Below are positions 1 through 64,000 of a DNA stretch of 64,000 bases, piece by piece. The notes beneath the pieces are model-generated. The model searched no databases and had not been told where the DNA came from. It was given only the letters and a program-made list of their open reading frames with translations. A program made the translations under genes and the position numbers. The stretch covers positions 1,696,001-1,760,000 of the forward strand of contig OZ219790.1 in assembly GCA_964291215.2 (NCBI GenBank), in the 5' to 3' direction. Numbering within the stretch: position 1 is the stretch's first letter; the number at the start of each line of letters is the position of its first letter. This stretch comes from Alphaproteobacteria bacterium. GTDB taxonomy: Bacteria > Pseudomonadota > Alphaproteobacteria > MPNO01 > UBA830.

Positions 1-32
1 GCACAATCCGGAACAGCGCCTGTCGGTGCCGT

Positions 33-461
33 TCAGCGCAATCCTTCGGCCTTCCGGATCACCCGCACGGTTTCCGACCAGAGGCCCTGCCGGTCGATCT
101 CCGAAAGCGCAACCCATCTTGCCGCGGCAGCGTCGTCCCCGGCCACCGGTTCGCCGGCCACCCATTCGCCAGCGAAATCGACCAGGGTGTAGTGATAGCG
201 CACTCTTCCGGCATCGTCGTGGCGGACCGAATCGACGACATCGACGAGGCCTATCAGACGCGCCTCGATACCGGTCTCCTCCATCAGTTCGCGAAGCGCG
301 GCTTCCCGCGTGGTCTCTCCGAGCTCCTGTCCGCCGCCGGGAATCGACCACTCCGAATACATCGACGGACCAGCCCGCCGGATCAGGAGCACCCGGTCGT
401 CCCTGAAACAGACCACGCCGACACCGCAAATCGGCCGCTCGGGATATTCGCGGTCGCTCAT
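33..461 (-). CDS. NUDIX hydrolase
   Basis: Nudix box GGGQELGETTREAALRELMEETG; start MSDREYPER overlaps the upstream MFS stop (ATGA). Confidence 0.9.
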   Translation of the reverse strand: MSDREYPERPICGVGVVCFRDDRVLLIRRAGPSMYSEWSIPGGGQELGETTREAALRELMEETGIEARLIGLVDVVDSVRHDDAGRVRYHYTLVDFAGEWVAGEPVAGDDAAAARWVALSEIDRQGLWSETVRVIRKAEGLR

Positions 462-1741
462 AACACCGTTTCCCGACGGCGGCGCGGCCACAGGAAAAAT
501 GCAAGGCCGCAAACTTCGATGGCTATGAAGAACAGCAATGCCGTCTGATGGCCCTCGGGGCTGTAGAGCCCGTCGCCGGGCGACGGGTAGAGCCCGATTA
601 TCACGCCAACCAGCCACTGGGTCGCAAATGCCGCGATGAAGGTGAGCATGTTTTGCGCGGTGTTGACCCGGCCGATCAGATGCGCCGGAAAGTTCTGGTT
701 CAGGACCGCATAGGCCAGCGTCGACGCAGAACCGAAATATCCGAAGAGAAGGCACAGGAGGGCCGGGAAGGCCGTCCACTGGAGGGCAAACAGCAGCTGG
801 ACCGTGATCGAGGCCATGATGCCGGCGACCGCAGGAGCGATCGTCGGGATCCCGGCCCGTTGAAGCCGCTCGGCGAAGACGCCGACAGAGAGAACGCCGG
901 CAAACATGCCGGCATTGAACATCAGCATGGCGTCGGCAACTGCCACCCTGTCCAGACCCGCCACATCGCGGAGCCATGGGGCCGCCCACAGCGCCTGATA
1001 GGACAGGAAGACTCCGTTGTGCACGAAGACCATGCAGGAAAGACGCCAGAAGAACCCGCTGCGATACACCTGCCCCAGCTCCGCAAGCTGCCGGCCCGGC
1101 GCCGCGCCGCCGCCGGCATCCGCGCGAGACGGGGGGTGGTCGGGCACCACGAACCGGATCAGGAGGCCGGACAGGACCGACACGGCTGCAAGGCACCAGA
1201 ACACGATCCGCCAGTCGATTTCCCGGACCGCGAGCTCAAGCGGAACCGTTGTCGACAGCGCGCCGAACGTGCCGAAGGCAAAAATCACGCCGTTGACGAG
1301 CGGGATCTTCTCACGCGGAAACCACAGCACGTTGGCCTTCAGCGACGCCATCAGGCACGCCGACACCCCGATTCCGATCAGCGCCCGTCCGACCACCAGC
1401 GTCACCGCATCGGTGCCGAGCGCGAACACGGCCGCCCCTGCGGCAGCTACCATGATGAGCGCTGTCTGCACGCGTTTCGGGCCATAGCGATCGAGGACGA
1501 TGCCGAGGGGCAGCTGCGTCGCGGCGAACGCGATGAAATAGGCGCTGGTCATGAACCCGAGGTCGGCTGGCGACAGGCCGACATCACGAGCCAGTTGCGG
1601 CGAGATTATCGCGTTCACGGTGCGGAACAGATAGGACATGTAGTAGCCGATGCCGAAGGGCAGGACGATGGTCAGCGTCAGCACCACAAGGGACCTGCGG
1701 CGTGCACCAGGTGGCAATGCACTGCCCTCCCTGTCAGCCAT
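458..1741 (-). CDS. MFS transporter
   Basis: 427 aa, about 12 hydrophobic segments, motif A LDRYGPKR. Confidence 0.9.
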   Translation of the reverse strand: MADREGSALPPGARRRSLVVLTLTIVLPFGIGYYMSYLFRTVNAIISPQLARDVGLSPADLGFMTSAYFIAFAATQLPLGIVLDRYGPKRVQTALIMVAAAGAAVFALGTDAVTLVVGRALIGIGVSACLMASLKANVLWFPREKIPLVNGVIFAFGTFGALSTTVPLELAVREIDWRIVFWCLAAVSVLSGLLIRFVVPDHPPSRADAGGGAAPGRQLAELGQVYRSGFFWRLSCMVFVHNGVFLSYQALWAAPWLRDVAGLDRVAVADAMLMFNAGMFAGVLSVGVFAERLQRAGIPTIAPAVAGIMASITVQLLFALQWTAFPALLCLLFGYFGSASTLAYAVLNQNFPAHLIGRVNTAQNMLTFIAAFATQWLVGVIIGLYPSPGDGLYSPEGHQTALLFFIAIEVCGLAFFLWPRRRRETVL

Positions 1742-2987
1742 CGCGCCGCTCCCGCGCCGCAGGCCGCACGAAATTCACGAAGCATGCCAGCTGAATAGCG
1801 ATCATCGTCCAGAGCGCCACCGAATGCCCGCGCGCCGAATAGCCGCCGTCCGCCTGCAGCGGAAACGCCTCGATAATGACGCCGATCCCCCACTGTGCGG
1901 CAAAAGCGACGACGAACATGAAGAAGTTCGTGGCCGTCATGGCCCGCCCCGTAAGCCTTTCGGGGAAGCGCACGGTCAACATCGCATAGGCCAGATAGGC
2001 GGCCGATGACAGGAAACCGAGGCTCCCCCAGATCACGACCAGGCCCGACGTAACTCCGAGCGCCAGCAGCACCTCCAGCAGCGCGAGCAGCAGCAGGCCG
2101 GCGGCGAATACGTGAACCGCCTGAACCACGGTCTTGCGGAGACGATCCGCGAGCACCCCGCTCGCCAGCAGCCCGAGCAGGAAGCAGACCTGCAGGGTGA
2201 AGAGCTGATTGGCGCGCGCAGTCTGATCAAGGCCGGCCACATCCCTGAGCCACGGATCCGCCCACAGGGTCTGATAGGACACAAAGGTGGCATAGGCGGC
2301 CGAATAGAATAGCGTCACCCGCCAGAAGAAGGGGTCCCTGACGACATCGGCAAAGCCGCAGAGCTGTCTTGCGAAGCTCTCGCCCGCCGGCATCGAAGTC
2401 TTTCTTTCGGGCACCAGAACCATGATCGCCAGCGAGACCGCCACCGTCACCACCGCGAGTCCGGCAAAGATGTCCCGCCACCCCGCCAAGTCGAGCAGCA
2501 TTTCCACCGGCCGGGTGGCTGATATCGCACCGACGGCGCCAAAGGCGCCGGTCAGGTTGTTCATCAGCGGAAGCCTGTCCGCGGGAAACCACATCACGTT
2601 GGCCTTGAACGAGCCCATCAGGGCGGCCGACACGCCGAAGCCGATCAACGCGCGGCCGATCAGCAGCGGAACGAAGTCGTCGGCGACGGCGAACACCGCG
2701 GCGCCAGCCGCGGCGAACATGAGGAGCCCCGCATTCAACCGTCTCGGACCGTAGCGGTCGAGCGCCACGCCGAGGGGGATTTGGGACGACGCGAACGCGA
2801 TCATGTAGATGCTTGTCAGGAGCCCGAGATCGGCCGGCCCGATGTCGAGCTCCGTAGCCAAGTTCTCGGAGATGACCGCGTTGACGGTGCGATACAGATA
2901 GGAGAGGTAGTACCCGCATCCGAACGGGAGAAACACGACAAAGATAATTCGGGGGCCGCTGGGCGTCCGGCGCTCCTCCGCGCTCAC
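1734..2987 (-). CDS. MFS transporter (tandem paralog of 458-1741)
   Basis: 417 aa, LDRYGPRR motif; shares GYYxSYLxRTVNA and SYQxLWAxPWLRDVAGLD with its neighbour. Confidence 0.9.
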   Translation of the reverse strand: MSAEERRTPSGPRIIFVVFLPFGCGYYLSYLYRTVNAVISENLATELDIGPADLGLLTSIYMIAFASSQIPLGVALDRYGPRRLNAGLLMFAAAGAAVFAVADDFVPLLIGRALIGFGVSAALMGSFKANVMWFPADRLPLMNNLTGAFGAVGAISATRPVEMLLDLAGWRDIFAGLAVVTVAVSLAIMVLVPERKTSMPAGESFARQLCGFADVVRDPFFWRVTLFYSAAYATFVSYQTLWADPWLRDVAGLDQTARANQLFTLQVCFLLGLLASGVLADRLRKTVVQAVHVFAAGLLLLALLEVLLALGVTSGLVVIWGSLGFLSSAAYLAYAMLTVRFPERLTGRAMTATNFFMFVVAFAAQWGIGVIIEAFPLQADGGYSARGHSVALWTMIAIQLACFVNFVRPAARERRDG

Positions 2988-3183
2988 AAAAAGGGCTCCG
3001 GCGCGCCAGCCGGCAGGCTTCGGCCGCCGGCCGCGCCGTTCCTGTTCGTCGATGCAGCCATTGCCTACCGTGCCTGCCCCGCAAAGCGCGGGATACGTTC
3101 ACGCCCATAGTATTGTCCTTCCCGACTCCTGCAAGTAGTCTGGCGCGACACCGGCAATGACCGCTTGGGGATCCGATCTACCG

Positions 3184-3861
3184 ATGCAGCTTTCACTGAC
3201 CGTGGAACCGGAAGGCGGCGCCCGCAGCGTCGAGGTGGACCAGCTCATCATTGCCGGCTGGACCGGGCGCGACATCGAGGCGCTTGAACGGCACATCAAG
3301 GAGCTCGAAGAGCTCGGTGTCGCCCGTCCGCCGGCAGTTCCCTGCTTCTACAGGGTCGGCTGCGGCAACCTGACTGGCGCAGACTCCATCCAGTGCCTCG
3401 GCGACGCATCGTCGGGCGAAGTCGAGTTCGTACTGATCGGGACCGAGGACGGCATGCTCGTCGCCGTCGGCTCGGACCATACGGACCGCGAGGTTGAGAC
3501 CTATTCGGTACCGGTGTCGAAGCAGATGTGCGCAAAGCCGGTTTCCACGAGCGCCTGGCGCTATGACGATGTCGCGGATCATTTCGACGCGCTGCTTCTG
3601 CGCGCCTGGATCGGCACCGGCGACGCGAGGGAACTCTACCAGGATGGCAGCGCCGCCGCGATGCGGCCGCCCGGGGAACTGATCGCGCGCTATCTCGACG
3701 GCGCACAGACTCTGCCCGCAGGGACGGCCATGTTCGGGGGCACGCTGGCTGCCATCGGGGGCATTCGGACCGCAGGGCGGTTTGAATTCGAAATCCACGA
3801 TCCGGTGCTGGACCGCAGCATCTCCCATGGCTATAGCATCAATTGTCTGCCCGTAACATGA
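3184..3861 (+). CDS. DUF2848-like protein
   Basis: IIAGWTGRD..HIKELEELGV..SSGEVE..GSDHTDR motifs. Confidence 0.75.
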   Translation: MQLSLTVEPEGGARSVEVDQLIIAGWTGRDIEALERHIKELEELGVARPPAVPCFYRVGCGNLTGADSIQCLGDASSGEVEFVLIGTEDGMLVAVGSDHTDREVETYSVPVSKQMCAKPVSTSAWRYDDVADHFDALLLRAWIGTGDARELYQDGSAAAMRPPGELIARYLDGAQTLPAGTAMFGGTLAAIGGIRTAGRFEFEIHDPVLDRSISHGYSINCLPVT

Positions 3862-3880
3862 CCAGGAAGGGAGAACGGCG

Positions 3881-4264
3881 ATGCCCGTGAACAAGGAACA
3901 CAAGGAATTCCATGCTCTGGATTTCGGCGGCGAATGGGAGGTTCCCGAAGGCTATCCGGAAGGCATCAAGCAGAAGATCCTCGTCGGGCATCTCGACGAG
4001 GTCAAGAAGACCGGCGGCCGCACGCGGCTTCTCAAGTTCGAACCCGGCGTCTTCACCACGAAGCCGTTCACGCATGACTACTGGGAAGAGGTCTACCTGA
4101 TCACCGGCGACCTCATCGTCGGCAATGACGAGAACGGCAACGGCGGCCGCAGGTTCGATCCCAACACCTATGCGTGCCGCCCGCCGGCGACGCCGCACGG
4201 CCCATTCAAGTCGGACGAAGGCTGCGTTTTGCTGGAAAGTCACTATTACGACGAAGGTACCTGA
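3881..4264 (+). CDS. Cupin domain protein (ChrR-like)
   Basis: HDYWEEVY and PHGPF cupin motifs; RBS upstream. Confidence 0.8.
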   Translation: MPVNKEHKEFHALDFGGEWEVPEGYPEGIKQKILVGHLDEVKKTGGRTRLLKFEPGVFTTKPFTHDYWEEVYLITGDLIVGNDENGNGGRRFDPNTYACRPPATPHGPFKSDEGCVLLESHYYDEGT

Positions 4265-4297
4265 AGGCCGGCCCGACGATCGCTGGAAGAGCGCAAC

Positions 4298-5668
4298 ATG
4301 ACCGACGCGATGAAACCCGTTCTTGAGTTGCAGGCCGCGCTCTGGAGCGGCAAGACGACGAGCCGCGAACTCACGGAACAGGCGCTGGCGCGCATCGACG
4401 ATCCCGACGGCGAAGGCGGCCGCGCCTTTCTCGCCGTTCACCGCGACGCCGCGCTTGCCGCCGCCGACGCCTCGGACCGGCTGCGCGCCCACGGCATCGT
4501 GCCGTCGCCGCTGGCCGGCCTGCCGGTTTCGCTGAAGGACCTGTTCGACGAGCAGGGACAGCAGACCCGCGCGGCGTCGCGGGCGCGGGACAACGCGCCG
4601 CCCGCCGCCCGCGACGCCACCGTGACGGCGCGGCTTCGCGCCGCGGGCGCGGTCCTTATCGGACGCACCAACCTCACCGAATTCGCCTATTCCGGACTCG
4701 GACTCAACTGCCATTTCGACACGCCGCGCAACCCTTGGGACCGCGCCACCGGCCGCATACCGGGGGGCTCCTCCTCGGGTGCCGGCGTGTCTGTCGCTGA
4801 CGGCATGGCGGCGGTCGGCATCGGTACCGACACCGGCGGATCGGTACGCATACCGGCGGCCCTGAACGGGGTGACCGGCTTCAAGACGACGACGGGGCGG
4901 ATACCGTGCGACGGTGTATTTCCGCTGTCCTCGACGCTAGACAGCGTCGGGCCGCTGGCGCCTACGATCGCCTGCTGCATCGTCGCCGAGGCAATAATGG
5001 CCGCCAGTCCGCCGGCAGTCCCCAAGGCACCGCCGCTCGGCGGGCTCCGTTTCGCCGCGCCGCAGCATTACGTACTTGACGATCTCGACGCGCATGTCGC
5101 GAGCGCGTTCGAAGCCGCCCTGCAGGGGCTTTCAAGGGCCGGCGCGTCCGTCACCGAGATCGATTCGCGGGTCTTCGAGGAAATCCCGGGCGCAATGCCC
5201 CATGGCGGCATTCTCGGCGCCGAGGCGTTCGCCCTGCATCGCGGGCAGATGGACGAGAAGAAGGACCTCTACGACCCGCGGGTCTGGATCCGCATCCGGC
5301 GCGGAGAGAATCTCTCAGCCGCGGACCTTATCGACTGCCACGCCATGCGCCGGGACATCATGGTCCGGGCCGCCGAGATCTCCATGTCGTTCGACGCCCT
5401 GCTGATGCCGACATGCCCGGCCATAGCTCCGCCGGTCGCAGACCTGGACGAGGACGACAAGGCCTACGGACAGGCCAATTTCCTGATGCTCCGCAACACC
5501 ACCGTGGGCAATTTCCTCGATGCCTGTGCGCTGTCGCTGCCCTGCCACGCGCCGGAAACCGCTCCGGTCGGGCTGATGGTCATGGCCGCGGGCCACCACG
5601 ACGGCTGGCTCGCGCGGATCGGTCTGGCCATCGAGGGCGCACTGGCTGCATCCCGGAACGTGTCCTGA
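4298..5668 (+). CDS. Amidase-signature family protein
   Basis: KDLFD, PGGSSSG and GTDTGGSVRIPA catalytic motifs. Confidence 0.93.
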   Translation: MTDAMKPVLELQAALWSGKTTSRELTEQALARIDDPDGEGGRAFLAVHRDAALAAADASDRLRAHGIVPSPLAGLPVSLKDLFDEQGQQTRAASRARDNAPPAARDATVTARLRAAGAVLIGRTNLTEFAYSGLGLNCHFDTPRNPWDRATGRIPGGSSSGAGVSVADGMAAVGIGTDTGGSVRIPAALNGVTGFKTTTGRIPCDGVFPLSSTLDSVGPLAPTIACCIVAEAIMAASPPAVPKAPPLGGLRFAAPQHYVLDDLDAHVASAFEAALQGLSRAGASVTEIDSRVFEEIPGAMPHGGILGAEAFALHRGQMDEKKDLYDPRVWIRIRRGENLSAADLIDCHAMRRDIMVRAAEISMSFDALLMPTCPAIAPPVADLDEDDKAYGQANFLMLRNTTVGNFLDACALSLPCHAPETAPVGLMVMAAGHHDGWLARIGLAIEGALAASRNVS

Positions 5669-5727
5669 ACCACCGCCGCCCGGGCGCGGCGCCACCCACC
5701 CGGGCGGCGATGTGCCGCGAAGCCCCC

Positions 5728-7218
5728 CTACTCGGCGGCCAAGCTCGCGCCACTGCGGCCAAGTTCGTCCTCAAGACTGTAGCTGTCGAGCACGGAATCG
5801 ACCAGCTCCGCGGCCCGGTCCCAGTCATAAGTGCGAAAGGCGTGCGCGCGCGTCACGAACTGCGCGCCGGCGTAGAACATCTCGTACTGGGCATGACGGC
5901 TCGCGAACTCGGAACCGATCGCATCCCAAGCCAGCTTCATGAACTTGACCTTTTCCTCGGACGAGCCGACGGCCGATTTCTGCGTAGCGTGGATCAGGGC
6001 GTTCAGTTCGGGATTCGCGAAGTCGCGCGCCGAAGACGGAAGCATGATCAGCCCGCCACCGGCAAGCTCGCGTATCGAGGTGATGAATTCCGGGTACAGC
6101 TGCTGCGTAAGGACCTGCGCGGTATACATGAGATTGCGATCCGGCACGTAATAGCCATTGTACTCGCCACCGCCTGATTCCATGCCGTAGACCAGCCCCT
6201 CGACCATGGCCGTCTGAGCAGCCAAGTGCCCCAGCCTCTCCGCCACCGGCGGCATGCCGATGGTGCCGATGGTCTCGCAGATTCGCCGCGCCACGCCGAC
6301 GAGGAACTGCATCTTGACCATCAGGCGAATCTGCGCCTGGTAGTTCTGCATGTAGTGGGCGTAGGTGTCCTGGAACTGGGCGCGGGCGGTGTCGGCGTCG
6401 CGATAGATGAAGACCCTTTCCCACGGCACCTTGACATCATCGCAATAGACCAAGGCGTCGTTCTCGTCGAACCGGGCCGACAGCGGATAGTCATAGGCCG
6501 TGGTGACCGATGCCTCGTAGGAGCGCCGCGACATGATCTTCAGCCCCTTGGCGTTCATCGGCAAGGCGAAGGAGATGGCGTATTTCTCCTCGCCGGGCTT
6601 GAGCGGCTGGATGTTCGCGAACAGGACCTCGTTGGCCATGATCGAGCCGGTACCGAGCATCTTTGCGCCACGGACCGTGATGCCTTCGGAATCCTCGTCG
6701 ACGACGCCGGTGGCAAGATACTCGGCCGGCTGCTCTCCGGTGGATTTCGAGCGCTCCGCCTGAGGATTGATGATCACATACGTCATGTAGACATCATTGT
6801 CGCGTGCCCACTGGAAGTACTCCCAGAGCGCCGCCGCCCGCTCCGGCGAATGCCGCTCGAAGACGGGAAGCCCCATGACCTGCCCGACCATCGACGACGC
6901 AATATGATCCGGAGAGCGCCCCAGCCAACCGCCGGAGAGCCTTGACCATGCTGTGATCGCCTTGCGGCGGACGACGAGTTCCGCATAGGACTTCGTAAGC
7001 TGCCAGCATCGGTTCACCCGCTCGCCCGATGTCGGGCTTTCGAACGTCATGTATTCGACATGATCGGGTTGGGCCTGGAAATCGTACAGCCCGGCCGCCG
7101 TCTCGACGGCATTCCGGTATGCCGGATGCGTCGTCACGTCATCGACCTTGCCGCCATCGAGATAAACCTCGCGACCGTCGCGAAGCGATTGCAGATGTTC
7201 CGCTCCTGTCTTTGGCAT
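5728..7218 (-). CDS. 4-hydroxyphenylacetate 3-hydroxylase-like flavin monooxygenase, oxygenase subunit (HpaB family)
   Basis: TGAEHLQSLRDGREVY, GRSPDH, DYPLSARFDENDA, GSEFASRHAQYEMFYAG. Confidence 0.88.
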   Translation of the reverse strand: MPKTGAEHLQSLRDGREVYLDGGKVDDVTTHPAYRNAVETAAGLYDFQAQPDHVEYMTFESPTSGERVNRCWQLTKSYAELVVRRKAITAWSRLSGGWLGRSPDHIASSMVGQVMGLPVFERHSPERAAALWEYFQWARDNDVYMTYVIINPQAERSKSTGEQPAEYLATGVVDEDSEGITVRGAKMLGTGSIMANEVLFANIQPLKPGEEKYAISFALPMNAKGLKIMSRRSYEASVTTAYDYPLSARFDENDALVYCDDVKVPWERVFIYRDADTARAQFQDTYAHYMQNYQAQIRLMVKMQFLVGVARRICETIGTIGMPPVAERLGHLAAQTAMVEGLVYGMESGGGEYNGYYVPDRNLMYTAQVLTQQLYPEFITSIRELAGGGLIMLPSSARDFANPELNALIHATQKSAVGSSEEKVKFMKLAWDAIGSEFASRHAQYEMFYAGAQFVTRAHAFRTYDWDRAAELVDSVLDSYSLEDELGRSGASLAAE

Positions 7219-7279
7219 ACCCTGTTCTCCCTCCGGGCGCGTCGGTGCAGGCACCACCGTCCGCAATTCTGTTTTGCCG

Positions 7280-7687
7280 CCAAGTTAAGTCAACCCAAAT
7301 TGGCACTTTTTGTTGCGGCCTGGAATTTTTATCGCGTTGCGCGATTTTTTTGTCGGCCGATTTCAACATGGCACCACATTCTGTTGAATTCTGTCAGCTT
7401 GTGAGGCGGCTCCTCGTGCGGTGGGTTCGACACCAGCCGCCGAGGAGATTTCGGCAATCTCGGCGGCGCGTGTCCTGTCGGTTGACGATCAATGCGCGCA
7501 GGCGCGTGGTGACCCTGGTTCCGCATGCTCTCGCGGATTGATGTCCGGCACTTGTCGATGCCCCACGCGGGGATCAGATACACCGCGGCGAGCACGGCGA
7601 TCAACAGGTGGGCGGCGATGCGCTGGCCGGGCGCAATCCGGGCTCGGATTTCAATGAACGGAAGGTGGCCTCGATATCCATGTCCCG
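7280..7687 (-). mobile_element. IS1634-like transposase remnant, 3' part (5' continuation at 10197-10330)
   Basis: DIEATFRSLKSExGLRP and RIAAHLLIAVLA; joining across the IS110 insertion restores LRTS..RETVLGT. Confidence 0.7.
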
Positions 7688-8026
7688 AGCATCCATGTTT
7701 CTTGGCAAGGTTTTTGCGGGTGTCTGCGGTGATGTTTTCTGTGGTTGTCCACAAGCGGTGTGGGATTTGCTCTGCGAGCGAGGCGACATGAAGCTTGTGG
7801 TCCCGGCGGCGGGTTGCCGTCCATTGGTCACGTGAACGCGGCTACCTTGCCGCCCCCGGGCACGTGACCGTCCGGGTTCCAGGTGTCCCAAGGCGGTTCG
7901 ATCTCCTCGATGTCGGCCTCGACGATGATCTGCAGACATTCTCCCCAAGTCGTGTCGGAGACTGTCGAGACAGTCCCGATCGCGCTCTCGGCAGGGCCGT
8001 GTCTCCTTCGCTCACTCACCGGTGCT

Positions 8027-8725
8027 TCAGGCAACGCTGCTGTCGCAGCAAGGTGTTCGCCAGAGCTTGCGCATCACGGCGACAATAGCGACTTTGTGGG
8101 CCTTGTGGCGCACCAGATCCGCGTTGAAGCGTGCTGCCGAGGTCGCGGCCATGAACAGGAGATCACGTGGCCTCCGGCGCCCGCCTCGGATATGCCGAGC
8201 ACCGTGGCCATCGGCGCCACCCCGATCAAGGCTGCCGACGCTGCCGAGTTCGGGCATCCAGCAAAGAAGGGCTGCGGCGGTCACTGGATCGAGGTCAGGG
8301 TACCTCTGCTCGGGATCACCGGCGATCACCGCTTTGATCGCCGCGCCGGCAATCATCGAGATCGGCCGCCGAAGCCCTTGTGACGGTCTCGCCATCCACC
8401 TCATCTGCCACTTGCCTGGCGTCGACAAGCGCGGCACCAGGAGATCCCCCAGGCAGTTGAGGAAGGCTTCCTGAGGAGCCACAGGCTCGAGATCGCACCG
8501 TGCCGATCTTGGCGTCAACGCGGTTGGCCCAAAGCCTCGGCGAAGCCCTCAACGGGCAGGACAACCTCGAAGCCCCGGTCATGAAGACACTCCTTGCGGT
8601 GATAGCGGCCTGTCGCCCACCACACGGGTTACCTCGAGGCTGCGAAGCCACGTGCCCGTGGCGTCGTTCGTAAAACGACGCCCCAGATGTCCAGACTGGC
8701 TGACCCCTGCTACTACCTTGACCAT
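8027..8725 (-). pseudogene. IS110 recombinase pseudogene
   Basis: MVKVVAGV.S N-terminus; MPELG..HIRGGR..LFMAA..KVAIVAVMRKL C-terminal domain; many small deletions. Confidence 0.85.
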
Positions 8726-8729
8726 CGTT

Positions 8730-8900
8730 CCTCGCCTTATGATGATACGGTTCAAACCCAAGCATCCATTCAGGACGCAAGGGACGCCAAAGGAGGTTGC
8801 CACGCTCGGGAACGGCTCTATAAAGCCAAGGACGGAACGGCAACCTCCGCGGAGATCGTTTGATCCCCGCTCCCCTGTACGTTCTCACACAGGGGAGCGG
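8730..8900 (-). ncRNA. Putative IS110 bridge RNA, copy 1 (boundaries approximate)
   Basis: 5' hairpin; GGAGGTTGCC..GGCAACCTCC-closed target loop with guides CCGUCCU and UCCCGAG matching the flanks; donor loop AUGGAUGCU and AUAAG matching the end junction. Confidence 0.8.
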
Positions 8901-9000
8901 AATCTCTCTGCAACCATAGCTCTCCCATAGTCGAGGTTATCCACATTTTCCCGCCCCCAACTGCTGTGGATGATTTCATCATCAAGGGGACAAAACCTAG

Positions 9001-10184
9001 CCCCACTTCCAGTCTGAAGTGCAACACCCGGCCCTCATCGCAGTGAGGGCGTAGCCCGAACGGAGATGAGGGCCGGGTGTTGCGCAAATTTTTCCCCTCT
9101 GCCCCTCTCGATTCCGCCTAGGAACAGCTTCAGTTCCTTCAACATCAAGCTTATGCAACGCCTTTGTCGGCTTCAAGCCACTATTTCCCCGTCGCGCGGC
9201 ATGGACCCTGCTGCACGTTGCGGCTTTGGAACGCAGATGGTCAGGGCGGTTTCACTTCAAGATTACCTCCGTCGGCGATCCCAGGACTTTCCGAGTGTTG
9301 AGCCGATCCTTCTGAACATCTTCGTTGCATGTCGCGCGAAAGTCCGTGCCCTTCGGGAAGTACTCCCGCACCAGGCCGTTGGTGTGCTCATTCAAGCCGC
9401 GCTCCCAGGAATGGAAAGGCGAAGAAGAAATCTGCATCAAGTGCGACACGCCTGTGGTCTGCGAACTCCTTGCCGTTGTGATTGTGTGGACCAATAGCGC
9501 ACCAGAGCCGAGCAGGCGGATCATACCGACCGTGTCTTTCTGTCCACCCAGCAAGGTGTATTTCGTGGCACGAGCAACCAGCGACAGCTCCACTGTGAGC
9601 TTTGCCGATGATGGCTCCCAGTCGCCGATCCGTTCCTTTGCCTCCGCAGGGCGCTCGGAAATGTCCACTCGGCCAGGACCCGGCCAGAATGGCATCCGCC
9701 CTTCCAGTTCGGCTTCTTGCCGCGCCGCCGAAGCTTCAAGACACCCCCGGCTCTCCGATCTTCGGCGATCATGGATACGTTCACGGCCCTCCAGTCGAAA
9801 ACGGCCGCTGCTCGGGGCCCTCCCGCAGCTTTTTCTGAGCTTCAACCCGAGGCGTCAACCGCCAGGAAACAGACGAGGCGGCCCTGCGTTTCTGCCATCC
9901 TTTGCGCCTGCTTGTGACGGTAACCCCGTCCCCCGGTGTTGCGCTTGATCTCCCGGAAAATTGTTGATCGGCCCAGCTGCCGAGCAATCGCACCTTGTGA
10001 AAGACCGCTTTTCTGCCTCAATCTGGCATCGCTCTTCGTAGGTGACGGTAGCCTTTGGACATGAACAAGCTCCCTCCATCTTGTACAGGAACTCTCGCCG
10101 CTGCTGGACAGCTCCGCAACATCATGCGTCTAAAAACACATGGCCACAGCCCATCATGTGTTGCACTTCACTATGGAACGGGGG
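9001..10184 (-). mobile_element. IS30-family element, decayed
   Basis: TYEERCQI, ERIGDWE, SWERGLNEHTNGLVREYFPKGTDF; terminal IRs; 3-bp TSD (TAG at 8998-9000 and 10185-10187). Confidence 0.88.
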
Positions 10185-10354
10185 TAGTCATATAAGGACG
10201 GTCTCCCGGTCGCTGGTGCGCAGGCGTCCGCGGTGTCATCCGCCTTGTCGTCTGTGGCTGAAGCGCACGGCAGTTGCGTTGGCGCCGGCCTTCTCGACAG
10301 TGGTCTCGTAGTGCCGGCGACGGCGGAGCAGAGGAGTCTCACGCTAAATTCTGT

Positions 10355-10447
10355 GTAACTGCTCACCCTCTGATTCCGGCTTGATGTCGGGGTAGAGCAA
10401 CCAACGGATTTTCGTGGAGACATGACACTGTAGATCGATTCGGCTAG
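10355..10447 (+). mobile_element. Left-end fragment of the MTase-carrying IS66 element
   Basis: GTAACTGCTCACCC..CCGGCTTGATGTCGGGGTAGAG matches the ends at 51587 and 61482. Confidence 0.7.
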
Positions 10448-10448
10448 T

Positions 10449-11077
10449 CCGAAGTTCCAGAAAATTTCGGCTGATTTCCACCTCAAGTTATTGATTTGGC
10501 GTGGTTTATCGGATTTTCCATACATCAAAATGTACCCATATAATTGTGGGCCGATTTTTGACAGAGAAAAACATATCAGCTATATATAGTGGCCATGTAT
10601 AGTGGCCATGTATATCGAATCCGTCCCCAACCGCTCCTCACCGCCCGCCATCACCGCACCGAACCTCGGGCCCATGTCTTCCTGTGCATGCTCGCCTGCT
10701 ACGTCGAATGGCATGCGCCAGAAACTGAAGCCCATGTTGTTCGACGACGAGGATGCCGAAGGCGCCAGCGCAGGTCTCGGCAAGCGCCCGGGCCGGCAGC
10801 AAGAGGAGCGTTGACGGTGATCCGGTGCACAGCTTCCGTACCCTGATCGACGATCTCGCCACCCTCACCCGCAACACCGTGGCGCCCCGCCTTGCGGGCG
10901 CCGAAACCCTTCCAGCTCACCACGCGGCCCACGCCGGTCCAGAAAAAGGCCCTCGATCTCCTAGGCGTGAAGCCTTGGTGTACCTTGGGCGTGAAGCCTT
11001 GGTGTACCCAGACCGCTGAAATTTATTGAATGTGATTTCTATCAGGCACTTACGTCTGATCGGCTCTGGAACTTCGG
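10449..11077 (+). mobile_element. Internally deleted IS1634-family element (~630 bp)
   Basis: Perfect 13-bp IR CCGAAGTTCCAGA; start MYIESVPNRSSPPAI joined to C-terminal RAHVFLCMLACYVEWH and VHSFRTLIDDLATLTRN. Confidence 0.8.
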
Positions 11078-11079
11078 GC

Positions 11080-13152
11080 GTAAGCATTCGTTCGTGCGGT
11101 GATGACGATCTGCGCTGAGGATTATTTGGGCGGTTGCAAGAAGGGTGCTGGTAATCGGAATTCGGCTGTGCTATCAGGTCGTGCATGGTCATGTGCATCA
11201 AGGATTTCGTGTCATCATCGGGTGCGGACGCCGCTGGCGACGTGCCGCAGTCGTCGTGTAGTGATTCGGCCACCTGGAAGTCCCTGTACGATCGCGAGCG
11301 CATTCGAGCCGAGGTTGCGGAGGGTCGCTGTGAGGAGCTGCGCCTGCGGGAGGTGGAGGGGCCGCGCGAATTCCCTGAAGGCGATTTTCGAGAGCAATCG
11401 TGAGAAGCTGGTAGCTGCCCGTGCGGAGGTCAGGGAAGTTCGGCGGACGGCGAAGCAGCCTCTTGCGCTGAAGCAGGAGGTTGCGCGTCCGGGCCAGCTT
11501 CTTGCCGAGACCGGCGCGCGGAAGCGGTCGACGGTGGTGTCGCTGCGCATGGAGAATGCCGGCCTGAAGACCGCGATGAGGGTTCTGAAGGGTCGGGGCG
11601 GAGAACGACAAGCTTCGTTCGAACAGGTCGTACGGGCGCAAGAGCGAGAAGAGGCAGCGGGCGTCATCGAAGCGCGGCCAGCAGCGCGGCACTCCTGGCC
11701 GCGGCCGGCGTTCGAGGAGGTGGAGGAGCGGCTGGAGGTGGCGGAGGACGCCTGCTCGTGCTGCGTTGCCAACGGTTCGCACCAGGATCATCGAGATCAA
11801 AAGCGGCGGATTGTCCGCCGGGGCTGTGACTGCCCCGGTTCACCGAGCGAGGTGGCGGCCGGCACCGCATTCGGGTGTGGACGCATGTGCTGCACGAGCG
11901 CGTGCATACGGCCCTTGCGCCGCGTCCAGGGGCTTTCGCCGGAAACGCTGGCCAGCGAGCCGGATGCTGCCCCTGTTCGAGCCGCTTCGGGACGCGATCC
12001 TCGCGCACCGGGGTCTGCGCCATGCCGATGCATCCGGGCCCCGAGGGAGGTCCGAAAGTCGCGCCTGGCTCCGGACATCGGTCAGCCGTGACGCGGTCCT
12101 CTCCCTCGCGCAGCGCCGAGGTCGCGGCGAAGCTGTTCGCGGACGCCCCCATGTATCCGGTCTGCGGCCACCGGCGGCCGGTCGGCGTTCGAGGCTGCGC
12201 AGGCGGCGCCGGAGACTGCGGTCTCCGCGCTGTTTGCGGAAGCGCCGAGGCTTCCTAAAGCGGCGCCGGAAGGCAGGCCGCTGCGCTCAACCATCGCGTG
12301 TTCGTCGACCATGGACAACAATTTCGGGAAAAGGGCTGTCAGGGGCCCGGGCGGAAGCCCGGCTTCGGTTCCGACAGCATGGACGGCTGTCATGTACACG
12401 GTACGGTCGCGAGGAGCGGCCTCGACGTTCTGCGCTGGCGCCTGCGCGGAGAACGTCGGCCCGGCGATCTGTCGCCCTGGTTGCCGTGAGCCCGGAGAGG
12501 CGGCGGAGATTCGCAGCGCCGCCGTGAGGTCGAGGGCGCGACTTCATGGTCGCGGAGATGCGGCTGTTGCGACGATCACGGAGCGAACCCCATCGCCCGC
12601 GCCTTCTGCCGCCGCCGGGGGCCCCCCCGAAGCTGATCACACCGCCGCCCCGAAGACCCTCGACGAGCTCCGCCCGCTGACACTGCCTCGGATACACGCG
12701 CTTGGCGGCGCCGCAGATGCGCTACGCGATCCATGCGGCGAGCCGCTGCTTCTCGACCGCCGCATGGAGCGCGCGCTGCAACACCACGCCCGTGCCCTGC
12801 GAGACCCTGGTCGAGGTCCCGCGCCGCGGCGTCTGCCGGCCGCGTCGGAACAACCAGCGGCCGCTACGACCGACATGACAGAAGCCGAAGAAGGACATCT
12901 GGCCCGCTCCGCAAGGACTGGAAGCGGACCCTCAATCGCTGACCCCTGCAACCGGCACGGGATGGCGCTCAGCTCCTCCTCCGCAGCGCCGGGACAAAAC
13001 CGCGACCAATGCGGAAAACACGGCATCGCGCCAGTGCCCCTCACCGCGCATCCCGGTGCACGAAACCGCTCCGGGTGACGCTCGAACTCCCTGACAAAAG
13101 CCCGTCAAACGGACGAAAACAACAACACCTCACCGCACGAACGAACGCTTAC
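11080..13152 (+). mobile_element. IS66-family element, decayed, with downstream DUF4338-like passenger
   Basis: IRs GTAAGCATTCGTTCGTGCG / CGCACGAACGAACGCTTAC; coiled-coil and zinc-finger remnants, DNNF.ERA.RGP. Confidence 0.78.
12524..12942 (+). pseudogene. DUF4338 (DruA-like) protein pseudogene
   Basis: Fragments GRDFMVAEMRLLR, APKTLDELRPL, NTTPVPCETLVEVPR, VGTTSGRYDRH, KPKKDIW..LRKDWKRTLNR. Confidence 0.65.
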
Positions 13153-13233
13153 CCAACCCGCCCTCCGCAAAACCCGGGTACTGCCTTGAAAAATCAGACA
13201 TAATTTAGCGCAAGATCGCCTTGGTTGTGACCG

Positions 13234-14984
13234 CACGGCGATCCCACGCTAGGTTTGTTGGAAGGGTCGGTTTCGCTTGTTCAGGATGATTCGCATTTTC
13301 GCTGGCTTTTTGTGAAGCGGCGTAGTATCCGTTGTCGTGGGGGCAGCGGATTTTTTTGAGACGACTCCGGAGGGTTTTGAGCTCCGGGATGTGGTTGTGC
13401 GCCTTGCGCGGCCTGATGTCGCTGGAACCGTGTTGTTGACCGTATCTTGGTTTCAAGCAGTTTGCCGGTCGAGGTCTGCGTGTTCACTTGGCGCGGGCGG
13501 TGGATTGGCACTGCAGGCTGGCAGACGGGCGCCCTCAGCTGCGCACCCGTTGGCTGGCGCCGCGAGGAACAGTTCAGGCGGTTGCCGGGAACAACACAAG
13601 GTTTGTTGTTCTTGGTGGTCGTTTCCGGGCCTCGTTTGCGTTGTCGCGGATGGTGCGGCGGCGACTGGGAGGCTGCCGTTGCTTGTTGCGGAGTCGTTTG
13701 TCTTGCCGACGAAGTTCAGCGGCACCATGTACAAGGCGGCGAACTGGGAGTGCGTTGGCAGGAGCTATGCGCGCGCCAGCGGGCGCTATACCGACCGGGG
13801 AGGCGAAGGATCTTTACGTGTTTCCGCTGCGTCGCGATGTCGGCTGCGGGATCGTTCGCCGCTTCCTGTGGCGTGGGAGTCTGCGGGCGCCGCTGGTCGG
13901 CGCAGGAGTTGCGCTCGATTTATCAGCGGCGCTTTCCGGCGCGCGCAGGGGCATCGCCTCGGTGCTGTGCGTGATTTTGCTGGCTTGCGAACCGGCACGG
14001 TGCGGTTGCGGCGGCGCACTACGACGCAGAAGGAGCTGGAGCAGCATGGAAGAACAGGGACAAGCCGGTCTCCACCGTGCACCGGGTGCTGCAGAACACC
14101 GACCCGGGATGGATCGAGGATGCGGCGCGCAGCCGCAGGTCGGCAACGCGGTCGACGGCAAGCGCACCGGCGAGGATCATTACGAGACAGTCTCGCTGGC
14201 CGGTATTCGATCCTCAACTATCACGACGGGGAGATCGCTGCCGTCCACGCCGCGACGGCGCTGGCCGTCTGCTCACCCTCGACGCGCTCCACACCACCCG
14301 CGAGGCTGATCATCGAGACCCATCGCGCGGACTGATGGTCAAGGGCAACGCACCTTCGAGAGAGCATCAACTGGAAGACCGCCAGCGCTACAACGAAAAG
14401 CCCGCGCATGGCCGCCAGCGCACCATCTTCACCCCGCTGGCGAAGATGATCAACTAGCAGATCTTCCGCGTCACCCGGCGCGTCGAATTCAAGAAATCCG
14501 GAAAACGGACAACCGAATACGCCATGACCTCGGCCGAACGCGCCTCGCCGCAACAGCTGCTCGCATGGAATCATGGACACTGGGTAGTCGAGAGCCATCA
14601 TCATGTCCGCGATGCCACCTTCCGCGAAGACGACTCCATGCTCCGAACGCGCCCGCAAACAACGCGATCACCCTTGCAATCATCATCCGCAACAAGCTGC
14701 CCAAACCCTTCAACAGCTTCGTCGACACCACTATGCCAACAAGCGCAAGCAGGTCCTGCACGCAATCACAAGACCAGGCTGACCGCGCCTCTCTCCCCGG
14801 CAGAAACTGCAAGCTTTCGAGCCCGGCAACCAAGGCCTCTCGCTCGCCCCGGATACGCCGACCAATCGCGCCCCGCCCCGTAACAGCGCGTCAGCAAATC
14901 TCAAAATCGCAGCCTCGAACGCGTCGACCCGCGCCACGATCAGGACTCCGATCATATCACATCAACAAGCATGGGATCACCTTG
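13234..14984 (+). mobile_element. ISAs1-family element with N-terminal DUF4338 fusion, copy A (decayed)
   Basis: IRs CACGGCGATCCCACGC / GCATGGGATCACCTTG; 9-bp TSD TTGTGACCG; ESFV..TKFSGTMYKAANWECVG followed by VDGK, TLDALHT, VKGN, HWVVESHHHVRDATFRED. Confidence 0.85.
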
Positions 14985-15093
14985 TTGTGACCGCCGGGGT
15001 GCTTGCCCCGGCCGCGGTTATGGGATAGGATTGCCGCACTGAAGCATGTTCATCTGCCACATGACAGATCGACCACAAAGGGGAAGAAGCGCG

Positions 15094-17433
15094 ATGACAC
15101 AGAATATTTCCCGGACCGGCGGCGCTGACGACGACACCCTGACGGGGGGCGTCGGCAATGACATCCTGAAAGGCGGCCTCGGCGACGACACGCTGACGGG
15201 CGGCGCTGGCGACGACACGCTGACGGGCGGAACCGCAAGCCCGGGTGCCGACGCGGACTTTCTCCTCATGAACCCCGGCAGTTCGGACGATGACACGCTG
15301 GACGGCGGTGCTGGCGACGACACGCTGGACGGCGGTGCTGGCGACGACACGCTGGACGGCGGCACGGACAACGACACGCTCTATGGCGGCGACGGGGACG
15401 ACACGGTGGATGGCGGTGCGGGCAACGACCGTCTGGAAGGCGGCCGGGGCGCCGACAGGCTGACCGGCGGCCGGGGCGCGGACTCGCTCTATGGCGGCAG
15501 TGGCCATGACGTCTTTGCGTTCGCGGTCGGCGACGGGGCCGATTACATCGGCGATTTCGAGGCTGGCGACATCATCGAGATTGCCGGGGTGTCCGGCGGT
15601 TTCGGGGATCTGGTGATCGAGCAGAAGGGCTTCCATACCGTCATCCGCTACGGCGACGGCGACACGATCAAGCTGGAGGGCGTGTCGGCGGCCTCCCTTG
15701 GCGCGGACGACTTCCGGTTCCTTCCCGTCGAGGCAGCCCCGCCGGAGGGCGGCGGCGAGGACGCTCTTGCACAGGGCGCGCCGCCGGAGGGCACGTCCGG
15801 CGACGCCTCGAGCGGCGGGCCTTCTGGCGGCGAGGTGCTGAAGGGTAGCAAGGACGCGGACACGCTCACCGGCGGGGCCGGCGACGACACCCTGCGTGGC
15901 TACGGGGGCGCCGACACGCTGACCGGCGGGGCTGGCGACGACCTCCTCTATGGCGGCCTGGGCGCCGACACGCTGACCGGCGGGGCTGGCGACGATACGC
16001 TGGGGGGCGGCAAGGGCAACGACACGCTGGACGGCGGCGCGGGCGACGACACGCTGCGCGGCGCCAGGGGTGCCGACACCCTGCGCGGCGGCGCGGGCGA
16101 TGACACGCTGGGGGGCGGCAAGGGCGCCGACACCTTCGTGTTCGTGGCGGGAGACGGCCACGACACGATCACCGACTTCGGAGCCGGCGACCGGATTCGC
16201 CTCGACGGCGAGTCCGGCGGATTCGCGGCGCTGGTCATCGAGCAGGACGGCGCCGATACCGTCATTCGCTACGGCGGCGGCGACACGATCACCCTGTCGG
16301 GCGTGTCGGCGGACAGCCTGGATGCGAACGACTTCATCCTGCCTGCTGGCGGTGGCGGCGACGATCACGAAAAGGCCGCTTACGGCGCCAGTACGAGCGA
16401 CGACGACAACGACGGCGGCAATCCCCTCGATAACGACAACGACGGTGGCAACCCGAATGCCGGCAACGATGGCGGCGACCCGAATGCCGGCAACGATGGC
16501 GGCAACCCGAATGCCGGCAACGATGGCGGCGAGGACACGGACACGATCCCGGGCACTTCGGGCGATGATCCGCCAGACATTGAGGCCTGCGGCGTGACCA
16601 TTCGTGGCAGCGCGGACCGCGATTGGCTCTTTGGCACCGCGTGCGACGACACGATCTACGGCAACTCGGGTGACGACAAGCTCTACGGTCGAAAAGGCGA
16701 TGACATAATCTATGGCGGCGGGGGTAACGACCTCCTCCGCGGCAATTCGGGCGACGATGAGCTCTGGGGTGGGGACGGGCACGACTTTCTGACCGGTCGT
16801 AACGGCGACGACACGCTGGAAGGCGGCAAGGGCAACGATTTTCTCTCGGGTGGTTTGGGGGTTGACACGCTCCGGGGCGGGGAGGGCGCCGACCGATTCG
16901 GTTTCTTCGAGAAGGGCTACTACAGCCAGTGGGGATTCAAGGATGGCAGCGACGACACGATCCTCGACTTCGAGGATGGAACGGACCGCCTCGACTTCCA
17001 CTCGGTCGACGGGGAACTCGGCTTCGATGACCTCGAGATCTGGCAGTCCGACAGCGGCGCTGCCATCAACTGGTCCCTGGGGACCATCACCCTGGAGGGG
17101 ATCCAGACGTCGCAACTGACCGAAGCCGATTTTCACTTCGTCGGCCTGCCCGACTGGGCACTCGACGACAGCAAGGGCGACGACACGCTCCGAGGCCGCC
17201 CGGGCTACGACTCGTTCGGATTCGCGAATGGTGGCGACGACACGATCGTCGGCTACGAGGACGGAATAGACCGCATCGACTTCTACACGGAAGACTCGGA
17301 GCTCGACTTCGACGACCTCGTGATCCGGCAGTCCGACAGCGGCGCGGTCATCACCTGGTCCCTGGGGACTGTTACCGTGGTGGGGATTCAGGCGTCGCAA
17401 CTGACCGAGGCCGATTTCGACTTCGTCGGCTGA
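15094..17433 (+). CDS. RTX / hemolysin-type calcium-binding repeat protein (probable T1SS substrate)
   Basis: Dozens of GGxGDDTLx nonapeptides and four DTIxDF..DF modules; no signal peptide; frame intact. Confidence 0.88.
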   Translation: MTQNISRTGGADDDTLTGGVGNDILKGGLGDDTLTGGAGDDTLTGGTASPGADADFLLMNPGSSDDDTLDGGAGDDTLDGGAGDDTLDGGTDNDTLYGGDGDDTVDGGAGNDRLEGGRGADRLTGGRGADSLYGGSGHDVFAFAVGDGADYIGDFEAGDIIEIAGVSGGFGDLVIEQKGFHTVIRYGDGDTIKLEGVSAASLGADDFRFLPVEAAPPEGGGEDALAQGAPPEGTSGDASSGGPSGGEVLKGSKDADTLTGGAGDDTLRGYGGADTLTGGAGDDLLYGGLGADTLTGGAGDDTLGGGKGNDTLDGGAGDDTLRGARGADTLRGGAGDDTLGGGKGADTFVFVAGDGHDTITDFGAGDRIRLDGESGGFAALVIEQDGADTVIRYGGGDTITLSGVSADSLDANDFILPAGGGGDDHEKAAYGASTSDDDNDGGNPLDNDNDGGNPNAGNDGGDPNAGNDGGNPNAGNDGGEDTDTIPGTSGDDPPDIEACGVTIRGSADRDWLFGTACDDTIYGNSGDDKLYGRKGDDIIYGGGGNDLLRGNSGDDELWGGDGHDFLTGRNGDDTLEGGKGNDFLSGGLGVDTLRGGEGADRFGFFEKGYYSQWGFKDGSDDTILDFEDGTDRLDFHSVDGELGFDDLEIWQSDSGAAINWSLGTITLEGIQTSQLTEADFHFVGLPDWALDDSKGDDTLRGRPGYDSFGFANGGDDTIVGYEDGIDRIDFYTEDSELDFDDLVIRQSDSGAVITWSLGTVTVVGIQASQLTEADFDFVG
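16447..16527 (+). repeat. 3 x 27-bp tandem repeat inside the RTX gene (G[ND]PNAGNDG)
   Basis: GGCAACCCGAATGCCGGCAACGATGGC repeated three times, with one substitution. Confidence 0.9.
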
Positions 17434-17729
17434 CACACCTGTCGCGCGGCGCCAGAGCTATGCGAGAAGCGCCGCGCTGAGCGCCAGCCAGAGGGGCAGG
17501 AGCGTTGCGGGCCCGACATGCGGGCGCCCGGCGGCAGCTGACTGTGGCACGGATGCAACAGGTCCGGGCAATCGGCGTTCGGGTGGCCTGCCCGTTCCCT
17601 CCCGGCACATGCGGCCCGGGCGCGCCTGCGGCCTCATGCGCTTTCCCCGGCCTGTTTTCTGCCGCGGCGCCCGTTCGACAAGGCCTGTCCAACCCCGCGG
17701 ATCGGGCGGGTCTGGTTCAACGGGCCCCA

Positions 17730-17992
17730 CAATATCCCCGCCGAGGCAAGGGGGAGCTGAAAGGTCCGAACATCCTCCAAGTCCAAACGATCCGGAGACC
17801 GGCGGCGCTCCCAAAAGGACCGCACCGAATGGAGGGACATGGACGCCCTTGCCCACTGGCCCAAGGCCAGCATCCGCCACCCGTGGCCAAGCCAGCGTCT
17901 TGTCGTCAGGACCTGAGGGAGGAGCCGGATGCGAACAGCGCATGTCCGGATCCGTGCGGCGGAACCGGGGAAACCCGGTTCCCTATCGCGAT
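17730..17992 (+). mobile_element. Group II intron 3' remnant (maturase tail, domains V and VI)
   Basis: RRRSQKDRTEW..PKASIRHPWPSQRL; GAGCCGGATGCG..CGCATGTCCGGATC domain V; domain VI hairpin ending CCCTATCGCGAT. Confidence 0.8.
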
Positions 17993-18457
17993 AGTTGGTG
18001 CACAGCTGTACCCACTCCTTACCTGGCCTCGTTCCCGTTCCTGGGTCCGGAGCTGATCTACAGCGATCCTCCCTATCTACATGCGGCTCGGCGTTCGTCG
18101 CGGCGCTGCCGCTTCGAATACGAGGAGGCCGACCATGTCGCGCTCCTCGAACTGCTCAAGGGTTTGCCGTGTCAGGTGATGGTTTCAGGCCACCCGTCTG
18201 CGCTTTACGACGACCTGCTGACGGGTTGACGCCGTCTTGCGCTGCAGGTGACGACCCAGGCCCGGGTGCGGACCGAGGTGATGTGGTTCAACTTTGCCCC
18301 CGACCGGGTGCACTGGTCGCGCCACGCGGGCCGGAACTTCACCGACCGCCAGCGCATCAAGCGCAAGGCGGCCAACTGGGGGCGGCGCTACGAGGCGATG
18401 CCGGCGGGGGAACGTCTCGCGGTGCTGGTCGCGATCATGGCCGTCGAGGGTTCGTGA
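17993..18457 (+). pseudogene. Dam-like N6-adenine DNA methyltransferase, C-terminal part
   Basis: ELIYSDPPY motif IV, HVALLELLK.LPCQVMVSG, RTEVMWFNF; stop overlaps the transposase start (GTGA). Confidence 0.75.
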
Positions 18458-19883
18458 CAGTCTTGCGCTGGCGCGAGGACCTCGCTGCCCATGACGAGGC
18501 CTTCGTGCGCCTGCAGGATCTTTTCAGTCCACCCTCCTTCGCCGTGACAACCGTCAAGGGAATGGGGTCAGGGGCTGCTGCGCCTGAGCGCGGCGCTGAT
18601 CAAGGAGGTCGACGCGCTGGAGTGCGAGAATGTCCACTTGCGCGAACGGGTTGTCGCACTCGAGCGCAGCACTCGACAGCTCCAGGCCGCCGGCCAGCGA
18701 CGATCTGAAGAAAAAGAGCGGACCCCGGAAGAAGCGCACCCGGAGCCGGGCCGCAAGTCCGACAGGCCCAGCGGCGGCCAGCCGGGCCACAAGGGAGCCA
18801 CTCCGGAGCAGGCCGAAAGCCCGGACCACATCGTCGATCATGATCCTTGCGCCTGCAAGGGCTGCGGCGCGCCGCTGTCGGATGATGATCGTCACGCAGA
18901 ACCCGTCTGTCGGCAGGTCTTCGATGTGCCGCAGCCCCTCGAGGTCACCGAACATCGCGCCCATCGCTGCCTTTGCGCCGCCTGCGCCACCGTGACAACA
19001 GCCGCCTTCCCACACGGCATGAGCGCCCCGGTCCAGTACGGGCCACGCATCACCGCGTGGGTCTGTCGCACGCCCGGTTCATTCGCACTCGGGCACCGGT
19101 CAAACACGTCGACGAGACCGGCATCCGCATCGCCGGCCGGACCCGGTGGCTCGATGTGCCGTGCACCCCGTTGCTCACCATCCTGCGCGTCGCCTCCGGG
19201 CGCCGCCACATCGACGAGAAGCTCAACGGCATCGTCATCCATGACGACTACGCCACCTGCTTCGCTCTCGAGGGCGTGCGCCACGGCGCCTGCAACGCCC
19301 ATCACCTGCGCGAACTCCAGGCCCTGATCGAGAAGGAAGACCGGGCCACCGCGATGCACCTGCTCCTCATCCGTGCCAACAGAGCCGCCCGCTTCGCCCG
19401 CAAGAACAACCGCGACATGCCCGCTTCACGGGGCGCCCGAATCTCGCAAGCCCGGGACAGGATTCTCGAGCGTGCCATCGCTTCCCACGAAGACAGGCCG
19501 CCGCTCCAGCCCGCAAGGCGCGGACGACAAAGACGCCGCATCGGTCACAACCTCGCGCTCCCGCTCCGCAAGCACAAGGACGGGGGCCTGCGCTTTCTCA
19601 CCGACCCTCGTTCTCCGACAACGAGGCGCGACCTCCGGATGGGCAAGCTGCGGCAGAAGATCTCGGGCGGCTTCCGCTCCATGTAAGGCGCTTCGCCAAC
19701 CTGCGATCCGTCATCACCACCGCCCGAAAACAGGACTGGAATGTCCTCGAAACCCTGGCCCACCCCGAACCCATCCAGCTGATCCCGAAACCGCGCTTGT
19801 GAAATCCCTCCTCGGCGCCACCACACCGGAACCATCAATCCACCTCCTGTGAGCGCTCGCCGAAATCAGACCTGGGCAGTTAC
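18454..19883 (+). mobile_element. IS66 transposase pseudogene and right end
   Basis: GGQPGHKG, CxxCG finger, RQVFDVP, VQYGP, HVDETG, HDDY, CNAHHLREL, KISGGFRS; end CCTGGGCAGTTAC. Confidence 0.88.
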
Positions 19884-20485
19884 GCCACAGCATCCGAGCG
19901 CTGGAATTCGGCGCCAGCGTGTTCGACGGGACCGCCCGAGACCCCTATCTGCTGTATCTGTAGCGTCTCCGGACCACGGTGTTGGTGCCGAATTACGAGC
20001 AGATCCGCCAGTTCGGGCTTGACGCGCAACTGACCACCAGGCCATTGCTTCTCGAGCTCGAGGCGATTCGCCGCGAGGGTGCCCGCAACCAGCCCCTTCG
20101 GGAGAACGACTTTGGTGCGTTCATCATCGGTGGAGAATATGCATGCGCGTCCGTCTTCGGCTCGGACATTGGCCTCACCCTGTTCGCGGAATGGCTCCAT
20201 GACGGATGGCTGCGGCAGGCGACCAACGCCTTCCAGAACGACATCTTCGTGGCTGCGCGTTTCGCCTTCAACGACGCCGAAAGTACTGATCTGACCTTCA
20301 GCCTGCTGAAGGATCTGGACTACTCGACCCAGGCCGCGGGCGTCGAATTCAACCGGCGGCTCTCGAACCAGTGGTCACTGCGTTTCGAGGCGACCGTCTC
20401 CTTTGACGTTGCCGAAAGGGATCTGCTCCCCTACTCGACCCGGCGTGACAGCTTCGCCGAGTTGTACCTAGTTTACAGCTTCTGA
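19884..20485 (+). pseudogene. 5'-truncated probable outer-membrane beta-barrel protein
   Basis: Amphipathic beta pattern ending LYLVYSF (C-terminal Phe); begins abruptly at the IS66 end. Confidence 0.55.
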
Positions 20486-20500
20486 TCCTGCCGGCGCGGC

Positions 20501-21817
20501 TCAGGCCAGGCCGGTCCCCACACGGCCGTTTCCCCGCGCCCGAAGATGATCGTCCGAGATTGCGCGCGCGGCCATTACGCCGGACCGCACGGCGCCCTCA
20601 ATCGTTGCCGGCAGCCCGGTATCGATCCAGTCACCTGCAAGATACAGATTGACAAGTCGGCTCCGCGTCCCAGAGCGTTTCAGGTTCCGGGGCGTCTGCG
20701 CGAACGTGGCGCGTCTTTCCTTGACCACGCGATATTGCGGCACGACATCGGGATCGTGGTCCAGCGCAGTGGCGACATCCCGCCAAGTCTGGCGGGCGAT
20801 CCTCTCTGCCGGTTCGCCGACATGCGCGTTTGCTGCGCTGATCGTGATCGACGCCACAGTGCCGCGGGTGAAGAGCCATTGCGCGGTGCCGCCGATCAGC
20901 CCGAGGAATGGCAACTCGTTCGGCAGTCCGGTGGATTTCGGAAGGCGAAAATGCACATTGACGATCGGCTGGCTTTCCTCCGGCGCGTCGAGGCCCGGAA
21001 CGAGATTGGCCGCTGCCGCCGGGGGAACGGCAAGAATGACGCTGTCGTTCTCTCCCAGCGCTACTGTTTCGTGGCAGAACTCAAGGCGCTCCACGCGGCC
21101 GGCTGCGCCGCCGATCGCACACAGCCGACTGTTGAACCGGACGACGGCTCCGTGACGGCCGAGAAACCCGAGGGCCGGAGTGACGAAGGTATCCGAGAGG
21201 CCGGTCCTGGCGATCCGCGGCCGGCAGGCAGCTTCACCGCGCGCGAAGGTTTCGCCGAGGACCGGGCGCAAGAGACGTGCCGCGCCGAGTTCGGCCGGCG
21301 TGTTCAGCGCTGCGACTGCAAGCGGTTCCCAGAACCTCTCGAACAGAACGCCGCCGTTGCCGACGCACTCCGTCACCGTCCGGTTGCTGCCGGCCAGCGC
21401 CAGCCGAAGTCCGGGAAGGTAGTCGGCGAAAACCGTGTCCGGTACGCGCCGCCGGGAATCGAGGATCCACCAGGGCAGGCGCCCGGCATTGGGCCGCAAC
21501 AGCCATCGCTGGCTGGTGCGCAGGTCGAGAAACGGAAAACAGGCCGAAGCGGGGCCAGCCAGCATGTCGTCGCTCCCGATGGTCTTGAGATAGCGCATCG
21601 TCTCGCGGTTGCCGCTCAGCAGGAGATGGTTTCCGTTGTCGATCAGGCAATCGAGGCTGCTGTCGACGAAGGACCTGCAGCGCCCGCCAGCAGTGCCCGC
21701 GGCCTCGTGAAGCGTCACGGCGTGCCCTTGGCGTGCCAGCAGAGTTGCGGCGGCCAGACCCGCCATTCCGGCGCCAACGACATGAGTGATCGGAGGGCGG
21801 CGGTCAGAACAGCCCAT
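20501..21817 (-). CDS. hpnE: Hydroxysqualene dehydroxylase
   Basis: VVGAGMAG FAD motif, AGGRCRSF, DNGNHLLLSGN, AGDWIDTGLPATIEGA; adjacent to hpnD. Confidence 0.9.
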   Translation of the reverse strand: MGCSDRRPPITHVVGAGMAGLAAATLLARQGHAVTLHEAAGTAGGRCRSFVDSSLDCLIDNGNHLLLSGNRETMRYLKTIGSDDMLAGPASACFPFLDLRTSQRWLLRPNAGRLPWWILDSRRRVPDTVFADYLPGLRLALAGSNRTVTECVGNGGVLFERFWEPLAVAALNTPAELGAARLLRPVLGETFARGEAACRPRIARTGLSDTFVTPALGFLGRHGAVVRFNSRLCAIGGAAGRVERLEFCHETVALGENDSVILAVPPAAAANLVPGLDAPEESQPIVNVHFRLPKSTGLPNELPFLGLIGGTAQWLFTRGTVASITISAANAHVGEPAERIARQTWRDVATALDHDPDVVPQYRVVKERRATFAQTPRNLKRSGTRSRLVNLYLAGDWIDTGLPATIEGAVRSGVMAARAISDDHLRARGNGRVGTGLA

Positions 21818-22673
21818 AACGCAGGCCAAGCCAGATTTTCCGGTATTGTGTGATCCGGACGGGACTGTCGATGGAATTCCAGCCCCGTTTCTCAAGGAGA
21901 TCGAGCATCTCGCGGTAGACCTTCATCATCACCACTGCCGGGCGCATGCGCCGGTATCCGATCTCGTCGGCCAGCAGCCTGTCGGCCTCGCCGTAATATT
22001 CCCGCGCAATCGCGGCCAATTCCGCGCAGGCTTCCGCCAGGCCTGGATGCGCGAGGGCAGCGCTCGCCGAATGTGTCGGGACGCCGTGCCGGGCGAGCAT
22101 GTCCATGGGCAGATAGATGCGTTGCAGCCCGGCGTCCTTGCGCAGGTCGCGCAGGATGTTGGTTAGCTGGAGCGCGTAGCCGAGCGTTTCCGCTACCCGG
22201 GGCGCGGGGTGCTCCGGCACGCCGAATGCGCGGATCAGGAGCATGCCGACTGCGCCGGCGACCTTGCGGCAGTATTGCAGGAGATCGTCGAGATCCGCCA
22301 TCCGCATTGTCTGCACGGTGTCGATTTCCACGCCATCGATGATGGCAAGGAATTCCTGCTCCGGGAGATCGAAGCGCCGCACCGGCTGAAGCAGCGCTTT
22401 GGTGGTCGGCCGTCTTGGCGTTCCCGAAAAGAGCAGGGTGATCTCTTCGCGCCAGGCCGCAAGGGCGCGCCTCTTATCAACCAGCTCGCCCGGCTCGTCC
22501 GTGACATCGTCGACTTCGCGGCAGAAAGCATAGATGGCATAGACGGCACGGCGCCGTTCCGCCGCCTGCACCCTCATCCCCCAGAGGAATGACGTTCCCG
22601 ACTGCGCGACGACGCGATGGACATGAGTCCAGGGATCGGCTCCGTCGTCGGCCGGGCCACGGGGGTCGGCCAT
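21804..22673 (-). CDS. hpnD: Presqualene diphosphate synthase
   Basis: SGTSFLWGM, YAFCREVDD, ALQLTNILRD; start approximate. Confidence 0.88.
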   Translation of the reverse strand: MADPRGPADDGADPWTHVHRVVAQSGTSFLWGMRVQAAERRRAVYAIYAFCREVDDVTDEPGELVDKRRALAAWREEITLLFSGTPRRPTTKALLQPVRRFDLPEQEFLAIIDGVEIDTVQTMRMADLDDLLQYCRKVAGAVGMLLIRAFGVPEHPAPRVAETLGYALQLTNILRDLRKDAGLQRIYLPMDMLARHGVPTHSASAALAHPGLAEACAELAAIAREYYGEADRLLADEIGYRRMRPAVVMMKVYREMLDLLEKRGWNSIDSPVRITQYRKIWLGLRYGLF

Positions 22674-22881
22674 GGGCCGATGCGTCGAGTTCACCTGGTT
22701 GCGGCCTCCCTCGCCCGTTCCGCGGGGCCGACCGTTATGGCTGCTGTCGGGCCTGCAGGCAGCAGAACGCATTGCGGAGCTGCGCCCGGAACGACCGTAA
22801 CCGCCCCGGACAGATGCAGACCACGCCCGGACCGGCGCTGCGGCCCTTCGCGCCGAAGGCTGTTTCCGGGTGCCCGCATCC

Positions 22882-24798
22882 TCAACCCTGCCGCGCGATC
22901 TTCAGGCCCTCTTCTCGCCCAAGGGCCAAGAGAACGGTCGCCACTATGCTTGCCGCATCGAGCCCGGCGCTCTGCAACTGTCGCTGCGGAGTGTCCTGGT
23001 CGAGAAACGCGTCGGGCATTACGATCGGCCGGAACACAAGCCCGGAATCAAAGATTCCCTCCCGCGCCAGCACATGCATTACCTGGGTGGCAAAACCGCC
23101 GATCGAACCCTCCTCGATGGTTGCCAGGATCTGGTGATTGGCCGCGAGATCGGTGACGAGCTTTTCGTCGAGGGGTTTTGCGAAACGCGCGTCGGCGACT
23201 GTCGTCGACAGGTTGTGCGTCTCGAGCGTACCGGCGGCCTCGAGGCAGTCCTGAAGACGCGCACCGTAGGACAGCAGCGCGACCCGTGTACCCTCCTGCA
23301 CGACCCGTCCCTTGCCGATTTCGAGCGCCTCGGGGTGCTCGGGAAGCGGAACGCCGATACCGCTGCCGCGCGGGTACCGGAAGGCGCTCGGCCGGTCGTC
23401 TATCGCCGCCGCGGTGGCCACCATCCTGACCAGTTCGCCTTCGTCTGCTGCGGCCATCAGCACCATTCCCGGAAGACACCCCATATAGGCAATGTCGAAA
23501 GCCCCGCAATGCGTCTGCCCGTCGGCACCGACATATCCTGCCCGATCGAGCGCGAAGCGCACCGGCAGTTCCTGGATCGCGACATCGTGGACAATCTGGT
23601 CGAAGGCTCGCTGCAGGAACGTCGAGTAAATGGCGGCGAACGGCTTCATGCCCTCGGCGGCAAGGCCGGCAGCGAAGGTAACCGCATGCTGTTCGGCAAG
23701 GCCGACATCGAAGGTCCGGTCCGGAAACACCTCGCCGAAGCGGTCGATGCCCGTGCCGGACGGCATTGCTGCGGTGATCGCCACGATGCGGTCGTCGCGC
23801 CGCGCTTGGTCGATGAGGCTGTCCGCGAAAACGCGGGTATAGCTCGGCAGGTTGGACCCGCCGCCGGCGAACTCTCCAGTGGCGACATCGAACTTGCCGA
23901 CGCCGTGATAGTAGTCGGCCGAACTCTCCGCCGGCGCATACCCTTTGCCCTTCTGGGTGATAACGTGAACCAGGACCGGACCGTCGGCCTCGTCGTCACG
24001 GACGTTGCGCAGCACCGGGACAAGATGGTCCAAATTGTGGCCGTCAATCGGTCCGACATAGAAGCAGCCGAGCTCCTCGAACAGGGTGCCGCCGGTCAAC
24101 ATTCCGCGGACATAGCTTTCCGCCCGCTGCGCGGACTTCTTGACCGTTCTCGGAAATCGCTCGGACAGGTGAAGTCCGATGTCGCGCAGGGAACGGTAGG
24201 ACTTGGAGGAAATCAGCCGCGACAGGTAGGCCGACAACGCCCCGGTCGGAGGCGCGATCGACATGTCGTTGTCGTTGAGGATGACGATAAGCTTGTTGTC
24301 CATGGCCCCGGCGTTGTTGAGCCCTTCGAACGCCATGCCGCCGGTCATCGCGCCGTCGCCGATCACCGCCACCACCTTGTTCTTTCCGCCCTGCAGGTCA
24401 CGCCCCACAGAAAAGCCGAGCGCCGCCGAGATTGATGTCGAGGCGTGAGCGGCGCCGAAGGGGTCATATTCGCTTTCCGCGCGCTTGGTGAAACCCGACA
24501 GCCCGCCGCCCTGGCGCAGCGTGCGGATCCGGTCGCGGCGCCCGGTCAGGATCTTGTGCGGATAGACCTGGTGCCCGACATCCCAGACGATCCGGTCGTC
24601 CGGGGTGTTGAACAGGTAGTGAAGCGCCACGGTAAGCTCGACAACCCCGAGGCCCGCGCCGAGGTGTCCGCCGGTCATGGACACCGCATCAATGGTTTCG
24701 GCCCGCAACTCGTCGGCAAACTGGCGCAGTTGGTCGAGTCTGAGTTTCCTCAGGTCCCGCGGCTCGTTGACGATGTCAAGCAGTGCTGTCTCTGGCAT
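22882..24798 (-). CDS. dxs: 1-deoxy-D-xylulose-5-phosphate synthase
   Basis: [36 protein letters not shown]. Confidence 0.97.
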
Positions 24799-24846
24799 TG
24801 TCCGTCCTTTGCTGCACTGACCTGATGCCGGGGTCGTCAAGAGCTG

Positions 24847-25740
24847 TCAGCGGTCGCGTTTCAACACGTATTCGGCGACTGCCCTGAGAGCGGTGTTGCG
24901 CTCGCCGAACATTTCGAGATTCGCGAGTGCCGAATCGGCGATTCGCCGGAGTTCGCGCCTCGCGCCCTCGATTCCGAGGATCGAGATGAAGGTTGCCTTG
25001 CCGGCGGCCATGTCCTTGTGGACCTTCTTGCCCAGCGCCGTCTCGTCACCCTCGACGTCGAGAAGGTCGTCGACGATCTGGAAGGCGAGTCCCAACTCGG
25101 AACCGAACGTCTGGAGCACTCCGCGAGCCTCGCGAGGCGCCTGTCCCAGTATGGCGCCAGCCGTGGCGGAAAAAGAGAACAGGGCACCAGTCTTGAGCCG
25201 GGCCAGCCTCGTCGCGACATCGGCTCCGACGGTGACATGTTCGCTCTCGAGGTCGATCATCTGCCCGCCCACCATCCCCCGTGGGCCGATAGCGGCGGCA
25301 AGGGTGGCCGCCAGGTCTGCCCGGACGCCGGTGTCGGGATGGGTGTCCGGCGCCGCCAGGGTCTCGAATGCGAGGCTGTGCAACGCGTCTCCCGCCAGTA
25401 TCGCTGTCGCCTCGTCGAAAGCCTTGTGGCATGACGGCTTCCCGCGGCGCAGGTCATCGTCATCCAGCGCCGGCAGATCATCGTGCACCAGGGAATAGGC
25501 GTGGATCATCTCGACGGCGGCGCCAACCCTCCTGCGCTGCGCCGCCGGTACTCCGAACATGCTCGCCGAGGTCTCCACGATGTAGGGCCGCAGATACTTG
25601 CCTCCGCCGAGCACCGCGTACGACATCGCTTCGTACAACTTCTCCTCGGGGCCGTGCTGCGATGGCAGCAGCGCGGCGAGCACCCCCTCCATCTGTCCGG
25701 AAAAATCGGAAAGTTCGTCCGGAACGCATATCGTGCCCAT
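24847..25740 (-). CDS. ispA: Farnesyl/geranylgeranyl diphosphate synthase
   Basis: SLVHDDLPALDDDDLRRGKP and FQIVDDLLD motifs. Confidence 0.9.
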   Translation of the reverse strand: MGTICVPDELSDFSGQMEGVLAALLPSQHGPEEKLYEAMSYAVLGGGKYLRPYIVETSASMFGVPAAQRRRVGAAVEMIHAYSLVHDDLPALDDDDLRRGKPSCHKAFDEATAILAGDALHSLAFETLAAPDTHPDTGVRADLAATLAAAIGPRGMVGGQMIDLESEHVTVGADVATRLARLKTGALFSFSATAGAILGQAPREARGVLQTFGSELGLAFQIVDDLLDVEGDETALGKKVHKDMAAGKATFISILGIEGARRELRRIADSALANLEMFGERNTALRAVAEYVLKRDR

Positions 25741-26233
25741 CGCTCCAACTCTCCGCAGTGTTTCCGGTTCCCGTCCACCGCCGCCGCTTGCCTTCAGAGC
25801 CAGTCGCAGGCGTGACCGGCTGCCACCAAGGGGACATGATGGTCCAGGTTCACTTGGTAGCGTCGGGAACCGAATCCACGGGCGATGAGGCGACCACCCG
25901 CACCAACATGTCACGAGTATGGATATCGATTTGGGGATGCGAGTGCAATTTTCAAGACTGCGTCGATCATGAACAGGAGCTCTCCAGAAGCGCCGACCGG
26001 GGGGCAGCGGACGGCATATTTGCGTCCCGCGCCGTCCAAACCGTGCTACCGTGTCATGGCGGCAGGCGTTGCATGGGCAGGCAGGGCAGGCCGCATGGCA
26101 GCGGACGGGGGCTGGGCCGCAACCGCCAGTCGGGAAATTCGTGGCAGGACTGCTGACGTGTCGCTGACGTTGCCCGCGCCTGAGCCATTCGTTATGTTAG
26201 CGGCCGTTTTGTCAGGGAATTCGGAGCAGCCTA

Positions 26234-26881
26234 GTGGGCGACATCTTTCGAGAGGTCGATGAGGAACTCAGACAGGAGCGCTACGAGAGGCTGTGGCGCC
26301 AGTACGGGAAATACCTCATCGCCGCCGCCGTGATTGTCGTCGCGGCAGTAGCCGCATGGCAAGGCTGGAGCAGTTACAGGGTCTCTCAGCAGGAGGCCGG
26401 GGGGCTTGAGTTCAGCGCCGCCACCCGGCTCGTGCGCGAGGGCAGGATCGAGCAGGCGGAAACCGCCTTTGCCACGTTGAGCGCCAGTGCCGGCTACGGC
26501 GTGTTGTCCCGGTTCCACCAAGCGTCGATTCGCGCTGCCGGCGGCGATCACGCGTCGGCTGTCGACATCTATGACAGGCTCGCGGCCGACCGCGACACCT
26601 CGCCCTCCCTTCGTGGGTTGGCGACCGTTCTTGCCGGTCTGCAGGCCCTCCGGGTGGACGATATCCCCGCGGATGCGATTTCGGACAGAATCGCTCCACT
26701 GACCGGGCCGGGAGCGGCCTACCGCCATATCGCGCAAGAAATACTCGCCATGGCGGCACAGCGGGCAGGTGACCGGGAGACGGCAGTGTCGTACTATCGC
26801 AAGCTCGTCGACGATGCCGAAACGCCTTCGGGAATCCGGACTCGCGCGGCGCAAATGTTGAACATTCTCGGGGCTTCCTGA
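26234..26881 (+). CDS. TPR membrane protein (YfgM-like)
   Basis: DIFREVDEELR..LW N-terminus, single TM; precedes bamB-der. Confidence 0.85.
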   Translation: MGDIFREVDEELRQERYERLWRQYGKYLIAAAVIVVAAVAAWQGWSSYRVSQQEAGGLEFSAATRLVREGRIEQAETAFATLSASAGYGVLSRFHQASIRAAGGDHASAVDIYDRLAADRDTSPSLRGLATVLAGLQALRVDDIPADAISDRIAPLTGPGAAYRHIAQEILAMAAQRAGDRETAVSYYRKLVDDAETPSGIRTRAAQMLNILGAS

Positions 26882-26902
26882 GAACAACCGGAGAGTCCGG
26901 CG

Positions 26903-28225
26903 ATGACGGAATCACGTGCGGTTGTGATCCTTCTGGCGGTGCTGGCGTTGTCCGGGTGTTCCGGATGGTTTGGCGAATCCGAAGAGGAGAGGCTGGCGGG
27001 AGAGCGCGTGTCGATCCTCGACCGCATTGGCGTTCCATCCCCTGACGCCCAGGTTGCAAACGTCGCGATAACGCTACCGGCGCAGCGCGTCAACGCGAAC
27101 TGGCCCCAAGAAGGGGGTGAGCCGGGTCACGCAATGCGGCATTTGGCCGCTTCCGGCGAGTTTGCGGCCCTGTGGAGCGGTGACGCCGGCGCCGGCTCGG
27201 GAGGCAGCGCCAAGATTCTCGGCCAGCCGGTGATTTCGGGCGGCCGCGTCTTCACAATTGACGCCGATGCTGCCGTGAGCGCTTTCGATGCCGGAAACGG
27301 CGATGTGCTGTGGCGCGTCACTCTCGTTCGCGACGACGATGACGACGACGGCATACTCGGCGGCGGGCTGGCCGTAGCGCAGGGCCGGGTCTTTGCGACG
27401 ACGGGGTTCTCTCATGTCGTCTCGCTCTCGGCTGCGGACGGCACCGAAATCTGGCGAAAGGCGCTGAATGCGCCGCTGAGAGCTGCGCCGACAGTCAGTG
27501 ACGGGCGGGTGTTCGTCCTAACCGTCGCCGACCAGCTCTTTGCGCTCGATGCTGGTGACGGCCGTGAACTCTGGAACTATCCGGGCCTGAGCGAAGTCGC
27601 GAGACTGGTCGGCGCCGCTGCACCGGCTGCCGGTTCCGGGGTCGTGGTCGCTCCGTACAGTTCCGGCGAGGTCGCGGCGTTGCGGGTCGAGAACGGCCGT
27701 GTGGTGTGGACCGAATCGCTCGCCGCAGTTCGGCGGCCGGATGCGATTACATCGCTCGCACACATTCGCGGCTGGCCGGTGATCGACCGCGGCGTGGTCT
27801 ATGTCGTCAGCCACGCCGGCCGCACGATGGCCGTGGACCTTCGGACGGGCGGCCGCCTCTGGGTGGCCCGGGTCGGAGGCGTGCACGGCCCTTGGGTGGC
27901 AGGCGACTTCGTCTACGTGGTGACTGGCGAGGCGGCGCTGGTTTGCCTGACCCGTCGTGGCGGACTGGTGCGCTGGGTGAAGCAGCTGCAGCGCTACGAG
28001 GACGAGAAGGACCTCGAGGACGAGATACTCTGGACCGGTCCGGTTCTTGCCGGCGGAAGACTGGTCGTTGCCAACAGCAACGGTGAAATCCTGTTCCTGT
28101 CGCCACGGGACGGAGAAATCGTCGGCCGCGCAGAGGCTCGAGGGCCGGTCCTGATTCCCCCAGCCGTTGCCGGGGAGACGCTGTTCGTGCTCACCGAGAA
28201 TGCTCTCCTGACAGCCCTGCGCTGA
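26903..28225 (+). CDS. bamB: PQQ-repeat beta-propeller lipoprotein (BamB-like)
   Basis: Lipobox LSGC, PQQ-type repeats, synteny with der. Confidence 0.85.
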   Translation: MTESRAVVILLAVLALSGCSGWFGESEEERLAGERVSILDRIGVPSPDAQVANVAITLPAQRVNANWPQEGGEPGHAMRHLAASGEFAALWSGDAGAGSGGSAKILGQPVISGGRVFTIDADAAVSAFDAGNGDVLWRVTLVRDDDDDDGILGGGLAVAQGRVFATTGFSHVVSLSAADGTEIWRKALNAPLRAAPTVSDGRVFVLTVADQLFALDAGDGRELWNYPGLSEVARLVGAAAPAAGSGVVVAPYSSGEVAALRVENGRVVWTESLAAVRRPDAITSLAHIRGWPVIDRGVVYVVSHAGRTMAVDLRTGGRLWVARVGGVHGPWVAGDFVYVVTGEAALVCLTRRGGLVRWVKQLQRYEDEKDLEDEILWTGPVLAGGRLVVANSNGEILFLSPRDGEIVGRAEARGPVLIPPAVAGETLFVLTENALLTALR

Positions 28226-28235
28226 ATACCCGGCC

Positions 28236-29624
28236 ATGAAACCGGTTGTCGCCATTCTGGGGCGGCCCAATGTCGGCAAATCGACTCTGTTCAATCGCCT
28301 GGTTGGATCTCGTCGCGCGTTGGTCGCGCCGACGCCCGGCGTGACCCGGGACCGCAGGGAGGATAAGGCGCGAATCGGGCAGCTGGAATTCACCGCGGTT
28401 GATACGGCCGGCCTCGAGGAGGCTCCTGCGACGGAGCTCGTCGGCGCGATGCAGGAACAGGCCCGGTGCGCCGCCCTCTCCGCCGATGTCGTGTTGCTGG
28501 TGGTGGACGCCAGAGCCGGCGTCACGCCCGTGGACGAATTCTTCGCCAGACAGGTCAGACGGGACGGAACGCCGTCGATCCTTGTCGCGAACAAGTGTGA
28601 GTCTCGTGCCGCAGACGCCGGAGTCCTGGAGTGCGCCCGGCTCGGTCTCGGGCCGCCGGTGGCTGTCGCCGCAGAACACGGAATCGGGATGCTGGAGCTG
28701 GAACTGGCGCTCCGGGACCGGTTTCGCAGCGCGCTGCCGCCTGACGCCACCGGCGAAGACGAACTCCTGGCGGAAGGGTCCGGAGCAGGCGGCGACGGGG
28801 ATCAGGGCCCGTTGCGCCTGGTGATTGCAGGGCGGCCGAATGTCGGAAAGTCGACCCTTCTGAACCGACTCCTCGGCGAAGAGCGTGTCATCACGGGTTC
28901 GGAGCCGGGTACGACGCATGACGCGATTGCCGTGCGCTGGACCTGGGACGGCCGACAGTTCGAACTTGTCGACACTGCGGGACTGCGGCGCAAGGCGCGG
29001 ATAGCTGAGCGGCTCGAGAAATTGTCGGTTGGCGATACTCTCGAAGCGATCCGCCTCTCCCATGTCGTCGTACTGGTGGTCGACGCGAACCAGATGCCCG
29101 AACGGCAGGACCTGGTGATTGCACGCCACGTGATCGACGAGGGGCGTGCGATCGTCATCGCCGTCAACAAGTGGGATGCGGTTGATGACGGCCGTGCAGC
29201 GACAGACCGCCTGCGTCACCGTCTCGAGATCTCGTTGCCGCAGGTCCGCGGCGTGCCTGTCGTCACGTTGTCGGCGCTTACCGGCAAGGGCGTCGAAGAC
29301 CTTCTCCCCCGGGTGCTGTCCGCCCATGAGACCTGGAACCGCCGCGTTGCGACGGGGCCGCTCAATCGCTGGGTCGCGGAGGTCGTCGAGCGCCACCCGC
29401 CGCCGCTTCACCGGGGCCGCCGGGTCCGCATCCGCTACGTCACCCAGTCGGGTGTGCGCCCGCCCACCTTCGCGGTGTTCGTCAACCGGCCGCGCGGCGT
29501 GCCCGAATCGTACATTCGCTATCTTGTCAACGATATCCGCAACAGTTTCGGGTTTTCCGGCGTCCCCATCCGAATTCAGCTCCGGCGCCAGGACAATCCC
29601 TACGCGGCTGACCGGGGCAGGTAG
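28236..29624 (+). CDS. der: Ribosome biogenesis GTPase Der
   Basis: Two GRPNVGKS P-loops with DTAG motifs. Confidence 0.97.
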   Translation: MKPVVAILGRPNVGKSTLFNRLVGSRRALVAPTPGVTRDRREDKARIGQLEFTAVDTAGLEEAPATELVGAMQEQARCAALSADVVLLVVDARAGVTPVDEFFARQVRRDGTPSILVANKCESRAADAGVLECARLGLGPPVAVAAEHGIGMLELELALRDRFRSALPPDATGEDELLAEGSGAGGDGDQGPLRLVIAGRPNVGKSTLLNRLLGEERVITGSEPGTTHDAIAVRWTWDGRQFELVDTAGLRRKARIAERLEKLSVGDTLEAIRLSHVVVLVVDANQMPERQDLVIARHVIDEGRAIVIAVNKWDAVDDGRAATDRLRHRLEISLPQVRGVPVVTLSALTGKGVEDLLPRVLSAHETWNRRVATGPLNRWVAEVVERHPPPLHRGRRVRIRYVTQSGVRPPTFAVFVNRPRGVPESYIRYLVNDIRNSFGFSGVPIRIQLRRQDNPYAADRGR

Positions 29625-29895
29625 GGCGGAAGGTTGTCATCGGACGGTCTTCGCGGCTGGTCTTTTGTTACCGGTCGAGAGCGCGAAGGTTGGGAGCGCG
29701 GCGCTGATAGCGACGCCCGGAAAACGGTGGTTGGTTGTCGACGGGCGGGATGGTTTCGCAGGCGGCCGGGCGGGGTTCCATCGGCAGCAGAACATCGCCG
29801 CGGGTCAGCCACCATTCGGCGGCGTGTACCGGGCAGGACTACTTTTCGGCACCGGGCCTCGGATGGAGCGGCGAGATGGACGCAGGAGCGCGCGG

Positions 29896-30612
29896 TCAGG
29901 GATCGGGCAGGACAGTCTCACCGTGGCGCTGGCATGCGGGGGAAGCCAGCTCGACGAACAGGCTGGCGACGGATTCGGGCGATTTCAGGGTTGTCGGATC
30001 CTCACCGGGATAGGCCTGAGCACGCAAGCGCGTCCGGGTCGCACCCGGCTGCACGATGTTGACCCGAATCCGGGTGCGACGGGTTTCCGCGGCCCAGCAG
30101 GCGACCAAGGCCTCAAGGGCCGCCTTGCTCGCCGCATAGGCCCCCCAGTACGGAGCCTGGTTCCGCGCGACGGGCGCGGAGACGAATATAGCGCGTCCCG
30201 AGTCGGACGCGCTCAGCAACGGCGCAAGCGTACGGATGAGGCGCCAGTTGGCATGCAGATTGACGTCGAAGGCTTCCGTCCACCGGGCCTCGTCGATGTC
30301 CTGGACCGGCGCCAGCTCGCCGAGTGCGCCGGCATTGGCGACAAGGATGTCGAGCCTGCCGAAACGCTCTGCCAGGGCTGGACCGATGCCGTCGACCCGA
30401 TCGAAGTCGGCAAGATCGAGCTCGATCAACGTCGCACGACCGCCCTGTGCGGCCCTGATCTCGTCGTCCACCTCCTCGAGCGCGCCCCGGGTGCGCGCGG
30501 TCAGAACGACATGCACGCCCTCGGCGGCAAGTCGCCGCGCCACCGCCGCGCCGATGCCCCGCGAGGCTCCGGTGATCAGGGCGACGCGGTCCGCAAGAAT
30601 GCCGCCGGTCAC
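29896..30612 (-). CDS. Short-chain dehydrogenase/reductase
   Basis: TGASRGIG and YAASK; GTG start overlaps the purF stop. Confidence 0.9.
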   Translation of the reverse strand: MTGGILADRVALITGASRGIGAAVARRLAAEGVHVVLTARTRGALEEVDDEIRAAQGGRATLIELDLADFDRVDGIGPALAERFGRLDILVANAGALGELAPVQDIDEARWTEAFDVNLHANWRLIRTLAPLLSASDSGRAIFVSAPVARNQAPYWGAYAASKAALEALVACWAAETRRTRIRVNIVQPGATRTRLRAQAYPGEDPTTLKSPESVASLFVELASPACQRHGETVLPDP

Positions 30613-32075
30613 GCGAGTCGCGTCATGAAAGAGAGCTGCCGGTCCGCTTTGCGGCCGGACAGGTCTGTCAGTCGGACCGGGTAGTCGCCGGTAAAACAGG
30701 CATCGCAATATCCGGGCGAGTCCGGATCGCGTCCGGTCTCGCCCATCGCGCGGTAGAGGCCGTCAATCGAGAGGAAGGCGAGGCTGTCGACGCCAATGAT
30801 GCGCGCCATGTCCTCGACGGTATTCTGCGCGGCGAAAAGCTCGCTGCGGTCGGGCGTGTCGACGCCGTAAAAGCATGAATTCGCGGTTGGCGGGCTCGCT
30901 ATCCGCATATGTACGCTGCGTGCGCCCGCTGCGCGGACCATCTCGACTATCTTGGTCGAGGTGGTCCCCCGAACGATGCTGTCATCGACCAGTACGATGC
31001 TCTTGCCCCGGATGATTTCGCTGTTGGCGTTGTGCTTGAGCTTGACGCCGAGATGGCGGATGCGTTCCGTCGGTTCGATGAAGGTGCGGCCCACATAGTG
31101 ATTGCGGATGATTCCGAGTTCGTAGGGAATCCCGGACTGCTCGGCATAGCCAAGCGCCGCCGGGACGCCGGAGTCGGGCACCGGAACGACAATGTCGGCG
31201 GGAATATGAGTTTCCCGCGCGAGCTCGACGCCGATGCGCTTCCGAGATTCGTAGACGTTCCGTCCCTCGATGGTGCTGTCGGGCCGGGCAAAATAGATAT
31301 ACTCGAAGACGCAGAACCGGTGCGGCTGCGGTGTGAAGGGGTGCGTTGTCCGCACGCCGTCGGAGTCGATCAGGATCATCTCGCCCGGCTCGACATCCCG
31401 GACGTAGCTGGCGCCGATGATGTCGAGGGCGCAGCTTTCGGAGGCCAGCACGTGGCTGTTCTCGAGACGCCCGAGGACCAGCGGGCGGATGCCGTGGGGA
31501 TCGCGAACGCCGATCAGCGTATCGTTGTGCAGAGCGGCCAGCGAATATGCGCCCTCGACCTGCCCGAGCGCCGCTACCATGCGCTCGACGAGTGATTCTG
31601 CCCTGCTGGTTGCGATCAGATGAATCAGTACTTCGGTGTCGGTCGTCGACTGGAACAAGCAGCCGTCGGCCACGAGTTTCTGCCTTATGGTGAGGGCGTT
31701 GGTGAGATTGCCGTTATGGGCGATGGCGAAGCCGCCCGACGCGAGGTCTGCGAAGAGCGGCTGGATGTTTCGGGCAAGCGTTTCGCCGGTGGTCGAGTAG
31801 CGGTTGTGGCCAATCCCGATATTGCCCTGCAGCCCCCGGATGACGGACTCGTCGCCGAAATTGTCGGCGATGTTGCCGGGTCCCCGATGGCTGAAGAAGC
31901 GCCCATCCTCGAAAGTCACGATGCCGGCTGCCTCCTGCCCCCGATGCTGAAGGGCGTGGAGGCCGAGCGCGATCAGCGCCGCCGCGTCGGCATGACCGTG
32001 AATGCCGAATACGCCGCATTCCTCACGCAGCTTGTCGGCGCCGACATCGTTTGCGGGTGGTGAAGCGTATGTCAT
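30609..32075 (-). CDS. purF: Amidophosphoribosyltransferase
   Basis: EECGVFG, LQHRGQE, VDDSIVRGTT. Confidence 0.97.
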   Translation of the reverse strand: MTYASPPANDVGADKLREECGVFGIHGHADAAALIALGLHALQHRGQEAAGIVTFEDGRFFSHRGPGNIADNFGDESVIRGLQGNIGIGHNRYSTTGETLARNIQPLFADLASGGFAIAHNGNLTNALTIRQKLVADGCLFQSTTDTEVLIHLIATSRAESLVERMVAALGQVEGAYSLAALHNDTLIGVRDPHGIRPLVLGRLENSHVLASESCALDIIGASYVRDVEPGEMILIDSDGVRTTHPFTPQPHRFCVFEYIYFARPDSTIEGRNVYESRKRIGVELARETHIPADIVVPVPDSGVPAALGYAEQSGIPYELGIIRNHYVGRTFIEPTERIRHLGVKLKHNANSEIIRGKSIVLVDDSIVRGTTSTKIVEMVRAAGARSVHMRIASPPTANSCFYGVDTPDRSELFAAQNTVEDMARIIGVDSLAFLSIDGLYRAMGETGRDPDSPGYCDACFTGDYPVRLTDLSGRKADRQLSFMTRLA

Positions 32076-32077
32076 GC

Positions 32078-32704
32078 CTATCGCTGCGTGTTGAAGAGCC
32101 GGTCCATCTCCCGGCGCTCCTCGGCATTGTAACCCGGTTCGGTTTTCGGCGGTTCGGTTTTCGTCTGTGGCGATAACAGGGTCCGGAATTGCTGCTCGGC
32201 GTCCGGCACGGGAGCGGAAGAGGGCATTTCCGCCCAGTCGGGGGGCATCAAGGCCACCATAAGCCCGGCCGCCTGCCGCACCAGTGGCAGCGAGCGGGCA
32301 TCGCGGTAGAACTCCCAGTTGTCGGACAGCCCAAAGTGCCGCCCGGCCACGTAGGCGCCGCTGACGACGGCGATACCGAGAACCAGCCCGACCGCAAGCC
32401 CGAGCGTCCGGTCGAGCGGCCCGACGGCGCTTCGGCGCACGCGGCCGGCGAGCGCGTGCTTGACGTAGGTAAGTACGACCAGGCTGACCAGGAACAGTGC
32501 CGCTCCGGCGAGGATGTCGGCGGCAACCCCGTCGCCCATCCACTGTCTGGCGAACGGGCTGACGTGCGGGAATCCATAGATGGTTACCACCGTCGCGCCA
32601 ACCCAGCCAGCAAGCCACAATATGACATGCACCAGCCCGAGGCGAAAGGCAAAGAAGCCCGAGACGATGATCACGGCCGCAACCAGGATATCTGCCGGAC
32701 TCAT
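32078..32704 (-). CDS. cvpA: CvpA family membrane protein
   Basis: Hydrophobic, DRTLG motif, between radA and purF. Confidence 0.88.
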   Translation of the reverse strand: MSPADILVAAVIIVSGFFAFRLGLVHVILWLAGWVGATVVTIYGFPHVSPFARQWMGDGVAADILAGAALFLVSLVVLTYVKHALAGRVRRSAVGPLDRTLGLAVGLVLGIAVVSGAYVAGRHFGLSDNWEFYRDARSLPLVRQAAGLMVALMPPDWAEMPSSAPVPDAEQQFRTLLSPQTKTEPPKTEPGYNAEERREMDRLFNTQR

Positions 32705-34104
32705 CGTACTGTTTCCGGGATGGCGCCGCCGGCCTGTCCGAAAAGGCTAGCTAGGTCCCGCAACCGGCTGATCTCGACAATCTTCATCTCGGAAACATCC
32801 GCCATATCGACATCACGGCTGCCGGTCTGTCGCGCCGGTATCCATGCGGCCCCGAAACCGAGTTTGGACGCTTCCCGGAGACGCAGGCTCGTCTGGATAA
32901 CCGACCGCACCTCACCGGAGAGACCGATTTCGCCGATGACGACCGTGCTGGAAGCGACCGGATCGTCGAGTGTAGCCGAAATCAGTGCTGCGGCAACCGC
33001 GAGATCCGCAGCTGGCTCGGAGACGCGCAACCCGCCAACGACGTTGAGAAATACGTCACGGCCGGCAAGGCTGATGCCGCACCGCGCCTCGAGGACGGCG
33101 AGAACCATGGCGAGTCGCCCCGCATCCCAGCCGATGACTGCCCGCCGCGGGGTACCGGGCGCCGCTGCGGCGACCAGAGCCTGTATCTCCACGAGTACGG
33201 GACGAGTGCCCTCGATGGCCGCGAACACGGCATTTCCGGCAACGGAGTCCCGATGCTGGGCGAGAAAGACGGCCGACGGGTTCCCGACCTCGACCAGCCC
33301 GGCGCCAGTCATCTCGAAGACGCCGATCTCGTCGGTCGGCCCGAACCGGTTCTTGATCGCGCGCAGTATCCTGAAATGGTGGCCGCGGTCGCCCTCGAAA
33401 TACAGCACGGTGTCCACCATGTGCTCGAGGACGCGGGGACCGGCGATGGTCCCCTCCTTGGTGACATGGCCAACCAGAATCAGGCTGAAGCCGCGCCGCT
33501 TCGCAAGCCGGATCAGCATGTCGGCCGCGGCGCGTACCTGTGACACGCTGCCGGGCGGGGCCTCAAGACTGTCGAGATGCATGGTCTGGATGGAATCGAC
33601 GACGAGCAGCCGCGGCGTATCTGCGCCGTCGAAGGTCGCCGCGATATCGCGAATGCTGGTCGCTGCGGCGATCTGCACCGGAGCATCCGAGAGGTCCAGC
33701 CGCTCGGCGCGCATGCGCACCTGGTCGACTGCCTCCTCGCCCGAGATGTAGACGCAGGCCGCAGCGTGGGATACGGCGCCTGCGACCTGCATGAGCAGGG
33801 TCGACTTGCCGATTCCGGGGTCGCCGCCGATCAGTATTGTCGAGCCTGCCACCAGTCCGCCGCCACTTACGCAGTCGAATTCCGCAAGCCCGGTGGTCAG
33901 GCGCGGCGGCGCGGCCGAGGTTCCGGCGAGAGACGCAAGAGGTATCCGGCGTCCTTCGCCCGATCCTGGAACCGCGCCGCCCGCGTGTCCGGTCACGTCT
34001 TCAGCGATGGTGTTCCATTGGCCGCAGGAGTCGCACCGGCCCTGCCATTTGCCGTAGACGGCGGCGCAACTCTGGCACACGAAGCGCGATGCCCGGCGCA
34101 CCAC
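32701..34104 (-). CDS. radA: DNA repair protein RadA
   Basis: C4 zinc finger, GDPGIGKS, KNRFG. Confidence 0.97.
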   Translation of the reverse strand: MVRRASRFVCQSCAAVYGKWQGRCDSCGQWNTIAEDVTGHAGGAVPGSGEGRRIPLASLAGTSAAPPRLTTGLAEFDCVSGGGLVAGSTILIGGDPGIGKSTLLMQVAGAVSHAAACVYISGEEAVDQVRMRAERLDLSDAPVQIAAATSIRDIAATFDGADTPRLLVVDSIQTMHLDSLEAPPGSVSQVRAAADMLIRLAKRRGFSLILVGHVTKEGTIAGPRVLEHMVDTVLYFEGDRGHHFRILRAIKNRFGPTDEIGVFEMTGAGLVEVGNPSAVFLAQHRDSVAGNAVFAAIEGTRPVLVEIQALVAAAAPGTPRRAVIGWDAGRLAMVLAVLEARCGISLAGRDVFLNVVGGLRVSEPAADLAVAAALISATLDDPVASSTVVIGEIGLSGEVRSVIQTSLRLREASKLGFGAAWIPARQTGSRDVDMADVSEMKIVEISRLRDLASLFGQAGGAIPETVR

Positions 34105-34109
34105 GCGGT

Positions 34110-34877
34110 CTAGACTCCTGTTCGCCGCGCTGCGGGCGCTCCGCGCACGAAAGCGTCGACAATGGCGTTGCCGCTGCAGGTAACATCTTCGACATTTCCG
34201 ATCCAGACCACTTTGCCGTCATGTATCATCGCGATGCGGTCGCCGATGCGGCGCGCGCTGTCCATGTCGTGGGTGATGGTCAGCGCCGTGGCCCCGAGGT
34301 CGCGGACGTATTTCACGATCAGGCGATCGATGACGGCGCCCATGATGGGGTCGATGCCGGTGGTCGGCTCGTCGAAGAAGAGCATTTGGGGAGCGGTAGC
34401 GATGGCGCGGGCGAGACCTACCCGTTTCTGTGCGCCGACCGAGATGTCAGCGGGATAGCGGTCGGCGGTCTCGGGGCCGAGCCCGACCTCGCGCAGCAGT
34501 TTGATCGACCGTTCGCGGGCTCCGGATCTGGCCATGGTACGCGTCGACAGGAACGGAAACGCGACGTTTTCCCACAGCGGGAGAGAGTCGAAGAGCGCTC
34601 CGTTCTGGAACAGCATGCCGATCCCGCGATTGATGTGATCCCGCGCATTTCCCGCGAGGTTTGCGATCTCCACCCCGTCATACCGGATGGAGCCGGCATC
34701 GGGAGCAAGAATCCCCACGATGTTCTTGATCAGCACCGACTTTCCGCTGCCCGACGCGCCGATGACGACGAGGCTCTCGCCCTCCAGCACATCGAGTTCG
34801 ACGCCCCGGAGCACGGCCTTGGCGCCGAAGGACTTCTCGAGTCCTCGGATCACAATCTTCGGGGATGATCCGGTCAT
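34110..34877 (-). CDS. mlaF: MlaF-type ABC ATPase
   Basis: GASGSGKS, FQNGALFDSL, FDEPTTG. Confidence 0.85.
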   Translation of the reverse strand: MTGSSPKIVIRGLEKSFGAKAVLRGVELDVLEGESLVVIGASGSGKSVLIKNIVGILAPDAGSIRYDGVEIANLAGNARDHINRGIGMLFQNGALFDSLPLWENVAFPFLSTRTMARSGARERSIKLLREVGLGPETADRYPADISVGAQKRVGLARAIATAPQMLFFDEPTTGIDPIMGAVIDRLIVKYVRDLGATALTITHDMDSARRIGDRIAMIHDGKVVWIGNVEDVTCSGNAIVDAFVRGAPAARRTGV

Positions 34878-35647
34878 TGGGCGAAGAAGGCCTCGGTGAT
34901 GAGATAGTTCGAGGCCAGGATCAGGATCGAGGCCGACACCACGGCATTGGTCGTCGCAGCGCCAACGCCCTGGGCGCCGCCGCGCGAGTGGTAACCGTGA
35001 TAGCAGCCCATCAGCGCGATCAGGAAACCGAAGACGGCGGCCTTGGCGAGGCCGGATACGACATCGAGAATCTCGAGGAACTTCCAAGTGTTGTCGATGT
35101 AGGCGCCGCCGTTGAAGCCGAGCTTGTGCACGGAAATCAGATAGCCGCCGAACACACCAATGATGTCGGCGACGAAGACGCAGCAGGGCAGCATTAGCGT
35201 TCCGGCAAGCAGGCGTGGCGCGATCAGGTACTTGTAGGGGTTGGTGGCCAGCGTCGAAAGGGCGTCGATCTGCTCGGTCACCCGCATGGTGCCGATCTCG
35301 GCGGCCATAGCCGCGCCTATGCGTCCTGCCACCATGAGCCCGGCAAGGACTGGCGCAAGTTCCCGGGTGATCGATAGGACGACGACGGTGGCGACCGCGC
35401 TCTCAGCGTTGAAGCGGGCGAACCCGGTGTAGCTCTGGAGCGCGAGGACCATTCCGGTGAACACCGCGGTGAGCCCGACGACGGGAAGGGAATAGTAGCC
35501 GATTTCCACGATCTGCCTGAAAATCAGGCCAGGATAGAACGGAGGCCGGAAGATGTGGCTGACGCCGGTTGCGCCGAACAAGGTCAGGCGGCCGGTCGCG
35601 GCGAGAAAGCCGATGAAGACGCGTCCGATAGCAGCGAGAACGGTCAT
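34874..35647 (-). CDS. mlaE: MlaE-type ABC permease
   Basis: RELAPV..AEIGTMRVTEQIDAL. Confidence 0.9.
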   Translation of the reverse strand: MTVLAAIGRVFIGFLAATGRLTLFGATGVSHIFRPPFYPGLIFRQIVEIGYYSLPVVGLTAVFTGMVLALQSYTGFARFNAESAVATVVVLSITRELAPVLAGLMVAGRIGAAMAAEIGTMRVTEQIDALSTLATNPYKYLIAPRLLAGTLMLPCCVFVADIIGVFGGYLISVHKLGFNGGAYIDNTWKFLEILDVVSGLAKAAVFGFLIALMGCYHGYHSRGGAQGVGAATTNAVVSASILILASNYLITEAFFAQ

Positions 35648-36762
35648 GTTCCTGAGCTGTCCCCGTTCTCGTAACGCCGCCGGTAGCGCCGTCCCATCGC
35701 GGTCAGGATTTCGTAGCCGATGGTGTCTGCTTTCGCCGCCAGGTCGTCGACCGTATGGCGCCCGCAGATCAGATCGACGTGATCGCCCGGCTTCACGCCG
35801 CCTTCCGGGGTGTCGGAAATGTCGAACGTGACGAGATCCATCGACACGCGCCCCATCACCGGCACTCTGATGTCGCCGACATATCCGTAACCGCGATTTC
35901 CGAGCGCCCGGAGATATCCGTCGGCATAGCCCGCGGCCACCGTGGCGAGTCTGGCGCCCCTCGAGACGCGGCAAGTCGCACCGTATCCGACCGTGGAATC
36001 GCGGTCAACGGTCCGTATCTGCAGGATCGGGGCCTTCAGGCGCACGACCTCGCGCATCCTCCGCGGGGCGCCGGTCGCGGCCGAGATCCCGTAGATCGCC
36101 GCGCCAGGACGCGTCAGTGCATAGTGGTAGTTGGGGCCGAGAAAGATGCCGGCGGAATTGGCAAGCGAGGCGGAGACCCCGGCTAGCGGCGCCCGCAGTT
36201 CGTCGAACAGGGCGCGCTGCAGCCCGTTCGCCGGATTGTCCGGTTCCTCGCCGCAGGCCAAATGGCTCATGACGAAATCGATCTCCAAACCGTCGAGGGC
36301 GCCGGAGCGAGAGGTCAGGTCACGCATCTCGGATGGCGAAAGCCCGAGCCTGTTCATGCCCGTGTCGACAGCGAGAATCCCCCGCCGCGGCCGGTCTGCG
36401 CCGGCATCCGCGGCCCAGACGGCGATGTCCTCGGGAGAGTTGAGGACAGGAATCAGGCCTGCTGCCTCGAACGCCGGCGCGTCGGCCGGCCGGCCCGGAC
36501 CGTCGAGGACGTAGATCGTACCGTCGCGGCCCAGGGCCTCGCGCAACGCCAGCCCCTCTTCGGCCCGTGCGACGAAGAAGCGCCTGCAACCGGCGGCACG
36601 GAGGGTGCGGCCGACCTGTTCGAGTCCGAGGCCGTAGCCGTCGGCCTTGACGACTGCAGCACATTCGGCCGGCCGCGAGAGGTCGCGCAGGAGGCGCCAG
36701 TTTGCGGCGAGGGCGCCGAGATCGATGATCAGGGTTGCTGCGGCACCGTGTCCGGTGGTCAT
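35644..36762 (-). CDS. alr: Alanine racemase
   Basis: AVVKADGYGLG, DTGMNRLG, GRVSMD. Confidence 0.96.
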   Translation of the reverse strand: MTTGHGAAATLIIDLGALAANWRLLRDLSRPAECAAVVKADGYGLGLEQVGRTLRAAGCRRFFVARAEEGLALREALGRDGTIYVLDGPGRPADAPAFEAAGLIPVLNSPEDIAVWAADAGADRPRRGILAVDTGMNRLGLSPSEMRDLTSRSGALDGLEIDFVMSHLACGEEPDNPANGLQRALFDELRAPLAGVSASLANSAGIFLGPNYHYALTRPGAAIYGISAATGAPRRMREVVRLKAPILQIRTVDRDSTVGYGATCRVSRGARLATVAAGYADGYLRALGNRGYGYVGDIRVPVMGRVSMDLVTFDISDTPEGGVKPGDHVDLICGRHTVDDLAAKADTIGYEILTAMGRRYRRRYENGDSSGT

Positions 36763-36764
36763 TC

Positions 36765-38276
36765 TCAGTACGTGTGGCCGTCTGGCGGGGGCGGTCCGCC
36801 GTCACTGTCTTCGGGATTATCGAACTTGGTAGCCTCGCTGTGGAATCGCAGCTCGATCGTGTCGGTCGGCCCGTGACGCGACTTGGCGATGATGATTTCG
36901 GCCTTGCCGCGGGCCGACTCAAGGGCGTTCTCCCAGTCCTGCTGCCTCTGCTGGCGCCTCTCGGCTGTCCAGTCGGGCCGTTCGCCGGGCTTCCTGCCCT
37001 GAAGGTAATACTCCTCACGGTACACGAACATCACGACATCGGCATCCTGCTCGATGGTCCCCGACTCGCGAAGGTCGGAGAGTTGGGGGCGCTTGTCGTC
37101 GCGCTGCTCGACGGCGCGGCTGAGCTGGGAAAGCGCGAGCACCGGCACGTTGAGCTCCTTGGCCAGCGCCTTCAGTCCCCGGGTGATCTCGGAGATCTCC
37201 TGGACGCGGTTCACCTCACGGCCGGTCCGCGCGGGATGGAGGAGCTGCAGATAGTCGACGACGACCAGCCCGAGGCCCTCGGGCCTGCGCCTGAGCCGCC
37301 GCGCGCGCGTCCTGAGCGCTGACACGGACAGCGCGGGGGTGTCGTCGATATAAAGCGGTGTGGCCTGCAGCCGCTGACTCGTCCGCACAAGGTCGTCGAA
37401 CTGGGGCTGATTGAGTTCGCCCCGGCGTATCTTGTCCGATGCGATTGCGGCATTCTCTGCGAGCACCCTGGTGGCCAACTGTTGGGACGACATCTCGAGC
37501 GAGAAGAAACCGACGACGGGGCTGCTGACCGGCCTTTCGATGCCGTTGTCGTCGGTGAATATGTCCGGCTTGGTCGCGACATTGAACGCGATATTGGTCG
37601 CGAGCGCAGTCTTGCCCATGCCGGGGCGGCCTGCGAGCACGATAAGATCGGACTTGTGCAGGCCGCCGAGCAGCAGGTCGAGCTTGTGAAATCCCGTGGG
37701 GGCGCCTGCGAACGTCGTCTCGCGGTTGAAAGCGCTTGCCGCCATCTCGACCGCGTCCCTGATCGAATCGGAGAAACTCTGGAAGCCGCCATCGACATTG
37801 CCGCTGGTGGCGAGGTTGAAAAGGCCCTGCTCGGCGACCTCGATCTGGTTGGTGGCGTGCTCATCCGGGTTATGCGAATAGGCGTGGTTGACGACATCTG
37901 TGCCCAGCTCGATGAGTTGCCGGCGCAGGTAAAGGTCGTAGATCAGGCGCCCGTAGTTCTGTGCGTTGATGATCGTGAAGCTGGCGCCCGCCAGTTCGGC
38001 GAGATAGCGGTGTCCGCCGATCTGCTCGTACTCCGGCCCGTCGAAGAAATGTTTCAGTGTTGTCGGGTTTGCCTGCTGGTTGCGCTCGATGAGTTGCCGG
38101 CAGGCATCATAGATTTTGGCATGGATAGGATCGAAGAAATGTTCCGGTTCGAGGAAATCGGATACGCGTTCATAGGCGCGGTTGTTGCCGAGAATGGTGC
38201 CGAGAAGGCCCATCTCGGCCTCGATGTTGTTCGGCGGCTGGCGGTAGCTTTCCTTGCTCTCCTCGATATCGATCAT
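36765..38276 (-). CDS. dnaB: Replicative DNA helicase
   Basis: GRPGMGKT, DYLQL, LSQLSR, DLRESGTIEQDAD; start approximate. Confidence 0.96.
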   Translation of the reverse strand: MIDIEESKESYRQPPNNIEAEMGLLGTILGNNRAYERVSDFLEPEHFFDPIHAKIYDACRQLIERNQQANPTTLKHFFDGPEYEQIGGHRYLAELAGASFTIINAQNYGRLIYDLYLRRQLIELGTDVVNHAYSHNPDEHATNQIEVAEQGLFNLATSGNVDGGFQSFSDSIRDAVEMAASAFNRETTFAGAPTGFHKLDLLLGGLHKSDLIVLAGRPGMGKTALATNIAFNVATKPDIFTDDNGIERPVSSPVVGFFSLEMSSQQLATRVLAENAAIASDKIRRGELNQPQFDDLVRTSQRLQATPLYIDDTPALSVSALRTRARRLRRRPEGLGLVVVDYLQLLHPARTGREVNRVQEISEITRGLKALAKELNVPVLALSQLSRAVEQRDDKRPQLSDLRESGTIEQDADVVMFVYREEYYLQGRKPGERPDWTAERRQQRQQDWENALESARGKAEIIIAKSRHGPTDTIELRFHSEATKFDNPEDSDGGPPPPDGHTY

Positions 38277-38561
38277 TGAAGTGGCCACATCGAACTCCCG
38301 TACATGCAAATTGCACCTGTGCCGGACCGGGAAGGCTGAACCGGTTGGGCGGCGTCCGCCACAATGTCCTTCCGGCCCGGATGCTGCAAGGCTGGCGGCA
38401 GCGGAAAGCTGCCGCCACTATAGCAGCCGGAAGCGCGGCGGGCAGGGGGCGAAACCCGGAGCGGGCGGAAAAATGCGCGCCCGACGAACGGTTTCTTCAC
38501 CGCCTTTTCGGCAGTTTTGGACAGGCTTGTCCCGTCCGCGCTCGGAGACTCGTGCAGCCGG

Positions 38562-39806
38562 TCAGGCGGCCAGACCGCGGGCGGGCGAGCGTTCCTTTGC
38601 GGCCTGGGCGCGCTCCCATTCGAACATGTAGTCGCGGGTAATCGGGACTGCTTCAAGGCTCTTCGAGAGCTGCATCTGGAACACCATCAGGTTCTCGTAG
38701 CGGAAACCCATCTCGCAGATAATCAGATAGAGTTCCCACATGCGGCAGAACCGCTCGTCGTAGATTTCCGCCACCTCCTCGCGATGGGCCGAAAAGGCTT
38801 CGTGCCATCGCCGCAGGGTCTCGGCGTAATGGAGACGGAGGATTTCGATGTCGGTGCACAGCAGGCCCGTGCGCTCGATTATGGGCGTGATCTCCGACAG
38901 CGCCGGAAGATCGGCGCCGGGGAAGATGTACTTCCTTATGAACGGATTGATGGGCGCTGGTGTGTCGAGACGGCCGATCGAGTGCAGGAGCACGACTCCG
39001 TCATCGGTCAGTAGGTCTCTCAGCTTCTCGAAGAACTCGGCAAAGTTGCGCTTGCCGACATGTTCGAACATGCCTACCGAGACGATGCGGTCGAACCGGG
39101 AATCGAGTGTCCGGTAGTCGCGGAGTTCGAAGCGGACGCGTTCGTCGAGTCCGGCCGCGTGCGCGCGTTCATTTGCGACCTTGTGCTGTTCCGTCGATAG
39201 GGTGACCCCGGTCACGTCGGCGTCTCTGAGGCCGGCGATATAGAGGCCCAGCCCGCCCCAGCCCGAGCCGATGTCAAGCACTTTGAGGCCGTTTTCATCG
39301 AGCAGAAGCTTGGATGCGAGATGACGCCGCTTGTTGGCCTGGGCCGTCTCAATGTCCTCGTCGCGATCGAGAAAATAAGCACAGGAATACTGTCTGTCGC
39401 GGTCGAGGAAGCGGTCGTAGAGCTCGTCAGACAGATCGTAGTGGTGGGCGACGTTCCGCTGCGCGACTCCGATCGGGTTGTATTGTTTGATCTTGCGGCT
39501 GCCGATGCCAATCCAGCGCAACGCGTTCGCCAGCGGAAAGTTCTCGACATGCCCGTAGTTATGGGCCGCAAGCTTGATGAAGTCGTAGAGCGTTCCATCC
39601 TCGATGGCGAGGTCGCCGTTCATGTACGCTTCCGGAACATGCAGCGCCGGGTTCATCGCCAGCGAGTAGTCGAGGCTTGCCTTCTTCATGCGCACAGTGC
39701 AGACCGGCGCCGAACCGTCGCCGTAGATTCTGTCGTTTCCCGCCGCGTCGATGACGCGGACGGCTCCGGTCTGGACCGCGTATTTCATGAGGGACGTAAA
39801 CAGCAT
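38562..39806 (-). CDS. cfa: Cyclopropane-fatty-acyl-phospholipid synthase family methyltransferase
   Basis: NVAHHYDLS, QYSCAYF, LDIGSGWGG, SVGMFEHVG. Confidence 0.9.
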   Translation of the reverse strand: MLFTSLMKYAVQTGAVRVIDAAGNDRIYGDGSAPVCTVRMKKASLDYSLAMNPALHVPEAYMNGDLAIEDGTLYDFIKLAAHNYGHVENFPLANALRWIGIGSRKIKQYNPIGVAQRNVAHHYDLSDELYDRFLDRDRQYSCAYFLDRDEDIETAQANKRRHLASKLLLDENGLKVLDIGSGWGGLGLYIAGLRDADVTGVTLSTEQHKVANERAHAAGLDERVRFELRDYRTLDSRFDRIVSVGMFEHVGKRNFAEFFEKLRDLLTDDGVVLLHSIGRLDTPAPINPFIRKYIFPGADLPALSEITPIIERTGLLCTDIEILRLHYAETLRRWHEAFSAHREEVAEIYDERFCRMWELYLIICEMGFRYENLMVFQMQLSKSLEAVPITRDYMFEWERAQAAKERSPARGLAA

Positions 39807-40124
39807 ATTCAGGTCTCCGTGCCGCGCGGGTTCCGCAAAGCCTCCGGTTGCACCGGTGACCGGCGGGCCGGCAAAGAATACTCTGCAAGGACGGTTTCTG
39901 CCAAGACGGGCCTCGATTCGTCTTGCGGTTCGTCGCACCGGCCCGGGACGCTTCGGTTCGCGGATTCAGGGGAACCCGGGCATGTTGCAAAGATGCGTCA
40001 GATGTGTTTAGTGTACGCTCATGTCAACCCGCCGATGTCGGCAGGCGCGGGCTGCGATGAAGCGGCTGTCAGGTCGGCTTGGTCGCGATCCTGACCATAG
40101 GGGAGCTTCAAGGAGAAAATGTCC

Positions 40125-40424
40125 ATGAGACACATCAAGTTCATCGCTGTTGCGGCAACCACAGTCCTGCTCGCTACGGGCTGCTCGGAACTGGAGCGGA
40201 TCGATCAGGCGGTTGCGACATCGAACGATGCGAAGGCTGCAGCGATGGCGGCCACCAAGGCTGCTGAGATGGCTACCAAGGCTGCTGAGATGGCCACCAA
40301 GGCGGCAAACGCTGCGGTCGGTAGCGCTGGAAAGGCAGCCAGCGACGCCAAGTCGGCTGCCGGCGAAGCCAAGATGGCTGCCGACAAGGCCGATCGGATC
40401 TTCCAGAAGAACCTGCGCAAGTAG
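40125..40424 (+). CDS. Lpp/OprI-like alanine-zipper outer-membrane lipoprotein
   Basis: Lipobox LATGC, Ala-rich heptads, C-terminus ADRIFQKNLRK ending in Lys; RBS AGGAGA. Confidence 0.85.
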   Translation: MRHIKFIAVAATTVLLATGCSELERIDQAVATSNDAKAAAMAATKAAEMATKAAEMATKAANAAVGSAGKAASDAKSAAGEAKMAADKADRIFQKNLRK

Positions 40425-40431
40425 GTCGTCT

Positions 40432-40464
40432 GCCGAGCGCGCCCCTGCGAGGGGGCGCTTCGGC
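40432..40464. terminator. Hairpin between convergent genes
   Basis: GCCGAGCGCGCCCCT-GCG-AGGGGGCGCTTCGGC imperfect stem. Confidence 0.55.
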
Positions 40465-40466
40465 TG

Positions 40467-41405
40467 CTAGCCCGACAGCACCGGTACCGGGATACCGCGG
40501 CGCCCGCGAGCCACCTGCTTGACCGTTTGCCAGTGGATGGCTTCGTGCCGGTTGCCTGCGGCTTCCGCAACTCTGTATTCAAGTTCTGCCGGCATTGATG
40601 GCGTGAAGCGGCCAGTCTGCTCGATTTCGTCGGCCTGCGACTGGCTCGGGTGAACCTCAAGGAACACTTGCCCGTTCCGGCGGGCAAGCTTCACCTCCTG
40701 ATCGACCACCGTTACCGGAGTGCCAACCGGGAGATTGTCGTAGAACCAGGCGATGTCTTCCGGGTAGAGGCGGACGCAGCCGTGGCTGACGCGGCGTCCG
40801 ATACCGAATGGCTTGTTCGTTCCGTGGATCAGGTAGGCTTGCCAGCCGAGATAGAGCGCGTGCTTACCAAGGGGGTTGTCCGGCCCAGGTCTGACGACGC
40901 GGGGAAGTTCGGGCTGCTCCATACGTATCGATTTGGGCACGTACCAGGACGGGTTGCGCGCCTTGCGGATGACCGTTGTCGACCCGGTGGGCGTGTTCCA
41001 TCCGTCGCTTCCGACCCCGAGCGGCGCCGAGCGGACGGAGGTGCCGTCGGGCTCAAAAAAATACAGACGCTGGTCCGCAAGGTTGACCACGATGCCCTTC
41101 CGTGCGGACTTCGGAACGATGTGGGCGGTCGGCAGGATGATCCGGGTGTTCGCGCCCGGTACCCAGGGGTCGATTCCCGGATTCGCGGCGACGATCTCCG
41201 TGTATCCGAGGCCGTGCGCACGCGCGAGGTCGGGAAACGTGTCCGTGTATTTGGCAAAGTAAATTTGCTGTTCGCCGACGATGTCCGGATATCCGTCACG
41301 GGGCTCGTCGACGCGCATCCCGGCGGCCATCGCTCCCGGAACGGCGATCATTGCGCCGATGGCGGTCATCGTTCCGGAAAACTGCCTGCGCCCGATCTCT
41401 GTCAT
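40467..41405 (-). CDS. L,D-transpeptidase (ErfK/YbiS family, LysM-like N-domain)
   Basis: PGPDNPLG, IHGTNKPFGIGRRVSHGCVRL; twin-arginine-like GRRQF leader. Confidence 0.92.
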   Translation of the reverse strand: MTEIGRRQFSGTMTAIGAMIAVPGAMAAGMRVDEPRDGYPDIVGEQQIYFAKYTDTFPDLARAHGLGYTEIVAANPGIDPWVPGANTRIILPTAHIVPKSARKGIVVNLADQRLYFFEPDGTSVRSAPLGVGSDGWNTPTGSTTVIRKARNPSWYVPKSIRMEQPELPRVVRPGPDNPLGKHALYLGWQAYLIHGTNKPFGIGRRVSHGCVRLYPEDIAWFYDNLPVGTPVTVVDQEVKLARRNGQVFLEVHPSQSQADEIEQTGRFTPSMPAELEYRVAEAAGNRHEAIHWQTVKQVARGRRGIPVPVLSG

Positions 41406-41735
41406 CCTGCATGCTCCCGATCCGCTGCGGGTGCGGCGTCGAGTCTGCGGCCCCCGGGCGTCAGCGCACCGTTGTCCGTGCGGTTCCGCTACGTTCAACT
41501 TCCAATATAGGGTGGGAAAGCCGTCGATCCAACCTGATTTCCAGTTTGTGTACAGTAAGTTCTGCAAAAGGGTGTTCAAGCCTGATTGGCCATCGAATTT
41601 CTGTCGCGCCCGGAGCCGCGACCTCGTTCCGCCACCGGCATCACGCCCGATCAGGTTGCGGTGCGACAGTGCGGCGGCGCGTGGACATGGCCACCGGTTT
41701 CGCTATAGTGGGCTGGCAATTGTCGGGGATGTTTC

Positions 41736-42347
41736 ATGAAAAGGGTTATCGTTGGTATCACCGGTGCGACCGGGACGATCTACGGTGTGCGCCTCATGGA
41801 GATGATGCAGGCCAATCCGGAAACGGAAATCCATCTGATCATGAGCAGGTCAGCCAAGCTGACACTCAAGATGGAGCATGATCTGGAGCTTGATTACATC
41901 AATGGTCTGGCCCACGAAGTACATGACCCCGGCAATATTGGAGCATCGATTTCGTCGGGCTCCTTCCAATCCAGCGGCATGGTCATCGCGCCCTGTTCGA
42001 TCAAGACGATGTCCAACATCACGATGGGCAATACGGGCGATCTGATCAGCCGCGCCGCGGATGTCGTTCTCAAGGAGCGGCGCACCCTCGTTGTCGTGAT
42101 TCGCGAGACGCCGCTTCATCTCGGCCATATCGAGAACCTTGCCCGGCTGGCGCGCATCGGCGCGGTCATCTTTCCGCCCGTTCCCGCGTTCTACAACCGT
42201 CCGGCTTCCCTTCAGGATGTTGTCGATCAGTCTTGCATGCGCATGCTTGACCAGTTGGACATCCACATCGAATCGGCGCCGCGCTGGGGCGAGGAGGGCG
42301 GGATTCCCGCTGTCGGGCAGCAGATCAGCGGTGGCCGGGGCGGCTGA
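41736..42347 (+). CDS. ubiX: Flavin prenyltransferase
   Basis: VGITGATG, ISSGS, RAADVVLKERR, RETPL. Confidence 0.95.
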   Translation: MKRVIVGITGATGTIYGVRLMEMMQANPETEIHLIMSRSAKLTLKMEHDLELDYINGLAHEVHDPGNIGASISSGSFQSSGMVIAPCSIKTMSNITMGNTGDLISRAADVVLKERRTLVVVIRETPLHLGHIENLARLARIGAVIFPPVPAFYNRPASLQDVVDQSCMRMLDQLDIHIESAPRWGEEGGIPAVGQQISGGRGG

Positions 42348-42355
42348 ACGCGAAG

Positions 42356-43138
42356 TCACTCGAACCTTGCGCTGACCTCGCCGAGCCCGTCAAGGGATAT
42401 CGTCGTCAGGCTGTCGCTGTCGTCAAGCCAGATCACCGGCGCCACCGAACCGGTCATGACGATCTCGCCGCTCTGCAGCGTGTGGCCGTGGCTGCGCAAC
42501 GTGTTGGCAAGCCATGCGACGACCTCGAACGGGTGCCCCATGGCTTCGGCCCCCAGTCCGGTGCCGCGCTGTTCGCCGTCGATGAGGGTGTTTCCCCGGA
42601 CCGCGGCGAGATCGATCATCTGCCAGCCCGCGGCCGGTTGACCGAGCACGCAGGCGCGGTGAAAGAAGTTGTCGGCGACCAGCGTCGGCGCTTCGAGCGC
42701 CGCGAAGTCGTCGTAGCGGTTCTCGACGATCTCGATGGCGGGCAGGACATCGCCAATGATCGAAAGAACGGAGGCGCGATCGTAGGGCACATCTTCCGCG
42801 TCGTGCCCGATCCTCACCGCGATCTCGCATTCTATACCCGGGCTGAGCAAGTCTGCGCGTGCAAACGCGGCTCCATCGGCGTGGGTGTCGTTGCGCAGTA
42901 TCCGGGCATAGGCCGGCCCGTCGACACCCAGATAGCGCTGCATGGAAGCCGTGGTCGCACCGACCTTCCAGCCCGATGGCGAATCCGGCACCCGTTCCAG
43001 CAGGAGGGCCTGGCGTGCAGCCTGGACGGCGTAGGCTTCCGCAAGATCCTGGGGCCGGTCGGCATCGGCCAGCCGGGTTACAGGCTGGCGAGCGAGCCAC
43101 GCGCCGACCAAGAACGCGGCGGTCCGTTCCGCATCCAT
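42356..43138 (-). CDS. 2-keto-4-pentenoate hydratase-like protein (FAH family)
   Basis: GWKVGAT, IECEIA, PAIEIV, VAWLAN..MTGS. Confidence 0.85.
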   Translation of the reverse strand: MDAERTAAFLVGAWLARQPVTRLADADRPQDLAEAYAVQAARQALLLERVPDSPSGWKVGATTASMQRYLGVDGPAYARILRNDTHADGAAFARADLLSPGIECEIAVRIGHDAEDVPYDRASVLSIIGDVLPAIEIVENRYDDFAALEAPTLVADNFFHRACVLGQPAAGWQMIDLAAVRGNTLIDGEQRGTGLGAEAMGHPFEVVAWLANTLRSHGHTLQSGEIVMTGSVAPVIWLDDSDSLTTISLDGLGEVSARFE

Positions 43139-43857
43139 CAGGTCACCGGCTTCTCGTCCTCAAAATTCCGCGCCTGCCGGCTCTCGTTGCGCGCCGTTTC
43201 GGCTCGGCAGCGCTCCCAGATATCCGGTCCGTAATATGCGGTGAAGTCGTCATGGATTCGCTGGAACGGCAGGTCGGACCAGATTCCATGGTTCGCGACA
43301 TACTGCATGTGCTTGCGTCCATGCTTGTCGAACTCTTGCAGAAGCGCGTCTTCGGCGCCGTCGAACTCGGTCGGTGTGACGTCGAACTTATCGCAGAGTT
43401 CGATATTGAATGCGGGTGCCGCCTTGACCCACTTGCCTTCGATGAGCATGACGGCATACCCGTGATGCAGGAACAGGTCCTTGCCGCCCATTGCGTCGCG
43501 AAGGCGTGGGCTGCACAGGTGGTTGGTCACGTCCGACAGTCCGATCGCGGTCGGGATGCCGGCATAGCGGGTAACGGCAGCAAGCAGGGACGCTTTCGGA
43601 ATGCAGTATGCAGCCCCGGTCTCGAGCACATCGCTGGCCTTGTAGGAGTCTGCGCGGTCGGTGATCCGGTAGGGATCGTAGCGGACGGCGTCGCGGACGG
43701 CATAAAATGCCCTGATCGCGGTTTCGCGGGCATCGGCGGCGCCGTCGACCACGCGTTCGGCGAATCCCCGGGTTGTCGGATGATCGAAGTCGAAGAACGG
43801 TGTCGGTTTCAGGTATTCGTCCGAAGGTTCCGGATATCCGGTTTCGTGAAATTCCAT
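43138..43857 (-). CDS. Transglutaminase-like protein
   Basis: FYAVRD..RYDPY, YCIPKA, HGY..WVKAAP. Confidence 0.85.
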   Translation of the reverse strand: MEFHETGYPEPSDEYLKPTPFFDFDHPTTRGFAERVVDGAADARETAIRAFYAVRDAVRYDPYRITDRADSYKASDVLETGAAYCIPKASLLAAVTRYAGIPTAIGLSDVTNHLCSPRLRDAMGGKDLFLHHGYAVMLIEGKWVKAAPAFNIELCDKFDVTPTEFDGAEDALLQEFDKHGRKHMQYVANHGIWSDLPFQRIHDDFTAYYGPDIWERCRAETARNESRQARNFEDEKPVT

Positions 43858-44116
43858 CTTGACGCCTCTGTGATCTGGGATGCCGGAACATATTGCATGG
43901 CGATGGAACCGGCAAGCCGGCAGGGACACGGTGATCCCATGCTAATTCGGAGACGCGAAATCCGAATGCGTTGGGGCTCGCGTCATCACAGATCGCCTCC
44001 TTGATCGCAATTTTTGTGCCGAGAAAGCTCTATCGAGCCTTGGCAGCACGATTGCAGCTCGACGCAAACTGTAAAAATCTCGCCAGTCGTCGCCGGATTA
44101 GCAGCGTGGGATCACC

Positions 44117-45103
44117 GTGGCTTCGGCGGACCGCACCTTGACGCCGCACCGTTTTGCTGATCGGATCGGCATTCTCCCCTGCCGTTTCCTGAGTGACGCC
44201 GCGTTGGCCGTTTCCGACAGTCCCGACAAACATCTGCCGCTCACGGGTATCCTCTGGATGGCGGCGGCGGCGCTCTGTTTTTCGGCCTCGCTGTCCCTGG
44301 TCAAGGCCCTTCAGGATTTCGGCCTGACCGTCTTCCAGGCCGTCCTCATACGCCAGGTACTGGGCCTGATCATCTTCCTGCCGGTGTTAGTGCAGAACTG
44401 GCCGGAGATCATTGGCTCCAGCGTGCTGTCAAGGCACTTCGTGCGTGCGGCGCTCGGATTCCTCGGCATGTGTTCAGCCTATTATTCCCTGTCGCTGATT
44501 CATCTCGCCGACTCGGTCGCGTTGCAGTTCACGCTCCCGTTCTTCGTGATGATCTTTGCGGTATGGATTCTTGGCGAACGCTTGCGGGCGCAGCGTATCA
44601 TCACCACAGCCATCGGGTTTGTCGGCGTCATGTTGATCATCCGGCCTGGTTTCGGCGACCTCAATTACGGCATTTTGTTCGCCCTGGCCGGGGCCGCTTT
44701 CTATGCGGCCTCTGACGTCAATGCACGCCGGCTGGCGCGTGACGACCCGCTGCCAGCAATCATGATCTGGAATTTTCTGTTCACCATTCCTCTGGCCGCG
44801 ATTCCGGGAATCGTCTGGTGGGTATCCCCGCCGGCGGACGCCTGGTGGTCGGTGCTCGCATTTGCGGTTGCCGGCGTCGGTGCCCAGTTCTGCCTGACGC
44901 GGTCTCTCGGCGTGGCGGAAGCGGGACTGGTGGCTCCGGTCCTTTTCCTCCGGCTGCCGATCATCGCTCTTGTCGGTTATCTGTGGTTCGGTCAGGACAC
45001 CGAAATCTGGACTTGGGCAGGGGCCGGCGTTATCTTCTTGGCGACGATATGGATGACACGGGCTGAGGCTGGGCGGTCGCCCCCGCAGTTGCGGAACCGG
45101 TGA
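44117..45103 (+). CDS. DMT/EamA family transporter
   Basis: About 10 TM segments, ILGER..GFVGVMLIIRPG; true start may be TTG at 44204. Confidence 0.88.
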   Translation: MASADRTLTPHRFADRIGILPCRFLSDAALAVSDSPDKHLPLTGILWMAAAALCFSASLSLVKALQDFGLTVFQAVLIRQVLGLIIFLPVLVQNWPEIIGSSVLSRHFVRAALGFLGMCSAYYSLSLIHLADSVALQFTLPFFVMIFAVWILGERLRAQRIITTAIGFVGVMLIIRPGFGDLNYGILFALAGAAFYAASDVNARRLARDDPLPAIMIWNFLFTIPLAAIPGIVWWVSPPADAWWSVLAFAVAGVGAQFCLTRSLGVAEAGLVAPVLFLRLPIIALVGYLWFGQDTEIWTWAGAGVIFLATIWMTRAEAGRSPPQLRNR

Positions 45104-45489
45104 TCGATGCCGTATCCTGCATCTTTGCTGCAGTCGCGATGATGGCCGACGGAACTGCTGCGCCGTCAAACGAGGATTCGGCGGAGCATCGGCTGCTCAA
45201 CGCCGCGAAACCATGATCGAGCAGTTTCGCGCGCGCGGCGGAGGCCGAGAAGCGGCGGCGCATCCACCGCGAGACGCACGAACAGCTGCGCAATGCCGAC
45301 CTCTACCGGGTGCAGATGCCGGTGCGCTACAGCGGTTACGAGATGCACCACCGAGGCATGCTCGACATCGCGGCCGAGATCGGGCGCGGCTGCGGATCCG
45401 CTGCGTGGATCTTCTCCAACATCGCCGCCCAGAACGGAATCGTTGCCATGGCCTCGAAGGAGGTCCAGGACGAGGTATGGGGCGATGAC
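45100..45489 (+). pseudogene. Acyl-CoA-dehydrogenase-fold flavin monooxygenase (HsaA-like), 5' fragment
   Basis: MPVRYSGYE..EIGRGCGSAAW..VQDEVWGDD, then abrupt switch to ISAs1 sequence. Confidence 0.78.
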
Positions 45490-46568
45490 TGTGATGAGAG
45501 CGACTGGTCGGCACAGGAGTTGCGCTCGATTTATCAGCACTTCAGGGCGCTTTCCGGCGCGCGCAGGGGCATCGCCTCGGTGCTGTGCGTGATGGCGCGG
45601 CTTGCGAACCGGCGCGGTGGCGCACTACGACGCAGAAGGAGCTGGAGCAGCGTGGAAGAACAGGGACAAGCCGGTCTCCACCGTGCACCGGGTGCTGCAG
45701 AACACCGACCCGGGATGGATCGAGGATGCGGCGCGCAGCCGCAGGTCGGCAACGACGGCAAGCGCGGCCGCACCGGCGAGGATCATTACGAGACGGTCTC
45801 GCTGGCACGGGGCCGGTATTCGATCCTCAACTGTCACGACGGGGAGATCGCTGCCGTCCACGCCGCGACGGCCGTCTGCTCACCCTCGACGCGCTCCACA
45901 CCACCCGCGAGGCTGATCGTCGAGACCCATCGCGCGGACTGATGGTCAAGGGCAACGCACCTTCGAGACAAGGTGATCCCATGCTTGTTGATGTGATGTG
46001 ATCTGAGTCCTGATCGCGGCGCGGGTCGACGCGTTCGAGGCTGCGATTTTGAGATTTGCTGACGTGCTGTTACGGCGCGGGGCGCGATTGGTCGGCGTAT
46101 CCGGGGCGAGCGAGAGGCCTTGGTTGCCGGGCTCGAAAGCTTGCAGTTTCTGTCGGGGAGAGAGGCGCGGTCAGCCTGGTCTTGTGATTGCGTGCAGGAC
46201 CTGCTTGCGCTTGTTGGCATAGTGGCGTCGACGAAGCTGTTGAAGGGTTTGGGCAGCTTGCGTTTGTTGCGGATGATGATTGCGAGGGTGATCGCGTTGT
46301 TTGCGGGCGCGTTCGGAGCATGGAGTCGTCTTCGCGGAAGGTGGCATCGCGGACATGATGGTGGCTCTCGACTACCCAGTGTCCGCGATTCCATGCGAGC
46401 AGCTGTTGCGGCGAGGCGCGCTCAACCGAGCATCCATGTTTCTTGGCAAGGTTTTTGCGGGTGTCTGTGGTGATGTTTTCTGTGGTTGTCCACAAGCGGT
46501 GTGGGATTTGCTCTGCGAGCGAGGCGGCATGAAGCTTGTGGTCCCGGCGGCGGGTTGCCGTCCATTGG

Positions 46569-46775
46569 TCACGTGAACGCGGCTACCTTGCCGTCCCCGG
46601 GCATGGTAACGTGACCGTCTGGGTTCCAGGTGTCCCAAGGCGGTTCGATCTCCTTGATGTCGACCTCGACGATGATCTGCAGACATTCTCCCCAAGTCGT
46701 GTCGTAGAGGGAGACTGTCGAGACAGTCCCGATCGCGCTCTCGGCAGGGGTGAGGGCCGTGTCTCCTTCGCTCAC
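46569..46775 (-). CDS. Small acidic ORF in the IS110 right end
   Basis: 68 aa; homologs at 52594-52794 (open) and 7828-8020 (frameshifted). Confidence 0.4.
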   Translation of the reverse strand: MSEGDTALTPAESAIGTVSTVSLYDTTWGECLQIIVEVDIKEIEPPWDTWNPDGHVTMPGDGKVAAFT

Positions 46776-47577
46776 TCACCGGTGCTTCAGGCAACGCTGC
46801 TGTCGCAGCAAGGTGTTCGCCAGAGCTTGCGCATCACGGCGACAATCGCGACCTTGTGGGCCTTGCCGGCAGTCTTGAGGCGCACCAGGTCCGCGTTGAA
46901 GCGTGCCGGTTGCGGCCATGAACAGGAGATCGCGTGGCCTTCGGCGCCCGCCACGGATGTGCCGAGCACCGTGGTCGTTGGCCATCGGCGCCACCCCGAT
47001 CAAGGCTGCCGCCTGCCGACGGTCGAGACTGCCGAGTTCGGGCATCCAGAAGGGCCGCGGCAGTCACCGGACCGGGGATCGAGGTCAGGATGGCGTACCT
47101 CTCGGCTTGCTCGGGATCACCGGCGATCACCGCTTTGATTGCCGCGCCGGCAATGCGATCATTGAGATCGGCCGCCGAGGCCCTTGTGACGGTCTCGCCA
47201 TCCACCTCATCTGCCACCTGCTTGGCGTCGACAAGCGCGGCATCAAGAGATCCTCCAGGCTCTTGAGGAAGGCATCCTGAGGAGCCACAGGCTCAAGATC
47301 GCCCAGCCGATCTTGGCTAGCGCGTCGACGCGGTCGGTCTTCGCCAGATGGCCCATCGCCTCGGCGAAGCCCGCAACGGGTTGACGAGAATAACCTCGAA
47401 GCCCCGGTCATGAAGACACTGGTGAACCTTGCGGTGATAGCGGCCTGTCGCCCACCACCCGGCTCACCCCGAGGCCGCGAAGCCACCTGCCCGTGGCGTC
47501 GTTCGCAAAACAATGCCCGCCGCACAGATGTCCAGACTGGCTGACCCCTGCTACTATCTTGACCATCGTCCCTTGCT

Positions 47578-47750
47578 CCTCGCCTTACGATGATACGGGT
47601 TCAAACCCAAGCATCCAGCGAGGGACGTCAAGGGAGGTTGGCCGACCACACTCGGTCGCGGCTCTGTCAAGGTCAAAACGGCAACCTCCGCGGAGATCGT
47701 TTGATCCCCGCACCCCGCTCCCCTGTGCGTGTTCGCTCAGGGGAGCGGAA
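47578..47750 (-). ncRNA. Putative IS110 bridge RNA, copy 2 (boundaries approximate)
   Basis: Same scaffold as copy 1; target guides UGACCU and CGACCGAG match the ISAs1 site TGAC-CT-CGGTCG. Confidence 0.78.
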
Positions 47751-49006
47751 TCTCTCTGCAACCATAGACCGGACGCTCTCCCACAGATCCACATTTTCCC
47801 GCCCCCAACTGCTGTGGATGATTGCATCATCAAGGGGACAAAACCTAGTCATATGGCGTATTCGGTTGTCCGTTTTCCGGATTTCTTGAATTCGACGCGC
47901 CGGGTGACGCGGAAGATCTGCTAGTTGATCATCTTCGCCAGCGGGGTGAAGATGGTGCGCTGGCGGCCATGCGCGGGCTTTTCGTTGTAGCGCTGGCGGT
48001 CTTCCAGTTGATGCTCTCTCGAAGGTGCGTTGCCCTTGACCATCAGTCCGCGCGATGGGTCTCGATGATCAGCCGCGCGGGTGGTGTGGAGCGCGTCGAG
48101 GGTGAGCAGACGGCCGGCAACCGGCGCCGTCGCGGCGTGGACGGCAGCGATCTCCCCGTCGTAATAGTTGAGGATCGAAACCGGCATACCGGTCCCGTGC
48201 CAGCGAGACCGTCTCGTAATGATCCTCGCCGGTGCGGCCGCGGATGCGCTTGCCGTCGACCGCGTTGCCGACTTCCGGGCGCGGCTGCGCGCCACATCCT
48301 CGATCCATCCCGGGTCGGTGTTCTGCAGCACCCGGTGCACGGTCGATTTGGAAACCGGCTTGTCCCTGTTCTTCCATGCTGCTCCAGCTCCTTCTGCGTC
48401 GTAGTGCGCCGCCGCGCCGGTTCGCAAGCCGCGCCATCACGCACAGCACCGAGGCGATGCGGTGCCCCTGCGCACGCCGGAAAGCGCCGCTGATAAATCG
48501 AGCGCAACTCCTGCGCCGACCAGCGGCGCCCGCAACTCCCACGCCACAGGAAGCGGCGAACGATCCCGTAGCCGACGTCACGACGCAGCGGAAACACGTA
48601 AAGATCCTTCGCCTCCCCGGTCGGTATAGCGCCCGCTGGCGCGCGCATAGCTCCTGCCAACGCACTCCCAGTTCGCTGCCTTGTACATGGTGCCGCTGAA
48701 CTTCGTCGGCGAGACAAACGACTCCGCAACAAGTAACGGATGGCGCAGCCTCCCAGTCGCCGCCGCACCATCCGCGACAACGCAAACGAGGCAAGGCCCG
48801 GAAACGACCACCAAGAACAACAAACCTCGTGTTGTTCCCGGCAACCGCCTGAACTGTTCCTCGCGGCGCCAGCCAATCCAACGGGTGCGCAGCTGAGGGC
48901 GCCCGTCTGCCAGCCCGCAGCGCCAATCCACCGCCCGCGCCAAGTGAACACGTAGCGCAGACCTCGACCGGCAAACTGCTTGAAACCAAGAGTATCTACT
49001 CACCCC

Positions 49007-49209
49007 TAGTGTTATGTCCCGTAAATACGCGCATATAATCTTTCAAGCTTGTCGAAGATCGAATCTGCGGTTACGACCCATACGAAAGGGGATGTGGATT
49101 TTCGGTGGGCAACCAGAGGGGAAGTTGGCGGCCGCGGGGCATATCGAAAGGCCTCCTGTTGCGAGAGAGACCGAAAATATATCACACTTATTTACGGGAC
49201 ACTACACTA
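49007..49209. mobile_element. MITE-like element (~200 bp)
   Basis: IRs TAGTGTTATGTCCCGTAAATA / TATTTACGGGACACTACACTA; no transposase. Confidence 0.75.
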
Positions 49210-50046
49210 GGTTGTGGACTCAAATAATTGGTTTGCGATTCTGCGGAGCAAGAATCGGCTGGCAGCCAGTTGCACGGCGGAGAGGAAGTTCCGTGCGGTC
49301 TTGAAGAACCGCTCGACCAGGTTGCGCATCCTATAGATCTCGCGGTCGAGCGGCCGTGGCGATGTCCGGTTGGATTTCGACGGAACGACCGCGGTTGCTC
49401 CTGCCGTCTCGATCAGATGGCGTCGGTGTCGCAGGCCTTGTCGCCGACCACCGTCTCGCCATGCTCGAGGTCGGCGAGAAGCGCCTCCGCCTGCGCGCAG
49501 TCGGCCGCCTGGCCCGGGGTCAGGAACACGGTCTTCACCCTCTCGTTCTCGTCGATGCCAAGATGGACCTTCGTCGTTCGTCCGCCACGGCTCAGCCCGA
49601 TTTGCGAAGGCTCGTCGTCCCGGGACGCCCCAGCACCGTGCTTGTGAACGCGCACCGACGAGGAGTCGACCATGCGCAGATGAACCGGCGGGCCATCGTC
49701 GCTCCCGTCATCATCGCTCGTAAGCCTTTGAAGCTTCTCCATGATCGACGCCCAGGTGCCGTTCTTGCTCCACCGGTTGAAGCGGTTGAAGCAGGTCGTG
49801 TACGGACCATACCGCTCCGGCAGATCGCGCCACGGCGTACCGGTGCGAAGCACGAAGAATATCCCGTTCATGACCCTCCGGTCATGCACCCGCTCCGGGC
49901 CCTGGTGCTTATCGGGAAGCGCCGAGCGGAGAACCTCCCATTCCGCGTCGCGTGTCGGTCGCCGCTCATCCTTCACTCTCCTTGTGGATCGCTTTTGACA
50001 AGACATGACAGATCGTGCAAAAATGTCAACATTTGGGTACACACCC
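49210..50046 (-). mobile_element. IS5-family (IS427-like) element, decayed
   Basis: DRRVMNGIFFVLRTGTPWRDLPERYG..NRFNRW, MVDSSSVRVH, SRGGRTTKVH, GDKA.D; IRs flanked by CTAG. Confidence 0.88.
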
Positions 50047-51334
50047 TAGTTGGGTTCTGATTGGTCGTAGTTCTCGTTGATGATGTCTGCGGCTTTTCCG
50101 TCGAGGGCGATCTGGGTGGCGACGTGATGATTGTAGCCGAGTGCGGCCATGGAGGTGAGGTAGCTTGAGCCCCGGCACCATGCTTTTGCGTGGAGCGGAA
50201 GCATCCGGACACCTTGACCTTTGCCATCCTGATCTTCTGTTCTCCGGCATTGTTGGTGAAGCTGACGTCGGGGTTGTCTATGAAGCGCAGGTTTTCGTGT
50301 TTCACGAGACGTTCGTGCAGGTTGTGCGCGTTTGCTATGCGTCCACGTTTTCCTTTCGTCGGCGGCGGGATGTCGGGCAGTTCCTTGGCGCCCTGATGGT
50401 GCGGTAGCGCTTGCGCCCGGCGTCGTTCAGGGTCTTGGATGCGCTCTTGTTGATCTTGTGGCAGACCTCGCGGAGCAGGCTCTTCATCAGTCGCGCCCAG
50501 CGGTAGCCTCGACGACAAAGGTCAGTTCGCGCAGCAGGTGGCTGCCGCACAGCTGGTGGCTACACTGGCCCATGTACGAGGCCCAGGACGCCCTTGTAAC
50601 ACGGGATGATGCCGATCTCTTGCCTCCCGGCCGCGCTTGCGGTGCGGGAACTTGCACGTCAGGGTCCCACGACATGAAGCCACTTACTGTTGATCCGAAA
50701 TCCGGTCTCGTCGACATGCAGGGCCGGGCGTTGCAGGAGGTGCGCCACGGCGGCCTCCTCCCATGACGCATCGTGAAAGCATAGCCGAGGCCTCGGAGAG
50801 CTTGATGCCGGAGATCGCTTGCACGAACGCGACGGCACGGCGCAGGGACAGCATCTGGGCGACCAGCAGGTTGATGACGAGGGCCTGAATGCCGATGCCG
50901 TACTGCACGGGATGTTGTCGGGGAACCGGCCCTTGGTCCGGGCCTTGCACTTCGGGCATTCCTTGATCTCGGCGCGGCGCTCGACGACCTCGAACACGAT
51001 GTCATAGAGGACGCGGCGCTCCCGATCGACGGGGCCGTTGATGTCGGCGCCGCAGGCGTCGCAGGCCGCGACCGTCTCCTCGACGATGGTCTTGCGCAGG
51101 TTGTCGCCCATCTGCCGGTTCGGCTTCGGGCCCTTGCTCCCGGCACGCTCTTGTCCGTCTGTGACGGCGGCAGACCGGAGTTCCGGCTCGTGCGTGGTCT
51201 TCTCCAGAAGGACGACGATGAGGATGTCGAGCAGGATGACGAGGACGCGGATGACGGCTTTTTCCGCCACCTTGCCGGCAGCGCCGCGATCTTGGCCGCT
51301 TCGAACTCCTCGCGCGCCGCGTTGACCGTCGCCA

Positions 51335-51463
51335 TCACCCGGCCTTGCGCTTCATCAGCGCGCCGCCTCCGAGATGCGTTTCCACATACAGATCATGCGG
51401 GTGCTGGAGCCCCGGAAGTAGCTGGCCCAGCCCGCTCGTCGCCTTCGATCCAAAGTAGCCCAC
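51335..51463 (-). pseudogene. Dam-like DNA methyltransferase N-terminal fragment
   Basis: GYFGSKATSGL..PHDLYVETHLGGGALMKRK; stop overlaps the transposase ATG; second copy at 61230-61358. Confidence 0.7.
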
Positions 51464-51965
51464 TGGCGGTCCCCGTCGTTCTCGATGACCACCACTAAGC
51501 GAATCGGCATGCAGTGTCAAATCTCCACGAAAACCCGTTCGTTGCTCTACCCCGACATCAAGCCGGAACTAGGGGGTGAGCAGTTACAACCAAGATACGG
51601 TCAACAACACGGTTCCAGCGACATCAGGCCGCGCAAGGCGCACAACCACATCCCGGAGCTCAAAACCCTCCGGAGTCGTCTCAAAAAAATCCGCTGCCCC
51701 CACGACAACGGATACTACGCCGCTTCACAAAAAGCCAGCGAAAATGCGAATCATCCTGAACAAGCAAAACCGACCCTTCCAACAAACCTAGCGTGGGATC
51801 GCCGTGCTTGGAGGTCAGGACTTTCTCACGCTGCATTCGATCTTGTCGACTGCTGATGGAGGGAGGTTGTACAACCTGCCGGGTTTTCTAGCTTCGGGGC
51901 CATCCGCGGTCGTCGCCGGCGGCGTTGCCGGTGCGCGGGCGGGTTGTTTTCGGGATGTAGGCGGG

Positions 51966-52935
51966 TTGTGGGCGACAGGCCGCTATCACCGCAAGGTTCA
52001 CCAGTGTCTTCATGACCGGAGCTTCGAGGTTATTCTCGTCAACCCGTTGCGGGCTTCGCCGAGGCGATGGGCCAACCGCGTCGACGCCAAGATCGGCTGG
52101 GCGATCTTGAGCCTGTGGCTCCGCCTTCCTCAAGAGCTTGGAGGATCTCCTGGTGCCGCGCTTGTCGACGCCAAGCAGGTGGCAGATGAGGTGGATGGCG
52201 AGACCGTCACAAGGGCCTCAGCGGCCGATCTCGATGACCACATTGCCGGCGCGGCGATCAAAGCGGTGATCGCCGGTGATCCCGAGCAGAGGTACGCCAT
52301 CCTGACCTCGATCCGGTGACCGCCGCGGCCCTGCTGGATGCCCGAACTCGGCAGCGTCGGCAGCCTTGATCGGGGTGGCGCCGATGGCCAACGACCACGG
52401 TGCTCGGCACATCCGTGGCGGGCGCCGAAGGCCACGTGATCTCCTGTTCATGGCCGCAACCGGCACGCTTCAACGCGGACCTGATGCGCCTCAAGACTGC
52501 CGGCAAGGCCCACAAGGTCGCGATTGTCGCCGTGATGCGCAAGCTCTGGCGAACACCTTGCTGCGACAGCAGCGTTGCCTGAAGCACCGGTGAGTGAGCG
52601 AAGGAGACACGGCCCTCACCCCTGCCGAGAGCGCGATCGGGACTGTATCGACAGTCTCCCTCTACGACACGACTTGGGGAGAATGTCTGCAGATCATCGT
52701 CGAGGCCGACATCGAGGAGATCGAACCGTCTTGGGACACCTGGAACCCGGACGGTCACGTGCCCGGGGACGGCAAGGTAGCCGCGTTCACGTGACCAATG
52801 GACGGCAACCCGCCGCCGGGACCACAAGCTTCATGTCGCCTCGCTCGCAGAGCAAATCCCACACCACTTGTGGACAACCACAGAAAACATCACCACAGAC
52901 ACCCGCAAAAAACCTTGCCAAGAAACATGGATGCT
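51966..52935 (+). mobile_element. IS110 element copy 3 (5'-truncated, bridge region lost)
   Basis: Recombinase remnant to 52582; right junction GATG-CT-CGGTCGAG into ISAs1 copy C. Confidence 0.82.
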
Positions 52936-53806
52936 CGGTCGAGCGCGCCTCGCCGCAACAGTTGCTCGCATGGAATCGCGGACACCGGGGGGGGGGGAGC
53001 GAGAGCCATCATCATGTCCGCGACGCCACCTTCCGTGAAGACGACCCCATGCTCCGAACGCGCCCGCAAACAACGCGATCACCCTCGCAATCGCCGTCAT
53101 CATCCACAACAAGCTCCCCAAACTCTTCAACAGCTTCCCACCATGCCGACAAGCGCAGACAGATCCTGCACGCAATCACAAGACCAAGCTGACCGCGCCT
53201 CTCTCCCCGACAGAAACCGCAAGCTTTCGAGCCCGGCAACCAAACCCGGCAGGCCTCTCGCCCGCCCCGGATACGCAGACCAATCGCGCCCCGCGCCGCA
53301 ACAGCGCGTCAGCAAATCTCAAAATCGCAGCCTCGAACGCGTCGACCCGCGCCGCGATCAGGACTCCGATCACATCACATCAACAAGCATGAGATCACCT
53401 TGGCAGGCTCCGAAGAACCCTTGTTCGCCGCCTTCAACGGTAGTATGGCCGGATCTGACTTCTCGTTCATCATCGGTTTGCGGATTAGTTCCTTTCCTCT
53501 GCGGCCCCTCCACGACAGAGGGGCAATTGAAAGACCTCCCAAGTCCCTGCTTCGGCGCGTGCCATGGTTCTCGGACCCCGCGGAGCCCCTGCTCGCCTCA
53601 CCAAAACGGCTCGCAGGGTGTTGCCTTCGGCCAAACGGACGACCTCGGCACTCCGGTTTCATAGCATCTCGTGGCTCAATAGCCCGGCCCACGCCTGCCG
53701 CTCCCCAACGCTTCGCCTGACGCCTCACGACGCATGGTTCACGGAGAAAGTGGTGGTTAGCCTCTCTTCCTGCCGGGACTTGCACCCGACAACATTCCAC
53801 CAGTTA

Positions 53807-56226
53807 GGACTATCGCCAAAATAAATTGATCGTTATGTCCGTGGCGTGAGGGTGTAGTTCCACTCGCCGTGGAACGAGTCTCTGCGGATGGCGAGGCCGT
53901 CCATCTCATCGTTGCTGACCTTGACCCCGAGCGGATAGCTGTTCTCGTTGAGGTCCGAGCGTATGGTGAGGCCGGCGTCGGTGGTGGTCGCGGCGACCAG
54001 CTTGACGATCACCTGGTAGCTGACGAGGGGCCGGCCGCGCCAGTTCCGGGTGATGTGGCAGAACATCCGGTGCTCGATCTTGTTCCACTTTCCGGGCGGG
54101 AAGTGGGCCACCGACACCTTCAACCCGAGTTCGTCGGCGAGGTGCTGCAGTTCCAGCTTCCACAGCCGGTTGCCGCTGCTGTTGGAGCCGTCGGCGGCTT
54201 GGCATCGGGATAGAGCAGTTGGCCCATCTGCCGCCACCAGCGGCCTCGACCGCGAACGCCGCCGTGTCGTGCCCAACGCTGACCCAGCCGGCGTTGGCGG
54301 TGAGATCGTAGACCCCGTAGGGGATCGCCTTGCCGAGCTCTGGATCGGGGAAGTCATACACGTTGACGACTTCAGGGTCGCCCTTGAGGCCCGGCCGCCA
54401 TTGCGGTACTGGATTTCCTTCTTCCTGATGTCACTACGGGCTGGCTCAGTCTCCGGAACGCGCGCACCCGGCGCGTCGGAACTGCGCATCCCGGTCCGGA
54501 TGCTGGCGGCCTTCCAGCGTCTTGCGATTGGCCTGGAGGCTGTACCCCAGATCGTGGAGCAGCCGGTTCACCGTGCGCTCGCTGACGCGGTGGCCCTCGA
54601 CCGCAAGACGGTCCGCCAGCCGTGCGGCACTGTGACACCGCAGCGAACTCTCCGGATCGCCGCGCGTCATCGGTTCAAGCTCGCGCTCCAGCGCCGCCAC
54701 CAAACCCGGATCCACATCCGTCACCCGCTTGCGCCCGCCGCCGGGGCGACGCAAACGTCCTGAAGGAATCTCATTCGAAGACTCCGAATCAAGCTCCTTC
54801 AGCCCGGCGCGAACGGTGCCGCGTGACATCCCCGTCGCCTCAGCCACTCGCGCAATGCCTCCGCGCCCGATGGCACGGGCCTCCGTCGCCGCCCACAGGC
54901 GCCGCGCACGTTCGTTCAGAACCGGACGCAACATCACAAATTTGGATCGCAGCGTATCGACTATCACTTCCATGACATCATTAATAGCAGATCCACATCA
55001 AAAAACAATCCCCCCGTTCCATAGTGAAGTGCAACACATGATGGGCTGTGGCCATGTGTTTTTAGACGCATGATGTTGCGGAGCGGTAGCGGCGAGAGTC
55101 CCTGTACAAGATGGAGGGAGCTTGTTCATGTCCAAAGGCTACCGTCACCTACGAAGAGCGATGCCAGATTGAGGCGTTACAGAAAAGCGGTCTTTCACAA
55201 GGTGCGATTGCTCGGCAGCTGGGCCGATCAACAATTTTCCGGGAGATCAAGCGCAACACCGGGGGACGGGGTTGCCGTCACAAGCAGGCGCAAAGGATGG
55301 CAGAAGCGCGCCGCAGGGCCGCCTCGTCTGTTTCCTGGCGGTTGACGCCTTGGGTTGAAGCTCAGAAAAAGCTGCGGGAGGGCCCCTAGCAGCGGCCGTT
55401 TTCGACTGGAGGGCCGTGGGTCGGCAACGGATCTATGATCGCCGAAGATCGGAGAGCCGGGGGCGTCTTGAAGCTTCGGCGGCGCGGCAAGAAGCCGAAC
55501 TGGAAGGGCGGATGCCATTCCGGCCGGGTGGACATTTCCGAGCGCCCTGCGGAGGCAAAGGAACGGATCGGCGACTGGGAGCCATCATCGGCAAAGCTCA
55601 CAGTGGAGCTGTCGTGTCGCTCGTGCCACGAAATACGCCTTGCCGGGTGGACAGAAAGACACGGTCGGTTCGGTCATGATCCGCCTGCTCGGCTCTGGTG
55701 CGCTATTGGTCCACACAATCACGTCAGACAACGGAGTTCGCAGACCACAGGCGTGTCGCACTTGACGCAGATTTCTTCTTCGCCTTTCCATTCCTGGGAG
55801 CGCGGCTTGAATGAGCACACCAACGGCCTGGTGCGGGAGTACTTCCCGAAGGGCACGGACTTTCGCGCGACATGCAACGAAGATGTTCAGAAGGTGCGGC
55901 TCAACACTCGGAAAGTCCTGGGATCGCCGACGGAGGTAATCTTGAAGTGAAACCGCCCTGACCATCTGCGCCATGTTCCAAAGCCGCAACGTGCAGCAGG
56001 GTCCATGCCGCGCGACGGCGGAATAGTGGCTTGAAGCCGACAAAGGCGTTGCATAAGCTCGATGTTGAAGGAACTGAAGCTGTTCCCAGGCGGAATCGAG
56101 AGGGGCAGAGGGGAAAAATTTGCGCAACACCCGGCCCTCATCTCCGTTCGGGCTACGCCCTCACTGCGATGAGGGCCGGGTGTTGCACTTCAGACTGGAA
56201 GTGGGGATCTATTTTGGCGAGAATCC
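53807..56226 (-). mobile_element. ISAzo13-family element (transposase pseudogene 53833-54973)
   Basis: LNERARRLWAATEA, HPDRDAQF, KWNKIEHRMFCHITRNWRGRPL, FHGEWNY; IRs; 3-bp TSD TTA. Confidence 0.9.
55011..56206 (+). mobile_element. IS30-family element copy 2, decayed
   Basis: Near-identical to 9001-10184; 3-bp TSD ATC. Confidence 0.88.
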
Positions 56227-56843
56227 TTAGCCTGGCGCACTCGCTTTCGCTACGGCCCTCCGGTTTGTTCACCGCCCTAGCTGACCGAGAACCGGCTGGG
56301 CACTGCGTCCCAACCACAGCGGCTTCTACTTCCCAGCTCGCTGGCCCAGGGTCGCCCCTGAGCCAGTGGGATATACTACGGTGCCAAACTGACAATTGCG
56401 GGACTTACACCCGCAGGTACAGCAGCTGGACTCGCTGCACGGAACCGAGAAACTCTGGCAGGGATACCAACTCCTCCTCTACTTCGTCGAAAATTACCAA
56501 AAATGCGGAAACTCGATATGCAGAAATCAACGAACTCGATAGTGTCAGATTGAAAGCGCAGGAGCCCGGATCACATGTCGGCAGAAAAACCGGAACCGGA
56601 CCGAAACGACAACAGGGAAGAAACACGATCCTGAAAACAGGACTTTCCCACGCTGTGACTGATGTTTTGGATGACCGCTGAACGGGGCACAAATTTCCGC
56701 ATTCTTGCTAGTATTTTGACATTATTGTATTGATGCATATAGTGACTTCAGTTTCGTCCGGGCATCCTTCCTCGTGAAACGCCGGTCGACGGTGACATCG
56801 GCCGCATTACGCCGTTCCACCCATGCTGCCGTCTCCCGCCGCA

Positions 56844-57962
56844 CAAGGTGATCCCATGCTTGTTGATGTGATGTGATCGGAGTCCTGATCGCGGCGCGGG
56901 GCGCGATTGGTCGGCGTATCCGGGGCGAGCGAGAGGCCTTGGTTGCCGGGCTCGAAAGCTTGCGGTTTCTGTCGGGGAGAGAGGCGCGGTCAGCCTGGTC
57001 TTGTGATTGCGTGCAGGACTTGCTTGCGCTTGTCGGCATAGTGGTGTCGACGAAGCTGTTGAAGGATTTGCGCAGCTTGTTGCGGATGATGACGGCGATT
57101 GCGAGGTTGATCGCGTTGTTTGCGGGCGCGTTCGGAGCATGGAGTCGTCTTCGCGGAAGGTGGCGTCGCGGACATGATGATGGCTCTCAACCACCCGGTG
57201 CCCGCGATTCCATGCGAGCAACTGTTGCGGCGAGGCGCGCTCGACCGAGTGCTGATAAATCGAGCGCAACTCCTGCGCCGACCAGCGGCGCCCGCAACTC
57301 CCACGCCGCAGGAAGCGGCGAACGATCCCGCGTCACGACGCAGCGGAAACACGTAAGGATCCTTCGCCTCCCCGGTCGGCGCCCGCTGGCGCGCGCATAG
57401 CTCCTGCCAACGCACTCCCAGTTCGCCGCCTTGTACATGGTGCCGCTGAACTTCGTCGGCAAGACAAACGACTCCGCAACAAGCAACGGATGGCCGTACG
57501 CAGCCTCCCAGTCGCCACCGAGACGCCGCGCCATCCGCGACAACGCAAACGAGGCCCGGAAACACCCGGCGACCACCAGGAACAACAAACCTCGTGTTGT
57601 TCCCGGCAACCGCCTGAACTGTTCCTCGCGGTGCCAGCCAATCCAACGGGTGCGCAGCTGAGGGCGCCCGTCTGCCAGCCCGCAGCACCAATCCACCGCC
57701 CGCGCCAGGTGAACACGCGGATCTCGACCGGCAAACTGCTTGAAACCAAGATACGGTCAACAACACGGTTCCAGCGACATCAGGCCGCGCAAGGCGCACA
57801 ACCACATCCCGGAGCTCAAAACCCTCCGGAGTCGTCTCAAAAAAATCCGCTGCCCCCACGACAACGGATACTACGCCGCTTCACAAAAAGCCAGCGAAAA
57901 TGCGAATCATCCTGAACAAGCGAAACCGACCCTTCCAACAAACCTAGCGTGGGATCGCCGTG
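56844..57962 (-). mobile_element. DUF4338-ISAs1 copy D (large internal deletion)
   Basis: Both IRs; 9-bp TSD CCCGCCGCA. Confidence 0.85.
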
Positions 57963-58481
57963 CCCGCCGCATGGTGTCACGGTCGGGAATGCGTCGCCGA
58001 AGGCATTGCCGCGACAGCACGCCAATCTCGATCTCGGCCATGTTGAGCTTGCTTCCGTGCTTCTGCGTGTAGCGAAACTCGAACCGCTTTCGCACCCGCC
58101 TCCTCGGGCTCGAAGGCTTCATACAGCGACTGGGCGTGTTCAGATTGTCCGGCACGATCTTCCTGTCGGGGAAATGGTCGTCGGCAAGCTCCCGGATGAA
58201 GTGCGCCCGGTCCCGCGGCGGTCGGTGACTTTCACCGTGCGCCAGTTCTCGTTGGGCGCAAAGGCCAGGAAGAGGTTGGCCGTGCCGTTTCGTTCATAGT
58301 CGACCACCTCCGGCTGACCGGGGGATGCGGGTTTCCTGCTGCCGGCTGGTCTCGCACACCAGCACCTCGTCCCCGGCAAAGTCCCGCTGATAAATGTCAA
58401 GCATGTCCGCCGCCACGAACTGTGCGCTCCGGTGCGGTGGAATGCACCAGTACTGCTTCAGCCACCGCTTGATCTCTTTTT

Positions 58482-61400
58482 GTATCTACTCACCCCTTGT
58501 TGGGTTCTGATTGGCCATAGTGCTCGTTGATGATGTCTGCGGCTTTTCCGTCGAGGGCGATCTGGGTGGCGACGAGTGGGTTGTAGCCGAGTGCGACCAT
58601 GGAGGTGAGGTAGCTTGAGCTCCGGCACCATGCTTTTGCGTGGAGCGGAAGCATCCGGACACCTTGACCTTTGCCATCCTGATCTTCTGTTCTCCGGCAT
58701 TGTTGGTGAAGCTGACGTTGGGGTCGTCTGTGAAGCGCAGGTTTTCGTGTTTCACGAGACGTTCGTGCAGGTTGTGCGCGTTTGCTATGCGTCCACGGTT
58801 TCCTTTCGGCGGCGGCGGGATATCGGGCAGTTCCCTGGCGCCCTGATGGTGCGGTAGCGCTTGCGCCCGGCGTCGTTCAGGGTTTTGGATGCGCTCTTGT
58901 TGACCTTGTGGCAGACCTCGCGGAGCAGGCTCTTCATCAGTCGCGCGGTAGCCTCGACGACAAAGGTCAGTTCGCGCAGCAGGTGGCTACCGCACAGCTG
59001 GTGGCTACACTGGCCCATGTACGAGGCCCAGCAGTCGTGGACCCACGGCGATCCCACGCTAGGTTTGTTGGAAGGGTCGGTTTCGCTTGTTCAGGATGAT
59101 TCGCATTTTCGCTGGCTTTTTGTGAAGCGGCGTAGTATCCGTTGTCGTGGGGGCAGCGGATTTTTTTGAGACGACTCTGGAGGGTTTTGCGCTCCGGGAT
59201 GTGGTTGTGCGCCTTGCGCGGCCTGATGTCGCTGGAACCGTGTTGTTGACCGTATCTTGGTTTCAAGCAGTTTGCCGGTCGAGGTCTGCGCTACGTGTTC
59301 ACCTGGCGCGGGCGGTGGATTGGTGCTGCGGGCTGGCAGACGGACGCCCTCAGCTGCGCACCCGTTGGATTGGCTGGCGCCGCGAGGAACAGTTCAGGCG
59401 GTTGCCGGGAACAACACGAGGTTTGTTGTTCTTGGTGGTCGTTTCCGGGCCTTGCCTCGTTTGCGTTGTCGCGGATGGTGCGGCGGCGACTGGGAGGCTG
59501 CGTACGGCCATCCGTTACTTGTTCCGGAGTCGTTTGTCTCGCCGACGAAGTTCAACGGCACCATGTACAAGGCAGCGAACTGGGAGTGCGTTGGCAGGAG
59601 CTATGCGCGCGCCAGCGGGCGCTATACCGACCGGCACGGGGAGGATCATTACGAGACAGTCTCGCTGATCGAGCACGGGACCGGTATGCCGGTTTCGATC
59701 CTCAACTATAACGACGAGGGCGGGGAGATCGCTGCCGTCCACGCCGCGACGGCGCCGGTTGCCGGCCGTCTGCTCAACCTCGACACGCTCCACACCACCC
59801 GCGCGGCTGATCATCGAGACCCATCGCGCGGACTGATGGTCAAGGGCAACGCACCTTCGAGAGCATCAACTGGAAGACCGCCAGCGCTACAACGAAAAGC
59901 CCGCGCATGGCCGCCAGCGCACCATCTTCACCCCGCTGGCGAAGATGATCAACTAGCAGATCTTCCGCGTCACCCGGCGCGTCGAATTCAAGAAATCCGG
60001 AAAACGGACAACCGAATACGCCATGACCTCGGCCGAACGCGCCTCGCCGCAACAGCTGCTCGCATGGAATCGCGAACACTGGGTAGTCGAGAGCCACCAT
60101 CATGTCCGCGATGCCACCTTCCGCGAAGACGACTCCATGCTCCGAACGCGCCCGCAAACAACGCGATCACCCTCGCAATCATCATCCGCAACAAACGCAA
60201 GCTGCCCAAACCCTTCAACAGCTTCGTCGGCGCCCGCCACCACCATGGCGACAAGCGCAAGCAGGTCCTGCACGCAATCACAAGACCAGGCTGACCGCGC
60301 CTCTCTCCCCGACAGAAACTGCAAGCTTTCGAGCCCGGCAACCAAGGCCTCTCGCTCGCCCCGGATATGCCGACCAATCGCGCCCCGCGCCGCAACAGCG
60401 CGTCAGCAAATCTCAAAATCGCAGCCTCGAACGCGTCGACCCGCGCCGCGATCAGGACTCCGATCACATCAACAAGCATGGGATCACCTTGGTCGTGGAC
60501 CAGAACGCCCTTGTAACACGGGATGATGCCGATCTCTTGCCCGCGCTTGCGGTGCGGGAACTTGCACGTCAGGGTCCCACGACATGGAGCCACTTACTGT
60601 TGATCCGAAATCGTCGACATCGGGCGTTGCAGGAGGTGCGCCACGGCGGCCTCCTCCCATGACGCATCGTGAAAGCATAGCCGAGGCCTCGGAGAGCTTG
60701 ATGCCGGAGATCGCCTGCACAAACGCGACGGCACGGCGCAGGGACAGCATCTGGGCGACCAGCAGGTTGATGACAAGGGCCTGAATGCCGATGCCGTACT
60801 GCACGGGATGTTGTCGGGGAACCGGCCCCGGGCCTTGCACTTCGGACATTCCTTGATCTCGGCGCGGCGCTCGACGATCTCGAACACGATGTCGTGCGGC
60901 GCTCCCGATCGACGGGGCCGTCGATGTCGGCGCCGCAGGCGTCGCAGGCCGCGACCGTTTCCTCGACGATGGTCTTGCGCAGGTTGTCGCCCATCTGCCG
61001 GTTCGGCTTCGGGCCCTTGCCGTTGCTTCCGGCACGCTCTCGTCCTTGTCCGTCTGTGACGGCGGCAGACCGGAGTTCCGGCTCGTGCGTAGTCTTCTCC
61101 AGAAGGACGACGATGAGGATGTCGAGCAGGATGACGAAGACGCGGATCACGGCCTCTTCCGCCACCTCGCCGGCAGCGCGACGATCTTGGCCGCTTCGAA
61201 CTCCTCGCGCGCCGCGTTGACCGTCGCCATCACCCGGCCTTGCGCTTCATCGGCGCGCCGCCTCCGAGATGCGTTTCCACATACAGATCATGCGGAGGCT
61301 GGAGCCCCGGAAGCAGCTGGCACAGCCCGCTCGTCGCCTTCGATCCAAAGTAGCCCACTGGCGGTCCTCGTCGTTCTCAATGACCACCACTAAGCGAATC

Positions 61401-61482
61401 GGCCTGCAATGTCAAATCTCCACGAAACCCCGTTCGTTACTCTACCCCGACATCAAGCCGGAACCAGGGGGTGAGCAGTTAC
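58482..61482 (-). mobile_element. IS66 with Dam-like fragment, second copy
   Basis: Same IRs as 48992-51587; 8-bp TSD CTCTTTTT. Confidence 0.88.
59044..60491 (+). mobile_element. DUF4338-ISAs1 copy E
   Basis: Both IRs; 10-bp TSD GTCGTGGACC; GGDWEAAYGHPLLV.ESFVSPTKFNGTMYKAANW. Confidence 0.85.
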
Positions 61483-62203
61483 CTCTTTTTTTAGAGTCTT
61501 CCTGACCGTCTCTTCCGAAATGCGCTCGACGATCTCCACCAGACGGCCGGCGAGCAGCGTCCACAGCCCTCGGGCGGGGACGAGACCAGCTTCGCCTCCA
61601 TCGCCCCGTCGAGCCGTTTCGGCCGACGGTTCACCTGCTCCTTGCGGCTGAGGACAGCCTCCGGACCCCGCAGCGCTTGCGCAAGCGTTCGACCGTCGCC
61701 GTGCCCAACGCAATGTCGGCATCGACAAGCGCCTCTCAGCATCAGGACCTGTGCCCGGTGCCGTCGACGATCGCCTTCAGATCCCGGCGCTCCTGCGCTG
61801 AAAGGGTCACCCGATAGAGCTTCCTGCCCTGAGAGTTGGCCACGCTCCTGTCATTGCGCCGAAGACATGCGGGCATGCCCGTTGTCCGGAACTGCGCATG
61901 GGGCTGCGGCTGCCTGCCTGTTCGGCATCTTGCCCGTGTGGATATCGGCACTGTCCGAATTCCAACGGATGCCGACACAGGAATACCACCCACCAAAAAC
62001 TATCAATACAATGTCGGTGGCCTACTAGGTTTTCCGGCTGTGGCGACCCGTGGACGGCCCCGCGACCAGAAAAGCCGACAGGGTTGGGCTTGGGCAAGCT
62101 CCCTCCATCAGCAGTCGGCAAGATCGAATGCAGCGTGGAAAAGTCCTGTCCTGAAAAGCGCGGCGAATCGCTGAAATCCTGCCGTTTTATGCAACCGACA
62201 ACA

Positions 62204-62618
62204 CGAGCGTCGCACCGTCGGCAACCTGCAGATGTCCGAACTGCCCGCGGCGCAGACGCGCGTCTCCGAAGCCGGTGCCGAGATCGATGCAGCCGAAGCC
62301 CTGCTCCTCAAGGACTGTGCGGACACAATGGCGATCGCGGAAGCCGGGGATGTGCCTGATATCGGAACTCGTGCGCGCTGGCGGCGAAACAATGCCTTTG
62401 CGGTGCAGCTCTGCGTGCGCGCGGTCGAGCGTCTTGCGCCGCTGGTCGGCGCGCGGGGCCTGACCCGCGAGAATCCGTTTCTGCGGATGTACAGCGACAT
62501 CCGCGCGGCCTCGCTGCAGATCACCGTCGCCTGGGACATCCAGTCGATAAACGCGGGCCGTATCCGTTTTGGGTTGCCGTCGCTCGATCCGCGGGTCTCA
62601 AACCGGTGGGTGCGCTAA
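62204..62618 (+). pseudogene. Flavin monooxygenase (HsaA-like), 3' fragment
   Basis: AEIDAAEALL..RAVERL..GARGL..NPFLRMYSDI; C-terminal acyl-CoA-dehydrogenase-type helices, same strand as 45100-45489. Confidence 0.78.
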
Positions 62619-63700
62619 TGCTGGAGGCAATTCCGGAAAGCATGCGCATTGCTGCGCATGAGTTCGAAATAGAGATTCTCTCCGTCTTCCAGAGCAGCGC
62701 CTAGGGGGTCGACCTTGCCGGTCCTGGTGTCGGTGCCGGCGATGAGGGCGGTGACCATGCGGGATTCGAATTGCGGCTCGACGAATATGCAGGCGACATC
62801 GTCCGCCACAAGCCTCTTGCGGAGTCTCACCAGCCGGGCAGTTCCCGGCGCGTCTTCGGGACTTGCCGTGATCGAGCCTAGTGCGCGAAGCCCGTAATGC
62901 TTGTCGAAATATTGCCACGCGTCGTGAAAGACGATGAAGCCAGCGTCAGTGACCGGCGCCAAGATCTGGTGGATCTCGGCATCGAGGCCCCGTAAGCGGT
63001 TCATGATCCGGTGTCCGTTGGCGCGATAGACGGCAGCACGGGACGGATCGACCTTGGAAAGCCCAGCCACCATGGCCCTGACCATGACACTGGCATTCTT
63101 GGGATGAAGCCACACATGCATGTCAAATTTCCCATGCGCATGTTCATGTCCGTCCTCGCGATGCTTGTGCGCTTCCCCGCGGTGCTCGTGAGCATCCTCA
63201 CGATGCGCATGGGCGTCGCCCTCCTTCCCGTGCCGCTCTTTTTCTTCCCGGTGGGCATCCTCCCGGCCGTGTTCCTTCCCTTCTGCCCGATGAGATTCCT
63301 CTCCGTGGTGCTCCGCCGCCTCTTCCCAGATGGCGCCCGTGCGCGTACGTTCCAGCATGATGCCTTCGGCTCGGGACAGTTCCACCTTGTAGGCGTTGCC
63401 GGCGAGCGAATGGAGTGGACGCGATAAAAATGCTTCTAGCCCTTCGCCGATCCATACGACGATGTCGGCCTGCTCCAGGAGGCGCGCGTCCGATGGCTTG
63501 AGTGCGAAGGTATGGGGCGATGCGCCACCTCGCACAAGGAGTTTCGGAGCGCCGACGCCTTTCATGACGCCCGACAACAGCGAATGGACCGGCTTGATGC
63601 TCGCCACCGCCACGGGCACGCCATTCGACGCCAGCGCCACAGGACTTGCCAGAAGCGACAGGGCGGCAAGGATCGGAATCAGTCGGTCTCGGATCTTCAT
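62615..63700 (-). CDS. znuA: Zinc ABC transporter substrate-binding protein
   Basis: VASIKPVHSL, GASPH, long His/Glu-rich loop, DMHVWL, FHDA..YF. Confidence 0.93.
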   Translation of the reverse strand: MKIRDRLIPILAALSLLASPVALASNGVPVAVASIKPVHSLLSGVMKGVGAPKLLVRGGASPHTFALKPSDARLLEQADIVVWIGEGLEAFLSRPLHSLAGNAYKVELSRAEGIMLERTRTGAIWEEAAEHHGEESHRAEGKEHGREDAHREEKERHGKEGDAHAHREDAHEHRGEAHKHREDGHEHAHGKFDMHVWLHPKNASVMVRAMVAGLSKVDPSRAAVYRANGHRIMNRLRGLDAEIHQILAPVTDAGFIVFHDAWQYFDKHYGLRALGSITASPEDAPGTARLVRLRKRLVADDVACIFVEPQFESRMVTALIAGTDTRTGKVDPLGAALEDGENLYFELMRSNAHAFRNCLQH

Positions 63701-63726
63701 GGATAGGGTCCTCGGATTGCGGGTAG

Positions 63727-63746
63727 AAAAACATTATAACATAAAG
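63727..63746. promoter_or_regulatory. Putative Zur box
   Basis: AT-rich CATTATAACATA, resembling a Zur half-site, between divergent znuA and znuC. Confidence 0.5.
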
Positions 63747-63846
63747 AAATGTCGCGAGGAACCGGTCGGCATGTCCGGACCGCGTGATCCGTACGAAGCC
63801 AGTCGATGCTGGCGGGACATGAACAGCGCCGGGAACGCCGGAAATC

Positions 63847-64000
63847 ATGAGTGAGATACCTCGTATAACGCCGACAGGACAGGCGCCCCTCGTCGCCGCT
63901 TCAGGGCTTGGCATCCGGCGCGGGCGCCGCTGGATCATCGACAGTGTGGATGTCGCCATTGCCCCTGGCGAAATCGTCGCTCTCATCGGGCCTAACGGCG
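63847..64000 (+). CDS. znuC: Zinc ABC transporter ATPase (runs off window)
   Basis: MSEIP..GEIVALIGPNG start of Walker A; divergent from znuA. Confidence 0.8.
   Translation, partial: MSEIPRITPTGQAPLVAASGLGIRRGRRWIIDSVDVAIAPGEIVALIGPNG

Follow-up and report, generated by a model that had tools for sequence, protein, structure and literature searches.

The window analyzed here, a 64,000-nt stretch of an alphaproteobacterial genome (contig OZ219790.1), contains two IS110 copies with the same predicted donor guides and different predicted target guides. It thereby bears on how a bridge RNA can be retargeted naturally, given that the guide sits within the element and the flank does not renew it. 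A first-pass annotation had proposed that one lineage switched its target within this genome. The reading we favor, with a probability of roughly 0.7, is that the copies belong to a decayed IS621-type family with constant donor guides, whose target guides would have moved to unfilled sites by favored base changes.

Two IS110 copies and their predicted bridge RNAs

The annotated parts of the copies in the window are as follows.

7688..10196, minus strand: copy 1 (clade A), core to core, nested IS30-like element included
10195..10201, minus strand: copy 1 left target half and CT core, equal to its left target guide (LTG)
7683..7689, minus strand: copy 1 CT core and right target half, complementary to its right target guide (RTG)
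10187..10192, minus strand: −10-like hexamer in the left end (predicted junction promoter)
7703..7708, minus strand: right-end −35-like hexamer, at 17-nt spacing to the −10 box after end joining
9001..10184, minus strand: decayed IS30-family insertion within copy 1, with a 3-bp duplication (NF033563 match at E 1e-15, under the cut-off)
8720..8900, minus strand: predicted bridge RNA of copy 1 (5′ end unmapped)
8792..8848, minus strand: copy 1 target-binding loop (LTG 8829-8835, RTG 8805-8811, handshake bases 8803-8804)
8720..8788, minus strand: copy 1 donor-binding loop (left donor guide, LDG, 8761-8769; right donor guide, RDG, 8736-8745 with one bulge; handshake bases 8734-8735)
8020..8725, minus strand: IS110 recombinase pseudogene of copy 1 (3′ limit approximate)
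7880..7995, minus strand: remnant of a 96-aa accessory ORF of copy 1 (limits approximate)
46429..47854, minus strand: copy 2 (clade B), inside an ISAs1 remnant
47633..47689, minus strand: copy 2 target-binding loop (LTG 47670-47675, RTG 47651-47658)
47562..47632, minus strand: copy 2 donor-binding loop, with an 8-nt deletion adjoining the left donor guide
51950..52935, plus strand: third copy, truncated and without a left end, whose right flank is a class B ISAs1 site

Read on the minus strand, the coordinates and matches of the first-pass annotation were all correct. The flanks of copy 1 match its guides at 7/7 positions per side, the CT core counted, and the TTGCCA-17-TATGAC pair is present across the joined ends as proposed. 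The ends given for copy 1 stood, but its span includes 1,184 bp of the IS30-like element, which sits directly behind the −10 box, between it and the bridge RNA; the uninterrupted form of this site was seen in two public runs. The host of copy 1 appears, from indirect evidence (tblastn to an ORF with an NF033559 match), to be an IS1634-like transposase remnant. Likewise, the right donor guide had been placed correctly at 8736-8740 but taken as 5 nt long, whereas it is discontiguous, with nine donor bases paired and one nucleotide bulged. In copy 2 the guide positions were right and the match to the ISAs1 site holds except for one right-flank mismatch to the guide, at +5. Its left junction has lost 8 bp, core included, and the earlier reconstruction of this flank from empty sites was borne out by empty ISAs1 sites with an intact left half, both in the genome and in one public run. 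A short deletion has also shortened the inner hairpin of its target-binding loop.

The predicted bridge RNA of copy 1 consists of two 5′ hairpins, then the target-binding loop, and then the donor-binding loop. Folding of the left ends, suggested as a check by the first-pass annotation, gave a noncoding RNA more stable than shuffled sequences (z −3.8 and −2.6). Compensatory changes were found in 7/56 predicted pairs among 15 sequences, and the fold covariation score was reached by 0/500 shuffles; no Rfam match was found for 8500-9100. The donor guides are the same across the family, and the target guides differ between sub-lineages, fitting the insertion sites of those sub-lineages. In all 27 relatives whose donor is readable, the RDG tracked an A/G change in the donor, with a single lineage having the A state; in this genome all four G donors have a matching RDG, and eight A donors carry the G-type RDG. 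The target-loop handshake base is C or U opposite donor G in 93/94 cases. For the donor-loop handshake base, 67 copies have G with target C, three have A with C, and four have A with T, the last being all of the target-T copies. A search with a fixed-spacing pattern placed a TTG hexamer, part of the predicted promoter, at 17-nt spacing in 60/62 right ends of this genome and in 30/33 relatives. The IS621-type layout proposed at first pass was supported on every sequence-testable feature.

The genome contains 65 left ends of this family, and its assignment to IS110 of the IS621 type is supported by the sequence evidence. CT lies at both element ends, single-CT empty sites were found for six target classes, and inspection of the ends revealed no terminal inverted repeats. 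Fragments of the genome's own copies match both PF01548 (N-terminal DEDD) and PF02371 (C-terminal Tnp) above cut-off. Intact 315-aa relatives in other Alphaproteobacteria contain both domains and match NF033542 above cut-off; D9, E51, D93, D96, and S232 are invariant in 31 of them and align with the IS621 catalytic residues. In the genome's own copies this catalytic gene (D, E, D, D plus serine) is broken, with frameshifts in 58/58 near-complete copies examined. No intact recombinase of the family was found in the genome in a search that scored 150 of 245 candidates; two intact IS110 genes of ~427 aa, considered as helpers, belong to another subgroup (33% identity). Neither the assembly nor the contigs from four public runs contained a circle junction, a blank that counts neither for nor against circles. 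The family appears to be inactive now unless a helper exists outside the assembly. The 96-aa accessory ORF, located between the recombinase and the right end, matched no Pfam or NCBIfam family.

The deletions are unlikely to be assembly artefacts, as the same indel variants were present in contigs of three runs from one study, the source sample possibly among them. Their microhomology, scored against L113, an intact element from another genome (8% diverged as a reference), was distributed near-randomly with a small excess at 4-6 nt, so that microhomology is neither favored nor disfavored as their source. The shared frameshifts were also considered as an argument for spread in trans, and this was rejected, since identical deletions recur in both clades without neighboring SNPs.

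Guide–flank covariation and empty host alleles

Comparison of the sequences indicates that guide–flank covariation is real in this genome and in relatives. In this genome, matches totaled 196/245 on the left (142.7 in shuffles) and 265/295 on the right (204.8), and in this check, which the first-pass annotation had called for, the totals were above those of all 20,000 row shuffles. These copies are not independent, given gene conversion and repeated targets, and all those examined are pseudogenes; after collapse to unique guide–flank pairs, the signal (left 72/105 versus 54.9; right 75/95 versus 56.3) was still beyond all 20,000 shuffles. Relatives, taken one per guide type (n=10), matched at 83/100 positions versus 36.7 shuffled. 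The earlier claim that each copy matches its own site therefore holds as covariation and fails as genome-wide perfect matching: outside the core, 5/5 matches occurred in only 19/49 left and 37/59 right flanks, and at least 4/5 in 35/49 and 54/59.

Insertions at single-copy sites also match (C1:2112908, 10/10; C1:1169087, 9/10). Conversely, the sites of C1:1771145, C2:2909516, and C2:2862762 fit the guide of another copy, and C2:1488749 matches 9/9 on the left and is unmatched on the right. The natural mismatch rules that emerge are a tolerant right +4 and a strict +5 and core. Mismatched copies may have arisen by gene conversion between copies, by tolerance at right +4, and by guiding with another copy's RNA.

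The insertion targets are mostly other multi-copy IS families, and comparison of occupied with empty host copies suggests that copies with mismatched sites stay empty. Among IS1634-like hosts, all 14 occupied copies match the right half, whereas 4 of the empty copies match and 9 do not (p=1.5e-4). The match:mismatch ratios were 20:1 occupied versus 7:14 empty for ISAs1 (p=5e-5) and 3:0 versus 2:7 for ISNCY (p=0.045). In any of these hosts, occupied copies within one family may be non-independent insertions. This allele test was null for site classes C (p=1) and E (p=0.14). The hosts of class C and class F sites are multi-copy repeats that matched no family. As a point against the favored reading, sites have not run out everywhere, and those still empty comprise 19 perfect ones of class E, 7 of class B, and 25 that are one base off the clade A guide.

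Where and why the guides may have changed

Copies 1 and 2 share 94.4% identity without gaps and differ at 14% of four-fold sites, and the proposal that one lineage switched target inside this genome was not borne out for this pair, as their sub-lineages are as distant from each other as from a foreign element. An explanation with close to even odds is that clade A, clade B, and the older copies are sibling elements that arrived separately with guides already different, the genome being a collection point. L113 falls inside the same radiation as the genome's own copies, nesting among them with support of 96/87, and 20 own rows were held together in 0% of 200 bootstrap trees. Two other genomes have two or three guide types each, with recombinases ~89-93% identical. 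Sideways movement of the family, which would also favor separate arrival, is suggested because none of 40 related genomes searched, many of them incomplete, gave a close DNA match. However, an AU test did not reject one clade for the own copies (p=0.31), and L113 is the projection reference and may be pulled inward. A 6-nt deletion in the target-loop stem is also present in 58/58 own copies and absent from L113, although deletions recur here. Separate arrival also leaves the one-base switches within clade B unexplained.

These changes in clade B, the younger clade, went unnoticed at first pass and are better evidence for switching within the genome than copies 1 and 2. They fit ISNCY and ISAs1-like sites. 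Of 37 clade B copies, two carry the right guide CGCTC and one the left guide TTCAC, in each case at a class E site. Ordered by their matching changes, the three copies at class E sites run from none through one to two. The base at left position −4 goes with site class C (7:2 versus 6:17, p=0.015), and right position +4 showed no tracking of site class (6:3 versus 10:10, p=0.45).

Change at guide positions outpaces that at synonymous sites by a factor of 4-5. Eleven relatives showed 5.0 changes per guide column versus 1.08 per four-fold column, and 20 own copies showed 2.4 versus 0.49; guide columns had 4.3 changes versus 0.77 for other left-end columns. Between two relatives, L024 and L104, 8.5% of four-fold sites are different, as against 7/10 guide positions. 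This fast change likely reflects selection for reaching fresh landing sites. More tentatively, at somewhat below even odds, the target guides may be under diversifying selection: the family would fill sites in one multi-copy IS and walk by one- or two-base changes onto the next IS family, with guides evolving at ~5 times the neutral rate and this genome preserving the successive steps of the walk along with host alleles that escaped insertion.

It is less probable, at perhaps one chance in five, that guides drift neutrally after insertion and that the rate excess comes from constraint on the comparison positions. Four-fold sites are 83% G+C and may hence be constrained, and the ten guide columns are the whole test set. 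In addition, excision needs no target match in IS621, as far as the portion consulted of 10.64898/2026.08.31.748434 goes, so nothing would select for a continued match to the old site. Against drift, the four-fold rate agrees with that of the 5′ left-end spacer (1.05 changes per column), both lying 4-5 times below the guides, and the L024/L104 contrast points the same way.

We consider it improbable that a few founder insertions, duplicated together with the host IS or propagated by gene conversion, account for the whole pattern, with most copies not being independent guided events. One 16-mer site is common to 13 clade A copies and another to ~21 clade B copies, and ten class B copies have the same junction-spanning 8-bp deletion. 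The copies are mosaic, as seen in clade B SNP patterns and in C2:2862762, which is clade A internally yet occupies an older site. Nevertheless, the covariation outlasts collapse to unique pairs and to one relative per type, and single-copy-site insertions match as well. Nor do the shared deletions prove common descent, because identical deletions recur in A and B without neighboring diagnostic SNPs. Founder copying and gene conversion probably hold as partial contributors. Finally, templated rewriting, in which a dedicated process copies the new target into the guide after off-target insertion, would suit very fast change limited to ten positions and the class E series, but it is very improbable, as the clade B changes are single bases, many copies are unmatched to their flanks, the series fits equally well with selection acting step by step or with conversion partly restoring the common type, and no candidate enzyme was found.

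In the favored reading, of constant donor guides and moving target guides, circle formation would join the ends, the junction promoter would drive the RNA, and the recombinase would insert the circle at a guide-matching site, as taken from IS621 work. Each circle would mostly use its own RNA, which would keep guide and flank coupled despite the shared donor. The guide would change first, by ordinary base changes, and the new site would follow; such changes would be favored for giving access to unfilled sites, most of them within other multi-copy IS.

Relation to known RNA-guided elements

The IS1111 group (seekRNA) carries its guide RNA in the right end and has sub-terminal inverted repeats. 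Membership in that group was rejected, as the guide-bearing RNA here lies upstream of the recombinase and the right end holds the accessory ORF. The best PDB match of the recombinase was 8wt6 (E 3e-28), and 9t56 (ISCro4/IS622) matched with E 4e-25.

Judged by the portions consulted of the IS621 reports (Durrant et al. 2024, PMC11208160; Hiraizumi et al. 2024, PMC11208158), the family resembles IS621 in its DEDD plus catalytic serine recombinase, left-end RNA that has a 5′ hairpin and both a variable target loop and a conserved donor loop, CT core, handshake bases, right donor guide that pairs discontiguously, and junction promoter, the last being a predicted motif here. It differs in being a distant protein relative, in that its natural RTG spans ~7 nt and its RNA has two 5′ hairpins, and in the 96-aa accessory ORF, the many guide types side by side in one genome, and the breakage of all copies; its targets are mostly other IS families, whereas those of IS621 are REP repeats. 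With ISCro4/IS622 (Perry et al., 10.1101/2025.05.14.653916) it shares a 14-nt target and donor around a CT core and handshake guides. That system differs in being active and engineered, and the part of the report consulted does not cover how guides change naturally inside one genome. In vitro, IS621 shows half-match recombination (10.64898/2026.08.31.748434, in the part consulted), which is a possible route to one-side-matched copies such as C2:1488749 and to high copy number; rearrangement between copies explains one-side matches equally well.

A mostly title-level literature search found nothing about guides changing inside a single genome or about how fast they evolve, and supplements, e.g., Durrant's Supplementary Data 2, may hold cases. 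The mechanism is already known, and natural guide–target concordance is already published: in the portion consulted of Durrant et al. 2024 (PMC11208160), natural target motifs follow LTG and RTG across orthologs with zero to two mismatches. The ~65 decayed copies are more examples of this known kind of RNA-guided element. Beyond the earlier reading lie the IS-family targets, the empty mismatched host copies, and the fast guide change. The family also offers a testable case, with a shared donor, one scaffold with more than 10 natural target loops, natural sites that match or mismatch, and intact recombinases in relatives, as well as a compact set of intact alphaproteobacterial orthologs for bridge editing. 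Its value compared with the known systems is that of a large natural dataset on guide evolution, which leaves the known mechanism unchanged.

Copies in the window and their decay across the genome

Three copies of the IS621-type IS110 family were located in the window:

7688-10196, minus strand: copy 1, a member of clade A
46429-47854, minus strand: copy 2, a member of clade B
51950-52935: third copy, truncated

Re-reading on the window sequence showed the guide, flank and promoter coordinates of the first-pass annotation to be correct throughout. Copies 1 and 2 are 94.4% identical without gaps. Copy 1 reaches 2.5 kb solely through a nested decayed IS30-like element (9001-10184) directly behind the -10 box, and the left junction of copy 2 has lost 8 bp, a deletion that ten copies inserted at one and the same ISAs1 site have in common. 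Immediately behind the -10 box, a CTAG (window 10185-10187, and the equivalent position in other copies) is an insertion hot spot for other IS in about 10 copies; the inserts, IS30-like and others, separate the predicted promoter from the RNA. Elsewhere in the window, a large ORF region (14977-17436) carries 27-nt repeats, which we take to be typical of calcium-binding RTX-type repeats.

A BLAST search with the two ends recovered 66 left-end loci, one of them spurious, plus eight right ends without a left end. Both ends lay within 1.8 kb in 59 copies, one of which was dropped because its right end had been misassigned; the remaining 58 served for most analyses. Clade A comprises 18 copies, including copy 1, and clade B 37, including copy 2; older copies are about 90% identical to both. 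Compared with L113, an intact element of the same family from another genome, the recombinase gene had at least seven frameshifting deletions in 58 of 58 copies (median 15), and among the 150 candidates scored, of 245 from a genome-wide protein search, none was a full-length recombinase frame of this family. Each copy showed about 34-45 short deletions relative to L113, some of them lineage differences, in a size distribution that jumps at 5 nt and peaks at 6; this threshold is reminiscent of the limit on loop size for MutS. Clades A and B have identical deletions that recur unaccompanied by the SNPs lying 4-8 nt from them, and other IS families in this genome, which is 99% complete, look eroded likewise. 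In clade A, deletions of 6 and 5 nt lie on the two sides of the target-loop stem (window 8792-8848), and the shorter stem is still paired in 18 of 18 copies.

Guide–flank covariation and occupancy of target sites

The covariation test used the target loops of 63 of the 65 loci (another was later read by eye, and one was interrupted), and each side was scored over five bases outside the core. On the left, 196 of 245 bases in 49 copies agreed with the guide (mean of shuffles 142.7, maximum 169), with two left flanks, probably misread through nested insertions, scored as misses; on the right, 265 of 295 bases in 59 copies agreed (mean of shuffles 204.8, maximum 232). For unique guide–flank pairs, the matches were 72 of 105 on the left versus 54.9 shuffled and 75 of 95 on the right versus 56.3, and clade B alone gave a small effect (p = 0.006 and 0.004). 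Among relatives, the loop was readable in 30 of 33 loci, two duplicates and one truncated locus having been left out beforehand; with one locus per guide type, 83 of 100 bases matched versus 36.7. Together, these results indicate that guide–flank covariation in this family is real. The initial claim that each copy matches its own site thus held as covariation, but "each" was too strong, as the match was perfect in 19 of 49 left and 37 of 59 right cases. Flanks from different site classes on the left and right were observed at C2:3385617, C2:569531, C2:409873 and C2:1488749 of this genome (G000), which suggests rearrangement between copies or one-sided insertion.

Most insertion sites lay inside other multi-copy elements.

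Hosts of the insertion-site classes
Class A: IS1634-like element (indirect assignment)
Class B: ISAs1
Class D: ISNCY
Classes E and A2: second ISAs1-like element (weak for E)
Classes C and F: unnamed repeats

Within host families, the ratio of matching to mismatched alleles in occupied versus empty sites was 14:0 versus 4:9 for class A, 20:1 versus 7:14 for class B and 3:0 versus 2:7 for class D; this test was null for classes C and E. Fourteen perfect class A sites were filled versus one empty, and empty sites included 19 of class E, seven of class B and 25 that differ from the A guide by one base. Copies at single-copy sites matched their own guides too, which excludes pure carriage along with the host.

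Rate and origin of guide change

Guide positions differed at 66% of sites among the seven intact guide types, and four-fold sites at 17% (21 non-independent pairs). Over ten guide columns, with G+C-biased comparators and possible loop exchange between elements, the coding tree of 11 relatives gave 5.0 changes per guide column versus 1.08 per four-fold column (181 columns), and 20 of this genome's copies gave 2.4 versus 0.49; the value was 0.77 elsewhere in the left end and 1.05 in the 5' spacer.

The first-pass annotation had also read copies 1 and 2 as a target switch inside this genome. The data did not establish this for the two copies. L113, which has another guide, joined this genome's older copies (support 96/87). 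The 20 own rows were held together in no bootstrap tree, an AU test was compatible with their grouping (p = 0.31), and two other genomes each carried two or three guide types. Separate imports of sub-lineages are a rival explanation here. Inside clade B, where four-fold diversity is 3.3%, single-base guide changes matched new sites. The class E right guide was found in 2 of 37 clade B copies, both in class E sites and one also with the matching left change, and the class D right guide in two copies, one of which occupied a site of class D. In clade B, left position -4 tracked class C (p = 0.015), and right position +4 did not track class (p = 0.45). Mosaic SNP patterns among copies, together with one copy that is clade A within and sits in an older site, show conversion between copies; templated rewriting of guides is a further rival. 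In another genome (G044), one 7-nt recombinase frameshift was observed in 8 of 8 copies (L123-L129, L153) at several different guide-matching sites, which may reflect trans mobilisation, gene conversion or a site prone to deletion.

For IS621, PMC11208160 describes a promoter built by the joined ends and an RNA that directs the recombinase to both donor and target; 10.64898/2026.08.31.748434 describes excision as needing no target match. We propose that a guide base change would be free of cost to the element where it now sits and would redirect its next insertion, and that guide variants matching an abundant, unfilled repeat would multiply. Costless change with such multiplication would account for the targets in other IS families, for class A sites being almost all filled and for the faster change of guides, for which neutral guide drift is the rival; empty sites of classes E and A2 indicate that exhaustion is not general. 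The bridge RNA mechanism and natural guide–target concordance across orthologues are already published (PMC11208160). Among the papers listed in our literature search, none dealt with guides changing inside a single genome or with the rate at which guides evolve. This well-documented family offers useful data on how guides evolve.

Recombinase, predicted bridge RNA and known systems

Fragments of this genome's copies matched PF01548 and PF02371. The intact relatives are 315 aa long and retain both the DEDD residues and the catalytic serine, and IS621 and ISCro4 are the best solved relatives of these recombinases. This genome also carries two intact IS110 genes that each encode about 427 aa (L016 and L017; C1:883760 and C1:481582) and belong to another subgroup. 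A 96-aa accessory ORF lies between the recombinase and the right end (L113:2478-2768), with a remnant at window ~7880-7995; its family is widespread (903 representatives at E ≤ 0.001) and had no Pfam or NCBIfam match, and it is a candidate excision or directionality factor.

The predicted fold of the left end comprises two hairpins, a target loop and a donor loop. Compensatory changes support 7 of its 56 pairs, and the variable columns of the left end among ten relatives were concentrated at the two target guides. The right donor guide has nine paired bases and one bulge, like the guide described for IS110 in PMC11208160. At the handshake, target C met a donor-loop G in 67 copies and an A in three, and all four T targets met an A; these bases follow the rule stated in PMC11208158.

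Follow-up and report, generated by a model that had tools for sequence, protein, structure and literature searches.

Three copies of an IS110-group element lie in the window, the 64,000-nucleotide stretch of DNA analyzed here. Copy 1, of the alpha lineage (7688..9000, minus strand), has a frameshifted transposase gene with a weak PF02371 match and splits an IS1634-type gene, as the first-pass annotation had proposed; the 3' part of this host lies at 7293..7687 (minus strand) and its 5' part restarts at 10195-10328, the host being identified by its match to an IS1634-family locus at which NF033559 scores below the cut-off and in fragments. The right end of the copy, CATGGATG-CT, occupies 7688-7697 (minus strand). 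Its left tip has been moved to 10185-10196 by an IS30-family pseudogene (9001..10184; NF033563), which sits 10 bp within the tip and duplicated CTA, and the true left junction (10185..10201, minus strand) consists of the target CCGTC, the core CT and the element tip TATATGACTA. On the same strand, the left target guide TTCCGTCCT (8829..8837) fits the target CCGTC-CT and the right target guide TTCCCGAG (8805..8812) pairs with CT-CGGGA, whereas the donor-binding loop (8736..8769) is directed at the element itself, its left guide ATGGATGCT fitting the right end and its right guide CATCATAAG fitting, discontiguously, the left tip.

Copy 2, of the beta lineage (46429..47852, minus strand), is also frameshifted, and an 8-bp deletion at its left junction has removed the CT core. 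Its target-binding loop (47651..47678, minus strand) spells TGAC-CT-CGGTC, with the left target guide TTTTGACCT at 47670-47678 and the right target guide GACCGAG at 47651-47657, and the donor-binding loop (TGGATGCT ... CATCGTAAG) lies at 47584..47617, all on the minus strand. Copy 3 (51962..52935, plus strand) is 5'-truncated and carries neither a left end nor a guide RNA. The point at which copies 2 and 3 end is indeed the same base in both of their DruA(DUF4338)-ISAs1 hosts, that of copy 2 (3' part 45969..46428, minus strand; 5' part 47853-48991) reading CT-CGGTTG and that of copy 3 (3' part 52936..53402, plus strand) reading CT-CGGTCG. Two further DruA-ISAs1 pseudogenes, both on the plus strand, are empty: one (13234..14984) has terminal inverted repeats and a flanking duplication, the other spans 59044..60491, and both sites (14525-14536 and 60024-60035) carry the C-type sequence TGACCT-CGGCCG. 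The four sites on which the annotation had built its contrast of two filled and two empty copies are thus as described, but the window holds a fifth, in an internally deleted DruA-ISAs1 element (56844..57962, minus strand) whose right half, attached at CT (57243-57259), is T-type, so that the T allele is also found without IS110.

Genome-wide, the family comprises about 65-70 decayed copies with a bridge-RNA-like left end, a CT core, the right end CATGGATG and the left tip TATATGAC. The CT is found at each of the two junctions but a single time in empty sites, as expected of a shared 2-bp core, with no longer target duplication. The left-end RNA is predicted to fold stably (z = -4.0 and -4.7), and a two-loop consensus fold of 15 sequences shows compensatory changes in 7 of 33 pairs; an Rfam search with this RNA returned no match. 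The guides lie upstream of the transposase gene, in the left end, and not at the downstream position of the IS1111 type, and they covary with the target and match the donor ends, as they do in the IS110 group. Judged by sequence, the element is a member of this group. Fragments of one copy match PF01548 (31.2 bits) and PF02371 (33.6 bits) above the cut-offs, as expected of the group's DEDD RuvC-like and C-terminal Tnp domains, and the copies in the window yield weak profile fragments only. None of 101 tblastn pieces from the assembly covers at least 280 of 315 aa of the family transposase without a stop, which bears on activity rather than on group membership and leaves the helper enzyme hypothetical. 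Two other IS110 genes are intact but belong to a different family and share only 24% identity with the intact relative; they were not adopted as helpers. Movement of the alpha lineage probably did not rely on a functional enzyme encoded by the lineage itself and presumably took place in trans.

Most copies of the family lie within other transposase genes, namely DruA-ISAs1, IS1634, ISNCY, DruA-IS4, IS66 and IS110, rather than outside mobile elements, and the guides fit the sites in these genes, as the annotation had anticipated. Flanks are multicopy at 60 of 65 left and 67 of 71 right ends. The view of the family as a parasite of multicopy IS elements holds as far as guide fit is concerned, but counted by distinct left junction the preference is not significant (multicopy at 12 of 17 sites, against 54 of 109 for the unguided IS30 and ISAs1; p = 0.12). 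In this genome, the left guide matches its flank at 3.0 of 4 positions versus 2.24 by permutation (18 distinct pairs, p = 2e-4), and the right guide at 3.07 versus 2.56 (14 distinct pairs, p = 0.003). Among positions +1 to +5 of the right guide, conservation is lowest at +4 (0.72 in this genome and 0.67 in relatives), and mismatches at +4 between guide and site occur naturally. The right guide mismatches its own site in 11 of 19 ISAs1-hosted copies, so that mismatches must be tolerated or else the guides must have been exchanged at a later time. The one family is present with about ten guide variants, single-step intermediates included. Two ISAs1 sites fall at Thr-Ser codons upstream of what we take to be the HW-x-x-E motif, and others are antisense in DruA or ISAs1 parts; with sites in at least 6 IS families, on both strands and mostly off catalytic codons, catalytic-codon targeting of the ISEc21 type was rejected as a general rule. 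Empty TGAC-CT-CGAT matches number 63 in other repeats and in the gene of the family itself, with no insertion seen.

Intact relatives in 10 other genomes follow the same logic, their target guides covarying with the flanks (6.5 versus 3.6 of 8 positions by permutation; 27 pairs, p = 2e-4). As a raw count, a transposase match is found in a flank at 16 of 25 sites in relatives. The proposal that insertion inactivates the host IS is moot in the present genome, where not one of 19 measured hosts with an insert has a full frame left after its removal, but it stands for three relatives in which both flanks continue one transposase profile, making the insertion the breaking lesion. A DNA search of 40 relatives detected a real homologue in one.

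When ISAs1 sites are counted by allele across the genome, as the annotation had suggested, all 21 invaded copies are T-type (CGGT), and among the 21 empty ones 13 are of the C type and 8 of the T type (Fisher p = 1.6e-5, a nominal value, the copies not being independent). Equal invasion of the two alleles is not seen, with 0 of 13 C-type sites occupied, and nowhere in the genome is a C allele joined to an IS110 right end; linkage would explain this as well. Matching empty sites are also scarce in three other hosts: invaded, empty matching and empty other sites number 21, 7 and 16 for ISAs1-A, 14, 1 and 13 for IS1634, 11, 5 and 17 for site C, and 3, 1 and 8 for ISNCY. They are plentiful in two hosts; the numbers are 5, 19 and 15 for E and 4, 4 and 5 for F, both lightly invaded, and in host G, with 1 of 30 sites invaded, the 11-bp match is kept in 26 of 29 empty ones. 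Two other genomes share the depletion (8 invaded with 0 of 8 empty sites matching, and 9 invaded with 2 of 4), and three do not.

We favor, with a probability of roughly 0.65, a reading in which multicopy, probably harmless IS sites were filled selectively according to the guide, linkage at the junction added to the pattern, and guides were re-aimed by point changes. A lineage would be redirected by changing a single base of its target loop, and a guide matching a multicopy IS would open many safe, identical sites into which the lineage could expand, insertions into single-copy genes being mostly purged. Under heavy invasion, matching empty sites would have run out, a form of survivorship, and recombination between repeats may have shuffled copies, spread occupied junctions and held the T allele and the insert together. 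The mismatch of most empty sites likely reflects the filling of the matching ones and the joint travel of junction-near bases with the insert; the mismatch alleles themselves would represent ordinary decay rather than a selected defense.

Pure hitch-hiking, with each host family hit once or twice and the occupied junction then multiplied through gene conversion or transposition of the host, would render the guide mismatch irrelevant. It draws on the ISAs1 copies, where a 7-bp deletion outside the guide marks 15 of 19 invaded but 1 of 21 empty copies, as strong a marker as the guide position, and where invaded and empty copies differ over the whole host (p = 3e-4), both pointing to shared ancestry near the junction. 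In one pair of copies from separate loci, a nearly identical tract runs across the broken left junction and through most of the IS110, the distal host parts differing, and nesting counted by distinct site does not exceed that of unguided IS. An 8-bp deletion destroying the left core is common to nine copies, but it may be recurrent: 17 of 37 polymorphic deletions of alpha are also polymorphic in beta, so that a deletion held in common says little about descent, and shared junction deletions lose force as proof of it. Host and IS110 segments form incongruent mosaics (only 3 of 21 segment pairs congruent at p < 0.05), which, together with recurrent deletion, makes independent insertion events uncountable; a tree-based count was poorly resolved. 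That composites moved mainly as a whole was rejected, since the distances of host and IS110 do not correlate. The IS1634 hosts speak against hitch-hiking, which we consider unlikely. Of 13 informative empty copies, 11 are marked by three separate substitutions within the 12-bp site, and alteration as strong as that of the site is reached in only 1.3% of host windows (15.9% in ISAs1, 13.4% in ISNCY). Host diversity is alike in invaded and empty IS1634 copies (pi 0.03-0.10), whereas the alpha IS110 copies vary less (0.013-0.036) and are just as close to three copies inserted at unrelated, near-matching sites, which fits repeated guided insertion.

Under an arms race, mismatched hosts would have been selected because invaded copies stop spreading, and T-to-C would be a true escape, as the first-pass annotation had ventured. 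The unoccupied C-type sites accord with this, as do the IS1634 and ISNCY mismatch alleles, never joined to IS110 genome-wide, and a slightly lower diversity of empty than of invaded ISAs1 copies (p = 0.04 for substitutions, 0.08 with indels). Nevertheless, the C allele can be derived from the ancestral GGTCGAGGCCGA stretch by an ordinary 6-bp deletion, of a kind that peppers these elements, and bears no sign of a recent sweep: empty C-type and T-type copies are equally diverse in a low-power comparison (0.032 versus 0.032, p = 0.46; 13 C-type against 6 T-type copies, with two T copies that are old and divergent set aside) and unstructured (p = 0.80). In an IS66 family with a single invaded right junction, a site-destroying deletion is likewise the majority allele (about 120 of 153). 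Moreover, the hosts are pseudogenes, 8 of 19 invaded ISAs1 composites keep both ends and the target duplication, and natural +4 mismatches occur. The escape claim is thus not upheld, and we regard selected resistance as very unlikely. A broader scenario, in which the guide walked by single bases from TGAC/CGGTC to CGAC/CGGAC, TGAC/CGATC and TCAC/CGCTC (intermediates are present) onto successive IS families, approached saturation after enzyme loss and favored mismatched hosts, amounting to an RNA-guided arms race among IS in one genome that was repeated with different guides in related bacteria, appears quite improbable. An assembly or polishing artefact might be suspected from the extreme mosaicism over a few hundred bases and from the public-run contig pieces, none of which, among those listed, spans a whole element. 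Such an origin is scarcely credible, given the guide logic of the intact relatives and three public runs of one study, one of which may be the source sample, in which these IS variants recur along with 5-6-bp indel polymorphisms, and whose contigs cover the IS110-ISAs1 right junction without resolving T versus C.

Guide-selective filling, as favored here, extends behavior described for ISEc21. Like ISEc21 and ISMch6 of the IS110 group (PMC11187229), the family has an upstream non-coding guide RNA and targets in other IS transposase genes, and a few base changes in the guide would redirect it naturally. ISEc21 is described as aiming, in genes of the IS3 family, at the conserved second-D codons (Siddiquee et al. 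2024, PMC11187229), unlike the present family, with its at least 6 IS-family hosts, targets on either strand and mostly at non-catalytic codons, and several coexisting guides. With IS621 (Durrant et al. 2024, PMC11208160; PMC13626964) it shares the CT core, a left-end RNA with target loop then donor loop, guides that include the core, a discontiguous right donor guide and a transposase of ~315 aa (here in the intact relative). IS621 is reported to favor perfect matches (PMC11208160) and to land in REP elements rather than IS genes; its match is given as 7+4 (PMC11208160; PMC13626964), whereas the informative match here runs from about -5 to +5, and the present family differs further in its long right end (~200-500 bp) and in that all copies in the genome are broken. 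ISPpu9 and the transposase-free ssr9 modules (bioRxiv 10.1101/2025.01.17.633520) likewise show apparent movement without an own transposase and multicopy targets, but ssr9 is described as short RNA-only modules in REP sites, whereas the alpha lineage is a near-full-length frameshifted element that presumably moved in trans. IS4321 and IS5075 (IS1111 group; cited in PMC11187229) are also guide-type IS targeting another mobile element, although they are of the IS1111 type and hit the terminal repeats of Tn21-family transposons. An incomplete literature search, without supplements, found no escape alleles against IS110 guides and no case of several guides at different IS in one genome; the guide-target tables of Durrant et al. 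may contain the family.

The genome provides a dense record of natural re-aiming of bridge-RNA guides, with guide variants preserved beside their landing sites, and the counts of filled and empty alleles act as a natural assay of mismatch tolerance. Were selection on host alleles to be shown, mobile elements would be seen to resist an RNA-guided parasite by changing its target. The re-aiming steps are testable in the laboratory with the intact relatives, whose parsed loci contain an open frame of at least 310 aa in 35 of 37 cases and of which one from the same genus scores 205.6 on NF033542, against a cut-off of 140.

Re-reading the sequence located in the window (G000:C1:1696001-1760000, from a 6.15-Mb source genome, G000, of two contigs) all the sites named by the first-pass annotation. 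IS110 copy 1 (7688..9000, minus strand) interrupts an IS1634-type gene and itself has an IS30 wedged in its left tip, and copies 2 (46429..47852, minus strand) and 3 (51962..52935, plus strand) both end at the identical base of DruA-ISAs1 hosts; the left junction of copy 2 lacks 8 bp, and copy 3 has no left end. Two uninvaded ISAs1 sites each read TGACCT-CGGCCG (C-type, CGGC), and a fifth, at 57243-57259, is T-type (CGGT, matching the guide) and likewise carries no IS110. The same IS variants and an IS110-ISAs1 junction occur in three public runs of one study, one of which may be the source sample.

End searches in the source genome found 65 left ends (tip CT-TATATGAC) and 71 right ends (CATGGATG-CT) of this IS110 family; in a few cases a nested element has taken the place of the end. 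Fragments of the copies match PF01548, PF02371 and NF033542 in profile searches, and no intact transposase gene of the family was found in this genome, where 0 of 101 tblastn pieces span 280 of the 315 residues. In a genome of the same genus there is an intact member of 315 aa that shares the right end and left donor guide and has a different target loop. The left end folds better than shuffled sequences, and the consensus fold of 15 relatives has two loops, a layout resembling that of the IS621 bridge RNA as outlined in PMC11208160. In a tree of 66 copies, the 39 beta copies are set apart (support 100/100); of the rest, 18 are alpha-type and 9 older, a division with weak support. The CTAG just inside the left tip (e.g., 8985-9000) is itself a frequent landing spot, with another element there in about ten copies. 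Two intact IS110-type genes of another family, with open frames of about 430 aa, lie at C1:480856 and C1:884303 (L031 and L032).

The alpha guide reads TTCCGTC/CGGGAA, beta guides vary on the left (TGAC, CGAC, TCAC) and right (CGGTC, CGGAC, CGATC, CGCTC), and older copies carry further variants. Guides match their sites in the source genome better than under permutation, for all pairs as well as distinct pairs. Among 91 related loci, 37, from 10 genomes, were parsable at both ends and yielded 27 distinct guide-site pairs, matching at 6.5 of 8 positions versus 3.6 when permuted. The match is concentrated at -5 to -1 and +1 to +5 around the CT core, and within +1 to +5 it is weakest at +4, the proposed escape position (0.72 in the source genome, 0.67 in relatives); six pairs from relatives have their first mismatch there, five from a single genome and one a G-T wobble. 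Of the 19 copies in ISAs1 hosts whose guide can be read, 11 mismatch their own site, which speaks against the escape reading. Two sister copies at the same ISAs1 site (C2:261255 and C2:3343635) differ in that the left guide has one mismatch versus a full match, possibly a single case of a guide changed to fit its landing site. In the IS110 copies at C2:3385618, C2:845880, C2:2862763, C2:1089839 and C1:1771146, the left flank derives from one target and the right flank from another, a sign that the genome has rearranged between copies.

Recurrent hosts are DruA-ISAs1 family A (21 IS110 copies), IS1634 (14), a second DruA-ISAs1 with two sites (11 and 5), a DruA-IS4 element (4) and ISNCY (3), with single sites in a third ISAs1, an IS66, another IS110 gene and a 2-oxoglutarate oxygenase gene. 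Across all copies, the flanking sequence is present at least three times for 60 of 65 left ends and 67 of 71 right ends; the comparison figures are 100 of 300 for random positions and 43-63% for the distinct outer flanks of unguided IS30, ISAs1 and IS66-type elements. Counted by hand from end and flank listings, 12 of 17 distinct left junctions are multicopy, more than random (p 0.003) but not more than IS30 plus ISAs1 (p 0.12), so that the per-copy excess reflects expansion at few sites. The proposal that this IS110 is an RNA-guided parasite of IS elements is largely right as an outcome, the underlying observation being confirmed, but by distinct site it shows no significant preference beyond that of unguided elements. 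In relatives, a transposase match flanks 16 of 25 sites (ten families; a raw share), five others lie in or beside host genes, and four have no match. Multicopy sequence makes up about 28-33% of the source genome, and one IS66-type element exceeds 150 copies by a wide margin. DruA (DUF4338), a domain that takes its name from the Druantia defence systems, forms fusions with two ISAs1 transposase families and also sits immediately upstream of an IS4 transposase (L016:224-1981, L018:1889-3799 and L021:1123-3136 among the extracted sequences; window 13234-14984).

The genome-wide count by allele and occupancy gave, at site A, 21 invaded, 7 empty matching and 16 other empty copies, of which 13 are C-type, one has a core change and two have internal deletions. 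The corresponding numbers are 14, 1 and 13 at the IS1634 site, 11, 5 and 17 at site C, 3, 1 and 8 at the ISNCY site, 5, 19 and 15 at site E, and 4, 4 and 5 at site F; at site G, 1 of 30 is invaded, and 26 of 29 empty copies have an 11-bp match with a +5 mismatch. The share of 12-bp host windows altered in empty copies as often as the target is 15.9% for A, 1.3% for IS1634 and 13.4% for ISNCY. In five other genomes (best 13-30 matches each; in three, the best 30 of at least 40), matching sites make up 0/8, 2/4, 9/25, 21/22 and 22/26 of the empty sites among the matches listed, alongside 8, 9, 5, 8 and 4 invaded copies, respectively. Depletion of matching empty sites is seen where invasion is heavy, in line with survivorship, in which matching sites fill first and the remaining empty ones are mostly mismatched.

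The suggestion that the T-to-C variant is an escape allele is unproven and unlikely. Three undeleted ISAs1 copies retain the ancestral stretch TCG GTC GAG GCC GA, from which the C allele corresponds to a 6-bp deletion, or a T-to-C change following an alternative 6-bp deletion, and deletions of 5-8 bp predominate (66 shared in ISAs1, 54 in IS110). Among empty copies, diversity is the same for the C-type as for the T-type. Occupancy is also tracked by a 7-bp deletion lineage outside the guide, 17-24 bp left of the core (15/19 invaded versus 1/21 empty), and invaded and empty ISAs1 differ along the entire host, so the 21 invaded copies are not independent trials. Half-match tolerance, described in a preprint (10.64898/2026.08.14.744561), likewise speaks against a single mismatch acting as a certain block. 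Among the 153 copies of an IS66 family in which a single right junction is invaded, about 120 have had the core destroyed by a deletion. Some selection is favoured by the slightly lower diversity of empty than invaded ISAs1 (p 0.04-0.08).

If it works as IS621 and ISEc21 do, the element would circularise, express its RNA and insert at the CT core wherever its guide matches the site; for another IS110, copy-out routes retaining the donor are described in 10.1101/2025.10.25.684509. Invaded IS1634 hosts are as diverse as empty ones, and the alpha IS110 is tighter and common to three unrelated sites, a pattern that argues for repeated guided insertion. Perfect IS1634 sites are filled in 14 of 15 cases, and three perfect single-copy sites are left empty. 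Several 5-7-bp pieces of the transposase gene are missing from all 17 alpha copies, suggesting that these moved in trans or were homogenised later; ISPpu9, from what is published on it, offers a precedent for enzyme-free modules. Beta segments are mosaics, their history probably overwritten by recombination among repeats. On both sides of its site, the empty ISAs1 at C2:516743 shows the haplotypes that invaded copies typically have, which is what a precise excision would be expected to produce; in the account of IS621 in PMC13626964, the target loop pairs with both flanks during excision, which is far rarer than insertion. At 57243-57259 and C2:2237898, an ISAs1 has lost a large internal part, and the deletion meets the right half of the target exactly at a CT; aberrant IS110 excision via a second CT may be the cause. 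At C2:3297599 the empty site keeps, with a CT on either side, 8 bp similar to the left tip of IS110, footprint-like for excision at an internal CT.

According to the text of PMC11187229, ISEc21 targets codons of an IS3-family transposase and ISMch6 was naturally redirected. Whereas ISEc21, so described, targets the codons of one IS family, here many IS families are hit without a shared motif. What is new is the breadth: many guides, in the source genome and relatives, with a countable record of filled versus empty sites. The literature searches turned up no report of such breadth or of escape alleles against IS110 guides.

Every IS family examined in the source genome contains a great many deletions of 5-8 bp, and microhomology of 0-2 bp frequently accompanies them (e.g., 7688-9000 versus 46429-47852). 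Among deletions polymorphic in alpha, 17 of 37 recur in beta with the same breakpoints, so shared deletions may be parallel. Some of the recurrent deletions are flanked on either side, at a distance of 8 bp, by lineage-specific substitutions, and together these deletions suggest a site-preferring recurrent deletion process or very short gene conversion. Finally, a large ORF at 14977-17436 contains internal glycine-aspartate-rich repeats, which we take to resemble calcium-binding RTX-type nonapeptides.

What the first reader, a model, noticed from the sequence alone, without database searches (positions are those of the whole stretch)
12524..14984. DUF4338/DruA-like domain recruited by two unrelated IS families
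Seen: five ISAs1 copies exist, and four retain an N-terminal region WIG..GWQ.GA..RWIGW..EQFRRL..NNTRFVVL..LASFALSR..DWEAAYGHPLLVAESFV..KFSGTMYKAANW.CVG ahead of the DDE transposase. A divergent free-standing gene of the same type (12524-12942) lies inside the IS66 at 11080-13152. Established: these motifs match DUF4338, the family of Druantia DruA, and the GT.Y.A.NW signature resembles Mom-type GNAT DNA-modifying enzymes. No other Druantia genes are in the window. Inference: a transposon-borne DNA-modification module that could protect the element from restriction or regulate transposition.
Basis: partly seen in the sequence, partly recalled or inferred. Interest (0 to 1): 0.75.

Follow-up and report, generated by a model that had tools for sequence, protein, structure and literature searches.

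The report
Mom-like enzyme shared by insertion sequences
Two broken jumping genes of unrelated families in this window each carry the remains of the same extra gene; its intact relatives ride on five families of bacterial jumping genes and are predicted to fold like the phage DNA-marking enzyme Mom, so they likely put a chemical mark on DNA that would help the elements spread.

Summary
Confirmed, and wider than reported. The IS66 (11080-13152) and ISAs1 (13234-14984) both carry remnants of a Pfam DruA/DUF4338 domain, but every window copy is a pseudogene. The IS66 gene is co-oriented and overlaps the tnpC stop (GTGA). The genome holds about 220 remnants in IS66, ISAs1 and IS4 lineages; seven domains keep an open frame. 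Elsewhere the domain sits in intact, TSD-flanked IS66 elements, ISAs1 and IS50-type fusions, beside ISKra4, and in one IS630 fusion. It is under purifying selection (dN/dS 0.08-0.30) and forms one lineage per IS arrangement. An AlphaFold model is a GNAT whose best solved match is phage Mu Mom (Z 14.7, next 12.4), and Mom's active-site residues have conserved counterparts. It is not Druantia DruA (at most 27 versus 268-967 bits). Best reading: a cis-acting adenine-marking enzyme that shields the moving element (0.4; DNA marking of any kind about 0.7). No activity was tested. This scan found the same module before on other DNA (29 findings, at least 23 genomes). My paper searches found no description of it.

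The parts
11080..13152 (+). Decayed IS66-family element of the tnpC-only type with a downstream Mom-like gene; terminal inverted repeats at 11080-11102 and 13130-13152
   Evidence: intact relatives L060 and L064 hit PF03050 plus PF14236
11263..12527 (+). tnpC remnant, frameshifted; its stop TGA overlaps the GTG start of the next gene
   Evidence: tblastn with intact L060 TnpC; 47 indels in left end plus tnpC versus L060
12524..12942 (+). Pseudogene of the HTH-like + Mom-like GNAT (PF14236) gene; about half deleted, with an internal stop
13234..14984 (+). Decayed ISAs1-family element; 10-bp target duplication at 13224-13233 and 14985-14993 (one base short on the right)
13340..13840 (+). Remnant of the N-terminal Mom-like GNAT domain of the ISAs1 fusion transposase; start codon and His-His deleted
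13900..14782 (+). Remnant of the DDE_Tnp_1_assoc and DDE_Tnp_1 part of the same fusion
45968..51807 (-). Second ISAs1 copy with GNAT remnant (48554-48991, 51588-51667), split by other insertions
56843..57963 (-). Third ISAs1 copy with GNAT remnant (57316-57823); internal deletion
59040..60491 (+). Fourth ISAs1 copy with GNAT remnant (59183-59653); internal deletion
45504..45968 (+). ISAs1 middle piece without the GNAT region; with the right end at 52934-53403 it may be the fifth copy

Best explanation
The window holds dead copies of an accessory gene that is built into several unrelated insertion-sequence families; its intact form is predicted to be a Mom-type GNAT enzyme that likely attaches an acyl or aminoacyl group to adenine in DNA at or near the element, which would shield the moving copy from restriction and other host nucleases. 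SHOWN: the domain lies inside IS ends, coupled to or fused with the transposase; it is inherited with each transposase lineage, is under purifying selection, and is distinct from Druantia DruA. PREDICTED: GNAT fold closest to Mom, with counterparts of Mom H58, Y59, R111, N121/S124, D149, R151 and Y159. INFERRED: (a) the substrate is DNA adenine and the donor is a charged tRNA, by analogy with Mom; (b) the action is local, aimed by the N-terminal HTH-like domain (IS66, IS4, ISKra4 and IS630 types) or by the fused transposase (ISAs1 type), because unrestrained Mom kills E. coli whereas genomes carry many intact copies; (c) the benefit is survival of the excised or newly transferred element.
For: Fold: model pLDDT 95; of 48,161 chains the top match is Mom 8bv8, Z 14.7, rmsd 3.3, 165 aligned, next GNAT 12.4; Foldseek ranks Mom second by E-value but with the highest query TM-score among the rows shown, 0.45. 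Weak sequence hits to Mom-like families: phrog_1384 for 3 of 4 proteins, E 5e-6 to 2e-4; PF25680 for 1 of 12 non-Mom proteins, E 0.0095. Conservation in 120 sequences: H129 120, Y130 104, R191 120, S205 119, E231 119, D/E235 112, R238 104, Y244 113; profile alignment places H129/Y130/S205/E235/R238/Y244 on Mom H58/Y59/S124/D149/R151/Y159; these Mom residues are the active site in PMC13219725 section 13. IS anatomy: 17 of 76 loci, from 5 genomes, show TIRs and an 8-bp target duplication around tnpC plus this gene; start/stop overlap in 9 of 9 loci printed. Selection: dN/dS 0.08-0.30 in 12 of 12 pairs. Tree of 57 domains: 6 label changes, the minimum, versus 30.2 shuffled. Cells carrying Druantia type I, which has a DUF4338 gene and no methylase, show an m6A-like PacBio signal of unknown origin (10.1101/2024.04.14.589459 section 8 and discussion). 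Mom overexpression is lethal (10.1101/861617), while one genome gave 23 loci with the gene in open frame.
Against: No activity was measured. The profile-profile match to Mom is not significant (probability 4%, E 0.0095), and in it R191 is not aligned on R111; that pair rests on motif and spacing by eye. Mom leads generic GNATs by only 2.3 Z units. The IS domain lacks Mom's HTH-like insertion, which is essential for Mom. The N-terminal domain matches HTH folds only at Z 5 or less, which is inconclusive. IS50/Tn5, ISAs1 and IS66 move without such a domain (own knowledge), so it is accessory. In this genome all seven open-frame GNAT domains sit with damaged or missing transposase cores, which fits action in trans or a host benefit at least as well as cis protection. 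The one true DruA aligned does not clearly keep R111/S124 counterparts, which weakens the link to the Druantia signal.
Confidence: 0.4

Rival explanations
1. The enzyme acylates a protein or RNA rather than DNA, for example tagging the transposase or a host factor to tune transposition, or acting as a mild toxin.
For: Most GNATs in the match lists are protein, RNA or small-molecule acetyltransferases at Z 11-12. PMC10853773 calls DUF4338 a GNAT and proposes protein-targeting co-effector roles when it is fused to DndF. Fusion to the transposase would also suit a protein substrate.
Against: The best structural match and the conserved polar residues are Mom-like, including Asn where canonical GNATs have the Gly of the CoA loop (N202 in 73 of 120; Mom N121 invariant; canonical motif recalled). 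No antitoxin gene lies in the two-gene elements, and 23 open-frame copies share one genome.
Confidence: 0.19
2. The enzyme marks DNA genome-wide, as a self mark: the element protects its host chromosome and any DNA leaving the cell, and hosts may keep the gene after the transposase dies.
For: Druantia type I hosts show a genome-wide m6A-like motif with no methylase in the system. In this genome four IS66-type genes are intact beside broken or absent tnpC. The two open-frame ISAs1 fusions have 0 indels in the first 326-337 residues and 6 and 9 in-frame deletions in the DDE part.
Against: Shorter targets and my selection by domain score favour intact domains. L020 keeps an open IS4 transposase frame with about 10 in-frame deletions although its GNAT is broken. 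Sister copies share the DDE deletions, so those lineages multiplied with them or were converted.
Confidence: 0.17
3. The enzyme marks the element's own ends or its targets to control transposition (timing, copy number, target immunity), as Dam methylation does for IS10 and IS50.
For: Tight coupling to the transposase and a DNA-binding-like partner domain in every arrangement. Retention of GNAT plus end-binding domain in copies with eroded DDE cores would suit a repressor in trans. The Dam precedent is recalled.
Against: One enzyme clade serves transposases with unrelated ends and chemistries, which is easier to explain by a shared outside pressure such as restriction. Many element families in this genome expanded to tens of copies.
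Confidence: 0.16
4. The domain is a non-catalytic DNA-binding or scaffolding module, or neutral cargo from a Druantia gene.
For: The sequence link to Mom is weak and the Pfam family is named after DruA.
Against: Invariant polar residues in the cleft positions, dN/dS at most 0.30, almost no indels across 9 ISAs1 fusions, PADLOC DruA scores of at most 27 bits versus 268-967 for DruA-type proteins.
Confidence: 0.08

Closest known systems
Phage Mu Mom (PF25680, PDB 8bv8; PMC13219725)
   Same: GNAT fold and best structural match; order and spacing of His-Tyr, Arg, Asn-x-x-Ser, acidic-x-Arg and Tyr-x-Ala-x-x-aromatic motifs; carried by a DDE transposable element (Mu is a transposing phage; own knowledge).
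   Different: 14-16% identity; no PF25680 membership; lacks Mom's essential HTH-like insertion; has a DruA-type helical insertion (RDxxIGW) and an N-terminal HTH-like domain or a transposase fusion; found in insertion sequences, with no tblastn match in 50,697 phage records.
Druantia type I DruA (PF14236, PADLOC PDLC00001/PDLC00002)
   Same: Same Pfam family; shares the N-terminal half of the GNAT, including the RD..W insertion.
   Different: IS-borne proteins score at most 27 bits on DruA models versus 268-967; shorter core (profile positions about 45-227 of 297); sits inside IS ends, not in a druABCDE operon; keeps Arg and Ser that one aligned DruA does not clearly keep.
IS66 (tnpC-only type), ISAs1, IS4/IS50, ISKra4 and IS630 insertion sequences
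   Same: Ordinary DDE transposases, terminal inverted repeats and family-typical target duplications (8 bp IS66, 10 bp ISAs1).
   Different: An extra 190-290 residue enzyme-like module, as an overlapping gene or a fusion; I found no paper describing it.
Fungal DNA transposons carrying TET/JBP dioxygenases (PMC12730594, abstract and outline seen)
   Same: One DNA-modifying enzyme family captured by many unrelated transposon lineages, with transfers between them, proposed to help escape host defence.
   Different: Eukaryotic, other chemistry (5mC oxidation), no homology; an analogy only.

Membership tests
Pfam PF14236 (DruA/DUF4338) | Score above the gathering cut-off (27 bits) | tested here: met
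   Open-frame relatives of both window genes score 74-130 bits; the broken window ORFs themselves do not hit
Druantia type I | DruA-grade match to PADLOC DruA models | tested here: not met
   At most 27 bits for the IS-borne proteins (4, 13; four gave no hit) and at most 26 bits in the genome, versus 268-967 for five DruA-type proteins
Druantia type I | Operon with druB-E, including the DruE helicase | tested here: not met
   The genes lie between IS ends next to transposases. The genome's single DUF1998/MZB hit is on the other contig and was not examined further. druB-D models were not run
GNAT superfamily | GNAT fold | tested here: met
   Predicted model; 192 chains at Z 8 or more, the 50 rows shown are GNAT-type acyltransferases or complexes holding one
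Mom family (PF25680) | Score above the cut-off of the Mom profile | tested here: not met
   Best 16 bits versus cut-off 27.1; profile-profile probability 4%
Mom family (PF25680) | Active-site residues H58, Y59, R111, S124, D149, R151, Y159 | tested here: met
   Counterparts conserved in 104-120 of 120 sequences; six placed by alignment, R111 by motif and spacing only; the D149 position is Ser in the window's ISAs1 lineage
Mom family (PF25680) | HTH-like insertion (residues about 175-209) needed for activity | tested here: not met
   Gap of 23 residues at that place; a short basic loop instead
Mom family (PF25680) | Gly-tRNA-dependent modification of adenine N6 in dsDNA | not testable with these tools
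   Needs LC-MS and in vitro assay
IS66 | TnpC DDE transposase, GTAA-starting inverted repeats, 8-bp target duplication | tested here: met
   PF03050 178-182 bits in intact relatives; repeats in the window; 8-bp duplication in 17 related loci but not at the window copy
ISAs1 | DDE_Tnp_1_assoc plus DDE_Tnp_1, NF033564, short inverted repeats, about 10-bp target duplication | tested here: met
   NF033564 103 bits, cut-off 70, for the nearest open-frame relative; duplications at 10 of 18 full-length copies including the window's
Helix-turn-helix DNA-binding domains | HTH or winged-helix fold of the N-terminal 74 residues | tested here: inconclusive
   Three-helix model, pLDDT 96; best Z 5.0, lists rich in HTH domains, no Foldseek hit under E 0.8

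The most novel reading that the evidence does not exclude
Bacterial insertion sequences of five families encode their own tRNA-dependent DNA hypermodification enzyme that marks the element and licenses its passage through restriction barriers. This would be the first DNA-modifying activity native to simple insertion sequences, a bacterial parallel of TET-carrying fungal transposons. The same chemistry could explain the unassigned adenine mark of Druantia type I, and hosts may keep GNAT plus DNA-binding domain after the transposase decays.
Probability: 0.4. Interest if true: 0.85.

Novelty: new variant of a known kind. Interest (0 to 1): 0.62.

Why it matters
If true, simple insertion sequences carry a chemical counter-defence or control layer that textbook models lack, and a very large family (10,059 clusters at 50% identity) becomes a source of new DNA-modifying enzymes with a ready assay borrowed from Mom. 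It gives a testable candidate for the unexplained adenine mark in Druantia type I cells. In practice, Pfam DruA hits mostly flag transposons, not defence systems: 5 of 28 loci from other genomes were DruA-type, and this genome has 34 hits over the cut-off with no DruA-grade gene.

Tried and rejected
Direct Pfam scan of 20 window ORFs: no PF14236 hit, because of frameshifts. Sequence searches of the PDB found only the Tn5 transposase part and nothing for the GNAT. tblastn against 50,697 phage records: no match. ESM Atlas gave no answer. IS481 as a carrier family rejected: P0149 is an ISAs1-type fusion interrupted by IS481; it was kept in the tree and explains the second ISAs1 label change. IS1634 neighbours (L049, L057) not counted as carriers. 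'Divergently oriented gene' rejected. Assembly artefact as cause of the breaks rejected: contigs of three runs (one study, which may include the source sample) match deleted stretches without gaps, for example 13715-13834 and 14002-14103, and deletions are shared between copies. A sequence motif at the deletion sites: none seen by eye. The idea that the GNAT causes the 5-8 bp deletions is unsupported: three other repeated elements in the window, none with a GNAT remnant, show the same sizes. No RNA holder listed. The fold of the N-terminal domain stayed inconclusive. No complex prediction was run. The tree has no root, so donor and order of transfers were not tested; the DruA-type protein L031 was left out of it. 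Two papers of Iyer, Aravind and colleagues (2009, 2013) that discuss Mom families were not held, and ISfinder could not be searched; either may already note the association. Supplements were not read.
Full report
OBSERVATION. The window is G000:C1:1696001-1760000 of a 6.15-Mb genome. An IS66 spans 11080-13152 and an ISAs1 13234-14984, the latter with a 10-bp target duplication. None of 20 window ORFs hits PF14236. The family search of the genome gave 44 matches, 34 over the cut-off, none in 14 control genomes. Open-frame relatives of both window genes score 74-130 bits and align to the window. The IS66 gene starts at a GTG (12524) that overlaps the tnpC stop and runs on the same strand. All window copies are pseudogenes. 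The ISAs1 copy has 42 deletions, including the start codon (shared by 16 of 18 full-length copies) and the conserved His (17 of 18). The IS66 gene has 20 indels and lacks the Arg/Ser core.

THE GENOME. DNA and protein searches group into 220 loci: 100 ISAs1-type, 60 IS66-type and 60 IS4-type. These are not copy numbers, since split copies count twice. The third family is an IS50-group IS4 transposase with the domain at its N-terminus (NF033590, 280 bits). Seven domains are near full length in an open frame: four IS66-type genes, two ISAs1 fusions and one IS4 fusion. No intact tnpC of the cognate lineages was found. No DruA-grade gene is present (best 26 bits).

ELSEWHERE. A profile of six domains finds 10,059 clusters at 50% identity, 1,846 at E 1e-30 or better. 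In a sample of the phylum, 24 of 400 other genomes have a match. Of 28 loci fetched from them, 5 are DruA-type defence proteins. Of the other 23, 14 are fused or adjacent to a transposase by NCBIfam (ISKra4 3, IS4 3, IS66 3, ISAs1 5; several partial and under the cut-off), 2 look ISAs1-like by eye, 2 lie beside IS1634 and 5 are unassigned fragments or contig ends. I scanned 51 of the 150 listed representatives, the longer ones: 15 IS4, 11 ISAs1, 3 IS66, 1 IS630, 1 IS481 and 20 without a hit at 1e-8. The IS481 case is an interrupted ISAs1 and was dropped; the IS630 fusion rests on one protein. Relatives of the window's IS66 gene gave 76 loci whose record titles name Alpha- and Gammaproteobacteria, Thermodesulfobacteriota, Bryobacterales and Longimicrobiales. 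Seventeen of them, from five genomes, show inverted repeats and an 8-bp duplication around tnpC plus the gene; my end search covered only one type of end. A search with the ISAs1 transposase part alone returned 120 listed proteins, 92 with PF14236 on record and 103 with all or part of the domain by my profile. The other 17 align only from the middle of the fusion and were not checked at DNA level. The domain is thus a fixed part of this ISAs1 branch.

EVOLUTION. dN/dS of the IS66-type gene is 0.08-0.30 in 12 of 12 pairs (Nei-Gojobori; high GC may bias it). Among 80 full-length ISAs1 fusions the domain is as conserved as the transposase (mean column conservation 0.71 versus 0.66). An unrooted tree of 57 domains needs 6 label changes for 7 groups, the minimum, against 30.2 for shuffled labels. 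IS4, IS66-downstream, IS66-upstream and ISKra4 types are each one side of a branch, and the ISAs1 type is split only by the IS481-interrupted member. The module has therefore moved between IS families a few times and then stayed with each; direction is not shown. An N-terminal 74-residue three-helix domain is present in the IS66, IS4, ISKra4 and IS630 types and was not detected in any ISAs1 fusion tested. Its matches are HTH-rich but weak (Z up to 5.0).

FOLD AND ACTIVE SITE. The model of P0004 (pLDDT 95) is a GNAT. Among 48,161 chains Mom (8bv8) is first with Z 14.7, rmsd 3.3 and 165 residues; the next is 12.4. Foldseek puts Mom second by E-value, with the best TM-score shown. Among viral models a protein named Mom is ninth, behind mostly unnamed phage proteins. 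PMC13219725 (abstract, section 13 and passages read) shows that Mom moves glycine from Gly-tRNA to adenine N6 and names H58, Y59, R111, S124, D149, R151 and Y159. In 120 IS-type sequences H129 and R191 are invariant; S205 and E231 occur in 119, Y244 in 113, D/E235 in 112, and Y130 and R238 in 104. Profile alignment lines six of these up with the Mom residues but is itself weak (4%, E 0.0095); R191 matches R111 only by motif and spacing, and Mom's essential HTH-like insertion is missing. IS-borne proteins score at most 27 bits on PADLOC DruA models versus 268-967 for DruA-type proteins. One DruA aligned shares the front half but not clearly the Arg and Ser. So it works like Mom by prediction, belongs to the broad PF14236 family, and is a member of neither the Mom family nor Druantia.

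MECHANISM. I commit to a Mom-type DNA adenine acyl- or aminoacyl-transferase acting near the element to shield it (0.4), with DNA marking of any kind at about 0.7. Local action is inferred from the coupling to the transposase, the DNA-binding-like partner domain, and the lethality of unrestrained Mom (10.1101/861617, passages) against 23 open-frame loci in one genome. Outside support for DNA marking by this family: cells with Druantia type I show an m6A-like PacBio signal in CAGCTGNC although the system has no methylase (10.1101/2024.04.14.589459, section 8 and passages); the link to DruA is my inference. Against a purely cis role: in this genome every open-frame GNAT sits with a damaged DDE core. 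L013 has 0 indels in its first 337 residues and 6 in-frame deletions after; L010 has 0 in 326 and 9 after. This may show a role in trans or a host benefit, or only that the GNAT tolerates no deletions while the lineage was moving. L020, with an open transposase frame and a broken GNAT, and my selection of high-scoring domains both argue for caution. Rivals: protein or RNA acylation 0.19, genome-wide self mark 0.17, control of ends 0.16, non-catalytic 0.08.

WHAT IS IN PRINT. Searches for DUF4338 with transposase (2 papers), DUF4338/PF14236/DruA (26, of which 24 listed), DruA with Mom and acetyltransferase, Mom with GNAT and transposase, IS families with passenger and acetyltransferase, Druantia mechanism and transposon with momylation gave no title or abstract start that describes the module; most hits were seen as listings only. 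PMC10853773 calls DUF4338 a GNAT in DndF fusions (passages). PMC7824862 covers phage and bacterial momylation systems (passages). The Phold preprint notes DruA-like proteins in cyanophages (passages). PMC7251935 lists DruA as of unknown function (passages). PMC12458937 and 10.64898/2026.05.12.722862 have no occurrence of GNAT or acetyltransferase. PMC12730594 gives the fungal TET-transposon analogy (abstract and outline). The Iyer 2009 and 2013 papers were not held, and ISfinder and supplements were not seen. This scan had already noted the module in 29 findings from at least 23 other genomes; my reading was recorded before that look-up, and those notes are not counted as support.

VERDICT. 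A real, widespread and apparently undescribed accessory module of insertion sequences, seen here only as fossils. New variant of a known kind; interest 0.62. This window adds three carrier families in one genome, the retention of GNAT plus DNA-binding part beside eroded transposase cores, a link to the unassigned Druantia mark, and an unexplained 5-8 bp deletion signature.

Noticed in passing
window 13234-14984, 11080-13152, 9001-10184, 7685-9000, 50038-51587 and sister copies genome-wide: IS copies decay by dense short deletions. Window ISAs1: 42 deletions at about 5% base divergence from L013; across 18 copies most are 5-8 bp (mode 7), with modest microhomology, shared by up to 17 of 18 copies that have different flanks. 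Deletions and SNPs are equally mosaic, which points to amplification of an already broken founder plus gene conversion. Cause unexplained. One paper search gave only a general pseudogene study (PMC6054270, listing only).
   Followed up: partly
L013:1414-3147, L010:1447-3204, L008:1174-3459, G000:C2:2636174-2638636 (L020): Open-frame fusion transposases carry only in-frame deletions, all in the DDE part (6 in L013, 9 in L010, 2 clear ones in L008, about 10 in L020). L013 and L010 also have Trp to Arg beside the catalytic Glu. Random placement would put all outside the first 330 residues with probability 0.007 and 0.0008.
   Followed up: partly
joints 13152 to 11078 and 14984 to 13233 in run X3: Contigs join the right end to the left end of both elements with 6 and 8 letters between; these could be circle junctions or tandem copies. 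The genome has one IS66 right-to-left junction with another spacer and none for ISAs1.
   Followed up: partly
Druantia type I literature; L031:1333-2535: DruA is a plain candidate for the m6A-like PacBio mark that Ojima et al. could not assign, although the one DruA aligned lacks clear R111/S124 counterparts. That DruA-type gene lies beside a TniQ gene, suggesting a Tn7-like carrier.
   Followed up: partly
L002:982-2067 and L001: An intact IS66-type GNAT gene has lost nearly all tnpC and sits among mobile-island genes (an XRE plus peptidase-like ORF, by eye); L001 has lost much of tnpC and borders a PIN-like ORF (by eye).
   Followed up: no
window 15046-17433: 795-residue protein with many GGxGxDxL repeats, typical of RTX calcium-binding proteins (label recalled), starting 60 bp after the ISAs1 end.
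   Followed up: no
window 9001-10184 and about 10620-11079: An IS30-like copy and an IS1634-like right-end remnant (labels by eye) abut the IS66, forming a nest of four elements in 6 kb.
   Followed up: no
L047, L058: DruA-type domains fused to DndF/SspF-like P-loop domains, as described in PMC10853773.
   Followed up: no
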